64,000 bases of DNA from IMG/VR virus record IMGVR_UViG_3300014205_000183. One strand, 5' to 3'. This stretch comes from a virus (taxonomy: Duplodnaviria > Caudoviricetes). Every line of letters starts with the position of its first letter. Position 1 is the first letter of the stretch. Positions 1-64,000 of the stretch are shown one piece after another. The notes below the pieces were generated by a model, which had not been told where the DNA came from, made no database searches, and saw only the letters and a program-made list of their open reading frames with translations. The translations under genes and the position numbers were made by a program.

Positions 1-168
1 AGAGGAACAGGAGCAAGAACAGGAGCTGCTAGAGGAACAGGAGCAAGAACAGGAGCTGGAAGAACAAGAACAGGAGCTGCTAGAGGAATAGGAGCAAGAA
101 CAGGAGCTGGAAGAACAAGAACAGGAGCTGGAAGAACAAGAACAGGAGCTGCTGCTGGAGGAAGAAGA
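1..168 (-). repeat. Coding low-complexity tandem repeat (agcTCCTGTTCTTG-type units) encoding Ser/Cys runs
   Basis: Repeated caagaacaggagctg units on the plus strand. They translate in frame as SSSSCSCSSSSCSCSYSSSSSCSCS. Confidence 0.9.
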
Positions 169-1920
169 ACCAGCATCAAAAGTCCAGTTAGTAGTGTCAC
201 CGGTTCCGGTACCTCCTGTACTGGTTATTGCATAACCTGCGCTTGCATCTACGTTGGTTGGGTCTACATAAGACACATTCTCTATAGCAATGGTCACTGC
301 TATCTCAGCCACCCCGCCATCGCCAGTCATAGCTATATGTTCGCCAATGGTTCCCTCCATGTTAAGAGAACCAAAAGAGAAAGGAGAGGATGTAGCGGGA
401 GCCAAAACTATTGATTGTCCTGGATATGCTTTAAGTTCCCCCGACACGGTAAAATAATCAGATAGAGTTACTTCTCCAGCATTGTCCATTATTTCTAAGG
501 ATGCAATTGTAGTGTTGCCCAAATCAGATGTTGTTGGAGATCCTACAAGTCCTATTTTCCATGCTGCCGTAGAGAATAAGTATGTTCCAGCAGGATCTAT
601 ACTTACTTCTTCTGCGGTTATCGTATTGCCAGTAAACCCTTTTATGTCTGCTGTGCTATCGGTAATTAATGATCCTACTATTAGATTCTTGTTCTGCAAA
701 TCTAGCTTACCATAAACAGTTAATTCGTCTATTTCATAAGTAGTTCCAAATGATGAAAATTGTAAATAATTTGTAGCACCTGCACGTATTTCCATCCTAC
801 CTGGGTTTACATCAAAAAGAGTATATCCTTTAGTGTCGCCCTGAAGCCCAGAACTCATACTTAGCAATCCAGAACCTTTAGTATAATGTGAGAAAATTAA
901 TATCCTGCCATCATCTGTTATGTAAATATCAGATGTCCCCCTAATCAGAGTCCAAAATCCACCCATTGACAATTCGTTACAGGTAAGCGTTGTAAATCTA
1001 GCCCCAGTAGAAGAGGTTAGGTCTATTAAGCTATCATAGTTTGGGGATACTCCAGAATCCGTTTGTAGTAAAGCGGTAAGCGTTATATCGTAGCCATCGC
1101 TTTCCCAAACAACAATATTGCTGGAACCTGGAATGGACACTATAGACGTAGCTTGAAAATGACCTAGTTGCTGAACAGTTACATTACTTGTAATTGTTGT
1201 TATATTAATCTTCCAAGCCATAGTAGTTCCAGTAATTTCTGGAAGCTCTATAGTGGCTGTGGCAGACGGATTAAAGTTAATTGAAAAATAACCTGTACTA
1301 TTTCTCTGAATGTCAGATCCTGCAACCCACTCAAATATCTGTCCACCAGTGGAGCCGGTATAATTATGCATAGTATCTGTGGCATAATTTTGCTTAACTA
1401 TGCCGCCGTTAAACGTTAATACGCCAGTCCAATTCCAAGTTTGTGCTTGTCCACCACTTACAGCGTCAATCAATAATGTTGTTCCGGTGTCTGCTAGTTT
1501 TAAATTATGGAACGTATTGGTTCCGCCAGAAAATGCTGTCGTCTTCTTACAATATATTGTTGACGTTTCAGCGTGAAGAATCATTGCGTTAAAAGAAGAA
1601 GATCCAGCAATACTATTGTTTGCTATTATCGTTCCAGAACCTAAATATAAAGTAGGATTAGATATAGCCAGATTTCCTTCTACGGTAACCCCATGATCAT
1701 TAAAATCCATAACGGTTGCTCCCGATACCACGCCAATAGTAAGACTTTTACAATTAATATCTACATCGGCAGTCATAGAGGGGGAGTGAGTATCAAATAT
1801 TACATCGTCAATAGACGTGGGAGGGGATTCTCCGCCTGCACCGTTGCTTGTTAGAGACCAGTTAGATGAGTCACTCCAGTCACTAGACGATCCGGTGATA
1901 TAATAAAGCGTTCTTGCCAT
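1..1920 (-). CDS. Tail fibre/adhesin-like beta-rich virion protein ending in a Ser/Cys repeat; 3' end runs off the window
   Basis: Not in the ORF track. I read the frame from ATG 1920 (GAGG upstream) to base 1 with no stop: MARTLYYITGSSSDWSDSSNWSLTSNGAGGESPPTSIDDVIFD...GDTTNWTFDAG-SSSSSSSSCSCS. The NWSxTSxGAGGxxxP...DDVIFD start is typical of beta-helical fibre/adhesin proteins. Confidence 0.75.
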   Translation of the reverse strand, partial: MARTLYYITGSSSDWSDSSNWSLTSNGAGGESPPTSIDDVIFDTHSPSMTADVDINCKSLTIGVVSGATVMDFNDHGVTVEGNLAISNPTLYLGSGTIIANNSIAGSSSFNAMILHAETSTIYCKKTTAFSGGTNTFHNLKLADTGTTLLIDAVSGGQAQTWNWTGVLTFNGGIVKQNYATDTMHNYTGSTGGQIFEWVAGSDIQRNSTGYFSINFNPSATATIELPEITGTTMAWKINITTITSNVTVQQLGHFQATSIVSIPGSSNIVVWESDGYDITLTALLQTDSGVSPNYDSLIDLTSSTGARFTTLTCNELSMGGFWTLIRGTSDIYITDDGRILIFSHYTKGSGLLSMSSGLQGDTKGYTLFDVNPGRMEIRAGATNYLQFSSFGTTYEIDELTVYGKLDLQNKNLIVGSLITDSTADIKGFTGNTITAEEVSIDPAGTYLFSTAAWKIGLVGSPTTSDLGNTTIASLEIMDNAGEVTLSDYFTVSGELKAYPGQSIVLAPATSSPFSFGSLNMEGTIGEHIAMTGDGGVAEIAVTIAIENVSYVDPTNVDASAGYAITSTGGTGTGDTTNWTFDAGSSSSSSSSCSCSSSSCSCSSSSCSCSYSSSSSCSCSSSSCSCSCSSSSSCSCSCSS

Positions 1921-1957
1921 TGCTAAGCCTCGTCAATAAAGTGAATAAAGAATATAC

Positions 1958-2524
1958 TCAAGCAACACCATCTCTCATTGTCAAATTAGGAGATCTACTT
2001 GTTGAAGTCACATCATCCCATCCATAAGATGATCCATCAATCCACAACTTAGCCAGCACTAATCCATTATTATCAGGGCCATACAAATTGCCGATTGAAT
2101 CAATATATAAGGCAGCACCTGCTGCAATATAAAACTGTAAAGCAATAACTGTCTCAACTGGGTGTCGAGTACCATCGTAAGGATGTACCTTGTATTGTAC
2201 ATCAGTAGGCGTTGATTTAACACACAAAAACCCCTCTGTACCAGCAGCCGCTGGGAAGGTCAACTTATAGGCTTTATCGCTGTTTTGGTATAATCGAGTA
2301 CCATACTGATCAAAACCAACTCCTTGAGTAATCGTTATAGATTGCCCATCAATACGACCCACTTTAAGACCCCAAGCAAAACCCGCGTATTTTATAAGAT
2401 CTCTAGTACGCTCAGACAATTCTTTTGATAAATACTGTTGAAGTCCGTTGAGAGTTTCTGCTGTGACATCAATTCCACGATGAAACTGTACACCAGGCAT
2501 TCTAATATTATTATCACCAATCAT
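1958..2524 (-). CDS. Baseplate/tail-fibre attachment-type structural protein
   Basis: Likely start MIGDNNIRMPGVQFHRGIDVTAETLNGLQQY at 2524, just after the upstream stop. The F-x-x-G...L-N-x-L-Q and GLKV...ITITQGVGFDQYG motifs are common in baseplate/fibre N-termini. Confidence 0.55.
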   Translation of the reverse strand: MIGDNNIRMPGVQFHRGIDVTAETLNGLQQYLSKELSERTRDLIKYAGFAWGLKVGRIDGQSITITQGVGFDQYGTRLYQNSDKAYKLTFPAAAGTEGFLCVKSTPTDVQYKVHPYDGTRHPVETVIALQFYIAAGAALYIDSIGNLYGPDNNGLVLAKLWIDGSSYGWDDVTSTSRSPNLTMRDGVA

Positions 2525-2528
2525 ATAG

Positions 2529-5500
2529 TTACACCCTTTCAAAAAACTTGTGATATTGCTGCCCAAATCTAAAATAAGGCTTGCCTTCAACATCATATTT
2601 AAAGACGTCAACTTGGCCATCTTGTCTACGAATATTATGTATAGCCTGGCAAAGCACACTTAAGTTGTGGTCTGAGTACTCGTTAGCTACTGAATCTCCA
2701 GAAATATCTGGGATAGTGCCGGTAGATGGTTCAGGAAGCATTACCTCTGATTTATATAAATAGTCATTTTCACGTTGAATGATTAGACCGTTTCCAACCC
2801 TGTTACATCCTTCGAGAGCAGATATGCTGTCACTATCTGTGACTGCTCGCCCAAGTAGCGCGTAGTCATACATATACTGATAAGTAACAATCACATCCCC
2901 ATTGAGAGGAATCCCTCCTTTAGTTAGATCGTCCGATACGTTTAGATCTATCACATCGGGGTCATTCACATTCCTCGTGGCCATAGGATTAAGAATGCCT
3001 TCTGGAGCAGCTACAAATACTGGTGATATTCCCGCCCCAGCCTCTGTCCAAGTTGCGTAATCTGGGTAGCTAGCAGGCGGGGTCGCAGGTGTTGTGGCGA
3101 CAGCCGTGTGATATACTCTAAGCAAGGAGTCAGAAACCGGCATACGAGATAAGCGAACAGACATATTGCCACCATATACTATAGCAGATATAATCGAGGC
3201 GGTGCTTGTAGAATCAGTTAACATCCTGATAGATTCGCCTATTTGAAAGTTACGTATTGCCATCGTGACATAAATGACATTGGAAGAAATGGCTGTTATC
3301 ACTCCTACGGCTGTAGTCGTCGTGCCATAAACTTTAACACCAGTAGCCATCCATGCTGCGGGTGCAGCAGACAAAGACACCGCTACATCTGATGTTCTTT
3401 GTATATCCTGTTGTCTAATCCTTTCATTAACAGTCATGATGTAGCTTGTAGGCTCGGTAGCAGATTCCTGCACCAGCATGCGGCCATAACGTGTGGTGCC
3501 GTCTATATAAAAATATTTAGTTTGGTCAGGAGAACACTGATGGACACCGTGTGGTAAAGATTCCCAAGATATGCGCGGCTTAAAAGTAGCATCATCAGGA
3601 CTGCTTATGACAACCGCAGCACGATTTTCAAAACCATCAGCAGTTATCATAAAACCTGTGTACAATATGTTCTCTGGGTCGTCTCCCATATCTAATCTGG
3701 AGGCTTCATATTTATAAATATTCTGTAAAACATCCGTAACATCCAAAGACGCCCAGGTCGGATATGCATTATCAATTTTATTAATATAAAACTCTTTTAG
3801 AAAGATTGCATCGGAGGTATCTTTAGCACCGTCCGTGCCCCAATCCTCAGTCACCCAGTCTTCGCCGCTTCCTGTAGCAATAGGAACGTATTCTGTTCCA
3901 TTCCAAGACCAACTATAGGTAACTCCACTATCTGGGATATTAATTCGCTTACGAAAATTCCAACAAGCTGTGTTAATATCGTATCGTTTACGAATTCTGT
4001 ATAGTCGCAAATATCCTGCGGCTGTACTTAGTCTAATGAATATCTTCAGGGTAGCTTTCGTGAGCCACTGCATACGAGATTCAGTTAAACCCACACGAAA
4101 TAAAATACGCTTTTCTCCGTAAATCAACCTATTAGCAACCCCATAACCTACACCTTCCTCATTATCATCACGAGCTGCGATTAGGGAGTACGGACTAATA
4201 GTATCACGTAAACTTGTCACAGCTGGCACAGGAAATGTAGCATTGACACTTATATTGGAGTCAGTATTTGCAAGCCAATCGGGGGTTGTGGCTGATATAG
4301 TGGATGGTATTGGATTCTCAGGGGAGCGCTCAGAGATTGTTATGCCAGTTGTGGCATAATCCGTCCCCGTGTCTAAAGGAGACACAGAGTCCTGCAATTT
4401 GAATTTTCTACCATACATATTGACTTCGTGGTCTTCCCAGCCTAACCATAAACTATGTGCCCTGACTAGTTGAGACGCAAAACCACTATAAATGACTCCG
4501 CTAGCCCCGCCAGGACCACCAACTGAAGGTGTTACAGTTAATAATGAATTGGCTAAAGGGTCATCTGTAAATAAAGCTATTACTTCGGATGCAGTAGTGC
4601 AGTTAGCGGCCACCTGCGGATCTCCGCTTATATGCACGCGGAATAAATACGTATATGGATTATCAGGGCCACTGCCTGCCACTTCCAGATAACCTTCGCC
4701 CCAACCTATGCCAACACCTAGAGGGCTTACTACATACTCTATAAACGCCGTAAAACGTGGATCTTTGAGGTCAAATATCAAGTTGTTATTAGCACCCCAT
4801 TCCAAACCCGTAGAAAACCTGTAAGGGTCTGCGACATCGGGAATAGTATATAGCTTTGTTTCCCGGTCAGACTTAAACCAGTGTTGCTTGTAATATTCAA
4901 TGATCTTCTGCGTCGTTATTCCTAATGTATCTTTGCAAGCCTGACCGATAGCTGCGACTTTACCTACGTTTTCAACATTAGTAAAATTGTCCTGTAAAGT
5001 TGCCCGATAACGATTAAAACCTTGTGCTGTTGTCTGCGCCTTTAAAGGTTTTAATCTCATAAATTTACCAAAGGACTCATACAATTCTGCAATTGGAGCG
5101 GACACCACACTTGTCACTGTCGGGTGAAAACCTTTGGTATATACCTGCGAGTAGTCAATATATTTGTTAGTGACTATTTGTAAGTATTTTTCACATAGTG
5201 CCATAAATTGGTTTGCATAGGATTGTAAAAATGTATGAATCAAATAGGCACTAACCAATATTTGAGGACCTGTTTCACCAGTTACTAAGTCTTGACCTTG
5301 TAGTTTAACATGTTTCTTGGACATCAAGAAACTCACAGGCCGCTTAGCATACAATGCAGTGGGGTCAGCCGCCTCCTCGTGCGCTACAGACCCATCTACA
5401 GTCAATCTAAAACTATCAAGTATACGACATGTGGTCTGCCACAACTGCTCATCTGCTGAAAAGGTTGCGGCCGTGGTTCGATCATAAATACGTGTTCCCG

Positions 5501-5948
5501 GTAAATTATTAAGAAGTTCATTTAAAAACTTATTAGAATATTCATCACGTGGTTCAAACCCCAGAGCAGATACAACTCTTCCAGCCAAAACCGTAGTATA
5601 ATCCGAAATAGCAATTATCTCATCGTCAGCATCCTTACGAACAAATCTAATTCTGTAATAATAGGCAAACCCAACCTGCACATCCTCATCTACATAATAG
5701 TCGTAATTAAGCCACTGCCTGATACTCACTAAATCCCATGCTTGTAAATCTCTGGTACGATATACTTCCGCATATAGGTCATTTAACGGATCAACTGTAT
5801 TCTGGTGCTTAGTCCAATACAAGTGTATTTGGGCATCAACACCTGGCACAGCCACAAAACTCTGCGGAGGCACAATAGATGTGGTTACATCAGCCTCGAA
5901 CAGATATGGAGGCAGCACTGGTGTGGGGTAACTGTAGCTAAAATGCAT
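2529..5948 (-). CDS. Large baseplate wedge/tail protein with an N-terminal Fn3-like domain and an internal DNRLRE/CBM96-like domain
   Basis: 1139 aa. N-terminal LYW...YVDEDV..G..YYYRI fits Fn3. ILFRV..ATLKIF..LYRI..ACWN..WASLDVTDVLQ..GFMI..SSPD..PRI fits DNRLRE. Position is after baseplate J. Confidence 0.55.
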   Translation of the reverse strand: MHFSYSYPTPVLPPYLFEADVTTSIVPPQSFVAVPGVDAQIHLYWTKHQNTVDPLNDLYAEVYRTRDLQAWDLVSIRQWLNYDYYVDEDVQVGFAYYYRIRFVRKDADDEIIAISDYTTVLAGRVVSALGFEPRDEYSNKFLNELLNNLPGTRIYDRTTAATFSADEQLWQTTCRILDSFRLTVDGSVAHEEAADPTALYAKRPVSFLMSKKHVKLQGQDLVTGETGPQILVSAYLIHTFLQSYANQFMALCEKYLQIVTNKYIDYSQVYTKGFHPTVTSVVSAPIAELYESFGKFMRLKPLKAQTTAQGFNRYRATLQDNFTNVENVGKVAAIGQACKDTLGITTQKIIEYYKQHWFKSDRETKLYTIPDVADPYRFSTGLEWGANNNLIFDLKDPRFTAFIEYVVSPLGVGIGWGEGYLEVAGSGPDNPYTYLFRVHISGDPQVAANCTTASEVIALFTDDPLANSLLTVTPSVGGPGGASGVIYSGFASQLVRAHSLWLGWEDHEVNMYGRKFKLQDSVSPLDTGTDYATTGITISERSPENPIPSTISATTPDWLANTDSNISVNATFPVPAVTSLRDTISPYSLIAARDDNEEGVGYGVANRLIYGEKRILFRVGLTESRMQWLTKATLKIFIRLSTAAGYLRLYRIRKRYDINTACWNFRKRINIPDSGVTYSWSWNGTEYVPIATGSGEDWVTEDWGTDGAKDTSDAIFLKEFYINKIDNAYPTWASLDVTDVLQNIYKYEASRLDMGDDPENILYTGFMITADGFENRAAVVISSPDDATFKPRISWESLPHGVHQCSPDQTKYFYIDGTTRYGRMLVQESATEPTSYIMTVNERIRQQDIQRTSDVAVSLSAAPAAWMATGVKVYGTTTTAVGVITAISSNVIYVTMAIRNFQIGESIRMLTDSTSTASIISAIVYGGNMSVRLSRMPVSDSLLRVYHTAVATTPATPPASYPDYATWTEAGAGISPVFVAAPEGILNPMATRNVNDPDVIDLNVSDDLTKGGIPLNGDVIVTYQYMYDYALLGRAVTDSDSISALEGCNRVGNGLIIQRENDYLYKSEVMLPEPSTGTIPDISGDSVANEYSDHNLSVLCQAIHNIRRQDGQVDVFKYDVEGKPYFRFGQQYHKFFERV

Positions 5949-5995
5949 GGGCAGTCCTCATATGTTTCAATCTATGTATACACATAGATACGACG

Positions 5996-6310
5996 CTATA
6001 TAAAATATGCAGTCAACAACGCACGTAGTTGATCACGATCTTCTGAAGTAAGTTGTTTTTTAGACAAACCCACCAAAACATCCCGCGTCATCTCCAATAC
6101 GGCTGTTCTGCGGCTAACCGTTAAGTTCTCTGTTGTGATAAACCCATTTATTAATTTCTCTATATGCTCTGGTGGTTCTCCCCTCTGGTAGGCACCAAAT
6201 GCCCCCAATAGGAAGCTATCATTAATTCCAAAGTCTCGTGGATTGAGATTATCGCGCCGGTCAGACGCGATAGCTTTCTCATAGAACTTCTTTACATCTC
6301 CGGCTTTCAT
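5996..6310 (-). CDS. Hypothetical protein
   Basis: 104-aa ORF packed between co-oriented genes. Confidence 0.6.
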   Translation of the reverse strand: MKAGDVKKFYEKAIASDRRDNLNPRDFGINDSFLLGAFGAYQRGEPPEHIEKLINGFITTENLTVSRRTAVLEMTRDVLVGLSKKQLTSEDRDQLRALLTAYFI

Positions 6311-6315
6311 GCGGC

Positions 6316-6666
6316 CTACTTCTCTGCCGGTGCATCCGGCTCAGTTGGGGTTTCTTTTAGGCGGTCAATGAGGCGTATTACCTTTCGGCCAACCAAAGCA
6401 CTGGCCCAACCCCCACTGGTCTCCAATTTGTTTATCATGGTGGTAAATTCACTTTCTTTCAGCAACAGCATCGTACCATCCTTAAAAACAAAACGCTCTC
6501 CCTGCCCACTTACTAGCGGTAACCTTTCTGCCTGGGCTTCCAATTTATCCATAACTGGTAGCAATGACCTAATCTCTGTGAGCGATAAGCCACGCTGTGG
6601 GTCGCCATTATCAAGCGCCGAGAAAATAAGTTGCGCTTCTTCTCCTGTGAGTGTGATCTTCTTCAT
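6316..6666 (-). CDS. Hypothetical protein, possibly a tail fibre assembly chaperone
   Basis: 116 aa, AAGGA RBS, immediately downstream of the fibre gene. Confidence 0.55.
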   Translation of the reverse strand: MKKITLTGEEAQLIFSALDNGDPQRGLSLTEIRSLLPVMDKLEAQAERLPLVSGQGERFVFKDGTMLLLKESEFTTMINKLETSGGWASALVGRKVIRLIDRLKETPTEPDAPAEK

Positions 6667-6720
6667 CAGTTCATCCTTTTTGTTAAGTTATATTATCGAC
6701 CTAAAAACATTAAAAATAAA

Positions 6721-8979
6721 TTACGGTGTCCCAGTTAGGTAAACATATCTCCAGCCGATACCTGTGACAAAACCAGCCAGAAATATTTGGCCTCCAGAGT
6801 CTCCCATTACCAAACAACCCGAACCCACAATAGGTGCAGTAGAGGTATATCCTGTCCAAGTAGCTCCAGTTGCATAAGGAACTTTAAGTACCGGGTAAGT
6901 CTCGTTCCTATCATAAATAACATCTCCTGCGCCTAATCCCAGCCCTGTTGTGGGGTCAGGGTATGAAGAAAGAACTATTCGCCCATATTTACTAGCTGCT
7001 ATTTCTCTGTAATTATTTATAATAAGCCCAAAAAAGGAATTACCTCCGTTTATAATAATAGGTCCTCCAGATACAGGAAGGTACAAGAAATTAGTGTCGT
7101 TAGCATAAGTCGCAGTGCCTCCGAGAGTTGTAGCAGATTCCGTAACCGTGATGCGAGGGCTTGCAGCAGTCGGGCCGGCTATTAATGTAGTAGTGGTATC
7201 ATAAAATAAACGAGTTGTCGTGCTAAAGTAAAAAGAGACTGAGGCCGCAGCGAACACCGCATAGTTAGTTGTGCCTGTCAAATACCCTATTCGAGTATCT
7301 GTTACATCATAACTAATTCTAGTAGAAGCGGCAGTGAAATTAAATGTAGTAGATGTGGATGTAAATACAACGTAGTTACCCGCACTGCCGCCGGAAACGA
7401 TATATCCAATTCGAGTATCGGTACCATCATAACTTAATCTATCGTCACTCTGGTAAAACCGGGTTTGCGTAGCTGAAAATTGAATATAGTTAGCTAAATT
7501 AGTGTCGTAACCTACCCGAACAAAGGTTGAAGTTATATATAATCCTGTGGCAGCACTGCCACTATGGTCAGCAGTTAGTTGTATTGTGTCTGAAGACAAA
7601 CTAATATTAGTCGTTCCCGAAATGTTATTACTTAAAAAAACTATAGAAGCGGACATATAAAGTTTAGCAACACCTTGGTGGTTTATATAAGTATCCGAAG
7701 GTCCGGCCACAAAACTACTGTTGATTGTATCCAAATCATAACCAAAAGTAGAGTAGCTGGCATCTAATGTCACAGATCGAGAAGCATCTCCTAGGTTATT
7801 TATATTGTAAATATTAAAAGCAGCAGAGCTATACAAATTACAACCAGATGTGGTAAATGATATGTATGATGCAGTCTCTGTAGCATCTTCAAGATCAAAA
7901 CCAAATTTACCACTTACATTATTCACTAATAAAGTAGTACGGGCAGCATAGGATATTTGTACACCTAGACTACCTTTGACTTGTAAATTATATATGGGAG
8001 TATTGGCTAGTGTAGTATAACTAAAATCCCCAATGCCAACAATCCGTTCACCAGCAGCGGTAACATGGGCATGTATAGCAATTTGTTCTTTGTTTACTCC
8101 TGCGGTAATCTTTACAGGCAAGTTATTAAATCTTCTTACATACACATTATCCTCTGCTAAATTAACAGACACGGTTAGCAGCAAAGTTATACCTGATAAG
8201 TCAATTTCCGTACCCACCGAGCCGCCGAATTCTTTGGATCTTGCGGTATTGTATTGATCGTTAGTGATGTGAATTACCCATTTACCCGTAGCAGTTTTAA
8301 AAGCTGGTACAGCATCCCACACTAATACATCAACACCAGTAAGGTCAGTATAGTACACATTAAATCGGGCTACTAATTTAGTTGCTGTTGCGTATGTGGG
8401 AAAAGTTGTCACTGTCTCTACTAAATTAGTTATTCCTTCGGGTAAATTTAAAATGGATAAGTATTGATTAGAAGCATCCCCGGAAACGTCCGTTGTGTAT
8501 AACTCAAATGCTACAGTGCCGCCAGCAAAATATAAGTTGTCAGTAATAGAGCCGCTGCCACCTGTTGAGGCTCGAACAAGCTGCTTAGTGTTCGGGTCCG
8601 AGATATCCGTGCTATCCACAATAACTTTGGCATTAGAAAAGTCAAGATCTCCCGAAGGTCTAGCTACCACGCTATAGAGCGTTTGTCCAGAGTAGCTTAA
8701 ACTACCCGTCTTGTTGAGGTCAATTGACAAGAAATCATATTCACCAGGACGAGCATTGGGGTCTGCTGCCAATGCAGTAGCAGCAACACCATCTTTAGTA
8801 TACACCGGAGTGGCGAGTGTGGTTGTGCCATAGTTAAATACATCATTCTTAGCTGTAGATGGATTAGTCTTCATCTCCAAGCGACCCTCATATAAGAATA
8901 ACTTTAAATCATTATTCGGAGTATAGGGTGAGGCGGAAGTCTGAACAACTACTGTGTAATTACGATATAGTGTAAGCAT
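6721..8979 (-). CDS. Tail fibre / receptor-binding protein
   Basis: 752 aa, Thr/Ser/Gly rich, with beta-repeats (SYDGTDTRIGY, SYDVTDTRIGY). Directly follows baseplate J. GAGG RBS. Confidence 0.6.
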   Translation of the reverse strand: MLTLYRNYTVVVQTSASPYTPNNDLKLFLYEGRLEMKTNPSTAKNDVFNYGTTTLATPVYTKDGVAATALAADPNARPGEYDFLSIDLNKTGSLSYSGQTLYSVVARPSGDLDFSNAKVIVDSTDISDPNTKQLVRASTGGSGSITDNLYFAGGTVAFELYTTDVSGDASNQYLSILNLPEGITNLVETVTTFPTYATATKLVARFNVYYTDLTGVDVLVWDAVPAFKTATGKWVIHITNDQYNTARSKEFGGSVGTEIDLSGITLLLTVSVNLAEDNVYVRRFNNLPVKITAGVNKEQIAIHAHVTAAGERIVGIGDFSYTTLANTPIYNLQVKGSLGVQISYAARTTLLVNNVSGKFGFDLEDATETASYISFTTSGCNLYSSAAFNIYNINNLGDASRSVTLDASYSTFGYDLDTINSSFVAGPSDTYINHQGVAKLYMSASIVFLSNNISGTTNISLSSDTIQLTADHSGSAATGLYITSTFVRVGYDTNLANYIQFSATQTRFYQSDDRLSYDGTDTRIGYIVSGGSAGNYVVFTSTSTTFNFTAASTRISYDVTDTRIGYLTGTTNYAVFAAASVSFYFSTTTRLFYDTTTTLIAGPTAASPRITVTESATTLGGTATYANDTNFLYLPVSGGPIIINGGNSFFGLIINNYREIAASKYGRIVLSSYPDPTTGLGLGAGDVIYDRNETYPVLKVPYATGATWTGYTSTAPIVGSGCLVMGDSGGQIFLAGFVTGIGWRYVYLTGTP

Positions 8980-8990
8980 GATTCACCTCT

Positions 8991-10595
8991 TTAAAAAGAC
9001 GTAGTAAAGTTAGATAGATTAAATGTATTGAATTGGAATAATACATCGAATAATGTTGCGTATTGATTTTCTTGTATTGTCGTAGGGTCAGATAGATCTC
9101 CCGTAAGAGTATTAATGATGTAAAATGTATCTGTGTTGTAAGAAACTACACCCTCCGTCCGCAAAATAACCTGACCAACATCAGCATGCTGAATACGCTC
9201 ACCTATTTTTTTACGCGCAAATTGTTTACCATATGATGTTGTACCACCATTAAAAAATATAGAGATGTTGTTAGTCACTTGTGTCTCCACTGCGGAAACA
9301 TCATAACCAAAAGACGTGGTTAATTCAACAATAGTTCTTAAAGGAACCTCCACAGCTTTACGTACTAACGCTTGAGGACCAATCATCCTGTTGTCGGGAT
9401 TGTCTAATACTGCCTGAAGTAGATAAGGATTCTTATCATATACATACAACATTCTAATTTTACGCTGATAATCACCAACTCCTGTTGGGTCTACTTTTAA
9501 AGGCATTGCTAATTGGATTTTATCCATGGATTTGACAGACCCACTATAAGTTCCCGTGTCCTTAACAATGGTTAGAATGGGTGATACCCCACTAGGAATT
9601 ACTTGCTCCTCGGTATCCGCTGGATTCTGATATACAAAAGCTATAGGATCAACACTTGTTACTAATGGTTGCTTGGAAGGAGTAAAAAAGAACTGCTCTG
9701 TTGCCAAGTTATTAGCCTCTCCCGGCCAGTAGAAAAATTCTTCAACCAATTCTAAATTTTCTGCACCAAACTGAGTAAATAAATCACACACAGACCCTAC
9801 ATATATTTCTGCTGCTGGCTTATCCTCGTCCAAGGTGAGCACGTCATCTACATAAGATTGTGCACTCGCCAATCTGTCAAGGGCACCAATAGAACCGTTG
9901 GTGCGGTCAGCCCAGGCTGTGCGAGCACGATCTATAAGCTCTAAGTCCTCTTCTCTATTAGAACCGCCGGAAAGAGCAATCTCATTTGTGCAGTAGCTGA
10001 AACTACCAAATTTAGGACTCTGAGTTCTGACAGCGCCTACAGTGGCATTCGCATCTTGTCCAGTCACCGAGGATTGCACAGGTATAGTTACATAGTACAG
10101 ACCTTTAGCCGTACTAAAATTAGGAATCACATTAGATATGGCAGAGGTTGCGGCGTAAGTTGTGCCATTAGCACTTGTAAACTCTGTATTGCTACTCCAA
10201 GATACCGGGGAAGCGTCGGTAAGATAAACAGTAACTAATCCAGTGGCATTAGTGCCGGTACTTCTGATTACGTCAAAATCCTCTACATAAGCATCCAGGC
10301 GTTCAGAGATTAAAACATTGATGTCATCTATAGTGTAGGGCGTACCATCCTGCTTCGCACCCAGGGCAGTAACCATGGTGTCTTTGAAAGCCTCATCCGC
10401 TATTAAATTCTCAAATTCTGTGAGATTACGAGTACGGTCTTCAAACTCAAGTAGAACTTCATATCTATAGAACAACGGTGCGGTTGAGGCGACAATTACA
10501 TCGTAATTTGTGTCACCCTCAATCATACGGACATCGCTACGCAGCGCCAAAATATTGTCTACAATCGACTGTTTTATCTGGTCAACATTTCTCAT
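8991..10595 (-). CDS. Baseplate J/gp47-like wedge protein
   Basis: Typical baseplate J pattern: LDAYVEDFDVIR..GT.ATG.V, TNEIALSGGSNREEDLELIDR, IGE.I...V..ILRTEGV. Confidence 0.9.
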   Translation of the reverse strand: MRNVDQIKQSIVDNILALRSDVRMIEGDTNYDVIVASTAPLFYRYEVLLEFEDRTRNLTEFENLIADEAFKDTMVTALGAKQDGTPYTIDDINVLISERLDAYVEDFDVIRSTGTNATGLVTVYLTDASPVSWSSNTEFTSANGTTYAATSAISNVIPNFSTAKGLYYVTIPVQSSVTGQDANATVGAVRTQSPKFGSFSYCTNEIALSGGSNREEDLELIDRARTAWADRTNGSIGALDRLASAQSYVDDVLTLDEDKPAAEIYVGSVCDLFTQFGAENLELVEEFFYWPGEANNLATEQFFFTPSKQPLVTSVDPIAFVYQNPADTEEQVIPSGVSPILTIVKDTGTYSGSVKSMDKIQLAMPLKVDPTGVGDYQRKIRMLYVYDKNPYLLQAVLDNPDNRMIGPQALVRKAVEVPLRTIVELTTSFGYDVSAVETQVTNNISIFFNGGTTSYGKQFARKKIGERIQHADVGQVILRTEGVVSYNTDTFYIINTLTGDLSDPTTIQENQYATLFDVLFQFNTFNLSNFTTSF

Positions 10596-11074
10596 TATAA
10601 AACTCCTATAGTCGTTTGTACATCTGAGTTACTCTTCAAAGCCATCTGCACTCTACTGATCGAAGGGTTTGTATCATCATCCACCACAGTCAATTTAGAC
10701 ATGGTTGCAATCATGTCATCAGGTGACAAATTTTGAGCCACTGCCTGCGCGTCGATAAAAGATTTCATTGCCATTATGCCCATTGTTATATCCAAAAATA
10801 AACCCACACGTCTAACTATCACATCCTTCTCACCGATGAGGTCATAAACAGTAGTGCCATAACCGTTGTCCTGTTTCTCTGTGAATATGCATTTGAGAGA
10901 TCCTTGCACCACTGCCTCTTGCTTAGTAATAGTTTTAAGTGCACCATTTCCGTCAAGGTCCCAGTCGCAGTATCGCCAATCTCCTTGCTCCGGGTCACCA
11001 TCCCCAAATTGTATATCCAAGGGGTTCTGTTTCTCGTAGTTCACAAGTTGAAAAATAAGTTTTGATGTTGCCAT
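10595..11074 (-). CDS. gp25/W-like baseplate wedge (sheath initiator)
   Basis: 159 aa, DWDLDGNG.L..I...Q...KCIFTE...YGT.VYDLIG. Lies immediately upstream of baseplate J. Confidence 0.75.
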   Translation of the reverse strand: MATSKLIFQLVNYEKQNPLDIQFGDGDPEQGDWRYCDWDLDGNGALKTITKQEAVVQGSLKCIFTEKQDNGYGTTVYDLIGEKDVIVRRVGLFLDITMGIMAMKSFIDAQAVAQNLSPDDMIATMSKLTVVDDDTNPSISRVQMALKSNSDVQTTIGVL

Positions 11075-11078
11075 AGTT

Positions 11079-11690
11079 CTACCTATATGTTACGGTTCCA
11101 GCACCCGCTCCCGCAAAAATTGCGGTCGGACTGCCGACGGTACCCGCGCAAGCTGGTACAGTTATAACTCCCGCTGTAAGACCTAACAAAACAAAAGTCT
11201 GCATTACACCCCAGGCATCCTCTATTGTGGCTGGTTTAGTAGCCAACATCTGTGCCTTAGCTGCATTACCTTGTGCTGCCATAGCCGCAAATACTGTCGC
11301 CCCAGCACCTGTTAGAGTCCCAACACTGGAAGGGTCCCACGCTGTTATACTGGATACTATTGGTAATGCGGCCAATACCAAAAAGATAGCACTGAGATCT
11401 CCTATGGCCACAGTCTGAGCCAGCAACTGTGTCTTTATAGTCGCAGCAGGTGGCCATGTCAACTCCACGGTCGCAGGTCCTGCATAAGGTACTGCTGCGG
11501 CAGGCGGGACAGTGAGCGCACCTGTAGCCGTGCATATAACTGTCCGATTATCTGCATTATCGAGGTATTCAAAAATACCATCGGCCAAGGCGCCCATAGC
11601 AGTATCTCGCTGCTGGGAAGCGTCTACATTGGGCCAGTCGATTGTACTCATCATATCCAGTACACAGTCTTTAAAACTTTTAGCTGCCAT
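11079..11690 (-). CDS. Baseplate structural protein (spike-associated)
   Basis: 203 aa, Ala/Gly rich, between spike and gp25-like genes. Confidence 0.5.
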   Translation of the reverse strand: MAAKSFKDCVLDMMSTIDWPNVDASQQRDTAMGALADGIFEYLDNADNRTVICTATGALTVPPAAAVPYAGPATVELTWPPAATIKTQLLAQTVAIGDLSAIFLVLAALPIVSSITAWDPSSVGTLTGAGATVFAAMAAQGNAAKAQMLATKPATIEDAWGVMQTFVLLGLTAGVITVPACAGTVGSPTAIFAGAGAGTVTYR

Positions 11691-11693
11691 ATG

Positions 11694-13268
11694 TTAGGTC
11701 CCCATTACTTTCTTACCAATGTGGGGCGCTCCGCTGAAGATGCAATTTGGGATTGCACAGAAGGGACCTTCTCCTGGAGTTGGGGCAGCAGTACCAGCAA
11801 CGGTAAGATTGCCACCTGTTATAGTAACATCCGCAGAATCTATTATCGCTGATGTCTTGGCAGTAATGATTGCTTTGTCTGTAGATATAGACACTTCTGT
11901 GTTAGAGGTCAGTGTCACATTTTCAGCAACCAGGGATATGTCTGAGCTATCGGCCACAATGGAGACGCCTTCACCACCAGTTACTTTTATGTCTAGTGTT
12001 TTTTTAGAATCAATAGATAGGGTGCCATCGGGCAAGGCGGTTATCTTAAGGTTATAATCGGACGCAGTGCCACCACCAGCCTTGAGGAAAAACTCGGTTG
12101 TACCATCTGCAAGCACAGACGCTCGCATGAGACTGCCTGTAGTATCATCATATGTTGCCTTAACCTGAAACACAGTGTTGCCCTTAACAGATATAAGAGT
12201 GTCCCCTCCTATGCGAGCATTAATATGGCGCGGAACAAACAATTTCATATCACCTTGATCCGTTATGGTTTTAACAAAACCATACTTATCACCTACCGTG
12301 TTCTGTCTCTCTTGATGAGTAGCATATATCTTTTCGGTAGCAGGTAATTTCTCACCGTCAGTATCTGCCTGATACTTACGAATAACGATGGGTTGGAATT
12401 TCCACTTATCAAAGCGAGGAAGAATACCGCGAGTAACCGTCCTGTTTGGGTCAGGGTCTCCTTCTACTTTTAACTCTTTCTTGACCAATCTGTATTGTAC
12501 TAGATTTATTGGCTTAGGAGCCATTAGTTCAGCAATATCAGTAGGCTTGGATTCATCATTCTCTATAAGCTCATAATAAGAATCTTGATCCGCAACTTTT
12601 TTAAGTGCAGAGACATCATCCTGACCCGTGTCTGTTTTCCCGTGTGTCACTAAATATTCATTGCCGGGATTACGAGTCAACATAATAAGACGCCCGAACT
12701 TGTCATAAAAAGTTTCTGCACCTGGATTTCTTATGACGCTGTCGCTATTTTGGTCAAATTTACCATCATTATCTGGAGAAGATGCGGGATTATCAAATTG
12801 ATTATCGGCAAAAGGAAAATCCCCTGTAGCTCCTGGTGTTGAGGCCATAGCACTTCTAATGATGCGCTCACCAGGGTCTAACAATTGATTCAATCCGAAT
12901 AGTTGCTTATCATAAAAATCCAAAGTTGTTCCTTCGAGGATGACGGGTATTTGGTTATTCTTACGATTAAGCCAGGTAACAGTAACTCGTTCACCGTAGG
13001 GGAGGCAGCGTTGGTCTTGTGCACCAGTATTTCCTATCTGGCACAAGTGCGCCACATCGGATATTGTTAACCCACGGTCCAATTGCACCGTGTATAATCC
13101 CATCCAAATATATTGTCCCTTATCACCTTCTGGGCCATTAACTTTGGCGGCGTCAAGTGCGGGTGTTAAACCAGGGAAATTCTGTTTAGCACGACCTCGG
13201 ATGGTACCTTCTTCAAAGGTGATGTCAGAGGCTACTAAGTTATCAGAAAACGCTTGTGTTTGACTCAT
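11694..13268 (-). CDS. Baseplate central spike (gpV/gp5-like)
   Basis: N-terminal OB-like segment (LPYGERVTVTW..PVIL), then C-terminal beta-helix repeats ending GPFCAIPNCIFSGAPH (Cys/His tip). Confidence 0.75.
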   Translation of the reverse strand: MSQTQAFSDNLVASDITFEEGTIRGRAKQNFPGLTPALDAAKVNGPEGDKGQYIWMGLYTVQLDRGLTISDVAHLCQIGNTGAQDQRCLPYGERVTVTWLNRKNNQIPVILEGTTLDFYDKQLFGLNQLLDPGERIIRSAMASTPGATGDFPFADNQFDNPASSPDNDGKFDQNSDSVIRNPGAETFYDKFGRLIMLTRNPGNEYLVTHGKTDTGQDDVSALKKVADQDSYYELIENDESKPTDIAELMAPKPINLVQYRLVKKELKVEGDPDPNRTVTRGILPRFDKWKFQPIVIRKYQADTDGEKLPATEKIYATHQERQNTVGDKYGFVKTITDQGDMKLFVPRHINARIGGDTLISVKGNTVFQVKATYDDTTGSLMRASVLADGTTEFFLKAGGGTASDYNLKITALPDGTLSIDSKKTLDIKVTGGEGVSIVADSSDISLVAENVTLTSNTEVSISTDKAIITAKTSAIIDSADVTITGGNLTVAGTAAPTPGEGPFCAIPNCIFSGAPHIGKKVMGT

Positions 13269-13271
13269 ATA

Positions 13272-15692
13272 TTATGCGGCATTAGTACCGCCTCCTGAGT
13301 AATTTTCAGAACTGTTACCTTGCACAGTTTTATTCATTCCGTTAGCATCTTTAGCCTGTATTTTTTCAAGCACATTTATGCCGTCCGGTCCAAAGAATAA
13401 ATCAGGTTCTGTAAATAAAGATAACCAGGGTACTTCTAAGGTCTTATGCATTGGATGCCCGTATTCTAACTTAAGAGTAGTTAGATGCGATCCGCCCGGG
13501 GTCCAGCTATTAGTAATACCCTCTACAATATATGATTTCATTCTGATCGGATTAATGATTGTCCTACCTAATTGTAAATCAGGGCGCTGATTAAGAGTCA
13601 TAGTTCCTGTATCTGCAAGGGCGTTAATCCTCTCAAGTATGGCTGCTGCTTGATATGATAACACCTTAGACCCTGTTTCTCGCGAAGGCCAGGTTACGTT
13701 AAACAAAGTCTGTACCTGGGTTCGTCGAACACCCAGCTTTGCTAATTTGTCGTAATCAGCTACAGCTACCGCGTGCATGGCCTGAGATGAGTTTACGACA
13801 TCTGTAGCTACTGTGATATATTCAAACATTGAATCAGATACCACAACAGTAACTAATGCGGCTTCGTTTAATGAAGATGAAAAAGATTGGAAGTCATCAG
13901 GAGAAAGTACATAATTTTTACCATGATATTGCAAAGTAGTCCACAGTAGTCTATTATCATCATCTAAATTCTGTTTACCTTGTTTCTCAGCTTTTAGTAT
14001 ATATGTGACTAAAGGTTGCACGTTCATACTTTTTAATTCCGTCATTGCTCCGGTGGTGTCTGCTGCGCCTACTATAGGTGAACAAGGGTAATTCAATACG
14101 TAATCTGATGGTTTGGTGGAATCAACAGATTTGCCCGGTCTGAGTATAAAAATGCTGGTGTTAGTTAACCCTCCGTTTAGTTTTATTAAATCATCTACTG
14201 TAATGTTATTAGCAGCTGCAAACTTAGCCTTAGTCTGCCCTTTCAAAACAGGGGCTGTTTTAGGTTCTTTTAAACCTGTTGACGGTTTGGCTTTAGCCTT
14301 GTCATCAGCTGTCTTTGCTAATTCGTGCAATATCATAGTTGAAGAGCTACGCCCACCATATTTATCAAGATTAGGAAAAGCATTGGGTCGTGCTAACTCA
14401 ATTATCAAATTACCATTAGCATCAAAATACTTATAGGCCATCATTTTAGCCACAATATCATTGAGTATTTGATCCGCAGACTTCAAAGAATCTTTATACA
14501 GTGCAAGTGAGTTATTAAGTACTTTATGAATAAATATCTGGTCAAATTTCATTAGTAGCGGGTCAACAAAGATTTTCTTTGTTCCCCGAATACAGGTGCC
14601 TCGACAAAGATCATTATCAGGCACACACATATAGTGTTTTATTGTGAGGTCATCATCTTTTTCTTTTAAGAAATCTTCTGGTTTTAAGGCATATGGTTCC
14701 TCGGAGTCGCTACGTTGGACAGACCCTCGACGACCAGAAATACCATAATAGGGATATGCGGCGGTACCGTCAGCGTTTTTGGCCTGTGTATCAAATTTAA
14801 AAGCACTAACACCTACATTTTTAAAAATAGCTTGATTACGGTCATCAAGTCTCCACATATCCTGCGCCCTACTTATAACTGCCTCTATTATACTCTGTAC
14901 AGAAGTAAAGCTGTCAAAAATGTTAGCAAATGGTGCGTACTTGGCGGAGTCTGTATTGGCTTCTGTAGAATACACAAAATTACGTAAATTAGAATTCTGC
15001 TCAGCTGTGGATAATCTGTTCCAACCACTAACCACTGATACATTATCAAGTAAACAGCTTAAATCCCGACAGTTTATAGTAACACTCTGGTCACCAGTCT
15101 TATTATAATTTTCTGCTATTTGAGTTGTTAAACCCGTGAACCCAGCATACCAAAAACCATCTTGTCCCAGAAAGTCCACAAAAATAGGGTCAAATAAATC
15201 AAGACTTATCAAAGAGGCCATTAACTTACTCTTCCAAACTTGATACATTGTATTCTTATCTTTACCATCCATCACATCACCACGCGAGCGACCATAATTT
15301 TTAAAATTAGCCGAGGCTACAGGATGTACCATGGAATCCATACCTTCAGATAACACGACATCATTCCATAATCCTTTAAAAGTAGCCCCCAAATTATCCA
15401 TACCTGTTAATCGCTGCATATAACTTAATGCAAATGTGTTGGTGGTTGCACCTCCCGTAGAAGCAGTCTCTACCCCTGTAATGTCATCACTGGATAAGTA
15501 ACGAAGTAAACAACTCTTGTAATTAGGAAACGCAACGCTAGCGGTGCCATTAACAGATCTGGAAAGATTAGTATTGACGTTACGAAAACCAGTTAGCTCC
15601 ACGAATACACGCTTACCCGGCCCGTATGAGGGGTCTTTTATATAAGCCAATACTCGGGCTTTAGGAGCTTCACGTTCACGTAAACCAGACAT
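13272..15692 (-). CDS. Baseplate hub (gp27/GpD-like) with a LysM-like insertion
   Basis: Hub-type motifs: FTGLTTQIAENY..SVTINCRD near the start and GTMTL..RPDLQLG..YIVEGITNSW..TTLKLEYG at the end. VLKGQTKAKFAAANNITVDDLIKLN resembles LysM. Confidence 0.75.
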   Translation of the reverse strand: MSGLREREAPKARVLAYIKDPSYGPGKRVFVELTGFRNVNTNLSRSVNGTASVAFPNYKSCLLRYLSSDDITGVETASTGGATTNTFALSYMQRLTGMDNLGATFKGLWNDVVLSEGMDSMVHPVASANFKNYGRSRGDVMDGKDKNTMYQVWKSKLMASLISLDLFDPIFVDFLGQDGFWYAGFTGLTTQIAENYNKTGDQSVTINCRDLSCLLDNVSVVSGWNRLSTAEQNSNLRNFVYSTEANTDSAKYAPFANIFDSFTSVQSIIEAVISRAQDMWRLDDRNQAIFKNVGVSAFKFDTQAKNADGTAAYPYYGISGRRGSVQRSDSEEPYALKPEDFLKEKDDDLTIKHYMCVPDNDLCRGTCIRGTKKIFVDPLLMKFDQIFIHKVLNNSLALYKDSLKSADQILNDIVAKMMAYKYFDANGNLIIELARPNAFPNLDKYGGRSSSTMILHELAKTADDKAKAKPSTGLKEPKTAPVLKGQTKAKFAAANNITVDDLIKLNGGLTNTSIFILRPGKSVDSTKPSDYVLNYPCSPIVGAADTTGAMTELKSMNVQPLVTYILKAEKQGKQNLDDDNRLLWTTLQYHGKNYVLSPDDFQSFSSSLNEAALVTVVVSDSMFEYITVATDVVNSSQAMHAVAVADYDKLAKLGVRRTQVQTLFNVTWPSRETGSKVLSYQAAAILERINALADTGTMTLNQRPDLQLGRTIINPIRMKSYIVEGITNSWTPGGSHLTTLKLEYGHPMHKTLEVPWLSLFTEPDLFFGPDGINVLEKIQAKDANGMNKTVQGNSSENYSGGGTNAA

Positions 15693-16481
15693 TTATTTCT
15701 TAGCCTCCTTTGACTTACCTTCAAAATCCTGGGCAAATGATCTACCATATCGGTCAAACATAGCATTAAAGAAAGTGGTATAATCATATGCCGACAAAGT
15801 GTGTAACATTAAATCAGGATATAGTTTAAAAGCCATATCATAATTGATAACCCAGGGGTTATTAGCATCGAGAGAATACCCAAAGCTGACAAACTTGCCA
15901 ATATATAAATCCATATCATACATTAAAACAATATCACTGTTGATTTCCGTATAGAACTTTTCCAACTGTCTAAATTTAATCCATGCCGAGGATAACTTAG
16001 GGTATCGAGAAAGTGTTTCACGAGGAAGGGCGGATTCAGACCCCATGGCCACCATAAACTCTCGCGGTAATGTACAACCTGATATACCTTTAAAAGACAA
16101 ATTAGAAGCGGCATTACGGTAGGTATTGACGATGGTTAAATCTGACGTCTCTTCCACTACCTGTAACTTGGTATGTGAGAAATTAACATTCTGCGGGTTG
16201 AGCAGGAATTTGTAATACCAATATTGCCCGCCAATAAACAAAGCCTCAGCCACCAGAGCCTCTAAATAAGGTGTGACAGATTGTGCAGCCGAAGTGAGAG
16301 CATTGGCTGCTAGAGCTTTAGCTATAAAAGCCAGGGCGCCTAATTTGTTATTTTTACCAGGGACATTATTCTGCCCTATCATTAAAGTTGAAAAGGGAAT
16401 AATCGTAGCAATGTGCATATTCGCAAATAAATCTCGGCCAAAATCTCCGCTGTTATGCAAATTATTTTTAAAGTTACTCAT
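15693..16481 (-). CDS. Tail tube initiator / baseplate distal protein
   Basis: FLLNPQNVNFSH...LSFKGISG...YIGKFVSFGYSLDANNPWVINYDMAF. Directly after the tape measure gene. Confidence 0.65.
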   Translation of the reverse strand: MSNFKNNLHNSGDFGRDLFANMHIATIIPFSTLMIGQNNVPGKNNKLGALAFIAKALAANALTSAAQSVTPYLEALVAEALFIGGQYWYYKFLLNPQNVNFSHTKLQVVEETSDLTIVNTYRNAASNLSFKGISGCTLPREFMVAMGSESALPRETLSRYPKLSSAWIKFRQLEKFYTEINSDIVLMYDMDLYIGKFVSFGYSLDANNPWVINYDMAFKLYPDLMLHTLSAYDYTTFFNAMFDRYGRSFAQDFEGKSKEAKK

Positions 16482-16510
16482 TCCCTATCCTTGTTACACA
16501 AAGTGTATTA

Positions 16511-19186
16511 CTATTTTATTTTAGCATTTCTCTTAACAGGGGCATTCTCATTGGTTATCACAACTGCACCTGTTTCAGCACCCTTTAACAGTTTATTCAC
16601 AGCCTTCTCAAAATTAGATGTTGATTTTCCAAAGCTGCTATAAGCAGTTGCTAAGTCCTTTTCACTGCTTTTGGCATCCATAGTGGGGAGTTTACCGCTA
16701 GTTAAGAAACCCATACCTGTTTCCCTGCCTTCACCGACACCTTTTATAGTTGTGCCTATAGCGGGACCCATCTTAGATAGTATGTATTGAAATTGAGGAT
16801 CGTTAACATCCGTTGTCCCCGCAGCCCCGCCGACCATCTCCATGATCATATCGCGCTGTGCGCCTGTGATCTTTTCAGCCATGCCTTTATAAAAGTCTTT
16901 ACTTTTACCTTTACCAAATGCAGACTCCAGAGCGCCTGATACTTTACCACCGCTTGCAGCGTGCATAATATCGGGTAATAAGATATCAATACCAGCACCT
17001 ACACCAGCTTTATCAAACGCAGCTCCTAGCTCTCCACCTGTGCCTATTAGACTTTGATGCATCATCGCACGCATGCCTTCAGAAGCTCCGGCAGGGCCTT
17101 TTAGTAACTCGTTAAAGGAGTCTACTGCTAACGTACCGTCTTTCATGTATTTATTGAAAGACATGAACATAGCGACACCTTCGGTTTGTTCACGCCCATA
17201 AAAATTCATAGTCTTAGCTGAGTTGGTTAAAAAACCTGTCAACTCTTCAAAACGAACATTGGTGCTTTCAATCACATGCGATAGCCCAACCAACATGTCA
17301 GATACTTGCGCACCACTGGACATGTAAACATCTCGTTGGGTTTTGGTTATGCTTGTAACATCCGCAATAGAGACCTTATGTTCTTCTATTAGCCGGCCAA
17401 AAGTCAACATTGATTTAGTGCCCATAGTCACCGCTTCTGTCTGAGACATATATGGAGTGAGGCTGTTAGCAATCTCTAATGACCAGCCTGTTAATTTAGT
17501 AGCGGCGACATCTGTAACTCCTTGAATACTAAGCATACTCTTTATAAAACCTTCAGACCCTTTTTGACTCATATCATACGTGGTACGCAATTGTTGATGC
17601 GTTTTTATTAAATCAGCCTCGGATAATTGTCCAGCCGCTATTTCTTTAGAAAAGTTAGTCACCACTTCAGTACCTTCTTTATATGCTGCATCTGCATTAC
17701 CATGAATTGCCAACATATCAGTACCTATTTTTCTAGCAGCACCTGCAAATATGTTTCCATCAAAGTCTAATTTTTTACCTAGTTTACTAAATTCAATAGC
17801 AAAATCTTGTGCCTCTTTTGGTGACTGTTTGAGTCTCAAAGTCAAATCATCAATGGAAGATGTTAAGATACCCACATCATAAGCACCATTCATGACCCCC
17901 TCAGTAAAACCACTTACGGCTTCGACGGCCTTCTTATGGGCTTCTGAATAAGAATTTGAACTCTTTAGTAAATTTGGTACCAATTTTTCTGCGAAACGAG
18001 CTACATCCCCGGTTGTTTTATCTCCGGCACCTTTGGCCATCTCAGGGATACTCTTAGATATATCACCCAAATCACGACCTTGGGTGACTCCTTCCATGAT
18101 ATATTTATATAAGTCCTCTTTTTTAAAATTACCTGAGTAGACCTGCTTTTGTAAGGCTACCTGAAGCATGGAAACCACCATATCTCCGGTATCTCCTACA
18201 TCTTGCCTTTTACCTGATTTGTCTTTCACATAAGGGGCTATTTGTGCTGTTAATGCCATTACATCTTTTGTAAACGAGACGTCTAATTTCTCCGTATTTT
18301 GAATGTACTCAGCCTGATTGGTAATTTCTTTTACTCTTTCTGCGGAACCGGCGGCATCTAGCATACCTCCACCACTATTTCTTAAGCGTATTAGATTGGC
18401 TTCTTGTGCAGCCAGTTCCCCAACGCTCATTCCTGCTTTTTCTGCCCGTTCAGCTAATCCATCTAAGGATTTACCAAGTTGATCACCGCGAATACCGCCG
18501 ATACTGGTTAAGGTACTTACGGCTTTACGAGTCTCGGCTTCGTCTACTCCTAAGAACATTTTATTCATCTTAGCTGTCCAGCCGATATTTAGGGAATCTC
18601 CCATAGAGATCTGTCCCTCTGCACCGCCTGCGCGTTCCATCTTCTCATAGTCTCGATAGGTGCCATATACAGCCTTTGCAGCTGCACCGGTGACCGCCGC
18701 GATAGCAGCTACCTCTGGGCCTAACATTTTTAAACCACTACTTATTAAACTACTGGGGTCACTAATTGCTTTGGTTGCGGTAGCCGCAGTACCTTGTATA
18801 CTTGCTACTCGAGTAGCTTCTTCCTGTTCCTGTTTCTTACGGTCAGACGCTATTCGTGCCTGTTCCTGATCTTTCTGAATAAGCTCATTTTTCTTAGCAA
18901 TATGCTCGGATAAGATGCCTGTTAATTCCCGGTTGCTATTCAACATCTCTCTCGTTGTTGTATTGGCAGCCATCATAAGCGTATTGTACATGGCCATGGC
19001 ATCTAGCGATTTTTGATTAGCCTGTGCCATTGAATTCAACTGGTCATTAGTCTTAGCTAATGTATCTCCGGTTTTCTCCGTATACAGCGAAACTTCCACC
19101 ATAGAATCCAACATGGCCTGCATATACTTTGCAGAATCCGCTGATCCCGCTATATCCATACTGCCTATAGAATTAGCGATGTCCAT
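16511..19186 (-). CDS. Tape measure protein
   Basis: 891 aa, helical and Ala/Gly/Met rich, following the tube and chaperone genes. Confidence 0.85.
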   Translation of the reverse strand: MDIANSIGSMDIAGSADSAKYMQAMLDSMVEVSLYTEKTGDTLAKTNDQLNSMAQANQKSLDAMAMYNTLMMAANTTTREMLNSNRELTGILSEHIAKKNELIQKDQEQARIASDRKKQEQEEATRVASIQGTAATATKAISDPSSLISSGLKMLGPEVAAIAAVTGAAAKAVYGTYRDYEKMERAGGAEGQISMGDSLNIGWTAKMNKMFLGVDEAETRKAVSTLTSIGGIRGDQLGKSLDGLAERAEKAGMSVGELAAQEANLIRLRNSGGGMLDAAGSAERVKEITNQAEYIQNTEKLDVSFTKDVMALTAQIAPYVKDKSGKRQDVGDTGDMVVSMLQVALQKQVYSGNFKKEDLYKYIMEGVTQGRDLGDISKSIPEMAKGAGDKTTGDVARFAEKLVPNLLKSSNSYSEAHKKAVEAVSGFTEGVMNGAYDVGILTSSIDDLTLRLKQSPKEAQDFAIEFSKLGKKLDFDGNIFAGAARKIGTDMLAIHGNADAAYKEGTEVVTNFSKEIAAGQLSEADLIKTHQQLRTTYDMSQKGSEGFIKSMLSIQGVTDVAATKLTGWSLEIANSLTPYMSQTEAVTMGTKSMLTFGRLIEEHKVSIADVTSITKTQRDVYMSSGAQVSDMLVGLSHVIESTNVRFEELTGFLTNSAKTMNFYGREQTEGVAMFMSFNKYMKDGTLAVDSFNELLKGPAGASEGMRAMMHQSLIGTGGELGAAFDKAGVGAGIDILLPDIMHAASGGKVSGALESAFGKGKSKDFYKGMAEKITGAQRDMIMEMVGGAAGTTDVNDPQFQYILSKMGPAIGTTIKGVGEGRETGMGFLTSGKLPTMDAKSSEKDLATAYSSFGKSTSNFEKAVNKLLKGAETGAVVITNENAPVKRNAKIK

Positions 19187-19613
19187 GAGGTTCCTTAAGA
19201 ATTTGTTTGATTTGAGTTAACGCCCCTGCGGATGGTGGTTGATATTCCTTAATAGCAGACTCATATTTTTCACGACCATCTGTAGACATGTTTTTAGCAT
19301 ATTCAGGATCTTGCATTTTATTTTCTTGCTCTTGCTTTAGAATCTTATGAGCATCTGAAGGATTGGCTAAAAAACCAATACGGTCAGCTGTTGATTTTAG
19401 AATATTAGTAAGTCGTAAGCTGTCCATACCTTCTTCAGCGCTAACCACCTTGTAGTACATCATACGCCGAAAAGGGTTCCTAAGCTCCCTTCTGAAACCC
19501 TCATCAAATAAACTATTATAACCCAGAGCCTTCATCACCTTAAACTGCATAACCAAATCCTCTGTATTAAGAGAGGTAAGTGGTAACTCTGTATTATAAG
19601 ACGATGCTTGCAT
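19173..19613 (-). CDS. Tail assembly chaperone, downstream part (lambda gpT-like; probably made as a -1 frameshift fusion)
   Basis: Lies between the chaperone and tape measure genes, in the -1 frame relative to the upstream gene. No clear SD before the ATG. Confidence 0.7.
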   Translation of the reverse strand: MQASSYNTELPLTSLNTEDLVMQFKVMKALGYNSLFDEGFRRELRNPFRRMMYYKVVSAEEGMDSLRLTNILKSTADRIGFLANPSDAHKILKQEQENKMQDPEYAKNMSTDGREKYESAIKEYQPPSAGALTQIKQILKEPHGHR

Positions 19614-19615
19614 AA

Positions 19616-20302
19616 TTATAAACTCTGTTTTGGGCTGGCGGCTACAGGGTCTTTAGATGGGCTTTCTGATTTCTTACCTTCTACAGCACCAATAATAGTG
19701 TCCTCTATGGCCTGCACTTGTTGCTTCTGATTATTAGTGGCATTAGCAAACACTGCTTCATGGTCAGTCTGACTACCGCCAGCGGTTTCGGTAGATTTCC
19801 TAAAATCTTTTGGCATAGTATCATTAAGTACATCCGACAACTGCTGAACCGCCTTGTACATCGTGGCATCACGCTCAAGCTCAATCTGCTCATATAGGGC
19901 ATTAAGTATTTCTACTTGTTTATCCGCCATACGATTCAGTATCAACCACAACTCTCGTTGAGTAACCACATCCTCTTTATCCTCATAAGAACGCTTGTCA
20001 ATCTTTTGAATAGCTTTGTGCAGCTTTAGTCGGCGCATTAATCTTATACGTAATAGAGGATCATTGGCATAATTAGATGTTCTGCGCAGAATGTCGATAT
20101 AATCTTCATCCCACAATAAGGCCATCTCAACCTTGTATACACGCCCATCAACACCACATAATTTAACTGTTTTTTGTAATTGACCGTAGTTTACAAGTTG
20201 AAGAAGCTCTGACTCCTGAAGTTTTACATCGTCTTCAGGAGTCAGATCAAATAATATGTCTGGTTGAGTTCGGTTTCCACCTGATGCAGTTGTTCCTGCC
20301 AT
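19616..20302 (-). CDS. Tail assembly chaperone (lambda gpG-like position)
   Basis: 228 aa between tube and tape measure, AAGGA RBS. Confidence 0.7.
   Translation of the reverse strand: MAGTTASGGNRTQPDILFDLTPEDDVKLQESELLQLVNYGQLQKTVKLCGVDGRVYKVEMALLWDEDYIDILRRTSNYANDPLLRIRLMRRLKLHKAIQKIDKRSYEDKEDVVTQRELWLILNRMADKQVEILNALYEQIELERDATMYKAVQQLSDVLNDTMPKDFRKSTETAGGSQTDHEAVFANATNNQKQQVQAIEDTIIGAVEGKKSESPSKDPVAASPKQSL
19628..19634 (-). promoter_or_regulatory. Putative -1 ribosomal slippery site C CCA AAA
   Basis: An in-phase X XXY YYZ heptamer 4 codons before the chaperone stop. The -1 frame reads ACA GAG TTT ATA ATT ATG straight into the downstream ORF. Confidence 0.7.
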
Positions 20303-20349
20303 AGTTCATCCTTTTGCTACAAATTGTTCAGTTGACTCTAGGTCAATGC

Positions 20350-20928
20350 TTATGAATTAGCACTGGCAACATAACCAACAGAAATACTACCACTATCTGA
20401 CACCGCCGCTGCTGACAATTGAATAGGCACATTCATTGACGCTAAAGTACAGTTTTTGTATACTCCAACAATTGTGCCTGTGGCATTGTTATCAGTAAGA
20501 GGTATACCTGCATTATAGGCGTGACGCACCACGATATCAAATGGTGTATTCTGTTGGTCTAAGGTCATCAATAGACCTATCCCAGACAGACGACCACCAG
20601 AAGGACCTACTGCTGCATTTTTTGCCGCAAATGCTGCACCAAACTCTGTAGCTCTGGCAGCATCTGATGCTGAATATACATAAAATCCAGCGTACTGTAG
20701 GGTGATAGCATCAGGGGTGACGGTCGTGTCCACGGCGATACCCGCATCCACACTATTCAGGTGGCGAATCTGAGTCACTGTACGTGTGTGACCCAGAGTT
20801 AGTGAACTAATAAACCCAATAAGGGTCGTGTCAAGGAAGATGTCGAAGCAGGTGCTCATCGCCACGTGGCGACTTGCACTTTGCGGAACTCCTCCAAGTT
20901 TGTTAAGGTCTGTAATTATTCCAGCCAT
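20350..20928 (-). CDS. Tail tube protein
   Basis: 192 aa following the sheath. IGFISSL...PFDIVV...YKNCTLASMNVPI...VSDSGSI matches myovirus tube patterns. Confidence 0.85.
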   Translation of the reverse strand: MAGIITDLNKLGGVPQSASRHVAMSTCFDIFLDTTLIGFISSLTLGHTRTVTQIRHLNSVDAGIAVDTTVTPDAITLQYAGFYVYSASDAARATEFGAAFAAKNAAVGPSGGRLSGIGLLMTLDQQNTPFDIVVRHAYNAGIPLTDNNATGTIVGVYKNCTLASMNVPIQLSAAAVSDSGSISVGYVASANS

Positions 20929-20963
20929 TGTATGAATCTCCTTAAAATTGGTTTTTGTTTACA

Positions 20964-22814
20964 TTATCCTGCAAGGTCAAAGCCCCATTCAAATTTCACC
21001 TGGTTTGTTGGGTAAATAGGTTTGTAATTAAACAGGATAAAAACCTTTGTAGGATTAACGGTATCCTGGAATACATTAGCAGGCGTGTAGCTTCTGATAA
21101 TCTGGTCAGCAACCAGACCATCCAATACCTTCTTAGTTGTGGAAGCAACAGCAGCCAACAGATTATTTGTCAACTTCTGACCAATAAACTGCTGATGTGC
21201 ATCACGCAGACGCTTTGCCATATAGGCTTCAGCAAGCACGATCGATATTTCAGAATCCTCGATACTAGCCTGACTGATTGTGAGAGCGTGTCGAACGAAC
21301 AAGTTATTGTAACGGTCTTCAAGAATTGTACCACCAACGGCTGCAATAGCGTTTTTACGACTATCATTCCACAAGCGAACTGTGCCTTCTACCCCACTCG
21401 TGATACCATAAACCTGCTTGTTTGTTGGAGGCACTGCGGGGTCGGCCAAAGCAGACACCATACCCATCATGGCGATTGCATGCCATTGACCATCAACCGC
21501 AAGGTTTGCAGTATAGCTGGTGGTCTTAGTTGCGCCATCAATAACACAAAGTTTATCTGGTGTATTTTGCCAGTTAACAAGCTGTGGGTGCCCACCATCC
21601 GTAACTGTAAAGATTACACGATTACTTCCATTAAGAGCCAAAATCTTAGCTGTAACTTTCGATACGTCTGTATCTGCCTGAATAGTAGAAGTTGTGGAAA
21701 CAAAACAAAAGCGGTCACGAGCATTTCCTGGTTCACTCATATCCGCACAATGTGCAGCCAGAGTTTCATTAACAGTATCACTGGAGCTACTGGTAGCAAG
21801 CAACAGGAGTTCCTGAATGGACTCACAAGAACTGATGGCATTTTGATAACCAACAATCTCTCCGTTAGATACTTCAGGAGCAACAGCGTACATAGAACCA
21901 GCAGCAGCACCTACACCGGCAGGGCCTAAGATCAATCTTCCTGCATTTGCAACTTCGGAACCAATGCCATGATCTTGCTGAAGAATTTCAGTATCAAAAT
22001 ACCGCTTAGGGCTGTTGTAGTTGTAAACGAGATACGTGTAGTTAACAAACACATCACCAGCGTTAGCAGGCATGTGCTGCGTACCGTTGGTTGCAGGTAA
22101 GGATAAAACACCATTAACAACCGCGGCGGATAATATGACGGAGGTCGTGGCGCCCGAAGAAATGGTGCCTTCTGTTGGCAGAGAGTACTGTGCAGCACTT
22201 CCGGCTGATGTTTTGATATAGATTTTATATCCAGAAGCATTGTTAATTTTACCCCAACGGACAGTCAAAGTGGCTGAGCTGGAACCAATGACGATTGTGC
22301 CTTCCGCTGCAAGGGAGAGGCTACCATTAGCATCTGTAGCCATAACTGCGACATTGTATGTGCCAGCAACAATTGACCCGCCTGTGCCTTCGACAAGACC
22401 ATCAAGTTCAGGATTTGGAACAACTGGCGCACTGGTAAAGTCCAAAACACCTGTGGCTTTATCAACTGTGAAATCAATACCCTCAACAAACTCACGTTTG
22501 TATGGATTGGCATGATCTGTTGATACTGTCAATATGTTTTGGATTGGTAGTCTTTGAAGACCCACAGTCTTCTTGGTAGAACTGCTGAACGCAACTTTTT
22601 CATAGTTAAGCGTATCGCCTACCTGTACTAAAAGTCCATCAATAAATACTGGGCTTGCTTCCGCATCGCCCGACACTTCAGCAACACGGCTCATCCCAGT
22701 TTCAGCACCAAGTGTTTTGGCGATTACCGTTGGAATAAAAAAGCTGGTGTTACCGAGCGGAGTTCCCGGGAGACCTGTTCGTTCGGTCTGCACACTTGGT
22801 TTTTGATAAGGCAT
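20964..22814 (-). CDS. Contractile tail sheath protein
   Basis: Begins MPYQKPSVQ. C-terminal sheath signature VRHALT...EISIV...FIGQKL...DTVNPTKVFILFNYKPIYPTNQVKFEW. Contains an Fn3/Ig-like insertion. Confidence 0.93.
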   Translation of the reverse strand: MPYQKPSVQTERTGLPGTPLGNTSFFIPTVIAKTLGAETGMSRVAEVSGDAEASPVFIDGLLVQVGDTLNYEKVAFSSSTKKTVGLQRLPIQNILTVSTDHANPYKREFVEGIDFTVDKATGVLDFTSAPVVPNPELDGLVEGTGGSIVAGTYNVAVMATDANGSLSLAAEGTIVIGSSSATLTVRWGKINNASGYKIYIKTSAGSAAQYSLPTEGTISSGATTSVILSAAVVNGVLSLPATNGTQHMPANAGDVFVNYTYLVYNYNSPKRYFDTEILQQDHGIGSEVANAGRLILGPAGVGAAAGSMYAVAPEVSNGEIVGYQNAISSCESIQELLLLATSSSSDTVNETLAAHCADMSEPGNARDRFCFVSTTSTIQADTDVSKVTAKILALNGSNRVIFTVTDGGHPQLVNWQNTPDKLCVIDGATKTTSYTANLAVDGQWHAIAMMGMVSALADPAVPPTNKQVYGITSGVEGTVRLWNDSRKNAIAAVGGTILEDRYNNLFVRHALTISQASIEDSEISIVLAEAYMAKRLRDAHQQFIGQKLTNNLLAAVASTTKKVLDGLVADQIIRSYTPANVFQDTVNPTKVFILFNYKPIYPTNQVKFEWGFDLAG

Positions 22815-22843
22815 GTAACTTCTCCTTTAAAATTAGTTTACTA

Positions 22844-23527
22844 TTATTCTGGGGTTGACTGAGACTCAAACGAGCTAACACCCGGAGTTTCTATTTCGAG
22901 ATACTGTTTCCAAGTACTGCTTATAGGCACAACTAATGTTATACGGTACACATCACCACCCACCAAAGGACCTGACACTTTAGCCGCACTGGAAAATTTA
23001 ACCTGGGGTTGTGGAGTAATGTTAATGCGTATTAAGCGGTCACGGACATATTGCATAAATGATAAAAAAATAACGTCAGCCAAAGCGCACACATTGGCTT
23101 TTCCTGACTCATAAATATCAATAGATGTGCTCATGTTTGCCATTCCGCCATAAACATCAAACAGCTGTTCTCGGAATGTTTCCTTACCAAGCCTGTTACC
23201 TAAACTGACGGGCACATGATCTGTCGGGATAGACTTCACAACCACTTGTGGCAGCCTCTGGGTATCAGGGGCAAACTCGTCCATAATAACTACTTCTTTA
23301 TTGACCTTCTTTAGTCGGTCATTAAAAGCCCGACCCATCTTTGTCGCCTGGAAAAAATCCTGTAACGCATAGATCACATGGCTGGATACTGTCTCAGACA
23401 AACCGAAGATAAAGGTACAGTCTGTATATTCGGCAAGACCGCCTTTCTCAACGTTCGCTGTCATGTTCAGGTGATGCAGCAGCGAGTCACCCGCTAATCC
23501 ACTACCTGCTCTTGGGTCCATTGCCAT
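22844..23527 (-). CDS. Tail terminator / tail completion protein
   Basis: Immediately before the sheath. RLPQVVV...SIDIY...LADVIFLSF pattern. Start adjusted to MAMDP at 23527. Confidence 0.6.
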   Translation of the reverse strand: MAMDPRAGSGLAGDSLLHHLNMTANVEKGGLAEYTDCTFIFGLSETVSSHVIYALQDFFQATKMGRAFNDRLKKVNKEVVIMDEFAPDTQRLPQVVVKSIPTDHVPVSLGNRLGKETFREQLFDVYGGMANMSTSIDIYESGKANVCALADVIFLSFMQYVRDRLIRINITPQPQVKFSSAAKVSGPLVGGDVYRITLVVPISSTWKQYLEIETPGVSSFESQSTPE

Positions 23528-23535
23528 TGTATTAC

Positions 23536-23961
23536 CTATCCAATCAATGTCGGAGGTGTGCCCGTCCAACCACTATTGTTATCTAAAATGTACTGGGTAA
23601 GCTCATTTATCTTAGTTTTTAAATCAGTTGTATCAGTGGCACTACCTGCGATTTCATCAGATGCTAATTTAGGTAGGATGATAAAGCGGCTGTAGCCGTT
23701 AACGATTTGTGGTCGTAGGCCAGGCTTGTAAGCAACAACTACATATTCACCGTATTCAACCTCGGAGAAACTGTACTGGCCATCACCCTCATCTATACCT
23801 ACAATAGGTAGACCGGAAGAATTAGTTGCTCTGGTCCCGGTTATTGTATAGTCATCGTTCACAATTATTGAATACTCGTACAGGTGAAGAGTTAATTCTT
23901 CAATCCCATACCGTGTGTAACGGTCTTCTACAGAAATATTAAATCTAGTTCTTGCTGCCAT
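23536..23961 (-). CDS. Virion structural protein with a small beta-sandwich domain
   Basis: DGQYSFSEVEYGEYVVVAYKPG resembles CarboxypepD_reg/Cna-B-like folds. Confidence 0.5.
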   Translation of the reverse strand: MAARTRFNISVEDRYTRYGIEELTLHLYEYSIIVNDDYTITGTRATNSSGLPIVGIDEGDGQYSFSEVEYGEYVVVAYKPGLRPQIVNGYSRFIILPKLASDEIAGSATDTTDLKTKINELTQYILDNNSGWTGTPPTLIG

Positions 23962-24012
23962 AAATATACAGTTCCAATTAAATAAGCATAGCTCACCTAC
24001 TTATTGAACACA

Positions 24013-24043
24013 ATGTTGAACTGGGTTATGGAGTTTTTGACTA
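24013..24043 (-). promoter_or_regulatory. 31-bp intergenic element, copy 1 (candidate late promoter/regulatory site)
   Basis: atgttgaactgggttatggagtttttgacta, identical to 38237-38267. Lies upstream of the tail gene block. Confidence 0.65.
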
Positions 24044-24051
24044 GTGCGGTA

Positions 24052-24474
24052 CTAATTTATGCCTAAAAGTGTTAAAAAACCTGTTGATTCTATCTTTTTC
24101 ATGATTGCTGCCCCGATTTCAGGACTTAATCCGTTTTCATAAAATTCATAAACTGGGGTTTGAAACACATCAGGATTGTACCCGCCATCAACCTGGTCAA
24201 GAGATAGTGACTCCGCTACCGGAAGTAAAAACTGCCCCACATTCAATTGCAAATTTGGTCGCACAGCCGAGCCTATATTTTGCCCATCTTGAGTAAAAAT
24301 GGTGACCACACCAGCATCAGACAGCTCGTACCTTAGATGATATGTCTGACCTGCAATTTCCAGCGTAAAGGTTTTATCAGACCGAGCTTGAAGCTCTCGA
24401 ATTCTACTCAAAACTTTAGCCCGGGCATAAGCCTCTATACCCGCAGGATTTGGTTTAAAAGATATCTTAAGCAT
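24052..24474 (-). CDS. Hypothetical neck-region protein
   Basis: Likely start MLKISFKP at 24474, overlapping the upstream stop. The longer ORF-track version is a shadow of the Ser-rich gene. Confidence 0.55.
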   Translation of the reverse strand: MLKISFKPNPAGIEAYARAKVLSRIRELQARSDKTFTLEIAGQTYHLRYELSDAGVVTIFTQDGQNIGSAVRPNLQLNVGQFLLPVAESLSLDQVDGGYNPDVFQTPVYEFYENGLSPEIGAAIMKKIESTGFLTLLGIN

Positions 24475-24871
24475 GTACGCTACTACTGGAGCAGCTACTG
24501 GAACATTTGGAGTAGCTGGAACTGCTGCTCGAAATTGAGGGGAAGGATGAGAAACTACTAGAACAGCTGGAAAGAGAGAAGGAAGTTTTGCTACCATAGA
24601 AACCCTGACCAATACCCACACCTGTACGAGTAGTTTTCTGTATTGGTTGCCGGTAATCCATTGTGTTCAAAATTTTGTAATGTGGATATGATCCACCTCT
24701 TCCAAACACAACACCACCATGTTCGGGGTCGTGCATTAGATTACGTTGCGGCTGCTCTATGAGTAGAGATTGACTTGAGCTACTAGAGAAGGACTCCGAG
24801 CTGAGAGATGAACAGCTACTGCTAGAACAGGAACTGGATGAGCTAGACGAACAAGAACAACTACTTGCCAT
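24467..24871 (-). CDS. Small protein with Ser/Cys-rich termini
   Basis: 134 aa, GAGG RBS. Ser runs use mixed TCN/AGY codons around a 55-aa unique core. Confidence 0.6.
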   Translation of the reverse strand: MASSCSCSSSSSSSCSSSSCSSLSSESFSSSSSQSLLIEQPQRNLMHDPEHGGVVFGRGGSYPHYKILNTMDYRQPIQKTTRTGVGIGQGFYGSKTSFSLSSCSSSFSSFPSISSSSSSYSKCSSSCSSSSVHA

Positions 24872-24885
24872 TGCATTACCCTCTA

Positions 24886-25737
24886 TTAACTAAGCACATT
24901 ACTAACACCTGCACCGCGGTTTGTTCGCTGTGTAGGCTCCACAATTGGCGGTGCCGGAACTCGGTATGCCATATCATAAAGTTGCATCTTATCCAATGTG
25001 AACGCCTGCGCAGTCACGTATCCCTGAATAGCTCGTTCTTTAGGATCACGAATACGGTACCGCACGTTGTGTTTTCGAATCACAATATCAGCTTCTGTGA
25101 GTCTAGGATAAGTGGCGATAGTGCCTGTGGTGCGTTCTTTTAAGGTAATACCACCTGAATCTCCAGCTAATGAAGTAGGAGCTGATTTTATGCGACAATA
25201 TACGTTCTCAATTAGCTCGTATCCGCCAGCATAGCCTGTGCCGAAGCATTTAGAACAATTTGCGTCTACTTTTCTACTGCGTGTATCGATACAATCGCAA
25301 TAAATGCCGGCCCACATACGCACTAAAAAGTGTACAACTTCTGCCGCACTAAAACGAGCAGGGTCCAACATCATATGAGTACGAGATCTAATTGTAGGTG
25401 CAATAAACCGCTGCATGCCTGCGAGAGGTACATCGAAAGTTTCTGATTTAGATTGAGATAACTTCCATTCAGAACCATCTTGTAACACGGGGACAACTTT
25501 ATAAAACCAGGTAATGCGGTCATTATTTACAGGGTCGCCGGTCATGCCTCGGTCTTGGAAGTAGTTAACTCGTAAAATTTTAGTATTTACTTTGTACCAG
25601 TCATTTGGATCGTCAGAATTTTCCTCTGCTCGATATATGTTGTAGCCCTGGACACCCCGCACGTGAATCCACGCCAGGTCTGTAACAAAATTACCGGCTT
25701 GCGAAAGTACTCGGTTAACTTTTAATCCAAAATCCAT
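24886..25737 (-). CDS. Head closure/stopper (neck) protein with an Fn3-like N-terminus and a Cys4 motif
   Basis: CDC...CSKCFGTGYAGGY motif typical of neck stopper proteins of large myoviruses. YPRL...DIVI...RYRI. GGAGG RBS. Confidence 0.7.
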   Translation of the reverse strand: MDFGLKVNRVLSQAGNFVTDLAWIHVRGVQGYNIYRAEENSDDPNDWYKVNTKILRVNYFQDRGMTGDPVNNDRITWFYKVVPVLQDGSEWKLSQSKSETFDVPLAGMQRFIAPTIRSRTHMMLDPARFSAAEVVHFLVRMWAGIYCDCIDTRSRKVDANCSKCFGTGYAGGYELIENVYCRIKSAPTSLAGDSGGITLKERTTGTIATYPRLTEADIVIRKHNVRYRIRDPKERAIQGYVTAQAFTLDKMQLYDMAYRVPAPPIVEPTQRTNRGAGVSNVLS

Positions 25738-25740
25738 GAG

Positions 25741-28700
25741 CTACCTCCACTCCTTCCGCATGTACCCACTCAGTACCTCTACTGCATCGGACTCATCTGC
25801 CCCATGTAACCCAATAATAATCTGCTCATCGTTTGCCTGACTGAATATCACTTCATCTGCCTGCCATGAAAAGGGCTGTACTTTCACACCTTCTAACCTT
25901 GTTCCCGGTTTAAGATAGCATAACGTGATGTGTGGTTGATAAACGGGATAGGTCTGGTCTGGTGCTAAATACTCTATAGCTTCTCGCAAGGCATGTAATT
26001 CGGGACTGTCAACTTTAATCACTGCAACTGTTTTGTCATCATGGTCGAAGTACTCCACAGCTTCACCAATATTTAAAGTGATGGGTTTTGTAAATTCCTC
26101 ACTCAATACTGCCTGAATATGTTCTGCATCAGTGTCCGCAGGTAAACCATAAAGCAGAGTGACGTGGCTTTGTGATTCCACGCCCATCAGCGTACCTTCT
26201 TCCGGTACTAAATCAGCAGGGTCTACATACTCACTTACGATGTCCTTAAGCAGATGATTGGAGATACGGGCAGGTACAGGCAGCATTAAGCAACCTTTAG
26301 AATGCGCAGCTCCTGCGAGAGTTTCTAAGTGTCCTATCAAGTCCTCAACCTCCGTAAATTCTTCATAAGGTTTATCTAGGGCATCAAGAAATGCCTTTTC
26401 TTTTTTAGTCCCTTCGCCGCCATTAAGAAACACTACTTCATCCGCAGTTGCAAGGTCGGTTAATTCTTCATAAATATTTTCTTCCGGTTTCCAATCATCA
26501 TCAACCGGGTCAATCAATTTTAAATCTGTGGCTAATTCATCAATAACATCTTCCCGCCAGTCCGTCTGAACTTCCCCACCCAGGAAAACCGTAGGTTTTT
26601 TAGCTGCGGTTTTCAACAGTGCCTTAGTGGTCATCGTCCAGTCTACAAATTCATTCTCGGATTCATCTATTGCAAAATGGTAGATACCCTTGACGCCGCG
26701 TGCTTTTAGTTCATCAAATAACATTTGGTTTTCCGGCCAGTCACGAGTACCGCTGATTGATTCTGATAGGTCGGATAAGAGTTCCTCATCTGCATAAAGA
26801 ACATTGTCAACTTGCACTTTGGCCATAGTCACGACATCACCAAATACTTCCGCATAGTCCTCGGTTTCTGCCCAGTAAATACCCGCACCTAAATCAGAAC
26901 CAAAGCCTGCACCTGTGCCTTCCCCATGATACATAACTTTAGACACAGATTCAAGAGGTAAATCGGCAGTACCAAGTACACTAAAATTTTTATTTGTTTT
27001 TACTCGGCGGGCTTTAACAATCTCAATCTGCTCAGGAGAAAAGACAATATAAGATATGGCATTGGAATCATCACCTTCAAACTGGTTCTCATATAACACG
27101 CCATCGTATCCCTTGGCCTCCATACCGCGGCGTACATCTTCAGGAGTTTTAAACTGTGCAAACTCAGCATCTGTGAATGGTCCTTCATTAGCTTCTGCCA
27201 GGTACTCTTCAAGCATATCCATATCTTCCCAGTCGCCTAAATCGGAAACTATATCATAAGGATTATTAAGAGTCAGTCGTGCGGTGATTATGCGGGGCTT
27301 CTGTATCCCCTTATCATTAGCACGTGAGATGGCCTGCTCCCGGGTGCCAAAGTGGGCACCAAAACCTGTTATATTAAAGGTATCAAAATCTGCATCCGTG
27401 GCATGATAAACCAGCTTGGCGGAATTTTTAACTTGGCTCATCGGCTTCGACAGCTGTGTGTTCGAAACAGCAGCTGTGGTTGCTAACCCCGATTTCTGAA
27501 GAAGCTCTCGTAATTGAATTAGGTTATCTGATTCATAATCTACATCATCAAGAGTTAAAACAGCATGCCCCCTAAGTTTAGCAGCATCTTTTAGTAAATC
27601 TTTTATTAATGCCTTTACTTGCGGTGACATATTTGAAGTAGCCTCTATAAAAATATCATCTCCCTCAGTCACCATACGAGCATAGCCTTTATCAAAAGCA
27701 AGTTGGTATACCATTTCTTGAGGTGCAGTAGCTAATGATTTGTCTTTAAGAATTTTATTAATTACATATTCACCATGTGATTCTCCATCCAACATTGTAC
27801 CCTTACCATTAGGCGCCACCCAAAAATTAGCAGCCTGCTTTTTAAGACTCATTAACTTCGGTAGCTGTGGGGCTGTGGTCGAAGGGCATCTACCGGCGGT
27901 AAGGCTGGCGGTAATGTCTGGATTATCCGCGTCAAACTTACCGCTGTTACCCGTGGCGCTTTTTATCTGTTCGGGATCGAAAGCCACGTAAGTTATAACA
28001 CCTGCTTCTACCCCAATCAAACCATCATAACCAAAATCCTTAAGAGCATATCGTAAACCAACACCAACATCCCCATCCATAGCTTCCCAAAACTGCGAAG
28101 GGGGTAAAGTTGTTAACCACTCATAATTAACAACATGGTCGAGTTCTTCCGCCACGTTACTTGGCCAACCTTCTCGCACATCCAAAGGATTTTTCAAGGA
28201 AAGATATACGGGTAAAATACGAGGCGTTCCGGTATCACTAATATTTCGCTCATCAGTATATTCTAAAGCTGTTGCAGGGTCTGGTGTGAAATAAAATCCT
28301 GATCTACTCCAGCCAGGGTGTTCTTTAAATAACTTAAAATCAGAATTAGTACCATGGTATACCACTAACGGTTGCCCCTGAGCATCAACGACCTTTGAGG
28401 CACCAAACCACGCCTTGAACGCCTGGCTATCAGTCTGAGTGCTGGCGGTGACACTGGCAACAATATTCGGGTCCTGCGCGTCAAACTTACCGCTGTTACC
28501 CGTGGCGGACTTAATCTGTGTGGGATAAAACGCGATTATGTTGTCCCCCCAAAAGATACCGTCATGACCGTGCTTCTTTAAAATCTCAGAGGGGTCAGGA
28601 TTTCTTGTGTCGTATTCAGGATACGCATTAGACATCTGCTCTAAAATACCAGCAGACCAATTAACTGTGCTGTCAGGATTTACTGTGTCAGTTTGTACTA

Positions 28701-28950
28701 TGAATGGGTTTTGAATTGATAGATAGGCTTCAAGTAAAGTTCCTCCGTAGTTTTCAGCTTCTTCTCTGTTTTTAGTGAAATAGAAACCTCTTCCTGCCCA
28801 GCCAATTAGTTGTTTTGACGCATCAAAGGTATTAAAATTATTCTTTGTCCCGTGGTACACCACTAACGGCTGTCCGGTGCTGTCAACAACTTTACTATCG
28901 CCGAACCAGGCTTTGAATTCTGGAGACTCTGTCATATTTACTTTTGACAT
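25741..28950 (-). CDS. Multidomain effector: 4 ADP-ribosyltransferase-like domains, an NDT-like domain and an Acb1-like 2H phosphodiesterase
   Basis: Start MSKVNMTE at 28950. Two FKAWFGxSKVVD..PLVVYHGT..GFYFT..YLS..NP..G(H/Y)DG..QIKSATGN units (ART-PolyVal type) and two further YH..G.Y/HF units. Then VFLGG..DWRE..IDP..W, and finally HVTLLYG / PHITLCY. Confidence 0.85.
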   Translation of the reverse strand: MSKVNMTESPEFKAWFGDSKVVDSTGQPLVVYHGTKNNFNTFDASKQLIGWAGRGFYFTKNREEAENYGGTLLEAYLSIQNPFIVQTDTVNPDSTVNWSAGILEQMSNAYPEYDTRNPDPSEILKKHGHDGIFWGDNIIAFYPTQIKSATGNSGKFDAQDPNIVASVTASTQTDSQAFKAWFGASKVVDAQGQPLVVYHGTNSDFKLFKEHPGWSRSGFYFTPDPATALEYTDERNISDTGTPRILPVYLSLKNPLDVREGWPSNVAEELDHVVNYEWLTTLPPSQFWEAMDGDVGVGLRYALKDFGYDGLIGVEAGVITYVAFDPEQIKSATGNSGKFDADNPDITASLTAGRCPSTTAPQLPKLMSLKKQAANFWVAPNGKGTMLDGESHGEYVINKILKDKSLATAPQEMVYQLAFDKGYARMVTEGDDIFIEATSNMSPQVKALIKDLLKDAAKLRGHAVLTLDDVDYESDNLIQLRELLQKSGLATTAAVSNTQLSKPMSQVKNSAKLVYHATDADFDTFNITGFGAHFGTREQAISRANDKGIQKPRIITARLTLNNPYDIVSDLGDWEDMDMLEEYLAEANEGPFTDAEFAQFKTPEDVRRGMEAKGYDGVLYENQFEGDDSNAISYIVFSPEQIEIVKARRVKTNKNFSVLGTADLPLESVSKVMYHGEGTGAGFGSDLGAGIYWAETEDYAEVFGDVVTMAKVQVDNVLYADEELLSDLSESISGTRDWPENQMLFDELKARGVKGIYHFAIDESENEFVDWTMTTKALLKTAAKKPTVFLGGEVQTDWREDVIDELATDLKLIDPVDDDWKPEENIYEELTDLATADEVVFLNGGEGTKKEKAFLDALDKPYEEFTEVEDLIGHLETLAGAAHSKGCLMLPVPARISNHLLKDIVSEYVDPADLVPEEGTLMGVESQSHVTLLYGLPADTDAEHIQAVLSEEFTKPITLNIGEAVEYFDHDDKTVAVIKVDSPELHALREAIEYLAPDQTYPVYQPHITLCYLKPGTRLEGVKVQPFSWQADEVIFSQANDEQIIIGLHGADESDAVEVLSGYMRKEWR
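27928..28507. repeat. 31-bp identical direct repeat marking the duplication of two ART domains (27928-27958 and 28477-28507)
   Basis: cgcgtcaaacttaccgctgttacccgtggcg occurs twice, encoding ATGNSGKFDA. Confidence 0.85.
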
Positions 28951-28954
28951 ATAG

Positions 28955-29824
28955 TTACCCGTAGAAAGTATTTGACATATGAGGAAGCAGACTAAGCTGT
29001 CTGGTGTAATACAAAGGAAATTTTCCCGATGCCATACCGATACCACCTGCCAACTTATGAAATGCAGCATCTCTCTTCCACGCTTGAATAGATACTAACC
29101 ACTGCTGCTTCAAAGATTGAGCATTCTGAAAGAAAGCACTTCTATCGACGTTTAATGTCAACTCATCCCCGTAGTTAAATTTATTCCAGGTCTCAAATAT
29201 GCCAGCGGCCTCCAGAGCAGCAATAAAACCACCGGTCAATACTAGGTCGTGACCACCAGCAAAAGTCTGCTCCCAAGAGATAAGTCCAGGCGCAGGAGGC
29301 GTCTGACCCATCTTAATACGGGCGTCATCGAGAAAGGAGTACAATTCCCCATTTGTCCAGCGTGTACGCTGATTGTCATCAATGAGATATCTGCTTGCCC
29401 GTTTATCCCACAACTTAGCACGTAGAGCACCGATGAAATATTGTTCAATAGGTGCTTGTGAAGCCGTGAAACCTAGTTGGTGTATAACTGTGTCAGATGT
29501 ACCAGGAACTGTACCTGTAAAAGTCAACACGTAAGAACCAGGCTCCATACCGTTAGTTAAAAACTCGAACATCCACACACCAACGGAGTCATCTTTACGA
29601 GATAGTGGAACTAAAATTTTTGGTATACTATAGGCAACACTATCTTTGGTGACTGTAGTTGATATTGGGCTGGGGTCAAAATATAACTGCGTCTTAGGGT
29701 CAATCCAGTCGATATTGATACTACAGTGGTCTTTATTAATATCGAGACCCTGAACATTGATGCCCTGGAGTTGTGCACCTGGGGCTGCTGCAAGCTCAGT
29801 GCCTGGAAGGGCGTTAATTGCCAT
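28955..29824 (-). CDS. Head-tail adaptor-like protein with an N-terminal Ig-like domain
   Basis: Start MAINALP at 29824 (AGGAGG). The C-half LRAKLWD..WTNGELYSFL..QTPP..FNYGDELTLNVDRS fits adaptor proteins. Position is between capsid and stopper. Confidence 0.65.
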   Translation of the reverse strand: MAINALPGTELAAAPGAQLQGINVQGLDINKDHCSINIDWIDPKTQLYFDPSPISTTVTKDSVAYSIPKILVPLSRKDDSVGVWMFEFLTNGMEPGSYVLTFTGTVPGTSDTVIHQLGFTASQAPIEQYFIGALRAKLWDKRASRYLIDDNQRTRWTNGELYSFLDDARIKMGQTPPAPGLISWEQTFAGGHDLVLTGGFIAALEAAGIFETWNKFNYGDELTLNVDRSAFFQNAQSLKQQWLVSIQAWKRDAAFHKLAGGIGMASGKFPLYYTRQLSLLPHMSNTFYG

Positions 29825-29990
29825 GTCGTACCTCCTGCCGCCTACGTGCGTCTTCCGCATCACGTATAGGTGCTTTTATTTGCTCAATCATATCTGGAAC
29901 GTTTAGAGACCCACCTTCACCGCCGCCACGAGCCATATCAGGCCCGTTGCGAAAGTAGTTCGAATCTCTTACTTGATCCTCAGTGGTCAT
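29814..29990 (-). CDS. Small hypothetical protein (58 aa, not in the ORF track)
   Basis: MTTEDQVRDSNYFRNGPDMARGGGEGGSLNVPDMIEQIKAPIRDAEDARRRQEVRHGN. ATGA overlap with the upstream stop, and it fills the gap exactly. Confidence 0.6.
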   Translation of the reverse strand: MTTEDQVRDSNYFRNGPDMARGGGEGGSLNVPDMIEQIKAPIRDAEDARRRQEVRHGN

Positions 29991-31033
29991 CCGTTTGAAT
30001 CCTTAATTTGTAAGGGGTCTGTACCTTTTGGAAGTATCATGATAACATTACCTGCCGGGTCTTTACCCATCAGCTGTTGTTCACCTTCGGCGGTCATATT
30101 ACCATCTTCAAATGTCACATCAACTGGGCCTGTAGTAGCTGTATCCATGGAGATGCGATCACCAGAGTTAATCACTGCAAAAGACTTGCGTCGCGCAAGC
30201 GGCCTAAAGGAGGCCTTTCTGAGTTTATTTGATAAGTCTGCAAACACCTTTTCTACAGACTCACCCTTCTTAATACGGTTGGCGTATGTGGCGAAGTTTG
30301 TAGACAGCGAAGCAGTTGTCCCCGCTGCGCCATAAAACAGACATTCAGCAACCCCATTGTTAAAAAATACTGACATGCGCTGTCGCATACAACCGCCTTC
30401 AGTACCGCCAGTATTGAATTCGCAGTCTGTGGCTGTGCAGCCGTCCAGAAGTGTATCTGTTGTGGGATCTTCTTTAGTTTCATAATTAGCAGCGATGTAG
30501 GGGTTTTTTAAGCCAGCTTTTTTAGGCTGAGTTTCTTTTGCAATCTCATCCAGATGTCCCGCACCTCTATCGAGAATCTTCTTAAATTTAGGATCGGTTT
30601 TTTCTTTAAGAGGCGCATCTACGGCAGGCTTACGAGTCGCACGGTCGGAAGTGAGTGGCTGCTTGTCTTCCTGCTCTATTTTTTTACGAGCATTAATATC
30701 CTTCTGCTCCTCAGTGGTGCGTGATACCGGTTTTGGTGTGTATATGCGATCTTGTTCTTCAGAAGGTAGCTTACTTTCTTTAGGAGTGCTCATACCGAAA
30801 GCACCTCCTACCCCATCACTAATGGTCTTCGGTTCTTCACCATTGACAATGGCTGCTATCGCCTTGCGTACGGCTACTAAGTCAGCTATGGACGCACTGA
30901 CAAAGAATCTCGCAGCCGCCTGATCTCCCAGGGCCACGGCTAACGTCTTAAGCTGATTAATGGAAGGATTTTTATTACCTGCCACAGCCGCCTGGCGAAT
31001 GAGTGTTGCTACGGCCTGATTGATTTGTTTCAT
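29987..31033 (-). CDS. Hypothetical head-region protein with a small Cys cluster
   Basis: 348 aa. CTATDCEFN..GC..EC resembles DUF1540-like Cys motifs. AAGGA RBS. Confidence 0.6.
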   Translation of the reverse strand: MKQINQAVATLIRQAAVAGNKNPSINQLKTLAVALGDQAAARFFVSASIADLVAVRKAIAAIVNGEEPKTISDGVGGAFGMSTPKESKLPSEEQDRIYTPKPVSRTTEEQKDINARKKIEQEDKQPLTSDRATRKPAVDAPLKEKTDPKFKKILDRGAGHLDEIAKETQPKKAGLKNPYIAANYETKEDPTTDTLLDGCTATDCEFNTGGTEGGCMRQRMSVFFNNGVAECLFYGAAGTTASLSTNFATYANRIKKGESVEKVFADLSNKLRKASFRPLARRKSFAVINSGDRISMDTATTGPVDVTFEDGNMTAEGEQQLMGKDPAGNVIMILPKGTDPLQIKDSNG

Positions 31034-31050
31034 ATACTATTCCTTTCGAA

Positions 31051-31329
31051 TTATTTTTCTGTCACTTTTTGGAGCAATTTGCCGCCAAACGCAAAGCCAA
31101 GTAGGGTAGTCCCCGCCTGCATAGCAGTCCCAGTATCCACATCCCCGGCTAAACTACAGACTGCCACAATGAGACAAATGATTACGCCACCTATACAGGT
31201 AATGAGGGACATGAGACGCATCGCGCTCTTCTGGCCTACGTCTTCTTCCAGATAACCGGATGTACCTGGTATAGGCAATTCAGATGCTGGAATTTCTTCT
31301 GGTGTTACGGGTTCAATAGGTTCCGTCAT
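31051..31329 (-). CDS. Two-TM membrane protein, holin-like
   Basis: 92 aa, two hydrophobic segments after KSAMRL, basic C-terminus, GGAGG RBS. Confidence 0.5.
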   Translation of the reverse strand: MTEPIEPVTPEEIPASELPIPGTSGYLEEDVGQKSAMRLMSLITCIGGVIICLIVAVCSLAGDVDTGTAMQAGTTLLGFAFGGKLLQKVTEK

Positions 31330-31340
31330 TTTAACCTCCC

Positions 31341-32072
31341 TTATTGAGGGACTTCCTCTGCCTGCCCACCCGGACCTGGAGCTACCATGTTATCTGCGAT
31401 TGGTTTTTGACTGGCGGGCAGAGCACCCTCCAAACCCACTACAGCCATTAGAGTAACCCGCACAGCCTGCTCTTTGTTGGATTCACCACCAGGTAAATCT
31501 CCAAATAGCTCATCAAAAATTTGTACTTTCTTATCTTGCGGCAGGTCTTCCCCACCTTCATTTTTAAGCCGATATTGAAACTCCTCCGCTAATCCTTGGT
31601 TGTCAACATAGATACCGATTTCAATAGTGGATGTGGCTTTAGGAAGATAAGCAGTGCCATCTTCAATCGTGAGATTGGCGCTGGAGGCAGCATCTGTAGC
31701 AACTACTTCACGGGCATCGGCCGCCAACTCTGCATATTCTTTTACACCTTCCAGAGCAATGCTGGCGGGATCGTCGTCGTGTATCACATATAATAAGGTT
31801 GCTCCATTTATTTCAGGGAGCACATCTTCGGCATTTTTTGAATTCTCAATTCCGCATGCTTTAAGGATAGGGATGATGTCATGGTCTACACCACCCAGGA
31901 TAATATCAGGAACCCGAGCATCCTTTACTACCATAGGATCACCTTGTTCACTGGTGACCGGTTCACGACCAAATAACTCTCTAAATTTAGCCACCATGGC
32001 ATCTCGCACAATAGCGGCGGTCAAATAGGCTACATCAGCATCTGGTTTAACATCTGCGAATATTCTGATCAT
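31341..32072 (-). CDS. Hypothetical acidic protein
   Basis: 243-aa ORF with AAGGA RBS. Confidence 0.65.
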   Translation of the reverse strand: MIRIFADVKPDADVAYLTAAIVRDAMVAKFRELFGREPVTSEQGDPMVVKDARVPDIILGGVDHDIIPILKACGIENSKNAEDVLPEINGATLLYVIHDDDPASIALEGVKEYAELAADAREVVATDAASSANLTIEDGTAYLPKATSTIEIGIYVDNQGLAEEFQYRLKNEGGEDLPQDKKVQIFDELFGDLPGGESNKEQAVRVTLMAVVGLEGALPASQKPIADNMVAPGPGGQAEEVPQ

Positions 32073-32085
32073 GTTTCATCCTTAT

Positions 32086-32124
32086 ATTAAAAGTGGCAGT
32101 GAAGATGAATACCTGCACTGCCAC
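32086..32124 (-). terminator. Probable intrinsic terminator
   Basis: GTGGCAGTG...CACTGCCAC stem followed by TTTTAAT on the minus strand. Confidence 0.55.
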
Positions 32125-32148
32125 ACAAATTACAAAACGATAACCGGA

Positions 32149-32817
32149 TTATACGTTAGCTGGCGCTGCGCCATGCATGCGTGTTACTCGGCCTGCTAAA
32201 GTTTTCTTTAGCAGTTTTTCTTCCCGCTTGGCATCCCGCATTTCCAATTCATCAAACCGGCGGTCAAAATCATTAACCTGCTGGTCCTCAATGATGGTGC
32301 CTTTCGGATACTTCTGTTTCTCGGGTAATTTGAACGCATCAGCCTGCTCTTCATTAGCAAGCGGAATCAGAGCAAAATTACCATTCAAACCAGTCAGCTT
32401 AGAAGCTGCATAACGCAGGCCTTTAGAGCGATTGATTTCCATTGGAGAGTAGAAGTCTGTGAGCCTGATAACTTCACCCGGGTACAGCATAAGTCCTGTA
32501 TCTTCTGAGTTAGTTTTCAAGTCAGGGACGATGAGGGCCATCAAGGATTGATTCTGCACCAGGTTGTAACGAGGTTCAACTCGCTGCATCATGGGGTCTG
32601 CAATAGTGGCGTTTGGATTACCAGTAGCGGGAACTGCTCGTTCTTCGAGCGATTCTTTGTGTGCTTTTTCTTCTTCTTTTCGAGCCGCAACCTCTGCGGG
32701 ACTCAGTATCTTTGTCTTAACTGTGGTCAAATCTTTGTCGGCGGCAGTTATGCCAGCCTTTGTGTCAACATCACCGGCATTTGTGCCAGCGTTTAATTCG
32801 GACGACGTACCCTGCAT
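32149..32817 (-). CDS. Hypothetical protein downstream of the capsid gene
   Basis: Start MQGTSSEL at 32817 with AGGAGG RBS. The ORF-track extension crosses a terminator. Confidence 0.7.
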   Translation of the reverse strand: MQGTSSELNAGTNAGDVDTKAGITAADKDLTTVKTKILSPAEVAARKEEEKAHKESLEERAVPATGNPNATIADPMMQRVEPRYNLVQNQSLMALIVPDLKTNSEDTGLMLYPGEVIRLTDFYSPMEINRSKGLRYAASKLTGLNGNFALIPLANEEQADAFKLPEKQKYPKGTIIEDQQVNDFDRRFDELEMRDAKREEKLLKKTLAGRVTRMHGAAPANV

Positions 32818-32980
32818 TAGAAACCTCCTAAAGTTAAGAAACCCCGTTATTGGGATCTCTCGTGTGAAAAATTCAACACATCCATACAAGATGTGTTTAC
32901 TATAAAAAGGGAATCCGAGGAGCCGACAAGCAACCCCTCGAATTGGGGATGTCAATGAACAACTTAATAAAACACGAGAC

Positions 32981-33017
32981 AAAATAAAGGTGGAGGGGTG
33001 GTTTGCCACCCCTCACC
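32981..33017 (-). terminator. Intrinsic terminator after the major capsid gene
   Basis: GAGGGGTGG-CAAA-CCACCCCTC hairpin followed by CACCTTTATTTT. Confidence 0.85.
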
Positions 33018-33023
33018 CCTAAA

Positions 33024-33926
33024 TTAACCTGCTGTGTTAAATGTGCCCTTAGAAACAGCTTTTGCGTTGTGTACGGTCATGCCGAGCAACTCATAGCCTA
33101 CGAATCCAAGAAGCAGATTGTCTGGGTCATCTGCTGGGATAACATCAACATCACGACGGATAGGCATCCAAGCTGTGAACTCAGGTTCCGCAATAATGTA
33201 GAAAGTACCAGAAGTAACCTGATCGTTGATATAAATATCAGCGTCCCAAATTGATCCCAGGTAGCCGCTCTTACGAATTTCTTCACGGGCGACATTGTCA
33301 ACCATGAGATAATCCCAACGACGTACACCCTGGATACCAAACGGTGACATCAGAACAGATTTAACGCGAAGACGATGCTTCTCAACCTCAGTGAAGGCTT
33401 TGGCAAGAGCGTCTTTTGTTAAGTATGTTGTGACAGCGGTTGTTACGTTCAGCTGCTGAGACACTGTCTCAAGAAGACTGAATCCGTAAAGGTCTTCACG
33501 CAGAGCCATGCCCTGTTCAAGACGTTCTTTAACACGCTTCATCACCTGGTAGAGGCGCTTGTAAAGTTCTGCGTATGGAACTTTTGGCTTTACCACGATT
33601 TCGAACTCATCGAGTGTGGTTCTTTCAACCTGTACTTCGATGATACGAGTTGTACCGTTTGCGCCAATCTTGGCGGCGGTAAACTCTTCGATATCGTTGT
33701 CGTAAATCATAGGCATACCATCAGGCCAACCTTCTGTTACGGCAAATTTACGAAAAATCCCGATATAATCGAGATACTTGCGTACTGGGGACGCAAGGTT
33801 AGCAGCAATTTTGGAAAGCCCTGTAGGACTTTTCATCGCAGCCTGGAGATCCGCTTCACGGCGAATCAGTGCGGCTTTGGTAGCTTCCCGCTGCAAGGAA
33901 GAATTTTTCATCGTTCCTGTGGTCAT
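33024..33926 (-). CDS. Major capsid protein (HK97 fold)
   Basis: 300 aa from MTTGTMK (AAGGAG RBS). LASPVRKYLDYIGIFRK..EFEIVVKPKV..GYLGSIWDADIY..GFVGYELLGMTVHN. Follows protease, scaffold and decoration genes, with a strong terminator behind it. Confidence 0.9.
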   Translation of the reverse strand: MTTGTMKNSSLQREATKAALIRREADLQAAMKSPTGLSKIAANLASPVRKYLDYIGIFRKFAVTEGWPDGMPMIYDNDIEEFTAAKIGANGTTRIIEVQVERTTLDEFEIVVKPKVPYAELYKRLYQVMKRVKERLEQGMALREDLYGFSLLETVSQQLNVTTAVTTYLTKDALAKAFTEVEKHRLRVKSVLMSPFGIQGVRRWDYLMVDNVAREEIRKSGYLGSIWDADIYINDQVTSGTFYIIAEPEFTAWMPIRRDVDVIPADDPDNLLLGFVGYELLGMTVHNAKAVSKGTFNTAG

Positions 33927-34039
33927 TTGAGACTCCTTGTTATGTTGTTTGTACAACCTATATTTATGTCCTGCTGTTTTTCAGCTAATGGACTATTAGG
34001 TTCTGATTAATATTTCTGTCCAACCATTTCAAAATTTAA

Positions 34040-34078
34040 CGTGCAGGCAAGCGGCGGGTTAGACCGCTCGCCCACACG
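34040..34078 (-). promoter_or_regulatory. 15-bp RNA hairpin in the capsid gene leader
   Basis: CGUGUGGGCGAGCGG/CCGCUUGCCUGCACG, with three G-U pairs that only pair on the minus-strand RNA. Confidence 0.6.
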
Positions 34079-34084
34079 GAATTG

Positions 34085-34507
34085 TTAGTTCAAGAACAAG
34101 AGTGTGAGGCTGCTGGTGATGCCACCTGCAACTGCTCCAACTGCAAGAACTCGAGCCTTATCAGTTGCCTGACCAGAGTTAACCCACTCACCTGCAAGGA
34201 TACCAGCGCCTTCGCCAGGTACGAATGTAAGTGCTTCATTGTATGGGTAAGCAGCTTCATTCTTTCCTTTTTCAAGGGTGAAGATACCATTACCGGCATA
34301 GAATGTGACTGGGTCACCACTTGGATCAACATCTGATCCATTGGCATAGATACCTACATAACCGGTATCACTGTAAGCGCGTGCGATTTCGCCTGCGCTG
34401 TTCATTGCACAAGGCATACCACCGGAGTAACCGGACTGGTGTGCAACGATTGATCCAAGAAACTCGCCGTTCTTTACTGTGAACTGTTTGACGCGATTGA
34501 GAGCCAT
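34085..34507 (-). CDS. Head decoration/cement-like protein
   Basis: 140 aa, Gly rich, immediately upstream of the MCP. GGAGG RBS. Confidence 0.65.
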   Translation of the reverse strand: MALNRVKQFTVKNGEFLGSIVAHQSGYSGGMPCAMNSAGEIARAYSDTGYVGIYANGSDVDPSGDPVTFYAGNGIFTLEKGKNEAAYPYNEALTFVPGEGAGILAGEWVNSGQATDKARVLAVGAVAGGITSSLTLLFLN

Positions 34508-34538
34508 GAGAAACCTCCGTTAAATAAATGTTTGTTTG

Positions 34539-36803
34539 TTAATTACAATCTTCAAAAAATGTTCCGTTTTCCAGAGACGCTGAGACAACACCTGGAGTGC
34601 CACCATCAATAATCTCAGACTGCCTTCTTGAAAGTGAAGCCTGGACCTTATTAGCAGTTCTGTTTGCCAGAGTAGGCGTCTGCGCCTTATTAGCTTCCAG
34701 ATTAGCGATCAGTCTTCCAAAGGCTTTAAATTCAGCTTGGGCGTTCCTGTACAGTTCAGCCAATACCGTCTGTTGTTCACCACGCTGTTCTTCGGTTATT
34801 GCACCTACTTTAACGGCACGGTCTGTTAATAATGTGGCCTCAGTAACCGACAGGCGCTCAGCCATTTTACGATTACTTTCAACCAATATAGTTGCTTTTA
34901 ATTCTGCTTTTTTTACCATTGAGAACTGTGGGTCAACCTTCTCCTCTTTAGAAGTAGTGCTGTACCCTTTACCGTTCTGGTCAAGACCTCTGAGTGTTTT
35001 TGACACGTCAGCACTTGCGTCAGGGCGTTTAGTTGTTGCACTGTCTGTTGGACTGTCCGGTGTTTTAGCTGTGGACTTCTTCACCATACTGAACTGAGGA
35101 TCAACCTTTTCATCCTTAGAAGTGGAACCGTATCCCTTACCGTTCTGGTCAAGACCTCTGAGTGTTTTTGACACATCAACGCTTGCATCAGGACGTTTAG
35201 TTGTCGCACTGTCTGTTGGACTGTCTGGAGTCTTGGCAGTAGCTTTCACTTGCTTATTACTACGAGCAACCAATGCCTGGGCTTCAGGTTCTGTCGCACA
35301 TTCAACAATTTCAGTTTCTGAAATTTGAACATTAAACTTACCATTAGGAGCAGGTGCGTAAGTGGTTGTGAAGCTCTTACCAACTGTACCATTATCAGAA
35401 GCAGGTGCTTCTGGAGCTGGTATAGCATCGGGAGCTTTATCTGCTTTAGCATCGGGACCAGGAGCATCACCTTCAGCAGCAGTCTTTTTCTTACCGCTAC
35501 GAACCATCTTTATAGCTGCGCGAACGCGGTCTTCAATAGAAGCACCCTTAAGGTCAGGCATTTCACCTGCTTCAGGTTTTTCAACCTTTTCAGCTTTGTC
35601 ACCTTCAGGTTTTTCAGTTTTCTCTTCTTTGGCTTCGATCTTCTCGACAGCTTCCTCAACTTTTTCAGTTGGGATTTTGATAGTGACATTCTTCTCATCA
35701 GCCTTAACTGTAACGTCTTTTTCAGCAGACTTTTTAACGGATATGATCCTTTTTACAGAATTAGCCATTACAGTCTTTTCGATTCCGGCGACAGATACTT
35801 TAAGACGGGCACCATCAACAGAACTGATGACCCCAATAGAACCGTCAGCAAGCAGTACGCGCTCAGCAGCAGCATATACTGTAGTAGATGCAATTGTGGC
35901 TGTACGATAATTTTTACCTATTGGCTTACGCATAGCTGAAACAGTTTTAACTGGTGTGCTTGCTGCGGCAACCGATTTTGTAGGCATGAGCTTATCAGCC
36001 ATACGCTCTAGGATAGTGGCCTGACGCACATTTGCTGCTTTTTTAGTTGCATCTTTTTCAAGCGCAGCTTTCTTTGTGAGACTCATGGCAGCAGTATATA
36101 ATTTCTTAGCACGAGCACGACGATTGGCGGAAACATCAGGCCCACCTTCATTCATGCCTGGGGCATGACTGTTGATTGGCGCACCTTTTTCTTTTTCTTC
36201 GGTGTTACCAGCCTGTGGAAACTGCGGAGGCATTCCTGGAGCCATACCTTTCTGAGGTGGGCGATTACCAGGCACTGTACCGGAATCCATCACTGGGGCT
36301 TCACCCTCAGCAGCACGTCTGCGGAGAGCAAAACTACGACGAGCAGCTTCACGAGCACGAAGACTTGCAGCCTTCTCAGGTGCTTTGATAGCATCGGTTG
36401 ATGGATAACCTTTTTCAAGTTTTTCAAGTTCAGGAGAAGAAGCAAGTCTACTTACTTCTGTAGCCAGCTTTTTGACATGGTCAATTGCAGCTTGGATCTT
36501 CGTGGCATCTCTACGGATGCTAAATCCTCTGATTGCAGCCTGACGAACACCCTTGTCCGCATCTGCACGAGTAATGAGGTTTTCACTTGCACTTTTGTTT
36601 AAAGCAGCGCGTTTAGCAGTCACCTGCTGACCAGCTTTAACATTTGCGGCTTTGAGTTGAAACAACTCAGCAGCGGCTGAACCAAGTGTGCTTTTAATTT
36701 CACGAACCTGCATAGATGACAACCGGGTTTTGCGCGTCCGGGCGGCATCAATAAGGCGTCCGACCTTGTCTAGGCCTGACATAAGTAATTTCTTATCAAC
36801 CAT
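34539..36803 (-). CDS. Scaffold/inner-core protein
   Basis: 754 aa, Ala/Lys rich with coiled segments, between protease and capsid. Has many KxA motifs. Confidence 0.65.
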   Translation of the reverse strand: MVDKKLLMSGLDKVGRLIDAARTRKTRLSSMQVREIKSTLGSAAAELFQLKAANVKAGQQVTAKRAALNKSASENLITRADADKGVRQAAIRGFSIRRDATKIQAAIDHVKKLATEVSRLASSPELEKLEKGYPSTDAIKAPEKAASLRAREAARRSFALRRRAAEGEAPVMDSGTVPGNRPPQKGMAPGMPPQFPQAGNTEEKEKGAPINSHAPGMNEGGPDVSANRRARAKKLYTAAMSLTKKAALEKDATKKAANVRQATILERMADKLMPTKSVAAASTPVKTVSAMRKPIGKNYRTATIASTTVYAAAERVLLADGSIGVISSVDGARLKVSVAGIEKTVMANSVKRIISVKKSAEKDVTVKADEKNVTIKIPTEKVEEAVEKIEAKEEKTEKPEGDKAEKVEKPEAGEMPDLKGASIEDRVRAAIKMVRSGKKKTAAEGDAPGPDAKADKAPDAIPAPEAPASDNGTVGKSFTTTYAPAPNGKFNVQISETEIVECATEPEAQALVARSNKQVKATAKTPDSPTDSATTKRPDASVDVSKTLRGLDQNGKGYGSTSKDEKVDPQFSMVKKSTAKTPDSPTDSATTKRPDASADVSKTLRGLDQNGKGYSTTSKEEKVDPQFSMVKKAELKATILVESNRKMAERLSVTEATLLTDRAVKVGAITEEQRGEQQTVLAELYRNAQAEFKAFGRLIANLEANKAQTPTLANRTANKVQASLSRRQSEIIDGGTPGVVSASLENGTFFEDCN
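34908..35243 (-). repeat. Tandem 168-bp (56-aa) duplication in the scaffold-like gene
   Basis: TAKTPDSPTDSATTKRPDAS.DVSKTLRGLDQNGKGY..TSK.EKVDPQFSMVKK occurs twice. Matching DNA at 34981 and 35149. Confidence 0.95.
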
Positions 36804-36842
36804 GTTGACTCCTTAAGATTTGGTTTTTTGTATACATATATA

Positions 36843-38168
36843 TTAGCGAGCCACACTGGCCGCCCGTTCTTCCGTTTTAGCGCCTTCAAATTGGTTGCTG
36901 TCTGCCCGATTCTCATAATCCATATCTTCAGCAAATTCCTTAACTTCAATAATATCCTGCCGCATAATATCGACAGGTTCATCTAGCCCATCAATGGCAA
37001 CCACTAAGCTCCCATCCTCATGCTCTTCAACAACCACAGCATCAACTTCATCCTCTTCATATTTGATAAGGATGATGGTGCCTTCGGGAGTATCTCCAGG
37101 GGCATTCTGCTCAGCAATGTGCTCTTGGATAGCCTCTTTTTTCTCGTTAATAAACTCATCTCGATTCTGCTCTACATTACCAGGCATTTCACCAATCATG
37201 ACGTACATATCTGGGGTTTTACGAATAGATTGGGAAGGGTTTGGATTTGTCTCAATGTATGCTACTTTGGCAGCTGTTTTCTTCTTACTGGAAAAAACCT
37301 CCAACAACTTAGCATCTTTATCAGCACCCTCGCCACCAGCCTTACCACCAAAACGGAAAGGTAATATGAGACTATCTTCAAAGAAACCACAACCACGGTT
37401 AATTTCAAATGGAATGACGAACATGCCACCGATCTGCATTTGGCGACCTTTGTGAAGTCTAATGCAATCACAAAAATCTTCATGCTCTGGTAACTCACCA
37501 TTGGCAGCGTTACCACAAACAGAACAAACCGCAGATTCCACCATAGTACCCATGCTGGAGTCAGTCACTTCACCAGCTAGAATAGCCCGACATAAACCTC
37601 GAGTATGATCTTCCGCCTGTTCTTTGTTAATAGCCCAGACATTCTCAACCCAACCAGAATTCGCCATATGCTTAGCAACCGCCTCAACTATCTGCCTCTG
37701 ATCGCTGCCTCTTACGAGTTTGCGGTCATTTGCGTAAGAGAGCACTTTGCCAAAGGCTTCTTTATTAGAGGCACAAGTAGCAGTTAAATTATCCAGGAGC
37801 TGATTAAATGGCATTATGGGCAGCCCCAAATCATCCCGAATACCTGGGATGGGGATAAACTCACTGTCCAACACAATACCGATTTGAGTCGTTCCTATAT
37901 GATCAACACTAATAGGCCTACCAATAAAAGAAGGATACGATTTTGCAAGTTCATCGTATTCAAAGGCGTCCCAGTTCTGGTTTGGCCCGTGAATCTCTAA
38001 GGCACTGATAGCTCTGTTTCGTAAATAAATATGGTTTTCAGGGTCCAAGTCAAAGGACTCCATACGATTAGCGGCCTGCTTAACTAAACCACCTTGCCAC
38101 GGACGGACTAAGCCTGCTAGCGTAGAGGAGGTCTTAATAATTTTTGCTGAACCGTAAGCTATTAGCAT
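36843..38168 (-). CDS. Prohead (capsid maturation) protease with a Zn-finger insertion
   Basis: N.N.DAF..EL..Y.SFIGRPISVDH..GIVLDS (His) and DSSMG (Ser), followed by CSVCGN...CDC and EIN...FFEDS. Canonical position upstream of scaffold and capsid. Confidence 0.85.
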   Translation of the reverse strand: MLIAYGSAKIIKTSSTLAGLVRPWQGGLVKQAANRMESFDLDPENHIYLRNRAISALEIHGPNQNWDAFEYDELAKSYPSFIGRPISVDHIGTTQIGIVLDSEFIPIPGIRDDLGLPIMPFNQLLDNLTATCASNKEAFGKVLSYANDRKLVRGSDQRQIVEAVAKHMANSGWVENVWAINKEQAEDHTRGLCRAILAGEVTDSSMGTMVESAVCSVCGNAANGELPEHEDFCDCIRLHKGRQMQIGGMFVIPFEINRGCGFFEDSLILPFRFGGKAGGEGADKDAKLLEVFSSKKKTAAKVAYIETNPNPSQSIRKTPDMYVMIGEMPGNVEQNRDEFINEKKEAIQEHIAEQNAPGDTPEGTIILIKYEEDEVDAVVVEEHEDGSLVVAIDGLDEPVDIMRQDIIEVKEFAEDMDYENRADSNQFEGAKTEERAASVAR

Positions 38169-38236
38169 AAACTCACTTATTTTTTAAAAAATAACCCAAT
38201 ACCTTAAATTAGGTATATATTCATTAAATGCATTAG

Positions 38237-38267
38237 ATGTTGAACTGGGTTATGGAGTTTTTGACTA
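38237..38267 (-). promoter_or_regulatory. 31-bp intergenic element, copy 2
   Basis: Identical to 24013-24043. Upstream of the protease-scaffold-capsid block. Confidence 0.65.
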
Positions 38268-38286
38268 CTGACTCACTTAAAACCGG

Positions 38287-38646
38287 TTAAAACTGGTATG
38301 TATAGCTCAAATTATTCCAAGTTTGGTCATTTGAACGATAGATATTGGCTTGTTCGGCCGCTTCTTCTGCTCTTTTTTTAGCCAACCAGACTTTCAAGGA
38401 ACCTAAAAGGTTGGATAGCTCAAAGTCTCCGAATATAGATGCCAGAGGTGTGGCCACAGTTAAGATGCTTTCTATGGTATCAAATATACCGCTACCAAAG
38501 CCACCAGTAACTGCACGACCAGCCTCTGCGCGTCTAGCCAGTGCTACCCCTAGCTCAAGATGAGCTTTAACCTCTTCACGGGTAGGATTGGCGGTTGCTG
38601 CCAGTGCCTTAGTGCGTAAAGCTGCGGTTTTGAGTAACTGGCGCAT
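38287..38646 (-). CDS. Hypothetical protein (LKTAA motif near the N-terminus)
   Basis: 119 aa, AAGGA RBS. Confidence 0.65.
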   Translation of the reverse strand: MRQLLKTAALRTKALAATANPTREEVKAHLELGVALARRAEAGRAVTGGFGSGIFDTIESILTVATPLASIFGDFELSNLLGSLKVWLAKKRAEEAAEQANIYRSNDQTWNNLSYTYQF

Positions 38647-38648
38647 AC

Positions 38649-38768
38649 TTATTTTCCTTTTTTATCGGTTTTGGTGATAGTCCGACTGGACGTAACCTTT
38701 TTGCCATCTTTGGTCGTCTGCTTGATTTCCGCTGTGATTTTTCCACAACCTGTTTTCACAAAGCTCAT
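38649..38768 (-). CDS. Small Lys/Thr-rich protein (39 aa, not in the ORF track)
   Basis: MSFVKTGCGKITAEIKQTTKDGKKVTSSRTITKTDKKGK, with an AGGAGG RBS. Fills the gap exactly. Confidence 0.65.
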   Translation of the reverse strand: MSFVKTGCGKITAEIKQTTKDGKKVTSSRTITKTDKKGK

Positions 38769-38781
38769 AACATCCTCCTGA

Positions 38782-39039
38782 TTAAGTGAGACTTAAAGAT
38801 TCTTTATCTATATGTTCATCTAGCACTTGATAACCATCTATCTGAGCCAGAATGAACACGCGCAATGCCATTTTATTCAAGTCTGCCATATAAACCCGAT
38901 CGCCGCGGACCTCCAACGGTAACGCCTTACGATCTGAGGCATCTCCCTTCTTATCGATATATCTCAATTCAATAGGGTTGCCGTTTATAATGCACTGATT
39001 CAAGTCAGACAGCAGGTCTCCGGTAGGTTCCCAATCCAT
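38782..39039 (-). CDS. Stand-alone WYL-domain protein
   Basis: IELRYIDKKG..SDRKALPLEV..VYMADL...LRVFILAQI matches the WYL pattern. No HTH. Confidence 0.75.
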   Translation of the reverse strand: MDWEPTGDLLSDLNQCIINGNPIELRYIDKKGDASDRKALPLEVRGDRVYMADLNKMALRVFILAQIDGYQVLDEHIDKESLSLT

Positions 39040-39041
39040 AA

Positions 39042-39347
39042 TCACCAGTCCTTTTTAGGTTTATAGTTTATGGCTTCCAGAAGTTCACATCGCTTCACCA
39101 GCTTACCGTCTTGTTGAATACGGCCGCGTGGGTGCGCCATGGCCTGCTGAAGTGCCTCTTGTATCTTAAGCTCATCCTCTATCGACAACACTACATGGTC
39201 AGTACATACCTTAACATCGCTATCTAACAAGGTAGAATGCAAGTACGGGCCATCGGTAACTTCAAATGGTTTACCACAGACCGGGCACTCAATCAAATCA
39301 ATTTGGCGACACTTCACAGGATCGCCTGTATAGATTATGGTTGGCAT
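39042..39347 (-). CDS. Small Zn-ribbon protein
   Basis: Start MPTIIY at 39347. CPVC...CTDH motif. Confidence 0.6.
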   Translation of the reverse strand: MPTIIYTGDPVKCRQIDLIECPVCGKPFEVTDGPYLHSTLLDSDVKVCTDHVVLSIEDELKIQEALQQAMAHPRGRIQQDGKLVKRCELLEAINYKPKKDW

Positions 39348-39348
39348 T

Positions 39349-40824
39349 TTATGAATTAATATTTTTAAATTCATCCACCAATTCATCACGCAAGGCATTG
39401 ATTGAACCGATGAATGTGTAAACCAAAAGCCCTTTTTCTTTTGGAAGTAAAGAGACAAGTTCCCTGATATTGCTTTCAAGTTGATTTACATTTGCTAAAA
39501 TTTCATCCGCCTTTTCACGTGCAGTATTTGCGGTAATTTTCTTTGTAGCCATGGTGCCATCCATAAAACTTGTTATCGGTTTATCACTTATTTCGTATGC
39601 TAATATATTATCACTTTTTAACTTAGCAGCTGCATAAGATATTTTGCCTTTTGTTTTTTGAAAGCTCTTAAAAAAGTCTGTCACAAATGCAGTTGAATTA
39701 GCTATTGTAAAATCCGCAATTTTCTTCGCAGACATGGTGCTACCCATAGAACTTGTTATTTGTTTTTTAATAATCTTCATAATCTCCGGCAAGGCAGCAT
39801 CAAAACCGCCAATTGCATTCTCACTGGAAGTTTGTAATAACTCTTTGAAAACCTTCTTAACCGCAGCCTCATCTCTGACTGGCTCATTATGAATCACAGT
39901 ATCAATAAGCTCTTGGTAAGAAACACCATCTATTAGATAGTCGTCTGCATTCCAAGGCATGATGGCTGCTTTTTTAGTTGCACCGGGATCAGCCAACAAA
40001 GGCATTACCGATACTTCAAGAAGAGACTGAAGCTCTGCTGCGGTATCTTTAAGAGGACTGAACAGCCCTTTAATTGTCTTCCACAAATCAGACAACCAAC
40101 TACCAATATCAGCTTGAATCTTTTTAGACTCTACTTTCTTCGGTAACTCTTCCTTAACCTGCTTACGTATAGTTTTAGCAGGTTCCCAACTTACGAGCTT
40201 ACGTTTAATTTCTTTCTTGGCAGTCTCAGTTTGTTTTACAGCCTGGTCAACTAAATCGGTAACACTCTTCACCAGCTCAGGTGCCAGCAGCTTATTCATT
40301 GCCTGGGTAAGTATTTCCAATCGTTCCTTATCGGAAACGGTGGTTGCTTTCACTTCATCGTAGATGGCATATACCCTCTGCTCATACTCCAACAGTATCT
40401 TCTTACTCTCCCCATAAGACTCAGAAACCTCCAGCAGCTCTCGCTGGATCTCGGCAGCAGCTCGCTCGCTCAAACCCTTTAGCTGTGTCTTGGATTCTTC
40501 GTACCCTTTTTCCGCTTTAAGAGCATTTATCTTTGCATCAGTTTCAGTGCGTAAATGGGTGAAGTCTTCATCCAATTTTTTAATCTTGTCTGTGGTTGTA
40601 GCTAATTGCTCCGCAATAGGCTTCATTCTGCGTAGGTCTCCCGCAGGCTTTAACGAGTACTGCTCAAGAGGTAAATCCTTTGGTTTGGTCTTATACTCTT
40701 GATAAGGAAGTAAAGGAGCGTCTTCCGTTACAGTAGTTTTAGGCGTGTTAGATATGGATTCTCCACTGTCAACAGCAATCGTGGTAAGCAGTGCTTTTTT
40801 AATTATTTGAATATCAGTGAGCAT
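39349..40824 (-). CDS. Modular head-region protein (coiled coil plus small domains)
   Basis: 491 aa. Segments are separated by KKIQAD, KKAA, KKIAD, KKITA. Confidence 0.7.
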   Translation of the reverse strand: MLTDIQIIKKALLTTIAVDSGESISNTPKTTVTEDAPLLPYQEYKTKPKDLPLEQYSLKPAGDLRRMKPIAEQLATTTDKIKKLDEDFTHLRTETDAKINALKAEKGYEESKTQLKGLSERAAAEIQRELLEVSESYGESKKILLEYEQRVYAIYDEVKATTVSDKERLEILTQAMNKLLAPELVKSVTDLVDQAVKQTETAKKEIKRKLVSWEPAKTIRKQVKEELPKKVESKKIQADIGSWLSDLWKTIKGLFSPLKDTAAELQSLLEVSVMPLLADPGATKKAAIMPWNADDYLIDGVSYQELIDTVIHNEPVRDEAAVKKVFKELLQTSSENAIGGFDAALPEIMKIIKKQITSSMGSTMSAKKIADFTIANSTAFVTDFFKSFQKTKGKISYAAAKLKSDNILAYEISDKPITSFMDGTMATKKITANTAREKADEILANVNQLESNIRELVSLLPKEKGLLVYTFIGSINALRDELVDEFKNINS

Positions 40825-40839
40825 ACATTATATCCTTTC

Positions 40840-42771
40840 TTATTTACTCTCAAGAGAATGTGGGGCGATATTGCCATGATCACTCATGTGCCAAACACCA
40901 GGCCAGAACTGCTGAGACTCCATGCGGGCAAGGATGAAATCCTCGGCATCATCCATCGAATTAAATTCACCTAAGAATCTGCCACCAACTTCGGATACGG
41001 AAGTCTTACTTCCCAGGGAACCACTATCAGATATCATGTAGTCGCCGTCAACAGGTTCTTCTAGGAGGTCGTCTTCGATCTCAGGGTCATCCTCATATTC
41101 ATCGGCAGCGCGTTTCTTTTTTGCTGCATTCTTCCCCGCAGCCAATTTATCTGCCTTGGACATGGCTTCCTCAAGTGTAGCAGCGTGTCCCACAACTTCA
41201 GAAGCAGCATCTTCTATGTCAAACTTATCCGCAAACCCCTCTGGAAGAGGATCGATACGGTAGTTGGTTCGAGAGTTTAATAAGGTGCCGTCATCTTCTT
41301 CTAACCAATCTGAATTAGCGGCTTTGGCAAGTGCCTTCTTGCTGCCCTGCTTATCAGTAAGGTAGTCTGGGTCTTCTTCCAAGATACCTGAATGAAACTT
41401 TATATAATATTTACCATCAGTTGATTTTGCGCCATCACGAGAATCTTTAAACATTACATCAGGATAGTCAGATCCGTCCACATATGGCTCGATTACTTTA
41501 TCTGTCTTAGCATCTACAAGAGCCAGGCCGTAGCCCTGACCTTCCCAGTCAGCAATCAAATCAAATATTGATATAGGTTTTGCGGAAGTTGTTTTCTTAT
41601 TGGCGTATGTGCCTAGCAGTTGCTCTTTAAGCCATTCCCGCATGTCGTCGGCAGTGCTGAATGATTCTAGTTCAACACCATCCAAGTCTGTTACAAAGAA
41701 AGCCTCGGGGTCATCTTCAAATTTAGTATGGTGGAATAAAACATAATCCCCAAGCAGTAAACCCGTCTCGTCTTCCATCATCGCAAAGAGATCGCCATGA
41801 CCATCAAAAATATCGTCAATCATGCGTTCGGTATTAGCTGCTTGTTTTTTAGTCAACTTACCCGACTTTTTAACAGGTGCGAGACCATCTGCCAGACTCA
41901 TTGCACCATCCAGTGTATTGGCATGACCTATAAGTCCTTCCTCGTCATTCTTAATTTGAAAACGAGAGTTCCAAGGGGCATCATCATCTTCCTCAATCTT
42001 GAAATGCGTGCGAGTGTTCACCATCAAGTCAGCAGCTTCTGGCACCCATTCTGATACCAATGCAGTCACCTGCTTACCAGCTGTCTTACTCTTCGGCATA
42101 TTCTGTGTTACTTCATCCTGTGGAGTGACAATCTGCTTTGGTTTAATAGCCTCGCTGATATTGTCATTAAATGTAATAAGGATACCATCGGCTTCAACCT
42201 CTTTAGCAAGGTCTTGAAGAAGTTCCAGATCTTCCTGACGAACCAGGATATCAACACATACTCGGTCAGGGTCAATAGTATAACGGCGGACTTCCCGATA
42301 ACGAATATCAGCCTCAGCCAATACCGCAAGTACGCTGGTGTAGCTTTCGTTAGTCTGACCAGCTTTTGTTTCTATGGTTAAACGGTAGCCATAACCATCA
42401 TAGATAGTCGCCATCTTAGCAGCATTGCGTTTAAAGTCCTTACCGGAGAACTGGTCGTCACCAGTTCCCAGCCACTGGTAAACAGCATCAGATAGCTGCT
42501 TATTGGGTAGCTGCGCCACATGCAGTGCGGATTGCGGTTTGGTGAAGTCGTTACTCCAGGACATATACACATGAGTACTGTCAATAGGTTTGATGTAATA
42601 AGTGTCACCATCCATAGTAAATTCTTTTACTTCAGTAGGTGTGTTCTTATCAGACCTCTTCTCAAAGAAACCCTGTTGAAGTCTGGCCAACGCCGTAGGA
42701 GCTGATGCTGCTGCCAGAGTTCTTAAGTTTTCTGTTTCAAATTCACTGCCGGGGGTTCGCATACCACGCAT
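40840..42771 (-). CDS. Modular acidic head-region polyprotein
   Basis: 643 aa. Acidic domains are separated by KRNAA, KTAG, KKQAA, KAAN, KKRAA. One domain occurs twice. Confidence 0.75.
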   Translation of the reverse strand: MRGMRTPGSEFETENLRTLAAASAPTALARLQQGFFEKRSDKNTPTEVKEFTMDGDTYYIKPIDSTHVYMSWSNDFTKPQSALHVAQLPNKQLSDAVYQWLGTGDDQFSGKDFKRNAAKMATIYDGYGYRLTIETKAGQTNESYTSVLAVLAEADIRYREVRRYTIDPDRVCVDILVRQEDLELLQDLAKEVEADGILITFNDNISEAIKPKQIVTPQDEVTQNMPKSKTAGKQVTALVSEWVPEAADLMVNTRTHFKIEEDDDAPWNSRFQIKNDEEGLIGHANTLDGAMSLADGLAPVKKSGKLTKKQAANTERMIDDIFDGHGDLFAMMEDETGLLLGDYVLFHHTKFEDDPEAFFVTDLDGVELESFSTADDMREWLKEQLLGTYANKKTTSAKPISIFDLIADWEGQGYGLALVDAKTDKVIEPYVDGSDYPDVMFKDSRDGAKSTDGKYYIKFHSGILEEDPDYLTDKQGSKKALAKAANSDWLEEDDGTLLNSRTNYRIDPLPEGFADKFDIEDAASEVVGHAATLEEAMSKADKLAAGKNAAKKKRAADEYEDDPEIEDDLLEEPVDGDYMISDSGSLGSKTSVSEVGGRFLGEFNSMDDAEDFILARMESQQFWPGVWHMSDHGNIAPHSLESK

Positions 42772-42785
42772 GAGCCGCTCCTTTT

Positions 42786-42968
42786 TTATTTTTCCTTTTG
42801 AGTTCTATCAGCAAAGAAATCTGGGTGCTGGTCGCCTACCGGTTGATTATTCATCGGCACCCGTAAATCATAATTCAAATCCAAACCACCTATGTCCGCC
42901 CCAATTTGCTCAGGGCTGCCATTGGCCAGTACGCTCTTAATATTGCTTATAGCATACTGAATGTTCAT
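42786..42968 (-). CDS. Small hypothetical protein
   Basis: 60 aa filling the gap between two co-oriented genes. Confidence 0.55.
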   Translation of the reverse strand: MNIQYAISNIKSVLANGSPEQIGADIGGLDLNYDLRVPMNNQPVGDQHPDFFADRTQKEK

Positions 42969-42970
42969 TA

Positions 42971-45877
42971 TTAACCTTTGTGCACTTTCTTGATTTTAGT
43001 ACCTTGATCACATGCTTCCAATTTCCAATTACGACCGCCGTGAATATCAAAATCGTAGTTGCCGAGTCGAGCGGCTTTCTTAGCTAAACGTCTACGAGTA
43101 GCTATGATTGTATCATCTTCCTTTTCACCTTCGACCATCATGCCGTTAGTGAGATCGGTAGCTGCAATTTTCTGAGCCAGCCGAGAAGCTGTTGTATTAG
43201 GTGCTCCTTGTAAATCAACAATAAGTTTTTCCAGAATCTTTTCCCGGATTTCTAAATACGTTTTTTCAGGATACCAGTTATCAAACGCAATTCTAGGATT
43301 TACAGAAGAGTCCCCATCATCGCCAAGACCGATCTTCCAATCTTCGAAATTGTAGAATATCCAACTATCTGATATGTCAGCTGGACCTTCTTGCCCTCCA
43401 GCAACACTTTCATCAGCCTCTGGGAATGTCAAATCCACATAACCAGAAATATGCTCCGCATCCTTCCAATTATTTGTTTGTATTGATATGTCATTCACGG
43501 TCATACCTGAAAACTCGCCAGCGATATCTTCGTCAGATTTATAGGGTCCGGTAGTCCCAACAGCCAATGCCCGGAGCTTAGCAGCTAATCGAGAAGACCG
43601 ACGCTTGATATCAACGACACTGTCGTCAATAATAGGGTCACCTTCAGTAACACCATTGGCGGCCAAGGCTTCTGTTATTTTTTTCTGTACTGCGGAGGTA
43701 GATTGCGAATATTTGCGTTTATTCACATGCATAACTCCGGCAGTATCTCTTAATGCCATGATGGTGGCATAATGCATCAATGCCCAACTCCCATCAGGCT
43801 GCTTCGAGATCTTTAGATTGGGTGTACCCCAGGTAGGTAGCTTATCTTTCGGAAAACTATCAGTCACAAAAAGGTTGATAACATCATCGTTAGTAGCTGC
43901 CTGTTTATCAAGACCGCTGAGTTTTTTAGCCAGCCGTGCAGCCTGTGTATCCAAATTACCAAGTTTCATATCCAACTCCCTTTCAGTTATTTGAGATTCT
44001 CCAACATCTGCTGCCTCTGGTTGTGTATTTAACATTTCATTATGTCCGCGAACAAATACACTAAACTTCCCTCCATTACCACTATATTTATTAAGTGGAC
44101 GGCCGTCAAAATCAGTAAAGCCTAGCTCAGTGAGTTTATTCTGCAATTCGGGTGTCCAACTCATAACCGGATTTTGAAGCCGCCAGGTTCCGCGCATACT
44201 GCCGTCCGCAATATATTTCACCCGGGCGTCTACCCCATTACTTAATAAAAACTCCTGCATCTTCTGATTCTCAGGTCTACGTTTAGCGGTGACAATGGCA
44301 GCGAGACGCTCGACACCCGTACTTTTAATGAGGTCACCAAAAATAGCAGAATACTTAGAACTGAAGATGGCAATATTGTCGGCGCGTCCGGCCTTTTCAG
44401 ATTCAGCTGGGTGACCGTCTTCGAGTGTCTTGATGTTGCCATCAGCCGCTGGAGTATTCGGGGCACTGGTCAAGCCCTTAGTAGGTGTGCGATCAACAGG
44501 CACAGTATTATTGTCTAGGGTGCCAAGTTCCGCGGCTGTTTTCTTTGTTGTCTTAACAAACTTACCTGCGCTAGTATACAAGGCGTCAAACTCTTTGAAA
44601 GACAACCTCACGAGTGATCCGAGCTTAGTGACCCGCAGTAAGGCACTTGGGCAACCCGCTTCTATATTCAAGGAAGTATATTTAGTAAGTTTCTTGTCAC
44701 CATCGATTTTACTGATAGACTCTTCATAGCGAACACCATAAGCCTGTGTCGGTTCGGCCTTGTCCAGATCCATATCCGCGGTAGGCCGCTTCTCCAAGAT
44801 GTACACTTTCTTTTCGAGGTCTACATCTTTAATGGTAATCATGTCTAATTCAGGAGCCTGCTTGGCATCTACCGGGACCAAGATGTCGCCTAAGCGATAT
44901 TTGGTTTCAAAATCATTAGGATGTCCGGCTGTTTTCTTTGCAGCTTCGACGCCAGGCTCTTGAGTATTGAAGTCACTCAACAAACTCCAGGCTGTGTCAC
45001 GCAAGCTATCACCAAAGCTCTCCAGGTATAGTCCGTGACTGCTGACACCCTTAGATTCCATAAAAGTCTCAACTTCGGTGTCATCTTCTGGAGATACACC
45101 ATGACCCTGGGAAACCAAAGCTAGATCAGACCAGACAGCCGGAAATTCCTTAACCAATTCTGCCACGGTGAGCTTGCCTTCCCACTTTTCATCAATGGCC
45201 GCGATAAGCTCCTGCCCTACTTTTTTTATTTCTTCATCAGGCATCTTGATGCCTGCGTCAGTTAACATGCTGGGAATGTACTCTGTAAGCTCCTGTTGTG
45301 ATGCGTTGTATCCTAGCTTCTCATTAACGCCTGCTAAATCAGACTCTTCACCCTCCTCATATGCACTCTCAAGCACAGAACCAACAGCATCTACAAATAG
45401 GATTTGACCCATATCATACGCGGTATCGCCAGTATCAGCGGCAGTCTTAACTGAGCTGTCTTTTTTAGATTCAAATTTACCACCCATGTTCTGGTAAACG
45501 GTATTCACGGTTGCCCATTCTTTATCTCCAAAGTCGGCCTTGGCTTTGCCGCTGCTCTTGGCCACGGCTTCCTCTGCCTTTTTCCACTTAGATTCATCAA
45601 CTTTACCCGGGGCATAAGTTTCAAATGCTGCCTTTTTTGGTTTTTTCTTTTTAGACTTATATGCCCAGGCATTATGCGCCGTGAGCTTATCTTTAGCAGC
45701 CAAGAAGCGTGCTTGCTTTTCTGTGAAGCCGTCTACCGCAGCTACAATTTGATCAAAATCAGCATACAGGCGTTTACCGCTTGTTAGCTTAATATTAGCC
45801 TTGGTTCCAACAACGGACAGTACACGCCCCTGTTGACCGTTCCACATCGTGACAAGTTGATTATGTTTAACTTCCAT
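42971..45877 (-). CDS. Modular head-region polyprotein
   Basis: 968 aa. Domains are separated by KKAA, VKTAA, KKTAG, KKTAA, DKQAA. SH3-like N-terminus. Confidence 0.75.
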   Translation of the reverse strand: MEVKHNQLVTMWNGQQGRVLSVVGTKANIKLTSGKRLYADFDQIVAAVDGFTEKQARFLAAKDKLTAHNAWAYKSKKKKPKKAAFETYAPGKVDESKWKKAEEAVAKSSGKAKADFGDKEWATVNTVYQNMGGKFESKKDSSVKTAADTGDTAYDMGQILFVDAVGSVLESAYEEGEESDLAGVNEKLGYNASQQELTEYIPSMLTDAGIKMPDEEIKKVGQELIAAIDEKWEGKLTVAELVKEFPAVWSDLALVSQGHGVSPEDDTEVETFMESKGVSSHGLYLESFGDSLRDTAWSLLSDFNTQEPGVEAAKKTAGHPNDFETKYRLGDILVPVDAKQAPELDMITIKDVDLEKKVYILEKRPTADMDLDKAEPTQAYGVRYEESISKIDGDKKLTKYTSLNIEAGCPSALLRVTKLGSLVRLSFKEFDALYTSAGKFVKTTKKTAAELGTLDNNTVPVDRTPTKGLTSAPNTPAADGNIKTLEDGHPAESEKAGRADNIAIFSSKYSAIFGDLIKSTGVERLAAIVTAKRRPENQKMQEFLLSNGVDARVKYIADGSMRGTWRLQNPVMSWTPELQNKLTELGFTDFDGRPLNKYSGNGGKFSVFVRGHNEMLNTQPEAADVGESQITERELDMKLGNLDTQAARLAKKLSGLDKQAATNDDVINLFVTDSFPKDKLPTWGTPNLKISKQPDGSWALMHYATIMALRDTAGVMHVNKRKYSQSTSAVQKKITEALAANGVTEGDPIIDDSVVDIKRRSSRLAAKLRALAVGTTGPYKSDEDIAGEFSGMTVNDISIQTNNWKDAEHISGYVDLTFPEADESVAGGQEGPADISDSWIFYNFEDWKIGLGDDGDSSVNPRIAFDNWYPEKTYLEIREKILEKLIVDLQGAPNTTASRLAQKIAATDLTNGMMVEGEKEDDTIIATRRRLAKKAARLGNYDFDIHGGRNWKLEACDQGTKIKKVHKG

Positions 45878-45912
45878 GACCGCCCTCGCTTAGTATATTT
45901 GTTTAAAAATAG

Positions 45913-47055
45913 TTACTTCTTATCTGTTGTTCCAAAGTCAAAATTCTTTAATTCATCCGCTAATTCCAAATCATTAGTAGCCCCACTGTCAATTCCACGT
46001 CTAGCCATCTCTTGCCGGAGAATAGGATTGATACGATGTTGCGGGTTGCGCAACAGCTCACTGCTCTGCTTACGACTACCTAATCTGTATTTTTTAATAG
46101 AATTAAGAGTGGTATTTAGGTAGCTACCTAATTTTTCTTTAGACCCGGACCACATCAAACGAGAACCTTTATGCACGGTAGACATACCAGTGGCTTCAAT
46201 AGCAGGTATATAAGTGCCCCCACCTAGTTGAGCAATTCGAGCTGTTAAGCCAGATGCCTTCTGCATAATGGATTCATCTTCATTTTTAGCAGATACGACG
46301 CTGCGAGCGAATGACCGGCGCTCTAAAGAAGCAGCTGTGGCTTCACCTGGAGCCTCTGCGGGAGTGGCTGCTTCACCTGCGGGTGCCGCGGCAGCATCAG
46401 GGCCTCCTGCAAGATTACCTTCGTCTACAATCTCTTCTTCGCCTGCCCCATCCATCAGGGCACCGCCACCCATATCACCACCAATATCGCCCCCGTCAGA
46501 GGGTTCAGCACCGGGTGCAAATGCAGGCTCACCTTCTGGTTCTGGCGGAGTCGCGTCTTCTTGTGCAGCGGCCTCGGCCTGTCCTTCCATCACGGTCTGC
46601 TCTATATTAGTATAGCTGTCCACAAGTAGGTCAAATCCTGACTCATATTGCGATTTAATCAAATCCACCTTATTTTCATCGAAGTCATCCGGTGCAGACC
46701 AGCCATTTTCGGTATCGTAAACATTGGTCACGAGTGCCTCTGATTCAGATATAGCCTTGTCACCCATAAACACTTTAAACTGCATTGTCAGCTGGCCATC
46801 CTTATTGGCCTCTTCTTTAACTAGAGAGAACTTACGCCCATCACGCTCCTCTTCCCGAAGCACCTCTGCCGCAGCACGGCGAACAAGTCCTGCCCGTCTC
46901 AACATATCATAAGGAACATCGTAACTTTCACCATTGTCTAAGGTAACAGCTGCATGAAGAGAACCTGTGCGAATAACGGTGCCTTTGCCAAGCAAATCAT
47001 CGCCATCAACCACCTCCACTACTTGCCCCGGATTATACTCTTCATAAGGTTTCAT
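45913..47055 (-). CDS. Head-region protein with an SH3-like N-terminus and an acidic Ala/Gly/Pro linker
   Basis: 380 aa, GGAG RBS. Confidence 0.7.
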   Translation of the reverse strand: MKPYEEYNPGQVVEVVDGDDLLGKGTVIRTGSLHAAVTLDNGESYDVPYDMLRRAGLVRRAAAEVLREEERDGRKFSLVKEEANKDGQLTMQFKVFMGDKAISESEALVTNVYDTENGWSAPDDFDENKVDLIKSQYESGFDLLVDSYTNIEQTVMEGQAEAAAQEDATPPEPEGEPAFAPGAEPSDGGDIGGDMGGGALMDGAGEEEIVDEGNLAGGPDAAAAPAGEAATPAEAPGEATAASLERRSFARSVVSAKNEDESIMQKASGLTARIAQLGGGTYIPAIEATGMSTVHKGSRLMWSGSKEKLGSYLNTTLNSIKKYRLGSRKQSSELLRNPQHRINPILRQEMARRGIDSGATNDLELADELKNFDFGTTDKK

Positions 47056-47056
47056 A

Positions 47057-47500
47057 TTATAACTCCCAATGTAAATTTGAGACCTGTGTGTTTATTTCTG
47101 TACGGATGTTATTCAGGTCTGTTGCGAATTGTTTTACTGCATCTAAATATTGTTCCGACATCCGAGCACCCTCAAGCAACACGTCGGACAAGGAAACTAA
47201 TGCCTCCAGTGGTTCATTCTGTCCCTCTGGATGAGCGTCCTGGATTCCCTGTGCCGCAGTCTTTAATGATTCAGCATAAGTTCGCAGGGTGTGCAGATAG
47301 TTGCCAACTAAGTCAACCTTAGATAAAAACTGCATACCTGATACCCTGTCTTCCAGGGTATTCTGAAGAAGTATGGCTAAGTCTTCAACCATATCTTTAC
47401 GCTCTTTAGCGGCCTGCTTACCCGCACCTTTAGATGTATGACCTATAATCGGGTCATGTGACTTGGTAGGGTCGAATTTAGGTGCTTGCTTAGTTGCCAC
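47057..47500 (-). CDS. Hypothetical helical protein downstream of the portal
   Basis: GTG start at 47500 preceded by GGAGG, overlapping the portal stop. Confidence 0.6.
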   Translation of the reverse strand: MATKQAPKFDPTKSHDPIIGHTSKGAGKQAAKERKDMVEDLAILLQNTLEDRVSGMQFLSKVDLVGNYLHTLRTYAESLKTAAQGIQDAHPEGQNEPLEALVSLSDVLLEGARMSEQYLDAVKQFATDLNNIRTEINTQVSNLHWEL

Positions 47501-50500
47501 TAGCAACCTCCGCCGCAACCTCGGCTAATGTGCGTTCATGTTTTTGTTTAGGAGGCTCTACAGGTTTGTCTATGAGTGCGTTCTTCTGAGATATTTTACG
47601 ACCCTTGTAATTTTTACCTACCAGAGTCTTATTAACCATCCGTTTATTCTGGGTGTCTGAGAGAACATCAAATACTCTCTCAGTGGATTCTGACTTTTTT
47701 CCTGCCTCAAGTTTCAAACTTTCAGCCATTGGGTCTCTTGCAGCCGGGTCACCACCCTTCTCTACTTTACCCTTGTTAATCTGTGTCTGAATAGGGTCAG
47801 CTTTTGCCTCAGGTAACTTGGTGAGATCTGGAACTTTTGCAACATCCAATATACCGGCACCCAGCGGTTTTAATGATAATAATTTTGAATATGCACCACC
47901 CTTAGAGGCGGCCTTCTTAGTCTGTGGGGTGGCGGCTTCACCACGGCGAGCTTTTGTGGAAACGGGTTGGTTCTGTTTAGGTATGAATGGCTGACCAATC
48001 ATAGTCTCATCTGTATTAGCACCAGATATTTTCTTACGCCCTTCGATTGCCACGGGGTCAAATACACTGGCTTGTTCAGAATAGAGATAGCTACGCACCT
48101 CTTCATAATCGAGATCCAGAGACTCTGTTAATATTTTCATAGGCAAGCGACCGGTGGCCACCATGCTACTGATGATTGATTTAATAGAACCATCATCTAA
48201 CAGATTGGATTTAGAACGCCAATCAATAGTAGGAATAATGAGACGGTTAGTCTCCTCATTTCCTGTACGAACACCATGGGCTAGATCAGCCGCTTTACGT
48301 TTATAAAACTTATTGGCGTACGCCACAGGAGCAAATATTTTCTGATAAAGATACCGCTCAACTTTTGCCCTGATAGGGATGTATCTTGACATCATGGCGC
48401 GGAAGGCTACACTGGCGGTATTACCTTGAATGGTAACCAGACCATTACGCCGAGTTATAAACAAGTGGTTAGGAACCTCGAAGCAATAAACACGACCTTT
48501 GTAATCTTCGCGATAAATAGTTTTTATACCTTTACCTAAACGCTTGGCTTCCAAGGTTGGGAACTTCCCAGAATCTGCATCAGACCATTGAACATAATAT
48601 CTACGATTATGTTTCTCAGGAACCTTCTTATCTGCGGTCAATCGAGGTACATTGCCTAGTTTGTACACGATCTCAAATACGTCATCAATGAGTGTTTTTG
48701 ATGTGGAGCAGTAAGTGTAATATTGTTTGTCAGTTTGTTTTTTCGTAGTGGCAGCGCGACGACTCCCGTCCCCATCCACCAAGGCGCTTAAAAGAATACT
48801 GAGATACGGAGTAGGAAGATTTTTAATCCACTTAGGTAGTTTCTTGTTGAGACAACCCTTGCCAAAATTAGCATTAAAATAAGCAACTCTCTCTTTGCCT
48901 GAAATTCCAAAAGAGTCCTTGTACACATTAAAACCAAATTTAACACAAATATCTTTAATGTGCTTATAATGTGCTGAGGTATGCATTTGACGAATGCCTA
49001 CAACCTGGGTACGCTCTGCTGCACTTTCAGCAGTCCAACCTTCGGATACATAGTAACCTACGAGAGTACACCAGTCTGCCAAGGTAACATTTGCACCAAA
49101 CAGCCGCTTTACTTCCGCAGGAACATCTTGCTGTGCTCCCGCCCACTTAACCTGAGATCTAAACTCTGCTCTTGGGCCAACCTCATCTGCCCGCATAATC
49201 TTCCAGGCACCATCTTTACCCTTATTCCATCTGGTTCGAGTATACATGCGATGATTAGGTGTAACCATACAATCTATTTTGCCGGTTTTAAAATGAACCA
49301 TTTTTCCATCCCGAGCACTGTCATAGTCATATATATGCTTGCTCATGGGGAGATGGTATTCAAGCTGCTCGTTAACCGGATTGAATGTGGCAATTTTATC
49401 TTCATCCGTAATATCATCAATTTTCTTAAACCCATTATCAGTCAAAGTCTCTGTATTCTCATCATAGCAAGCGAAGTTGGGGCCGTCCCCCGTGGTCATT
49501 GCTTTATTGGAAAACAGTGCTGTCAAGATTTCACTTTCAATCTGCTGATATTCTTGATTTATGGGAAGCAACTTACCATTGAGGCCTACAGCCTCCACAG
49601 CTACTGCATAGTGAGTAATGATGGTGAACATGGGATCATTATTAGCGCTGACGAGTAGATCGCGGAATGACGATAAATCCTCCTCGGTTGGCATATAGCC
49701 TCCCGTTGCTAGATCACCAGCCTGCCCGAGCTTCCATAACCATTTAGGATTGATGTGCCCGTCTGCAATAACATAGTTCGCTTCTGCCAGCTTATCACGA
49801 TACAGCAGCGATTTTAAGCAGCGCAATACAATAGACGTACCGCGAAGATCTGCCCATCTAATTTTATTACGAATCATGTATGTGCTGAAGTTAGATAACA
49901 ACAATCTCTTATTCTGTCGCACTGCTGCCACGAAGTCATCATCGAGATAAGTGCGGAGCCGCTTAGTCACATAGTCGTCTGATTTAACCAGGTTAATCAG
50001 CATTGGGTCGGGTTCAAGTTCGTAAAATTCTACATCATCCCCCTCATCGGAGTGTAGTAGATAATGTCCCTTAACGTAAACGTAGTTGTTATCGAGAAAG
50101 GTGAGGTCTGTAAAACAATTATAATTATCATTCCAAAATGCAAATGGAATAACTTCACCATATGTGAAGAACTGTCGTAGCAACTCTACACATTTAAGAT
50201 GCAACTCCATAGACTCCGTCATGTCTTCATAAAATTGTGCGATTTTTGGGTCTTCGACACCTCGGAGAGCAAATCTGCTAAGAGGTATCTCAGCATGGGC
50301 ATCCAGCAGGTTACCAACCAAACCATTCCATTTTTTGTAATAAGTAATCCACTGATTAAGCAATCTATTAGGCTCACCTGTGGAGGCATCGCTCTCAGGC
50401 ATGTAGAAATTAGATTGATTAAGCAGCGGCGACCGGATGGCCGGGTTGGCCGTCTGAATGTCTGCGGCTAATTTACGAAACTTACCTATATCCCCCTGCT

Positions 50501-50642
50501 GATTGCCCGCGAATCGACTAAGCATAGTCATACCAGGAGCCGTACCGCCCGTTAAGGGTGTATTACGGCTATCAAAACTCTCACGTATACTACGTGCATG
50601 AACACTTACCGGTCTTCCTTGAGAATCCAAAATCGGACCCAT
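47490..50642 (-). CDS. Portal protein, intein-containing
   Basis: 1050 aa. LVGNLLDAHAEIPLSRF..LLRQFFTYGEV..RGTSIVLRCLKSL..PKWLWKLG..YQQIESEILTAL..IRAKVERYLYQKIFAPVA fits phage portals. Upstream of the protease. Confidence 0.88.
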   Translation of the reverse strand: MGPILDSQGRPVSVHARSIRESFDSRNTPLTGGTAPGMTMLSRFAGNQQGDIGKFRKLAADIQTANPAIRSPLLNQSNFYMPESDASTGEPNRLLNQWITYYKKWNGLVGNLLDAHAEIPLSRFALRGVEDPKIAQFYEDMTESMELHLKCVELLRQFFTYGEVIPFAFWNDNYNCFTDLTFLDNNYVYVKGHYLLHSDEGDDVEFYELEPDPMLINLVKSDDYVTKRLRTYLDDDFVAAVRQNKRLLLSNFSTYMIRNKIRWADLRGTSIVLRCLKSLLYRDKLAEANYVIADGHINPKWLWKLGQAGDLATGGYMPTEEDLSSFRDLLVSANNDPMFTIITHYAVAVEAVGLNGKLLPINQEYQQIESEILTALFSNKAMTTGDGPNFACYDENTETLTDNGFKKIDDITDEDKIATFNPVNEQLEYHLPMSKHIYDYDSARDGKMVHFKTGKIDCMVTPNHRMYTRTRWNKGKDGAWKIMRADEVGPRAEFRSQVKWAGAQQDVPAEVKRLFGANVTLADWCTLVGYYVSEGWTAESAAERTQVVGIRQMHTSAHYKHIKDICVKFGFNVYKDSFGISGKERVAYFNANFGKGCLNKKLPKWIKNLPTPYLSILLSALVDGDGSRRAATTKKQTDKQYYTYCSTSKTLIDDVFEIVYKLGNVPRLTADKKVPEKHNRRYYVQWSDADSGKFPTLEAKRLGKGIKTIYREDYKGRVYCFEVPNHLFITRRNGLVTIQGNTASVAFRAMMSRYIPIRAKVERYLYQKIFAPVAYANKFYKRKAADLAHGVRTGNEETNRLIIPTIDWRSKSNLLDDGSIKSIISSMVATGRLPMKILTESLDLDYEEVRSYLYSEQASVFDPVAIEGRKKISGANTDETMIGQPFIPKQNQPVSTKARRGEAATPQTKKAASKGGAYSKLLSLKPLGAGILDVAKVPDLTKLPEAKADPIQTQINKGKVEKGGDPAARDPMAESLKLEAGKKSESTERVFDVLSDTQNKRMVNKTLVGKNYKGRKISQKNALIDKPVEPPKQKHERTLAEVAAEVASGN
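48420..49469 (-). mobile_element. Intein with a LAGLIDADG homing endonuclease (350 aa)
   Basis: N-terminal C-YDENTETLT..GFK, block B VTPNHRM, LAGLIDADG motifs LVGYYVSEG and LLSALVDGDG, C-terminal YKGRVYCFEVPNHLFITRRNG..IQGN followed by Thr. The extein rejoins as GPNFA|TASVA. Confidence 0.93.
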
Positions 50643-50688
50643 GTGTTACCCTCGTTGTTAAATCAGATCATCCTATTTACTTCTTTAT

Positions 50689-52776
50689 CTAGTTCTCTCT
50701 AAAATACACAAAACCACTTGGGGTTGTGTCATAGTTTCCATCATAAGAACTCATAAAATGAACCCAACCGTCCTCGCTGATAGCTGCGTCTGCCGCGTCA
50801 CTAACATCAAGACTGACAAGGCCTGACTTAAGAAAGTCTGCTTCGGTATAAATCCCTTGGTCATGTACAAAATACTGCACAGGGTCGGCCAACGCTTCAT
50901 AAACCTCATCGTAAGCCTTCTCTGTCAGCTTTTCTCGCATTGTATCATAATTATATGTTGTCTTAGCTGTCTCCAGGTCAGACTGTAACTCTTCAAGCTG
51001 CGCCGTGAGTGTCTCAATAGTTTCAGGATCTTGCTCATTAGCTAGAATACCTTCAGCAGTTGATATCTGCATTTCCAAGTCAGAAACCCCATCTGCGTCA
51101 TCAACAGGTAGCTCGGAATCCACCTCGCGAGCATATGCTTCTTCAAGCTCACTGTCCCCCATGTCACTGTATCGGTTGTCGGATTCTTCACCTGCAAGAA
51201 TGCGGCGGTCAGTATCCGACATTGTCATATAATTCTGGAGCCAGCTTTGGGTAAACATCTCGGGTTCGTTGTTAAGCATATCTGTCACACGTTCGAGAGC
51301 GACTGCTTCCGCAGCATCTTCGTCTTCAAAAACACGCCAAGTCTTGCTACCTACAGAGACATCAAAACTACCATCTGAGTCTTCATTAACAGCAATATCG
51401 TCAACAGGGATGTCTAAAACAGAAGCCATTTCAGTTTGAACAGTATCCGCATCATACCCTACTGGCATACCTTCTTCAGAAGGCGCATCACCTTCAGCGG
51501 CAGTCTTGCCTAGGTTGTTGATGGCCGCCATTACAGCCATTTCCTCACTACTCTTACGTGTAGCCACTTTACCAATGTTGTTGATAGCAGCCATTACCGC
51601 TGCTTCTTCTGACTTGATATTCTGATTCATTTTTATCTCCTGTTCTTCGTGTGTGGTTGATTCCCGGCCTTTAAGATCATCATCTGCGCCAATACCCATT
51701 TCACGCTCGACTGGGTCTGCCAATTTATTCATAGTATAGTTAAGAGGTACTTTAGCTGGGATTCTATCAGCCACCTTCTTACCGGCGCTGATAGCTTTCC
51801 ATACAAAAGATAGAAGGCGATCAAGAGGGATGGTGTCAAACTTAGCTTGTCCAGCGGGGCTGAGTGCCTCATATACTGTCTTCATTGCTGAAGCTGTATA
51901 AGCATCCAGGGCGGAGCCTTCAAGTTTTTTGAGCTTGCCTTTATCATTATAGATTCCATTTTCAAGCACGTCATAAACGACCTGCATGCGTGTGGACGCC
52001 ACTGGGGCAGCTGCCTCCCCATCTGCGTTTTTAACAACTCCGCAGAACCTCAAAAGGGCTGCGTCAGTCATGAGATTCGGCTGAGCCATGGTAACTCCAT
52101 TATTTGATTGTTTACAACTTAAAGATAACTTATTGTCCGTAATTTCCAACTTAGCTTTTGCTAATTTTTCAAGATGTCCACTTTTACGTAATGCTTTAAA
52201 AACCTGATTACCAACAGAGTACTCTCCACCGACTGATAAACCTTCGGAACGTTGCTGCCGCAGCTTATTGCTAATGACTTCTAATTTCTCTACATCTGCA
52301 CCAGCAACAGCCTGGTCAATATCAAACATTAGCTGTTCTGCTTTTTTGTTAACAGTCGCGGTATCAATTACAGGAGTAGATTTCACAGGTAACTTTACCC
52401 ACTCATTATGCAGCAGGCTGTAAATGCCCGGAGCATAGTGTGGTTCAGCGGCGTCCTGTGCATATAACTCCACTGGCTGACCTTTTACAAATATGTGGTG
52501 CTGGTCATTCCACAATGCCTTCTTGGCCAGCATGTAATTCTTAATCATACGTTGATCCGCACCTAGTGCATTGAAATCAAATACTACATGCAGGTCAATG
52601 TCGGAAGCAGGCGTCCAATTGTAGCCCGCCATAGAACCAGTCAGAATAATATCAGTTGGTTCTTCAGCAATATCCAGCGATAACCAAAATCTATTGGCGA
52701 TAGCCAATAGTCGCTGCTGCACTTCAGGCAGCAGCGTAATCCCCTGCCAAATGCGCTGGTTAAGTTGGTCTTGCAT
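50689..52776 (-). CDS. Pol-beta-superfamily nucleotidyltransferase fused to modular acidic domains
   Basis: N-terminal DIILTGSMAGYNW...SDIDLHV...VELY is a GS/DxD/E NTase motif set. The C-part has KxA-delimited modules. There is an internal GGAG+ATG at 52089. Confidence 0.8.
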   Translation of the reverse strand: MQDQLNQRIWQGITLLPEVQQRLLAIANRFWLSLDIAEEPTDIILTGSMAGYNWTPASDIDLHVVFDFNALGADQRMIKNYMLAKKALWNDQHHIFVKGQPVELYAQDAAEPHYAPGIYSLLHNEWVKLPVKSTPVIDTATVNKKAEQLMFDIDQAVAGADVEKLEVISNKLRQQRSEGLSVGGEYSVGNQVFKALRKSGHLEKLAKAKLEITDNKLSLSCKQSNNGVTMAQPNLMTDAALLRFCGVVKNADGEAAAPVASTRMQVVYDVLENGIYNDKGKLKKLEGSALDAYTASAMKTVYEALSPAGQAKFDTIPLDRLLSFVWKAISAGKKVADRIPAKVPLNYTMNKLADPVEREMGIGADDDLKGRESTTHEEQEIKMNQNIKSEEAAVMAAINNIGKVATRKSSEEMAVMAAINNLGKTAAEGDAPSEEGMPVGYDADTVQTEMASVLDIPVDDIAVNEDSDGSFDVSVGSKTWRVFEDEDAAEAVALERVTDMLNNEPEMFTQSWLQNYMTMSDTDRRILAGEESDNRYSDMGDSELEEAYAREVDSELPVDDADGVSDLEMQISTAEGILANEQDPETIETLTAQLEELQSDLETAKTTYNYDTMREKLTEKAYDEVYEALADPVQYFVHDQGIYTEADFLKSGLVSLDVSDAADAAISEDGWVHFMSSYDGNYDTTPSGFVYFREN

Positions 52777-55437
52777 TTAGTTGAGCATATCCTTTTTAGC
52801 ATGACGAGTAATGTATGCGACCAATGCACGGCGGTCATCATTATGCCAAGCTGTTGCCATTCCAGATAGTGCTGCCTGTTTAGGCATACCCCAAACATCT
52901 TCAGCAAAACCCGCAAAGTCTTTCAGAGAGGCAAAAGAGGTGGCCTTACCAGTTAGATATTCATCCACTATAACGCCTGCAACGGTCTCATTAACGCCCG
53001 TGAAGTTACGACCACCATCAAGCAGGTCATAAGCACTACCATCATCACCTTCACCACCCACAGCACTAGCGAGTGTTTCTGTATTGGCCAGAAGAGAGCT
53101 GATAGCACTGATGCGGCTGCCGAACAAACCTTCGACCTCTTGTTCGACGGGTTCTTCTTCAGCCACAAAATCTTCAACCGGGTCAGATTCCTCTGTAGGT
53201 TCTTTATAGTCTTTAAGTTTGAGTATCAGATCGACAATCTCACTGGCTTTTTCACCTGTGGTCTGGTCTGGTGCAGTACCTACCAATGCCGTTACCTGGA
53301 CGCGGTCATTTTCTGTCCAAATTTCTGCCAGAGGTTTATACTCTTTAGTCATTACTATGTAAGACCCATCCTCATATTCGACATGTAGTTCAGTCGGATG
53401 CTCAGCCTCTATATAGGTGAGAACCTCATCGATTACTCTATCTGCATCATTATTATCGACGTTAGAATCCATGAAGTGTCCTAGAGGAGTCTCATGTGTC
53501 GGGTTACCAAATGTGGTTGGATTAGCATCAGGTGCTTCTTTGGAATTAGCAGGCTCATCTTGTCCAGCTGTTTTAGAAGCGTCAACTGAGATACCCATAT
53601 CATCAGGGCTTTCGTAACTTGCACCACTCCATGTAACTCCTTGTTCAGCGGCAAGCTCTTTACCCGTGATTTCGCAAAATTCTCTCATTCGATCTTTACC
53701 AACACCTTCTTCTGCGGAAACAAAAGTCTGTGACTCAGCAGGACTATTACCCCCTGTATACAGCGGTGCCTCGCCACCAGTTTCCCAAATCTCATACTGC
53801 AATTCATTATAAACTCCGTATAAAGAGTTAGTATCTTGTCCAGCTGTTTTTGTTGTGGTTTTAAATTGAAGAACAAATTCTTCAATGAATTTTTCTGCAT
53901 CAGCTGGAGACGCTATCTCCGCGTATTTAGCTTCTGCGGAGTCAAACCATTCAGTTACCATTTGATATACTTCAAATTTACCTTTAACCTCAGAATCTGT
54001 GCTCAATTTATTAATCAAGTCACTCCGGGATGCGGCACCCTCATTGTTAACAAGTTGGCCAGCAATCCAGTAAGTTATTTCTGGTACAGTATTGTCGTCT
54101 TGACTGGCTGTCTTTGTTGTGTCAGAGGGGTTATTAAATTGTTTTGCAATAGCTTCCTCGGCTACAGCCAAATTTGCCCAATCATCAACAGTCATCACTA
54201 ATTTCTTAGCAATATGTTTCAGTTTCTTGGCTGTCGCAGGATCTACCTCGTCAAGACCAACATCGTACTTATGAAGAATACCCTCGACGGCTACTGCACC
54301 CTCATAACGGTCAGCATGTTGTTTCTCAAAGCCTTTGTTATATTTGCCAGCTTTGACAGCGGCAGTTGTTGATTCCTCATCGAGACCAACATCATCTTTT
54401 CCATACATGGCAATGTAGACAGAAAATTCAGAATTCTGCTCCTCAAACCAATGCCATATTTCTTCCCGATTAGTCCCAACTTCAAAATCTAAAAACGGCA
54501 CTTCAATGTTATCATCTTCATCAGTAGGAATATCACCCAGCTCAATCCAAAGTTGTTCCAGCTCTTCCATAGATTTGCCAGCCGTTTTCTTTGCTGCACT
54601 AACCGCGGGAACATCCGCTACTGGTGCTTTAGGTGCTTTCTTTTCCAGTTTCTGCATGCCGTAAACATAAGCATCGTTTAGTAAAGCAGCCAACCCTGCA
54701 TCATCCCAACGTTCAGTGCTACCATGGTTACCCGTCTCTAATTCAACCAGATCACCATTTGACTTATTAAAAGAAGCGAAATAACCACTGGTAGGCCAGT
54801 GGAGGCCAGGCCAACGCTGTGCCCAATTGCGTATTTGATTGCTGGTAAGCCGAACACCAACCTCGGAACCCTTATCATAAATGCGAGCACCTGAAAGAGC
54901 AGCAGCGCCAGCAGGATCACCCTCTCCAGTTGCTGTTTTCTTGGATGCTCCTTTACCGGCAGGTGCAGATTCTTCCTCCTCTGGAACAGCGTCTTCATCA
55001 GCAACTCCTTCAGTGCCTTCTGGTTTGGTTGGGGCTTGTGGTGTAGGAGTGACGGGTTTAGTACCTGTGCCACTGGCATCACCAGAAGTAGCGCCCACGT
55101 CTGCGGGTGCGGGTTCAAGCGCGATATAATATTCCCCCTTCTCTAAATCAGTAGGGTAAACTACAAACTCTTCATCTGCGGGCTTAGATTTTTCATTTGG
55201 GTTTTCAGGTGATACAAAAATACCATAGAACTTATCCTGGAAAGTTTGGGTAACCTTGACCAGGTTGATGGCTTTAAATAAGATACTCTCATGGACAAGC
55301 AGCTGCCCTGGCTGGACTTCGTCTATACTCGTCATAACCTTACCTCTACGGTAGTTACCAGTGCCAGTACCTGCGGCTGTGCGCTTAAAGATACCACCAC
55401 GAGTCTGGATGCGTTTTGTGTTCAATATGTGAGCCAT
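52777..55437 (-). CDS. Modular acidic head-region polyprotein
   Basis: 886 aa. Domains are separated by KRTAA, KKTAT, KKTAG, VKAG, TKTAS, TKTAG, SKTAG. AAGGAG RBS. Confidence 0.75.
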   Translation of the reverse strand: MAHILNTKRIQTRGGIFKRTAAGTGTGNYRRGKVMTSIDEVQPGQLLVHESILFKAINLVKVTQTFQDKFYGIFVSPENPNEKSKPADEEFVVYPTDLEKGEYYIALEPAPADVGATSGDASGTGTKPVTPTPQAPTKPEGTEGVADEDAVPEEEESAPAGKGASKKTATGEGDPAGAAALSGARIYDKGSEVGVRLTSNQIRNWAQRWPGLHWPTSGYFASFNKSNGDLVELETGNHGSTERWDDAGLAALLNDAYVYGMQKLEKKAPKAPVADVPAVSAAKKTAGKSMEELEQLWIELGDIPTDEDDNIEVPFLDFEVGTNREEIWHWFEEQNSEFSVYIAMYGKDDVGLDEESTTAAVKAGKYNKGFEKQHADRYEGAVAVEGILHKYDVGLDEVDPATAKKLKHIAKKLVMTVDDWANLAVAEEAIAKQFNNPSDTTKTASQDDNTVPEITYWIAGQLVNNEGAASRSDLINKLSTDSEVKGKFEVYQMVTEWFDSAEAKYAEIASPADAEKFIEEFVLQFKTTTKTAGQDTNSLYGVYNELQYEIWETGGEAPLYTGGNSPAESQTFVSAEEGVGKDRMREFCEITGKELAAEQGVTWSGASYESPDDMGISVDASKTAGQDEPANSKEAPDANPTTFGNPTHETPLGHFMDSNVDNNDADRVIDEVLTYIEAEHPTELHVEYEDGSYIVMTKEYKPLAEIWTENDRVQVTALVGTAPDQTTGEKASEIVDLILKLKDYKEPTEESDPVEDFVAEEEPVEQEVEGLFGSRISAISSLLANTETLASAVGGEGDDGSAYDLLDGGRNFTGVNETVAGVIVDEYLTGKATSFASLKDFAGFAEDVWGMPKQAALSGMATAWHNDDRRALVAYITRHAKKDMLN

Positions 55438-55481
55438 CGATTAATCTCCTTCTGATACGATTTAACTATCCAGCACTATAA

Positions 55482-56405
55482 TTACTCTTGTGTTGTAAAT
55501 AAATTTGTTTGACCTTGTTCTTCTCGATACTGACGATCAGCTGCATAAATACTATCCATAAAATCGTCAGAAGGTAAAGAGTCAGAGTTGTTCAGCAGCA
55601 TGCCGTATTCAACTAAAAGGGAAAGCTCTTTTGCTGCTTGAGCAGTATCAGCTTTTGAATCACCTGTGGCTTCATACCCCAAAAGTATATACCCTTGGTC
55701 TTCAGACGGTGTGCCTGTTAAGGTAAGCAAAAAGGTATCAAAAGCATCTGAAGAATAAAGTACCCAGTCTTTATTGTCCATAGCGCCGTAACCACGGCCA
55801 ATACGTATCAACATTCCCTCATTGGTCTCAATATATTCTAAACCATCATTACCTTGGAATTCGCCACTCTGGTAAGGACCCACACCACCCGTGCCCAAGT
55901 AATCTCCCAGTTCAATACCAGCCGCCACAAGTGCTGCTTCTGTTTCTTCTTGCGAAAACTCATCATTCTCTTCCCGTAGTTGTGCATTAAGCTGTGTAAG
56001 CCAATCTGGAGATGATGGCTCTCCGCATAACAGTGTTAAAAGATTGTAGGTGTCAAACGAATTGTAAGCACTTACACTTGCGGGTTCTACAACACCATCT
56101 TGTGCACGGAATTCAACACTGGTACTATCTGGCTCATATGACCCTAGACCCGGTTTATAGTCGCTACTGAAACGACCAGAACCATCTTCAAAATCAATAT
56201 GCCCATCCAGGTCATCTATAGCGGCGACGGAATCTCCACCCCACAACGCCTTAACAACCGCTAGACCGTCAATAACTGTTTTAGCAACAGTCATGTCTGC
56301 TTCAGATAGAGCAGCTGTACGGCTCATGAACATACCTTCTCTAAGCGGCGCTGCCGCAGCAAGATAAGCTGCTCGGCTGGATATAATCTTATCATGTGTT
56401 TTCAT
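55482..56405 (-). CDS. Acidic protein with a basic N-terminal leader ending SRTAA
   Basis: Start MKTHDK at 56405 (GAGG RBS). Confidence 0.7.
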   Translation of the reverse strand: MKTHDKIISSRAAYLAAAAPLREGMFMSRTAALSEADMTVAKTVIDGLAVVKALWGGDSVAAIDDLDGHIDFEDGSGRFSSDYKPGLGSYEPDSTSVEFRAQDGVVEPASVSAYNSFDTYNLLTLLCGEPSSPDWLTQLNAQLREENDEFSQEETEAALVAAGIELGDYLGTGGVGPYQSGEFQGNDGLEYIETNEGMLIRIGRGYGAMDNKDWVLYSSDAFDTFLLTLTGTPSEDQGYILLGYEATGDSKADTAQAAKELSLLVEYGMLLNNSDSLPSDDFMDSIYAADRQYREEQGQTNLFTTQE

Positions 56406-56422
56406 GCAATTCCTCAATTTAA

Positions 56423-56677
56423 TTAATAGTGTTGATTCGGTACTGCCTTCGGCTGAACACATAGCGCGGCTTTAATTACCCTAATAGCTGACTTAGCTTC
56501 AAGATTCTCATTCATAGCGTTCCACAAGATGCCGACTATTTTCAGCATGACATCCGGTGCCGCACCTATCGGGAGGTGTTCTGCAAGATAAGGTGTTTCC
56601 CGCAAAAACGTCCCCACCAGTTCTTGTAATTCAGATGACACTTGATTTTTATCAAGATCTGATTTGCGAGTCTGCAT
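56423..56677 (-). CDS. Hypothetical protein
   Basis: 84 aa, translationally coupled to the upstream stop, with AAGGAG before the start. Confidence 0.6.
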   Translation of the reverse strand: MQTRKSDLDKNQVSSELQELVGTFLRETPYLAEHLPIGAAPDVMLKIVGILWNAMNENLEAKSAIRVIKAALCVQPKAVPNQHY

Positions 56678-59600
56678 TACCTAGCTCCTTTTTTCTTAGA
56701 AGCCTGTGCTGCGCCAGAAACTACGTCAAAGAATTCTGGGCTGTATTGCTCATCACGCTCGTCGCCGTCTTCGTCCTTAAATGTAATGATATATATCAGT
56801 TCACTGCCGTTATAGCTATGGTCGGATATCTCACCTTCTTTACCAATATCCTGGTTTCCCCATCCAAAATCAGATTGCGCATTAGGCTTTACTTTTGTAC
56901 CATTGGCTAAGACTTTGTAGGGACGCAGGGTTCTGAATTCACCCATAGGAGCGTCATGGTGACTGATTTTGACTTCGATAACACCACCAGGGAATTCCCG
57001 AGCGTCAAAAGAAAAATCCTGAGTACCCGGGAACATCTTGAAGAAATCATCGGAACCTTCGATCTTCATGACGGCATCGCCGGACCGCTGCTGCCAGCCC
57101 ATAGCCCGTCCTTCAACTTCCCAAAGACCTTCATTTTCGAATTGCTCATTAAGGCGAGAAAAAGCCTCATCAAGATCGATCTTCGTGTCATCAAGAGCTA
57201 TTTGGTATGCATCAATGTCATCTTCGGCCAACTCTTTGGCCTTGGCTTCAATGTCCTCGTCTGACGCCCCGGCTTCCATGTCATACTGTTCCGGGTCTTC
57301 TTTTATCAGTTCCTGAAAAAATTCGACTTGGCTCGTATATACGTCGGAATCACTGTATGAGGCAAGGAACTGGCCCTGGTCTTCAGCCGCCTGTTTCTTC
57401 TTACTTTTTAGCGGGCGTTTGGTGCTGACGGCCGTGCGATGACCATTCTTCGACGCAACCATGCTTGGCGCACCCGCGAAGGTACCCAAAATCATAGCAA
57501 CTGAATCGATAGTCGCGGCATCTGCACCTTGCAGCTCCGCTTCAACAGTACCATATACATCCTGCTCAATTCCCTCATCACCTGCAAGCATAGCCAAGAG
57601 GCCCGCGGCTGAATCAGCGGCCGTGGGGTCGTTACCGTACCGGCTATCCCGCATTAGGATATTCAAAATCCGACCATATAAGGCATCTTTTGAATTAGCA
57701 CGTTTATTGGCGGAACCCGCACGTGCTACCGTTGGCCGAAGTGACCTCCGGGTTGCTTGCTTACGGGAAGTCTTGGCGGCTTCTTTATTTGTGGTGTCCT
57801 CACCAAAAGCCTCTAAGACAAAGTTGTAATTGGTTGGTGCACCATGATTCTCAGCAAAAGTACCCCAATTGCCCTGACTGATAGCATCTATGGCACCTTC
57901 AGCAAGATCAACTGCTCGTGCAGCTTTCAATGCTTGTTCCCGCGAATCAACCTGTAAACCAAATTCGGCTAGACCCTCTTCATTACTGAAGTTAATCACT
58001 GTACCAAATTTACCAAATGTCTTAACAGCAACATCCTCTGTCATATCAGGGGATGCCTCTAGCAGAATAATGCCAAGAGTGTACGGTGCAGCAGCAGTCT
58101 TCTTGGAGGCCTCAACACCAACAATCGGAACATAGCTATCGGGGTTAGCCGCACGGTCTGCTTTCAGCATATCCACTATGCCCTTGATTGATTTCTCACC
58201 TCGCAAGGTATTCATGCGAGGCTTACCATTCATCAAAATGTTTGCTTTCTCTTCTTCTGGCAAATCACTGTGAATGATGGCCGACACACCCATGATTGAT
58301 TTATTCCCATTCGTGGTTGGTAGCTTATTTTGCCCACCCATGATATCAGCGAGGATACCAGCAGTCTTCTTACTGGACTCAACTTTCACCCCTGCGGTGT
58401 CCACGTCAAGTATTTGCGCAACGGCCATAGCGTCATCCCGCATAGCCAAGAATCCCTCTCTACCTTCGGGTGTAGATGTATCCCACGTACCATCCATACC
58501 CTCGGTACAAGAATTTTTAAGGCCATTGATTAAACTTAAAGCGGTCTCATCAGTTTCAGCAAATTTCTCAATGCCTTCTAATAAGGTATACATATCTAAA
58601 AAACCATCTCGACCTGCATCTGAAGAAGTATCCCACTCGCCTGTGTAACCCTCAACACAGGAGTTGATGAAGGCTACTAAGTCAGACTTGAGGTCAGATG
58701 TTCCCTCCGCAGCAGTTTTCACCGCTTTGCGCGTCTTTAAACCCGCGTCTGTCTGAAAATCAGGTTCATCTCCTTCGGTGGAGTCATCAGAATCCCAACC
58801 GTAAAACAATTCATAAGAGCCATCATTTTCATTATGTCCAAAATAAAAGCTACCATTATCATAAGGTGCAGCAACTTTCTCGCTGCGGTTCAGCTGGTCT
58901 GCCAGTTTGTTCGCAACACTATCAATAGTATCCCATGAAAGTTCGTCCCCGATAATCAAGTCTTCATCTTCCGTTCCTAATGCGGAAGGAGACTTAGCAG
59001 TGCTGCCCGCAGCCTTAAGTTCGGCAACCAACTCATCAAAAATACCAAAAAACTTGGCTACCTGGACTGGCTGGTAAATGCCATTAGCACCACTAGATAT
59101 GGTATCAACTATAATTTCATAACGACCCGGTTCCCGCTCCAGGTCAGATAAGTTGTAAGACTTTATCTGCTTGAGTGTCTCTTCGCCTAAACCTGGTTTG
59201 TACATTTTAGAAATATCAACATCGTAAGCAGCTTTCACAGCCTTAGAGCTGCGGGTTTTGCTTTGGCCGCCTTTGGGTTTAAAACCGGCGGAGCTGATGG
59301 CGTTGATAAGTTCGGAAGCATCTACATCTTCGCCTTTTACCGTGATCTCACCACCAAGTTCAGGATTACGTTCGCCAATCAGTATATAATGACTGGTTTC
59401 AGAACCTTTCTCATATATGAATGTAGTTGGTGCAACATCCTCATCTTTTGGTAAATCAGATTTCTTCGGATTTTGAATCTCTTCTGTAGACCCATCTGCC
59501 AAAGTCAACACCAAAGTGCATTCCTCAAACACATGATCTGCTGGGAGTTGAAAATAATCTCCAGGAGTGGCGGAGAGAGTATCGCCGTCGGGAGAGATTA

Positions 59601-62600
59601 ACTTAACTCGGCGATATTTCTTGGTCTCCGGTTTGTCTGTTCGGGTTCCGCTGGTGAACACCTCGTCAATCCAGAATTTGTCAACACCAGGGACATTCAG
59701 GTACACCCCTTGATATTTGTCAAATTCCTTGTGTGTCGCGCCGGTGAATCCGGCGTCGGTCAGTTGTTCAACAACTTTGTCGTACATCTCAATATCATAA
59801 TCCTGATCGGCTTCGCCCGTGGCTTTCACATCTTTACCAGCCTTGATTATGCGACGGTCAAACTTGGCTTTTAAAGCCCGGAGTTTAGAGCCATGTTTAT
59901 TAGGATCACGTTCGCCCGGAGCATGAAACATATCAAGCTGCCCCTGGTCTTCACGAACTTGGTGCATGTCAACGCCTGCATCTTCTGGACTACCGATGGC
60001 GCCATCGTTGCTCTTTACGTCCTCAATAAAGCTATCGCGCTCAAGTCCCTGGGGAACCATGAACGCCAGGTTAGAAAAAATACCGGCCAAACTGTCAGCC
60101 GTGCCGTTAAGGCGGCCTTCGTTGCTGTAGTATGGAATATCGCTATCCTGCTCAGCCCAGAAGCCAAAGCTACTACCGTCATCGAAATTCACGGTAAACG
60201 TGATGCTGCCACTGATAAGTTCCATAAAGGACTGACCAAATCTATCAAAGGCCGCATCTTCCGACTCATTGTTATCCTGGTTAAAGAAATAAGTAAGACC
60301 ATAGTTACCACGGACATCGCCACCCTGGTGAACCAGCGCATAACCGTACCACAGTTCATCGTTGCCCTGACAAACACCAAATTGACAAGTAGGTCCAAGG
60401 TACGACCAGTTATAAGTGTTTTCGCTCTTGCCCCTGATTTCTGGCCAGCCGTTACTGGCCACCAGATTGAGTTTCTTGGCCTTGGCCGAACCTTCTTTAA
60501 AGTCCGCTTGCTGGGCAATCATGTTCTCAAACTCTTTTTTAGCCTCTTCCCAGTTGTCCAGGTCAAGGGTTATTCCGGCTTCACTGAGAGTCATAATCTG
60601 GGATGTGCTTTCCACGTGCTCGGCCCAGGTTCCAAGGTCTTCGCCATCGGCCTTTACTTTCTTGGAACTATGTACATATTTACTATCCAAGTTGGCCAGG
60701 AACTCATCAACCTTAGATTCCAGTGTTGCCATGTCGTTAAATGCAAACTCTTCTTCCTTGATAATATTCTCACCGGATTCATGGTGGTATCCAAAGTCTG
60801 TATTCACGGCGTATCGCATGTACAGTGAGTGTGTGTCTGGATTATCACTGTGACCATTGCCCGGAGCATAATACTGAGCTTTTATGATGAACATAACAGT
60901 ATCTTCGCCGTCGCCGCGCTCCATCTCTGACAACTCTTCTGCTTCAGAGGAGTACCCCGCGTTATACAACTCATTGTAGTAAATGTTCTCTACCCCTAGT
61001 TTTTCTACAAGCTCAGGATATTTTTTAATAAATTCTTCCTTAGCATATGTGTAGTTTGACTCCTGGGCTGCGTCAATATCCTTCTGTGCTTCCACATTAG
61101 GAACAGTTGTTCCTGACCCTGTAAGATATTCTACAGTAGTAAAACCATCAACCTGCACACCACCATCTGTAAACGGAATAAAACCATCACGACTTGCGTG
61201 CTCTATTTCTTTAGTCTCGACCTCACCAGCGTTAGTAAGTTCATAGTCGTCCGCGATCGTGTTGAATGCATCAAGCAGTTTCTCATCCAGCATATCCTTG
61301 ATGGCATCATAAGAAACATCACTATCACCGGTATCGTCAGCGGTTTCAGAATCATCAGCCGCTTTGACAGCCTTTGACCCTGTCTTGACTTCATCGTTGC
61401 CAGAAGTAAAGATGGTCTCACCTTTCTCGAGCAACTCTTCCATGGCGTTGCTTACTGCGTAGTTCGGATACCACCAAACCTTACCCTCGGAGGAGATATT
61501 TCCTTCATCATCCGGCAGCATATCATATCCAATAATAGGAGCGGAAGTCAGGGCACCAATGTCCTCCGGTTGTACCATACCCCAAGAACTGTTAGCAAAA
61601 ATGTCTTCAAGTAAATCGGGCATGATATAATTCTCATCCTTGCTTTTTTCAAGCATGGCCGGAAGTTCTTCACGACCAAGGTCTGTAACCTTTATGGAGA
61701 GATCACCGTTAGGTAGTTCTGTAAGAGATGCGTATGTACCTTCTTCAGATAATGCAGCAGTTTTCTTAGAAGCACTAACTTCATTTTTCTGGTCTGCATC
61801 AGCACCGATGGGTGTCTGTCCAGCAAGCGGGAGAATCTCAGCTGTTTTCGCAGCGGCTGTCTTATTATTATCGCAGGCCTCAACAACAGCATTAACAGTA
61901 GCTTCATCAGCATTCTGTAATAAAGACCCAACTAAATCAGTCAGCTCCTGTTCCCCATCCCATTCCTCAAGAGCGTATCCGATTTCAGCAGCTATATTGC
62001 CGCTAGTGCCTTGATCTTTGTAATAGGAATCCTTATTAAGGATAGTCTTGATGGTGTCAACAACGGGCAGCTGCGAGGCGGTTTTCTTATCTGTATCAAC
62101 TTCCGCATCTGCATCTTTAACCATATCAGAGGCTGTAACACCTCTCAGTAGATTGTTTACATCACGGTCTGCATGAACGGCACTGCCGACGCGCTGCTTA
62201 GCGGCTTTGTGACGGAACATGTCATCCTCAGCCAGACTACCGAGGTGTGCCTGAAGGCCTTCGGCGGACATGGGGAACTTCTGACCTGTGCTGATGATGA
62301 ATTCTTTTCCAATATCAATTGACCCGTTAACGAGTGTTAACGGAATAGTGATGTTGCTTGTACGTTTGTAGCTTGGGCTAGCAACTCGACAATTCCACTC
62401 CACAGAACCTGCTGTAGCCTGTCCCTCGCCATCAATTGCACTAACAGTAACCTTGTTAAGACTGGAGCGGTCCAAATAAGCAGCACCTTTCACTGTCTTC
62501 ATAAAATCACTGATAACACCTGCGGAGGCGTTCAAAATACTGTCATAGTTTGCAAGGTTTCCCAGTACAGGAGCCTGGTCTTTAACGACGCCAACCGGGT

Positions 62601-63348
62601 TGTAGCTCGGAATATCAGTTGGCTGGTAAAGTAGCTCGTCTGGTTCATGGAAGTCATCTTCAGTTGCTATGGATTCACGATCAATGGCAAATTGCATACG
62701 TTCAACATCATCTGATGAATATACTGTGCCATCTTTTGCTTTAAGTGTGCCGTTTGGGTAGGCTTCATCAACAATGATACTTACTACTTCATGCGAGAGC
62801 GGACAGATACCATGCAGAACTTGACCTTTAGCAAACTCCTGTGGCTCGTACATCTGCGGTTCAACGAAAGATGGACTGAGTTCCATAATCTCATTATTCA
62901 TGGGGATGAGCATCATGTAATCACCACCATACATATTCTGAGGCATAGCATATCGCACGCCTGCCGCCATTTTTTCAACATCCATAGAAGCCACACCTAC
63001 TAAACCAGCGGCAACCACATCCTTGGTTCCCGTAATAGTATGCACCACTTTATCCGTGTTATCCTTGGAAGCCCTTATTTCAAGTTTGAAATGCTGACCG
63101 AGTTTCTCATGGATAGCTGCTCGTACTTCTGCACCAGAGCTGGGGAATTGATGTAGATTAAGACCATCAACAGCTGCTTCAACTTCTTGGAGGTTGTGTG
63201 CTATCTTTCTGGTTGATCCACATTTGACTTCAAATTTACCAGATTTAACAGCCCACACCTGTAAACCATTATCGTTATAAAGTTCAGTGTATGCAGCGGA
63301 TGCCCGGCGAATATTTTCGGCCTGGACTTTAAGTACGGACTTTGCCAT
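56677..63348 (-). CDS. Giant modular head-region polyprotein (about 2220 aa)
   Basis: Start MAKSVLK at 63348 (AAGGAG). At least ten acidic domains are separated by KKTAS, KTAAAKTAE, KKTAA, KAVKAA, KKVKAD, DVKAT, KAVKAA, VKTAA, KKTAG, KKTAA, KKQAA. Confidence 0.8.
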   Translation of the reverse strand: MAKSVLKVQAENIRRASAAYTELYNDNGLQVWAVKSGKFEVKCGSTRKIAHNLQEVEAAVDGLNLHQFPSSGAEVRAAIHEKLGQHFKLEIRASKDNTDKVVHTITGTKDVVAAGLVGVASMDVEKMAAGVRYAMPQNMYGGDYMMLIPMNNEIMELSPSFVEPQMYEPQEFAKGQVLHGICPLSHEVVSIIVDEAYPNGTLKAKDGTVYSSDDVERMQFAIDRESIATEDDFHEPDELLYQPTDIPSYNPVGVVKDQAPVLGNLANYDSILNASAGVISDFMKTVKGAAYLDRSSLNKVTVSAIDGEGQATAGSVEWNCRVASPSYKRTSNITIPLTLVNGSIDIGKEFIISTGQKFPMSAEGLQAHLGSLAEDDMFRHKAAKQRVGSAVHADRDVNNLLRGVTASDMVKDADAEVDTDKKTASQLPVVDTIKTILNKDSYYKDQGTSGNIAAEIGYALEEWDGEQELTDLVGSLLQNADEATVNAVVEACDNNKTAAAKTAEILPLAGQTPIGADADQKNEVSASKKTAALSEEGTYASLTELPNGDLSIKVTDLGREELPAMLEKSKDENYIMPDLLEDIFANSSWGMVQPEDIGALTSAPIIGYDMLPDDEGNISSEGKVWWYPNYAVSNAMEELLEKGETIFTSGNDEVKTGSKAVKAADDSETADDTGDSDVSYDAIKDMLDEKLLDAFNTIADDYELTNAGEVETKEIEHASRDGFIPFTDGGVQVDGFTTVEYLTGSGTTVPNVEAQKDIDAAQESNYTYAKEEFIKKYPELVEKLGVENIYYNELYNAGYSSEAEELSEMERGDGEDTVMFIIKAQYYAPGNGHSDNPDTHSLYMRYAVNTDFGYHHESGENIIKEEEFAFNDMATLESKVDEFLANLDSKYVHSSKKVKADGEDLGTWAEHVESTSQIMTLSEAGITLDLDNWEEAKKEFENMIAQQADFKEGSAKAKKLNLVASNGWPEIRGKSENTYNWSYLGPTCQFGVCQGNDELWYGYALVHQGGDVRGNYGLTYFFNQDNNESEDAAFDRFGQSFMELISGSITFTVNFDDGSSFGFWAEQDSDIPYYSNEGRLNGTADSLAGIFSNLAFMVPQGLERDSFIEDVKSNDGAIGSPEDAGVDMHQVREDQGQLDMFHAPGERDPNKHGSKLRALKAKFDRRIIKAGKDVKATGEADQDYDIEMYDKVVEQLTDAGFTGATHKEFDKYQGVYLNVPGVDKFWIDEVFTSGTRTDKPETKKYRRVKLISPDGDTLSATPGDYFQLPADHVFEECTLVLTLADGSTEEIQNPKKSDLPKDEDVAPTTFIYEKGSETSHYILIGERNPELGGEITVKGEDVDASELINAISSAGFKPKGGQSKTRSSKAVKAAYDVDISKMYKPGLGEETLKQIKSYNLSDLEREPGRYEIIVDTISSGANGIYQPVQVAKFFGIFDELVAELKAAGSTAKSPSALGTEDEDLIIGDELSWDTIDSVANKLADQLNRSEKVAAPYDNGSFYFGHNENDGSYELFYGWDSDDSTEGDEPDFQTDAGLKTRKAVKTAAEGTSDLKSDLVAFINSCVEGYTGEWDTSSDAGRDGFLDMYTLLEGIEKFAETDETALSLINGLKNSCTEGMDGTWDTSTPEGREGFLAMRDDAMAVAQILDVDTAGVKVESSKKTAGILADIMGGQNKLPTTNGNKSIMGVSAIIHSDLPEEEKANILMNGKPRMNTLRGEKSIKGIVDMLKADRAANPDSYVPIVGVEASKKTAAAPYTLGIILLEASPDMTEDVAVKTFGKFGTVINFSNEEGLAEFGLQVDSREQALKAARAVDLAEGAIDAISQGNWGTFAENHGAPTNYNFVLEAFGEDTTNKEAAKTSRKQATRRSLRPTVARAGSANKRANSKDALYGRILNILMRDSRYGNDPTAADSAAGLLAMLAGDEGIEQDVYGTVEAELQGADAATIDSVAMILGTFAGAPSMVASKNGHRTAVSTKRPLKSKKKQAAEDQGQFLASYSDSDVYTSQVEFFQELIKEDPEQYDMEAGASDEDIEAKAKELAEDDIDAYQIALDDTKIDLDEAFSRLNEQFENEGLWEVEGRAMGWQQRSGDAVMKIEGSDDFFKMFPGTQDFSFDAREFPGGVIEVKISHHDAPMGEFRTLRPYKVLANGTKVKPNAQSDFGWGNQDIGKEGEISDHSYNGSELIYIITFKDEDGDERDEQYSPEFFDVVSGAAQASKKKGAR

Positions 63349-63382
63349 GTGAAACTCCTTATGGAATACGATCAAAATTAAA

Positions 63383-63850
63383 TTACAGAACTATGTATTC
63401 GTTGCCCCCAAGCAAGCTGTCAAACTCCAATGAGGACAGAGTCTCAATGACCTCTCCTTCGTCGGATGATAATTCAACCAACTTACCTGCATTTGTTCTA
63501 CGGAAATTGAGAGTATCGCCTGTTTCTCTTAACGCAATCTTGCCTGCACGTTTAACGCCGGCCTCGCGGACAGGATTGGTGAATTCAGCAGCACGGGAAA
63601 CATCGGAGGCATCAATGCCAAACATGGCCCGAACACCCTCAGACGCCAGGCGTGGATTCTCAGCCATAAGCCTGTCACTTCCTTCTTCAATTTCTTCAGA
63701 GTTTACACCATCGAGCAGGGTGTCGAGTGCCTCTTCTTCATCGAATGTGGGTACTTCGAGTTCTTCGATAATCACACGGCCACCAATTTTACGGGCCTGA
63801 GTGAGAGCTGGTTTCATAGTGAGAGATTTCTCAAAACTTGTATCTGACAT
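63383..63850 (-). CDS. Hypothetical acidic protein
   Basis: Start MSDTSFEK at 63850 with AAGGAG RBS. Confidence 0.65.
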   Translation of the reverse strand: MSDTSFEKSLTMKPALTQARKIGGRVIIEELEVPTFDEEEALDTLLDGVNSEEIEEGSDRLMAENPRLASEGVRAMFGIDASDVSRAAEFTNPVREAGVKRAGKIALRETGDTLNFRRTNAGKLVELSSDEGEVIETLSSLEFDSLLGGNEYIVL

Positions 63851-63863
63851 ATTGACTCCTTGG

Positions 63864-63998
63864 TTACAGTCCTGTACTACCGCCAACACGACAACGTCCA
63901 GTCTTGGCATTAATTACTAAGGTTAAACGACCTGCGTGATAATCTTCGATGGATTCTTTAGAAATGCAAAGCAATTCATAGACTGCTTCGTAGTCCTC
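63864..63998 (-). CDS. 3' end of an upstream gene (partial)
   Basis: Open frame ...EDYEAVYELLCISKESIEDYHAGRLTLVINAKTGRCRVGGSTGL-stop from the window edge. Confidence 0.5.
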   Translation of the reverse strand, partial: EDYEAVYELLCISKESIEDYHAGRLTLVINAKTGRCRVGGSTGL

Positions 63999-64000
63999 GG

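Follow-up and report, generated by a model that had tools for sequence, protein, structure and literature searches.

What kind of protein is encoded by a gene of seven modules set among the head and tail genes of a large uncultured phage, and would it act as one chain or as several? The window analysed here, the whole 64,000-nucleotide stretch of DNA from IMG/VR virus record IMGVR_UViG_3300014205_000183, encodes a major head protein (36% identical to phage G gp27), a portal, a head protease and a tail sheath, and the gene in question lies in the interval from the major head protein gene (33024-33956) to the tail sheath gene (20964-22814). ORF analysis gives a single ORF spanning 25741-29070 on the minus strand, with the likely start at an ATG at 28950, 4 nt past the stop of the upstream ORF, and hence a product of 1,069 aa, of which an identical sequence is present in the protein collection. 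Two copies of a 34-bp repeat enclose the capsid block, with this gene inside it.

25741 to 28950, minus strand: whole gene for the putative polyvalent effector protein (1,069 aa, 118 kDa, pI 4.5)
28955 to 29863, minus strand: upstream flank, ORF of 302 aa, 64% identical to the L004 gene preceding its polyvalent gene
24886 to 25737, minus strand: conserved downstream flank, a 283-aa virion or neck-side protein resembling phage G gp175 (68% identical to L004)
36843 to 38168, minus strand: head maturation protease, candidate processing enzyme (phrog_18299, E 4e-8)
38237 to 38270, no strand: 34-bp repeat, copy 1, 5' of the protease gene (copies 97% identical)
24013 to 24046, no strand: 34-bp repeat, copy 2, at the start of the tail block

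The explanation that we favour, at about an even chance of being right, is that the product is a phage polyvalent effector protein in which several autonomous enzymes directed at the host share a chain, and that it is made late with the capsid genes, packaged, ejected and cut into three. We infer packaging and injection from the position of the gene, from a motif shared with head proteins and from the precedent of the protein family.

Domain content of the protein

An earlier note, made from the letters of the DNA, had divided the protein into seven modules, and ORF, Pfam, profile and fold comparison recovered all of them where it had put them. The modules are of four or more kinds, with at least two functionally unrelated effector domains in the chain.

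28441 to 28950, minus strand: module 1, ART-PolyVal domain 1 (aa 1-170; PF18760, 92 bits, E 6e-26, aa 23-156)
27832 to 28440, minus strand: module 2, ART-PolyVal domain 2 (aa 171-373; PF18760, 98 bits, E 1e-27, aa 189-339)
27436 to 27831, minus strand: module 3, repeat domain (aa 374-505; W-x-x-P-x-G ... H ... G-[WY]-[AV]-R-[VM])
26989 to 27435, minus strand: module 4, ART-PolyVal domain 3 (aa 506-654; PF18760, 42 bits, E 1.6e-10, aa 514-645)
26605 to 26988, minus strand: module 5, putative mini-ART (aa 655-782; profile and fold comparison)
26311 to 26604, minus strand: module 6, borderline nucleoside 2-deoxyribosyltransferase (NDT)-like domain, DrHyd superfamily (aa 783-880; PF15891)
25744 to 26310, minus strand: module 7, Acb1-like 2H phosphoesterase (aa 881-1069; PF13563 and PF23474)

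Modules 1, 2 and 4, which correspond to the first three ART-like domains of the earlier note, all exceed the PF18760 (ART-PolyVal) cut-off of 31.2 bits and keep the active-site His of strand 1 and Asp of strand 5; in an alignment of 20 ART-PolyVal sequences (A2) the His and an Asp-Gly are invariant. Module 1 has the leader FKAWFGDSKVV, His33, Tyr57 and Asp130, and module 2 has His199, Tyr220 and Asp309, followed by a linker of 30 aa; a 90-nt repeat (27895-27984 and 28444-28533; 76%) represents a C-terminal tail common to the two. Module 4 lacks the FKAWFG leader, has His516, Asp616 and (in the Tyr position) His533, and shares 56-57% identity with the ART at the C-terminus of P0007 and P0008. 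The strand-2 Tyr is present in modules 1, 2 and 5 and is His in module 4, and this column of A2 varies (Y/H/W/F/L). No solved structure for any ART-PolyVal family member was detectable by sequence. The ART-PolyVal modules show the H-Y-D pattern, and the R-S-E active site, that of the clade to which T4 Alt belongs (PMC5512222), was not found.

Among the protein-modifying domains of polyvalent proteins, ART-PolyVal of the H-Y-D type is the most frequent, with up to 12 copies per protein, also alongside 2H domains (Iyer et al. 2017, J Bacteriol; PMC5512222), and to read this product as a polyvalent protein with ARTs, as was done earlier, is in line with that survey. The likeness lies in the many unrelated effector domains per chain, the several copies of ART-PolyVal, the presence of a 2H domain, and the phage portal and capsid neighbours. 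Our protein differs in having no zincin/MPTase, MuF, portal or RNAP module, and adds an NDT/DrHyd-like domain and two domains outside Pfam (modules 3 and 5).

Module 5, the fourth ART-like domain of the earlier note, matches neither PF18760 nor any other Pfam family, and an exhaustive search of 1.8 billion representative proteins yielded five relatives. In this family (alignment A1) a His, a Tyr and an E-x-E-like acidic cluster are invariant, and Lys (Lys, Asn or Gln across the family) stands where ART-PolyVal has Asp. By hhalign the module aligns with ART-PolyVal at 94.5% (E 7.7e-8), including the YHG and G-x-Y motifs. Its AF2 model has a pLDDT of 71.6 and is weakest at the His strand (residues 1-29, pLDDT below 50); the top VIA fold matches are mostly ART folds (Z 6.0-4.3, rmsd 3.3-4.3, 93-117 residues) and the best BFVD matches are PolyVal ART proteins, while Foldseek against the PDB alone returned nothing significant. 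At about 115 aa it is like RES-type or minimal ARTs, fitting MbcT over 110 residues (Z 6.0), NatT (Z 5.9), ParT (Z 4.3) and the anti-CRISPR chain 6kyf_A (Z 3.2), but these Z values are modest, there is no sequence similarity to any of the four, and in place of R-E-S the module has H ... Y ... E-x-E. The profile and fold comparisons nevertheless agree in pointing to a rare, divergent ART-related domain in which the family Asp has been replaced. Relatives of module 5 are also found as small stand-alone genes amid small accessory genes.

Module 3, to which the earlier note gave no identity (27830-27490), matches no Pfam family and no fold, the best Z being 3.5 on an AF2 model with pLDDT 59.8. The closest relative, P0003, has five copies of it, and P0007 and P0008 have a single copy each. 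In relatives the repeats are interleaved with enzyme domains.

For the two C-terminal modules, said to be NDT-like and 2H, the second assignment passes its Pfam cut-offs and the first is borderline. Within module 7, aa 928-1023 score 42.3 bits with PF13563 and 34.8 bits with the Acb1 model PF23474 (both cut-offs 27), and both HxT motifs (H-V-T at His929, H-I-T at His1007) are present, are kept in P0003 and L004, and align with the H44/H113-type HxT of Acb1. The module's sole sequence relatives in the PDB are Acb1 chains, at a weak E of 0.013. Acb1, however, has about 150 aa and exists as a free protein, whereas module 7 ends a 1,069-aa chain, paired with the NDT-like domain. The candidate NDT/DrHyd-like domain, module 6, matches PF15891 (Nuc_deoxyri_tr2) over aa 786-843 with 32.0 bits as a module alone and 27.6 bits in the whole protein, on either side of the cut-off of 30; its counterpart in P0003 scores 23.6 bits. 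It is 70% identical to that of P0003, 63% to that of P0062 and 53% to that of L004, and a G-G-x-G-[TS]-x-x-E-K motif, whose Glu presumably corresponds to the catalytic Glu of NDTs, is kept in the window, L004, P0003 and L086. NDT and 2H modules are adjacent or close in five phages, and L086 has the two without any ART. In a later survey by the group of Iyer et al., viral DrHyd domains appeared only as ADP-ribosyl-cyclase-type versions (PMC9503650).

A gene slot with changing contents

How fixed is this arrangement? The 302-aa upstream gene matches no named family or structure, connector families included. The 283-aa downstream gene has homologues in phage G (gp175) and Tunturi 5 (gp322, annotated 'minor tail protein'), and matches phrog_38102, 'virion structural protein' (E 3e-5). 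The earlier note had named these neighbours head-tail adaptor and stopper; the searches bear out neither name. A comparison of domain content among relatives, as the earlier note had suggested, revealed other mixtures of modules between the same flanking genes in four phages: a 2H-NDT-x-ART protein of 839 aa in L004, a polyvalent product of 1,588 aa in P0003, four separate ORFs in the contig ERZ1426829, and gp321 (SprT-2H-ARTx3-GNAT) in the cultured Tunturi 5. The split form in ERZ1426829 shows that the modules are able to work as separate proteins, and because gp175 of phage G adjoins gp174 with no polyvalent gene between them, the gene is accessory. An amidase gene is also present in this slot of L004, and in Tunturi 5 the slot's neighbours carry the annotations 'head-tail connector' and 'minor tail protein'.

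The protein of Tunturiibacter phage Tunturi 5 (gp321; PP885688) comes from a related jumbo myovirus and occupies the same slot upstream of a gp175-like gene. Like our protein it combines ART-PolyVal domains (three copies) with a 2H domain, but it is longer (1,362 aa), has a SprT-like zincin and a GNAT domain, and lacks the NDT domain and modules 3 and 5. Its deposited annotation is MutT/NUDIX hydrolase, with the three ARTs and the 2H domain unmentioned.

Junctions and a motif shared with head proteins

The strings SVTAS, SLTAG, KKQAA, KNSA, GTAD, LKTAA and AGAA, which the earlier note had likened to a linker motif, do each lie in an inter-domain linker, but K-[TQ]-A-[AGST] is found at only two of these seven junctions, KKQAA and LKTAA (a slash below marks the proposed cut). 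SVTAS, SLTAG, GTAD and AGAA lack the Lys, and KNSA lacks the T/Q.

27829 to 27843, minus strand: junction 1, K-K-Q-A/A (aa 370-374), predicted head-protease site in an LPKLM-x-K-x-A joint
26602 to 26616, minus strand: junction 2, L-K-T-A/A (aa 779-783), predicted head-protease site

The joint LPKLM..K.A[AS] is also present in P0003 and P0062, preceding different modules, and the P0003 equivalent of junction 2 is S-K-I-A/A-K-P. The head-block proteins of this phage (12,199 aa) contain 29 K-[TQ]-A-[AGST] sites, against three in the other 28,270 aa; by composition about 2.6 are expected (Fisher p = 1e-12). It is densest in the gene at the scaffold position, occurs near the N-termini of several head proteins in the manner of propeptide sites, and is carried by the head protease itself (VKQA/A at aa 32, KKKTA/A at aa 299). 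The 1,069-aa protein has two sites against 0.16 expected (P about 0.01), both within linker, which makes up 11% of its residues; this density is below that of neighbouring cargo-like polyproteins (4-11 each). K-[TQ]-A-[AGST] is absent from the 839-aa homologue in L004; in Tunturi 5 gp321 a single K-S-A-A is present.

Under the explanation that we favour, the protein would be loaded into the prohead, and the head maturation protease would cut it after Ala373 (KKQA/A) and Ala782 (LKTA/A), giving ART1-ART2 (41 kDa), repeat-ART3-miniART (45 kDa) and NDT-2H (32 kDa), to be ejected into the cell along with the DNA. The ART domains would then ADP-ribosylate host targets using NAD+, and the NDT-2H pair, judging from the families concerned, might degrade the nucleotides of immune signalling, for instance CBASS-type cyclic oligonucleotides, with the 2H domain opening the phosphodiester and the NDT-like domain perhaps removing the base or binding the nucleotide. 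Three fragments, and not seven enzymes, are predicted because the motif is present at only two of the seven junctions; the release of every module as a separate enzyme, as first proposed, goes beyond this evidence.

T4 Alt and the internal proteins (IPs) have an N-terminal capsid-targeting peptide, which is cut after L/I-x-E. Our protein resembles Alt and IPI-III as a late-made ART and a proposed head passenger that would act at once on host proteins, and in its proposed processing at a short motif common to scaffold proteins. Those proteins, however, are head-packaged, cut by the gp21 prohead protease and injected, whereas this one has no N-terminal propeptide of the Alt/IP type (the ART leader comes first) and has K-[TQ]-A/[AGST] as its candidate motif. 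Packaging in capsids, injection and proteolytic release were predicted for polyvalent proteins by Iyer et al. (PMC5512222). Such proteins frequently, though not obligatorily, have a peptidase of their own (zincin MPTase/assemblin-like); none was found in the 1,069-aa protein with Pfam or PHROGs, so that any processing would fall to the phage's head protease.

Alternatives to a packaged and processed protein

Might the protein never enter the virion? It is conceivable, if rather unlikely, that it acts late in the cytoplasm against host defence, produced along with the structural proteins in order to blunt abortive-infection systems that these trigger, its ARTs inactivating defence proteins and its NDT-2H pair destroying cyclic-nucleotide signals. 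Gene position would then show co-transcription with the capsid genes and nothing more, and the protein has no N-terminal targeting peptide; T4 Acb1 (gp57B), the anti-CBASS 2H phosphodiesterase, does its work free in the cytoplasm (Hobbs et al. 2022; PMC9117128), module 5 has its small stand-alone relatives among accessory genes, and the L004 amidase gene implies that the slot accepts cargo that is not necessarily virion-borne. Yet two copies of a nearly head-confined motif, both at domain joints, would be left over, ART-PolyVal proteins are elsewhere fused to MuF, portal or virion-RNAP modules, and early immune signalling would escape an anti-defence enzyme that is produced only late.

A protein packaged and injected as an uncut 118-kDa multi-enzyme chain, like the virion RNAP (vRNAP) of N4, seems unlikely. 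The two K-x-A-A joints would on this account be linker sequence or recombination scars with no proteolytic role, in keeping with the lack of the motif in the L004 homologue and of a peptidase domain in our protein, and with the unprocessed passage of N4 vRNAP, ArdC and TraC1 (PMC5512222). Its enrichment, the places where it sits (scaffold, protease, propeptide-like N-terminal positions) and the conservation of the LPKLM..K.A joint speak instead for a function of the motif, and physical linkage of the modules is not required, since the ERZ1426829 relative encodes them as separate genes.

Cleavage at all six junctions into seven separate enzymes, the full version of the earlier proposal, is improbable. 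Six of the seven T-A-[AGSD] strings of the protein are indeed in linkers, and P0003 and L004 have I-A-G or T-A-S immediately before an ART leader. But SVTAS and SLTAG, besides lacking Lys, directly follow the conserved C-terminal tail of the ART family (D-I-x-x-S), the D-I-T-A-S of our protein aligning with the family's own D-I-R-F-S, and T-A-[AGSD] is much less head-specific than the longer motif (51 head, 25 tail, 14 rest). Least probable is a virion protein attached to the neck or collar and exposed on the exterior of the capsid, an idea suggested by a gene sitting among head-tail joining genes (between the conserved 302-aa gene and the gp175-like gene, with Tunturi 5 counterparts annotated as connector and minor tail proteins), since all seven modules appear to be intracellular-type enzymes needing NAD+ or nucleotides, the chain has no structural-repeat or fibre-like domain, and phage G manages without such a gene between gp175 and gp174.

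Implications for the phages and the protein class

Returning to the packaged and processed protein, a broader reading may be offered tentatively, and is unlikely to be right in its entirety. This lineage of large myoviruses, like phage G and Tunturi 5, would reserve a slot where head and tail genes meet for effectors that change fast; its head protease would cut at a previously undescribed site, K-[TQ]-A/[AG], to give packaged enzyme sets; the NDT-2H pair would be a conserved two-step unit degrading the nucleotides of immune signalling irreparably; module 5 would be the first of a new mini-ART family; and each enzyme would have one copy of module 3, serving as a handle for loading or for a chaperone. 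If K-[TQ]-A/A is truly cleaved, the head protease would have a specificity unlike the x-x-E sites of T4, phiKZ and SPN3US. The pairing of NDT-like and Acb1-like 2H domains, conserved in five phages, may be new, as perhaps are the very rare mini-ART family of module 5, which also occurs stand-alone, and the repeat domain of module 3 among enzymes. The 1,069-aa protein is a well-delimited, testable addition to the class of polyvalent proteins, in which direct experiments remain scarce, and its cultured relative, Tunturi 5 gp321, offers a route to checking packaging and processing.

Domain content of the polyvalent protein

The minus-strand reading frame is uninterrupted from 29070 to 25741. Its first 40 codons overlap the upstream ORF, and an ATG at 28950, 4 nt past the stop of that ORF, gives a product of 1,069 aa. 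The protein collection contains the identical sequence, from a contig of 236,752 bp; the genome copy analysed here is the IMG/VR record (132 kb, CheckV completeness 68%), and a nucleotide search among cultured phages gave no match to 20 kb. An earlier note had divided the protein into seven modules, a map that was confirmed by Pfam searches with the intact protein and with seven pieces of it searched one by one:

aa 23-156, ART-PolyVal (PF18760), 92 bits (cut-off 31.2), module 1
aa 189-339, ART-PolyVal (PF18760), 98 bits (cut-off 31.2), module 2
aa 514-645, ART-PolyVal (PF18760), 42 bits (cut-off 31.2), module 4
aa 786-843, Nuc_deoxyri_tr2 (PF15891), 32.0 bits for the module by itself, 27.6 within the full-length protein (cut-off 30), module 6
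aa 928-1023, 2H phosphoesterase (PF13563, 42.3 bits; Acb1 PF23474, 34.8 bits; both cut-offs 27), module 7

No Pfam family matched aa 374-505 or aa 655-782 (modules 3 and 5), in the whole protein or in the pieces. Every junction string quoted in the note occurs in the protein, all of them within linkers.

When modules 1, 2 and 4 were aligned with 17 ART-PolyVal domains from IMG/VR loci, the invariant columns were the His of V-V-Y-H-G and the Asp-Gly of G-Y-D-G. This His and this Asp correspond to the strand-1 and strand-5 residues of the H-Y-D signature by which Iyer et al. (PMC5512222) define ART-PolyVal, and all three modules retain both. The strand-2 Tyr is kept in modules 1 and 2 and is His in module 4 (G-A-H-F-G-T); the column is variable in the alignment, and Tyr is replaced by His in other members also. 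A near-invariant leader, F-K-A-W-F-G-x-S-K-V-V, is present in modules 1 and 2 and absent from module 4. The possibility that FKAWFGDSKVV is an independent cargo tag was rejected: at its 108 occurrences in the fetched sequences a YHG-type or degenerate ART start always follows, and the leader was therefore assigned to the ART domain itself. Searching the PDB with the ART-PolyVal profile revealed no solved structure for any member detectable by sequence.

Module 5, a divergent ART

Among 1.84 billion representative proteins, searched exhaustively with HMMER, module 5 has five real relatives, of 146-473 aa (two further hits, P0060 and P0061, were rejected as low-complexity artefacts). Some are encoded by small genes of their own, lying amid other small accessory genes of phages; in one (P0055, 473 aa, locus L087, 3062-4483) the module is joined to a DNA-polymerase-beta-type thumb/palm (nucleotidyltransferase) region. 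The six sequences of the family share an invariant His (M-Y-H-G), an invariant Tyr (G-I-Y-W-A) and an acidic cluster, D-x-x-E-x-E-x-x-D-W.

Three comparisons support an ART fold for module 5, as the earlier note had supposed in calling it ART-like. Profile-profile comparison with the ART-PolyVal alignment gave 94.5% probability (E 7.7e-8), with both motifs aligned. The AF2 model (mean pLDDT 71.6; residues 1-29 poor) was used in an all-against-all VIA search, in which ART folds make up nearly the whole top of the list (MbcT, Z 6.0; NatT, 5.9; an insecticidal toxin, 4.9; PARP2, 4.8; a cyanophage A4 pre-ejectosome chain, 4.7; ParT, 4.3; diphtheria toxin, 4.3), and in BFVD the leading hits are polyvalent proteins and 'PolyVal ADP-ribosyltransferase' proteins. 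Foldseek gave no match of the model to the PDB at E 0.001 or better; the CBS domains that it returned at E 0.1-1 were rejected. Module 5 is nevertheless not a regular ART-PolyVal, because the family Asp is replaced: the profile alignment sets its G-V-K-G-I against the G-Y-D-G-I of ART-PolyVal. The E-x-E-like part of the acidic cluster might take the place of this Asp.

The A4 chain (PDB 9k3a_B) is a solved virion ejection protein; a region of it, residues ~1419-1596, aligns with the model of module 5 as an ART fold would, with Z 4.7 over 98 residues. ADP-ribosyltransferase is not mentioned in the text of its paper. The ART-PolyVal profile misses this chain in the PDB sequence search, so its ART-like region is not a detectable member of the family.

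The NDT-like and 2H pair

In the 2H domain, a phosphoesterase in the earlier reading also, both Pfam profiles exceed their cut-off and both H-x-T motifs are present (His929, His1007). Its relatives by sequence in the PDB are Acb1 chains only, as weak matches; the two equivalent histidines are the catalytic residues of T4 Acb1 (PMC9117128). The NDT-like assignment proposed for module 6 is borderline by Pfam, above the cut-off for the module searched alone and below it in the whole protein. Conservation among relatives is strong, at 70%, 63%, 53% and 45% identity, and all those compared keep a G-G-x-G-[TS]-x-x-E-K motif. The profile from the NDT alignment, in which full-length P0003 (the nearest relative of the window protein) made all columns profile positions, found only weak Acb1 matches in the PDB.

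An exact-pattern search of IMG/VR for the NDT-2H combination gave no match; an alignment-based search returned locus L004 again, together with L086. The two domains co-occur in five of the five phages that have either, in these arrangements:

Window protein and P0062: NDT-2H
P0003: NDT-module 3-2H
L004: 2H-NDT
L086: NDT-2H without any ART, in a 414-aa protein (64%-GC contig, capsid protein only 30% identical)

In P0062 the reading frame stops before the 2H domain is complete, with an 8-nt overlap with the ORF that follows (ERZ1426829 contig, genes 10001-11377 and 11370-12554); a frameshift or an assembly error may have split the domain. The pairing may not have been described before, since a survey by the Aravind group (PMC9503650) found viral DrHyd-superfamily domains only as ADP-ribosyl-cyclase-type versions.

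Module 3, a recurring domain

An HMM for module 3 was built from the window protein and P0003. It finds five copies in P0003, each with E below 1e-42 (a circular result, as P0003 is in the HMM), and, independently of its input, one copy each in the related proteins P0007 and P0008, with E about 1e-15. The P0003 copies interleave with enzymatic domains. Module 3 is thus a recurring domain and no one-off spacer. Its AF2 model has a pLDDT of 59.8 (from a 4-row alignment), and a gelsolin-like fold, with Z 3.5 or less VIA-wide, was not credited. An Atlas feature search gave unnamed clusters only, and a word-based homologue search returned only the protein itself; roles as loading handle, chaperone or inhibitor are guesswork. 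P0007 (1,420 aa; locus L081, 10001-24263) combines module 3 with an ART 56% identical to module 4 and adjoins a 383-aa gene and a 3,690-aa ORF, so in the L081 phage the same modules occupy a different cargo-like polyprotein cluster.

A conserved slot with variable content

All genes of the window are on the minus strand, in the order portal, head protease, a 754-aa gene, major head protein, five unknown genes and the polyvalent gene; a 283-aa gene and then four small ones separate the polyvalent gene from the tail sheath:

47490-50642, minus, portal
36843-38168, minus, head protease
Between head protease and major head protein, minus, 754-aa gene in the scaffold position
33024-33956, minus, major head protein
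20964-22814, minus, tail sheath
24013-24046 and 38237-38270, 34-bp direct repeat, 97% identical, flanking the block from the protease to just past the polyvalent gene

Phage G gp27 is the nearest match to the capsid protein (36% identity). One repeat copy precedes the protease/capsid block and the other stands at the start of the tail block; the repeat is a candidate late promoter or regulatory box. Strong terminator-like hairpins on the minus strand (32993-33014 and 34040-34078) flank the major head protein gene on either side; their positions point to a lower level of transcription for the genes that follow it, among them the polyvalent gene. The 754-aa gene contains a 168-nt tandem repeat (82%, 34909-35244), and [KR]-x-x-A sites are at their densest in this gene. 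The portal protein has 1,050 aa, with portal PHROGs matched over aa 60-413 only; residues ~390-760 match thymidylate synthase and ribonucleotide reductase PHROGs, a pattern consistent with an inserted intein or homing endonuclease.

The slot between the 302-aa gene upstream and the 283-aa gene is conserved yet variable in content:

Window: the 1,069-aa polyvalent protein
L004: 839-aa protein (2H-NDT-unknown-ART), then an Amidase_2 gene; TnpB gene just upstream
P0003 contig: 1,588-aa protein, with a 298-aa gene on one side and a 283-aa gene on the other
ERZ1426829 contig: four ORFs (225 aa, an ART alone; 441, 458 and 394 aa) flanked by 290-aa and 280-aa genes
Tunturi 5 (cultured, 309 kb): gp321, 1,362 aa (SprT-like, 2H, three ART-PolyVal, GNAT)
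Phage G: gp174 then gp175 directly, with no polyvalent gene between

Between L004 and the window the capsid proteins are 85% identical and the slot flanks 64% and 68%; the L004 slot region has acquired separate TnpB/IS605 OrfB and Amidase_2 (N-acetylmuramoyl-L-alanine amidase) genes (5931-6767 and 10301-10996). In Tunturi 5, gp321 directly precedes gp322, the homologue of the 283-aa gene. The deposited annotation of gp321 is 'MutT/NUDIX hydrolase' (PP885688.1, 6502-10590), and Pfam finds no Nudix domain in it at E 0.01 or better. BLASTP gave no link between the 302-aa gene and Tunturi 5 gp319 or phage G gp174, and across these phages upstream-flank homology was found for L004 only. No search puts a name on the 302-aa protein, and therefore 'adaptor' and 'stopper', the names first given to the flanks, remain labels.

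A candidate head-protease site

Head-block proteins contain the motif K-[TQ]-A-[AGST] 29 times and all other residues of the record (28,270) three times, against a composition-based expectation of about 2.6 (Fisher p = 1e-12); for K-K-[TQ]-A the counts are 13 and 0. The strict motif is found in the head protease itself and, in several head proteins, 8-32 residues from the N-terminus, a placement to be expected of a prohead-protease site, for which it is a candidate. A looser motif reaches its highest density in the scaffold-position gene, at 10 sites for 754 aa.

The polyvalent protein contains the strict motif twice, with the candidate cuts following Ala373 and Ala782; 0.16 occurrences are expected (P about 0.01), and the two lie in linker, which makes up 11% of its residues. 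Around the first is a joint, L-P-K-L-M-x-(x)-K-x-x-A, seen again before different modules in P0003 and P0062. The earlier proposal that all seven modules are released at their junctions was not upheld: four of the other junctions lack Lys, KNSA lacks T/Q, and D-I-T-A-S aligns with the ART-PolyVal family's own C-terminal tail. The L004 homologue has no strict site. From the motif statistics, the site positions and this counter-evidence from L004 we predict, with moderate confidence, that processing would give at most three products. The phage G multi-omics paper contains nothing on cleavage sites or ARTs, and the Tunturi paper no virion proteomics.

Possible role and relation to known polyvalent proteins

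The observed basis for a mechanism comprises the domain content, the intact catalytic signatures of the three ART-PolyVal modules and of the 2H domain, the late-block position, the conserved but variable slot, and the head motif that the polyvalent protein shares. By analogy with the family literature, the protein would be loaded into the capsid and ejected with the DNA, and its ARTs would ADP-ribosylate host macromolecules; from Acb1 and the discussion of 2H domains by Iyer et al., cyclic or 2'-5' nucleotide immune signals might be destroyed. More speculatively, the NDT-like and 2H domains might act in sequence on one nucleotide substrate, in a two-step reaction, and module 3 might have a role in loading.

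Polyvalent proteins have been known since 2017, and that of the window belongs to this known kind. Its seven-module architecture is unique within the protein collection, as is normal for the class. What may be new here is the NDT-2H pair, the module 5 family and the module 3 repeat, together with the slot comparison and a candidate cleavage motif that can be tested.

Follow-up and report, generated by a model that had tools for sequence, protein, structure and literature searches.

A K-T-A tag between the modules of head-region polyproteins in a large uncultured phage, most likely the cutting site of its prohead protease

The herpesvirus assemblin (MEROPS S21) cuts the sequence (V/L/I)-x-A-S between Ala and Ser, both in itself and in its scaffold. 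The phage proteases T4 gp21 and those of phiKZ and SPN3US each use one short motif for the scaffold, the protease and internal head or ejection proteins (PMC10052503, PMC9026906). The T4 substrates, i.e. gp23, gp22, IPI-III and Alt, have N-terminal leaders removed, and the internal proteins include enzymes that are delivered along with the DNA (PMC9026906). In phiKZ and SPN3US nearly all known cuts take off N-terminal propeptides, and SPN3US gp53 has at least three cut sites (PMC10052503). The polyvalent proteins of phages and conjugative elements are giant multi-module proteins encoded beside portal and other virion genes; they are proposed to travel with the DNA, and their domains to be released by embedded peptidase domains, either zincin-like MPTase or other (Iyer, Burroughs, Anand, de Souza and Aravind 2017, PMC5512222). 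No paper describing a [KR]-x-Ala code for head polyproteins was found in the literature.

The window analysed here is the whole stretch of 64,000 nt, taken from a 132-kb contig of an uncultured virus of the Caudoviricetes. Its 25-kb stretch around the portal gene is best explained as a block of head-morphogenesis genes in a large myophage from the phage G/Bxz1 lineage (Table 1). The portal protein shows 30% identity to phage G gp14, in two pieces on either side of an intein-like insertion (residues ~390-760), and the portal of one relative has 640 aa. The major capsid protein (MCP) is 36.5% identical to phage G gp27, and its gene, at which the motif-rich block ends on the downstream side, is reached from the portal gene via the genes for the protease and the scaffold candidate and a 140-aa ORF. 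Six long ORFs named in the initial annotation were all found where it had placed them, i.e. on the minus strand around the portal gene, and are acidic overall, with net charges from -2 to -180, the latter in the giant ORF. The giant ORF comprises 2232 aa from a TTG start or 2223 aa from an ATG start; the ATG version matches the 2223-aa representative P0058, and the residue numbers used here count from the TTG start (ATG numbering is lower by 9).

Table 1. Features of the head region and of a neighbouring polyvalent protein (positions in the window)
Feature	Coordinates	Strand	Remarks
Polyvalent protein, 1109 aa	25741-28950	-	possible further substrate; outside the 25-kb range
MCP, 310 aa	33024-33956	-	phrog_2522, 8e-45
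Putative scaffold, 754 aa	34539-36803	-	Lys/Ala-rich; between protease and MCP genes
Prohead protease, 441 aa	36843-38168	-	phrog_18299 head maturation protease, 4e-8
119-aa protein	38287-38646	-	K-T-A-A at residues 6-9
491-aa ORF	39349-40824	-
643-aa ORF	40840-42771	-	putative cargo protein
968-aa ORF	42971-45877	-	putative cargo polyprotein
380-aa acidic protein	45913-47055	-	R-R-A-[AG] sites, residues 53-63
153-aa head-module protein	47057-47518	-	K-Q-A-A at 34, K-T-A-A at 86
Portal protein, 1050 aa	47490-50642	-	PHROG portal, 2e-43
695-aa ORF	50689-52776	-
886-aa ORF	52777-55437	-	putative cargo polyprotein
326-aa acidic head-module protein	55482-56462	-	R-T-A-A at residues 48-51
Giant ORF	56677-63375 (TTG) or 56677-63348 (ATG)	-	putative cargo polyprotein
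Module D	58777-59226	-	residues ~1384-1533; between sites 1376-1383 and 1549-1556
Module C	59266-59838	-	residues ~1180-1370; Lys-rich linker ~1180-1187 to site 1376-1383
Module B	60682-61338	-	residues ~680-898; between sites 667-673 and 905-910
Module A	61390-61746	-	residues ~544-662; between sites 538-541 and 667-673

The core motif, K-T-A-[AGS], with V-K-A as a variant, occurs 19 times in the 9,369 aa encoded by the head module (34539-63375), compared with 1.1 +/- 1.0 times in 100 shuffles (z 17.5), and its carriers are nine cargo ORFs, the protease and the scaffold candidate. It is nearly absent from the 31,275 aa outside the head module, i.e. one occurrence in the 11,237 aa of the tail half, which agrees with the scarcity in tail genes noted initially, and one in the remaining 20,038 aa of the contig. 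The looser pattern [KRV].A[AGSD], suggested at the outset for comparing head and tail proteins, is likewise enriched in the head module (109 versus 52.5 expected, z 8.3) and as frequent as expected elsewhere (50 versus 47 and 69 versus 67). An unbiased k-mer ranking placed KTA, KKTA, KTAA, KTAG and SKKTA at the top, with 8 KKTA versus 0.22 expected and 4 SKKTA versus 0.02. Each of the 15 sites originally listed is present, ten in the giant ORF (Lys codons starting at 62085, 61863, 61764, 61365, 60654, 59235, 58719, 58368, 58101 and 57396) and five in the 886-aa ORF (54939, 54588, 54114, 53850 and 53574). A crude test of the hydropathy of the +/-10-residue flanks gave no significant difference (p 0.28 and 0.08).

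In the giant ORF, strict K-T-A-[AGS] sites are found at residues 431, 505, 538, 1553, 1670 and 1759, sites of the V-K-A type near 671, 908, 1186 and 1381, and K-Q-A-A at 1994. Searches of the giant ORF against Pfam and PHROG gave no match. The depth of its homology matches (HSPs) changes in steps at ~541, 673-681, 901-909, 1181, 1361-1383 and 1541-1555, and at least five of its modules occur independently. For four of them we found the stand-alone homologues (121-252 aa) for which the initial annotation had suggested searching. Those of module A (P0080, P0199, P0203 and P0207; 121-141 aa) have both alignment ends at the linkers, which on either side show pLDDT <50. Module B is a widespread domain without assigned function, accounting for about half of the 150 matches listed; the alignments to its stand-alone homologues (P0119, P0111, P0190, P0191, P0184 and P0196; 213-252 aa) end at the linkers, and it also occurs inside giant proteins of up to 2273 aa. 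Its pLDDT is mostly >90, and its fold had no PDB or Atlas match. For module C, the matched spans of the stand-alone homologues P0083, P0104, P0126 and P0143 (186-208 aa) end at linkers, and HSP depth rises from 12 to 54 at 1181 and falls from 46 to 9 at 1361-1383. The matched span of P0128 (205 aa), the stand-alone homologue of module D, ends in the same way, and both P0116 (1347 aa) and P0081 (347 aa) end in this module. AlphaFold2 assigned pLDDT <50 to residues 530-541, 659-683 and 906-915, and all six modelled sites fall in low-confidence linkers. The motif sites thus lie at module boundaries, in linkers predicted to be disordered.

The description of the long ORFs as strings of unrelated modules is borne out for the giant, 886-aa and 968-aa ORFs but not for the 491-aa ORF, the weakest member, which is Lys-rich with a coiled-coil look and has loose matches only (K-K-A-A at 284), the strict site being absent. 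The 886-aa ORF has sites at residues 19 (R-T-A-A), 167, 284, 442, 530 and 622; its homologues retain the N-terminal (17-169) and C-terminal (~750-886) modules and differ in the middle, and those with added upstream modules have a K-x-A-A-G-[TS] junction immediately before the conserved N-terminal module. The 968-aa ORF carries K-T-A-[AG] at residues 144, 315 and 446, with K-K-V-A-A (L015) and K-K-A-S (L017) aligned to site 315; the L017 orthologue (1542 aa) has ~430 added residues just upstream of this site. Orthologous sites retain K-x-A-[AGS] despite variation at the second position and drift in the neighbouring residues. In the 643-aa ORF, K-T-A-G is found at 229, K-Q-A-A at 309 and K-R-A-A at 553. 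The N-terminus of P0062 (763 aa) opens in the same way, with the first five residues identical as judged by eye, its C-terminus is module B of the giant ORF, and it contains six K-T-A, four of them K-T-A-[AGS]. The idea that new domains are inserted between linkers fits these stand-alone module homologues and the modules added next to sites in relatives. The 695-aa ORF has K-T-A-A at 424, within a duplicated segment of ~20 aa, and an N-terminal nucleotidyltransferase-like domain (phrog_36119 at 4e-43, residues 2-219; Pfam NTP_transf_2 at 5.5e-4, which is weak and under the curated cut-off). Apart from this weak signal, no recognisable family was found in the six ORFs, nor were peptidase families or the catalogued polyvalent-protein Pfam domains (LPDs, ART-PolyVal, MuF, ArdC, etc.) detected in them. 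A likeness to LPD34 among the Atlas structural matches was too weak to count (TM 0.2-0.3).

We consider it probable that internal-head polyproteins are cut at [KR]-T/x-A-[AGS] by the prohead protease, and that the pieces are probably retained in the capsid and delivered with the DNA. The dozens of ejected effectors envisaged in the initial annotation are hypothetical; an effector role is unsupported for the six ORFs because their modules have no function recognisable by family and fold searches, and part of the protein mass could be disposable core or scaffold. Taken to its full extent, i.e. with the acidic polyproteins forming a disposable assembly core, a kind of enlarged scaffold for a big capsid, whose fragments are expelled before or during DNA packaging once the prohead protease has cut them, this is the strongest of the alternatives, albeit an unlikely one. 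The strong net negative charge (-54 to -180) resembles that of scaffolds and T4 core propeptides, the genes sit among those for portal, protease and scaffold, and the six ORFs yielded no enzymatic family. T4 gp22 and the HK97 delta domain are also cut up and leave the capsid. However, the pieces fold into domains of 100-250 aa, as the pLDDT of module B illustrates, and folded domains of 15-25 kDa are unlikely to pass capsid pores. Their many homologues, both stand-alone and in polyvalent proteins, across unrelated phages would be unexpected for a lineage-specific scaffold, and a separate scaffold candidate is present. Moreover, the same site marks a domain joint in the neighbouring polyvalent protein, which combines three ART-PolyVal domains with an NDT-like and a 2H/Acb1-like domain (Pfam ART-PolyVal 4e-65, Nuc_deoxyri_tr2 4e-6, Acb1 4e-7) and has K-Q-A-A at 411 and K-T-A-A at 820-823, just before the NDT-like domain (826-883).

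Cleavage by the prohead protease is also suggested by the protease itself. It consists of an N-terminal peptide, K-Q-A-A at 30-33, a catalytic core (~40-275) with the candidate catalytic residues His90 and Ser205 and a Cys-rich insert, a disordered linker with K-K-K-T-A-A at 295-300 (the motif at 297-300), a small beta-barrel (358-415) and R-A-A-S at 435-438, so that copies of the motif flank the core. The phrog_18299 match covers residues 180-241, and no protease family was matched in Pfam or NCBIfam at E <= 0.01 or 1. Local identity to phage G gp19 is 40%; His90 and Ser205 do not vary among 20 homologues (31-78% identity), and both are present in gp19 and in gp94 of mycobacteriophage Catera. 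Of 14 close homologues, 12 retain the N-terminal K-x-A-[ASGT] (K-R-S-S and K-R-A-T in the other two), and its counterpart in phage G gp19 is L-V-K-T-A-A. In the AlphaFold2 model, all three sites lie wholly or mostly in segments of pLDDT <50, and the core has a pLDDT of 75-94. When this core was compared with the whole PDB using VIA-align, T4 gp21 (5jbl_A) ranked first with a moderate Z of 8.9 (rmsd 3.0, 141 of 165 residues aligned), while Foldseek did not find T4 gp21. The modelled core thus shows the assemblin/gp21 fold of clan SH type (S21, S77, S78, S80). The putative scaffold, without a family match in PHROG or Pfam, contains an internal tandem repeat, K-K-K-T-A-A at 438-443 (the motif at 440-443) and several K-[KR]-A-A, in line with the earlier observation that the motif occurs in both protease and scaffold. 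Since the same tag flanks the capsid protease and occurs in the scaffold, it most likely marks where the protease cuts, and we infer a scissile bond after Ala because this residue is invariant and the next one variable.

Copies near the N-terminus point in the same direction. Within the first 85 residues, [KR]-x-A-[AGS] is found in 10 of 15 head proteins versus 5 of 107 others (Fisher 5e-8), lying 6-60 residues from the N-terminus in most head proteins. No leader sequence common to the head proteins was found, and the N-termini of the giant and 968-aa ORFs show weak similarity only (E 0.003, ten-sequence comparison).

The motif co-occurs with homologues of the protease in phage G, Catera, L015 and L017. 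In phage G, KTA occurs 9 times in gp4-gp21 (1.4 expected) and not at all in gp24-gp65; in Catera, gp87, gp89, gp90, gp93 and gp94, the last of which opens with the homologous protease, contain 12 [KR]TA[AGS] versus 0.8 expected. In other lineages, the same modules are joined by the non-basic [FYM]-A-[KDE]-G-G. Among 149 module-sharing proteins, 54 have at least three A-[KDEN]-G-G and six have at least three K-T-A-[AGS], with no protein carrying both among the best 12 of each ranking. Judged from these sequences, the putative cleavage-type punctuation is different from lineage to lineage. Both the relatives and the module-sharing proteins adjoin genes for LPD11, LPD1 and ART-PolyVal.

That the Lys-rich K-T-A linker stays uncut and serves as a flexible spacer, DNA-contact or capsid-tethering element appears improbable. 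Although a short, basic, predicted disordered linker would also suit DNA contact within the capsid, such a role leaves unexplained the invariant Ala with a small next residue, the copy conserved ahead of the protease core among close homologues and phage G, the N-terminal copies in most head proteins and the near absence of the motif from other proteins, and the use of a non-basic sequence at the same module edges in other lineages likewise speaks against it. Even less probable is cutting by another protease, i.e. a host enzyme or a different phage peptidase: phage G does encode the zinc peptidase gp2 near its head genes, but no second peptidase was recognised among the scanned ORFs of the window (a scan outside which the tail-half ORFs lay), and the motif brackets the prohead protease core and tracks its homologues. 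Exchange of modules between ORFs and between phages does occur at these joints, but a DNA-level recombination joint, i.e. a repeated oligonucleotide that aids module shuffling and does nothing in the protein, has a negligible probability, being contradicted by the codons of the 19 sites (Lys AAA or AAG, four Thr and four Ala codons, mutually unrelated flanking codons and no shared nucleotide word) and by a second residue that differs between orthologous sites. Selection acts on the protein, because the codons at the motif sites vary synonymously.

Under cleavage by the prohead protease, about ten ORFs around the portal gene would encode internal-head ('cargo') proteins, several of them polyproteins in which short, Lys-rich, disordered linkers connect modules of roughly 100-250 aa that fold independently. 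During prohead assembly they would be incorporated together with the scaffold and the gp21/assemblin-fold serine protease. The protease would cut at the motif, with the invariant Ala as the most likely residue before the bond, thereby freeing its own catalytic core, cutting the scaffold, trimming N-terminal leaders from most head proteins and dividing the polyproteins into roughly 35-40 pieces. The folded pieces would probably remain inside the capsid until they exit together with the DNA. If true, this would provide a new cleavage rule readable from sequence, in a protease clade with two cultivable models (phage G and Bxz1/Catera), widen the role of head proteases from leader trimming to the freeing of many polyprotein modules, and connect the concept of polyvalent proteins to capsid maturation. 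Cleavage sites at module edges would explain the gain and swapping of cargo, and for uncultured large phages one could list candidates for delivery from the capsid, which are likely to be host-takeover or anti-defence factors that act early.

It is tempting to extend this, with rather less than even confidence, to a whole clade of large phages, comprising Bacillus phage G, the Bxz1-type mycobacteriophages, the phage studied here and many uncultured relatives, whose capsid protease would follow an assemblin-like rule (a basic residue, then Thr or any other, then Ala and the cut) and divide polyproteins loaded into the capsid into dozens of independent proteins for delivery. In that case, big phages would generally organise genes as punctuated polyproteins, each lineage having its own punctuation (K-T-A, [FYM]-A-[KDE]-G-G, or x-x-E in the T4 and phiKZ types), and sequence would suffice to read the proteome that an uncultured phage injects.

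Compared with known systems, T4 comes close in that gp21 has the same fold as the protease core, is encoded in the head module and shares one short motif with scaffold and internal head proteins, cleavage being predicted in our case. However, T4 cuts after Glu in L/I-x-E, whereas the invariant residue here is an Ala following a basic residue; its substrates receive one or two cuts near an end, compared with up to ~12 sites per chain between modules; and its internal proteins are small and basic rather than giant and acidic. The systems of phiKZ (gp175) and SPN3US (gp245) also belong to large myophages, process many head proteins at a common motif and eject a large internal protein mass into the host. 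Their motif is S/A/G-x-E instead of K-T-A-[AGS], and propeptide removal contrasts with predicted cuts that separate swappable modules; PHROG searches found no sequence similarity between the cargo and phiKZ or SPN3US proteins.

The herpesvirus assemblin, of the same superfamily fold as gp21, matches the proposed rule in its P1 Ala and small P1' residue, and the V-K-A variant of the giant ORF resembles the herpes release-site pattern. It cleaves itself on both sides of the catalytic domain and also cleaves the scaffold, and the motif is placed alike here. The residue before x-Ala, by contrast, is hydrophobic in herpesviruses and mostly Lys or Arg in this phage, the herpes substrates are the protease and scaffold only, whereas here the cargo polyproteins also carry the motif, and the two proteases have no detectable sequence similarity. 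Polyvalent proteins, finally, combine two to fifteen disparate domains in a virion or portal context, both of which apply to the giant ORF with its at least five modules, and a bona fide member, the ART-PolyVal protein, is encoded on the same contig. Unlike in polyvalent proteins, no embedded peptidase was found, and the joints carry the motif of a separate prohead protease.

The portal, head maturation protease, major capsid protein (MCP) and tail sheath genes (see the table) together indicate a myophage that is distant kin of phage G and the cluster C mycobacteriophages. The six long cargo ORFs flanking the portal gene, whose lengths were as the initial annotation gave them (491, 643, 968, 695, 886 and 2223 aa, the last counted from ATG 63348, a start backed by the likewise 2223-aa representative P0058), belong to the head-morphogenesis block of this myophage distantly related to phage G. 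The window covers the first 64 kb of one 132-kb contig. All genes of the head region lie on the minus strand, and an identical protease sequence is also found on a 237-kb contig.

Two further elements were found in this block. The portal harbours an insertion matching intein-bearing proteins of many unrelated phages (i.e. terminase, thymidylate synthase and nucleotidyltransferase genes), with a weak LAGLIDADG_3 match at residues 617-685, and the portal of a relative without the insertion is 640 aa long. The insertion is probably a homing-endonuclease intein; a portal-based scan of viral contigs returned mostly intein matches, not relatives. Between the cargo genes and the gene of the protease lies an ORF for a small WYL-domain protein, matched in position by WYL ORFs (83-84 aa) of two relatives (L015 and L017). 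WYL is a ligand-sensing or regulatory domain and unexpected in a head module.

Features of the head region and its surroundings. Residue numbers of the giant (2223-aa) ORF count from TTG 63375, 9 residues upstream of the ATG.
Feature	Window coordinates	Strand	Residues or length	Details
Tail sheath	20964-22814			
Polyvalent protein	25741-28950		1109 aa	Between head and tail genes; three ART-PolyVal domains
MCP	33024-33956	-		PHROG 2522; phage G gp27, 36.5%; Bxz1-type mycobacteriophages weaker
Duplication in putative scaffold	34905-35249		~519-633	Tandem, ~57 aa, nearly identical; Thr/Ser/Pro/Asp/Lys-rich
Head maturation protease	36843-38168	-	441 aa	PHROG 18299; phage G gp19, 40% local identity
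Beta-barrel of protease	36924-37097		358-415	C-terminal, small, Tudor/KOW/SH3-like; many PDB matches, Z 7-9
WYL-domain protein	38782-39045		87 aa	Pfam 1.3e-4
968-aa ORF, C-terminal piece	42971-43075		last ~35	L-G-N-Y-D-F-D-I-H-G-G ... W-K-L-E, after K-K-A-A-R
968-aa ORF, N-terminal stretch	45680-45877		~60	Ends V-A-A-V-D-G
Portal	47490-50642	-		PHROG portal 2e-43; Bacillus phage G gp14, 30% identity
Portal insertion	48363-49475		~390-760 (~370 aa)	
695-aa ORF, tandem segment	51493-51603		~392-428	~20 aa, ends G-K-[VT]-A-[TA]
Giant ORF, N-terminal stretch	63200-63348		~60	Ends V-A-A-V-D-G
Giant ORF, module A			544-662	Stand-alone homologues 121-141 aa, among matches listed
Giant ORF, module B			680-898	Stand-alone homologues 213-252 aa, among matches listed
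Giant ORF, module C			1180-1370	Stand-alone homologues 186-208 aa, among matches listed
Giant ORF, module D			1384-1533	Stand-alone homologue 205 aa, among matches listed
Giant ORF, motifs at depth steps			536-541	S-K-K-T-A-A
			669-673	A-V-K-A-A
			906-910	K-V-K-A-D
			near 1186	D-V-K-A-T
			1379-1383	A-V-K-A-A
			1551-1556	A-V-K-T-A-A

The initial annotation had proposed that the cargo ORFs are punctuated by short basic motifs ending in Ala, and the peptides it named were present at all 15 of 15 positions. Its pattern, [KRV].A[AGSD], proved enriched in the head module (34539-63375; 9,369 aa), with 109 against 52.5, and was at expectation elsewhere, with 50 against 47 in the tail half (11,237 aa) and 69 against 67 in the rest of the contig (20,038 aa). 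An unbiased ranking of k-mers in the cargo ORFs placed KTA, KKTA (8 against 0.22 expected), KTAA, KTAG and SKKTA (4 against 0.02) at the top, and thus yields a sharper core motif, K-T-A-[AGS]. This strict form occurs 19 times in the head module, against 1.1 +/- 1.0 in shuffles (z 17.5; shuffle maximum 5), and once each in the tail half and the rest of the contig; the motif is therefore a real, highly non-random feature. A DNA-repeat origin is ruled out, since codons vary freely across the 19 sites (AAA at 10 and AAG at nine, with four Thr and four Ala codons in use) and the repeat must thus be kept at the protein level. The flanks (+/-10 residues) did not differ significantly from background in hydropathy or in their share of bulky residues; with linkers 10-25 residues long, this test is too coarse.

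The positions of the motifs were compared with module borders in the giant ORF, by searching residues 401-1600 against 1.84 billion representatives with profile-free HMMER. The 1144 matches form discrete blocks, with HSP starts clustering at residues ~540, 670-689 and 1170-1189 and ends at ~660, 890-900 and 1350-1370. Alignment depth rises at 541 (3 to 9), 673-681 (20 to 65-80) and 1181 (12 to 54), and drops at 901-921 (57 to 5) and 1361-1383 (46 to 9); each step meets a motif. Stand-alone homologues were found for four modules (A-D), and the small ones of A and B align from a few residues past one linker to just short of the next. Residues 530-915 were modelled with AlphaFold on the alignment from this search, and the model likewise places the sites of this stretch in predicted disordered linkers, with pLDDT <50 exactly at 530-541, 659-683 and 906-915 and mostly >90 in module B.

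Similar joints were seen in the other cargo ORFs. Among homologues of the 886-aa ORF, the modules at both ends are retained (17-169 at the N-terminus and ~750-886 at the C-terminus) and the middle differs, and those with extra front modules show a K-x-A-A-G-[TS] junction immediately before the conserved module. At the position of site 315 of the 968-aa ORF, two orthologues have K-K-V-A-A and K-K-A-S, and one orthologue carries around 430 added residues just upstream of the site. In the representative P0062, module B lies at the C-terminus, between K-T-A sites, and the N-terminal opening, judged by eye and not scored, resembles that of the 643-aa ORF, a mix indicating that modules move between cargo genes.

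In the 695-aa ORF, a short segment is duplicated in tandem, with the strict K-T-A-A in the second copy, and looks like a recent linker duplication. When ten sequences were compared, the N-termini of the giant and 968-aa ORFs proved weakly similar (27% over 45 aa, E 0.003), and that of the 968-aa ORF is conserved among orthologues; on this resemblance, the two could represent a shared capsid-targeting domain. The C-terminal piece of the 968-aa ORF is a small conserved tail, near-invariant in three orthologues otherwise only 22-27% identical.

The motif extends to the proteins expected to process and shape the head. In the protease, His90 and Ser205 (T-D-S-S-M-G) are invariant in 20 homologues, and the confident core of the model (40-275) has T4 gp21 as its best VIA-align match among 48,161 PDB chains (Z 8.9, 141 residues aligned, rmsd 3.0); Foldseek against PDB matched the C-terminal small barrel only, the core being found by VIA-align alone. 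The initial annotation was right to place the motif in both protease and scaffold, each carrying K-K-K-T-A-A, i.e. at 295-300 in the protease and at 438-443 in a 754-aa Lys/Ala-rich protein encoded between the protease and MCP genes, which by gene position is a putative scaffold. With K-Q-A-A at 30-33 and R-A-A-S at 435-438, the protease holds three copies, which in the model lie wholly or mostly in low-confidence segments bracketing the core and the beta-barrel. Of 14 close homologues, 12 have the N-terminal copy as K-x-A-[ASG] and two have K-R-S-S and K-R-A-T in its place; the equivalent in phage G gp19 is L-V-K-T-A-A. The barrel, parted from the core by a disordered linker of around 80 residues containing K-K-K-T-A-A, may anchor the protease in the prohead. 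The putative scaffold also contains a tandem duplication.

Of the 15 head-module proteins, 10 have a loose form, [KR]-x-A-[AGS], in their first 85 residues, compared with 5 of the 107 other proteins (Fisher 5e-8), a placement expected of removable leaders. The MCP shows no more than a loose K-I-A-A (residue 49), which is not clearly kept in relatives.

The motif rule is lineage-wide, holding in this phage, phage G and the mycobacteriophage Catera. KTA is the most enriched head-gene tripeptide in phage G, with nine in gp4-gp21 against 1.4 +/- 1.1 and none in gp24-gp65. Since its Ala is fixed there while the following residue varies (A, S, N, E, T, L, K), we place the putative cut after Ala. Catera has 12 [KR]-T-A-[AGS] in gp87, gp89, gp90, gp93 and gp94 against 0.8 expected, and one in the other proteins of the locus; its gp94 opens with a homologous protease domain, followed by N-K-T-A-G. 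Beyond this domain, the 1369-aa protein (record L019, 43341-47450) has additional modules and, at its C-terminus, a scaffold-like part, all separated by [KR]-T-A-[AG], so that the protease heads a polyprotein in Bxz1-type mycobacteriophages.

Other lineages seem to punctuate the same modules differently, given that a second motif, [FYM]-A-[KDEN]-G-G, lies at the same module edges as the K-T-A sites. Among 149 representatives sharing modules B or C, 54 have three or more copies of it and six have three or more K-T-A-[AGS]; none in the best-12 list for either motif carries both. AKGG alone occurs 217 times in the 149 proteins against 4.4 expected, with up to 16 copies per protein. Such lineage-specific punctuation would be expected if each motif fits the processing enzyme of its lineage. 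Giant ORFs with [FYM]-A-[KDEN]-G-G (1294-2273 aa, in runs) were found in other uncultured phage records (L021:10001-25626 and L020:2871-8090) and in P0094, P0106, P0127 and others, with K-T-A sites essentially absent and ART-PolyVal, Helicase_C and LPD1 encoded nearby. This motif may represent another processing code, of Gly-Gly type.

Against PHROG, Pfam and NCBIfam, the cargo ORFs gave no useful match with two exceptions: the N-terminus of the 695-aa ORF is nucleotidyltransferase-like, and the 886-aa ORF matches two small PHROGs that have no assigned function. Pfam detected no family in the stand-alone and giant homologues of modules A-D, and Foldseek against PDB, Atlas structure search and Atlas feature search gave no convincing fold match for modules A and B. 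Functional hints are limited to the 695-aa N-terminus and the neighbouring 1109-aa polyvalent protein. The latter also contains an NDT-like domain (826-883) and a 2H/Acb1-like phosphoesterase (968-1063), with K-T-A-A at 820-823, three residues ahead of the NDT-like domain, and K-Q-A-A at 411, and may, judging by these sites, also be cut by the protease. At its longest, its ORF opens with 40 residues that look spurious, the start probably lying near 28950. K-S-A-T at 187 and 370 was not counted, since 370 lies within the Pfam ART-PolyVal match (229-379) and 187 is its paralogous copy.

Taken together, the cargo ORFs are best read as putative protease-punctuated head polyproteins, which the prohead protease would cut at the K-T-A joints, after Ala. 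For the fate of the fragments, which the initial annotation had supposed to be ejected, the main alternative is a structural or disposable-core role, for which the strong acidity of the cargo proteins leaves room. Reading the motif as protease punctuation gives a prediction directly testable in cultivable relatives.

In the literature searched, neither a K-T-A or [KR]-x-A rule nor Gly-Gly-punctuated phage polyproteins were described. The closest known rule to basic-x-Ala is that of herpes assemblin, which cleaves at V/L/I-x-A↓S. In T4 and phiKZ/SPN3US-type phages, prohead-protease substrates are known to be marked by a motif common to protease, scaffold and internal head proteins (PMC9026906, PMC10052503). 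While the proposed processing of internal head proteins resembles that by T4 gp21 and phiKZ gp175, the rule here is basic-x-Ala, many more cuts per chain are predicted and these would part swappable modules instead of removing propeptides. The cargo polyproteins also resemble polyvalent proteins, the domains of which were proposed to be released by embedded peptidases (Iyer et al. 2017; PMC5512222); here, in contrast, the family searches detected no peptidase within the cargo ORFs, and their joints bear what is probably the cutting motif of a capsid protease encoded on its own.
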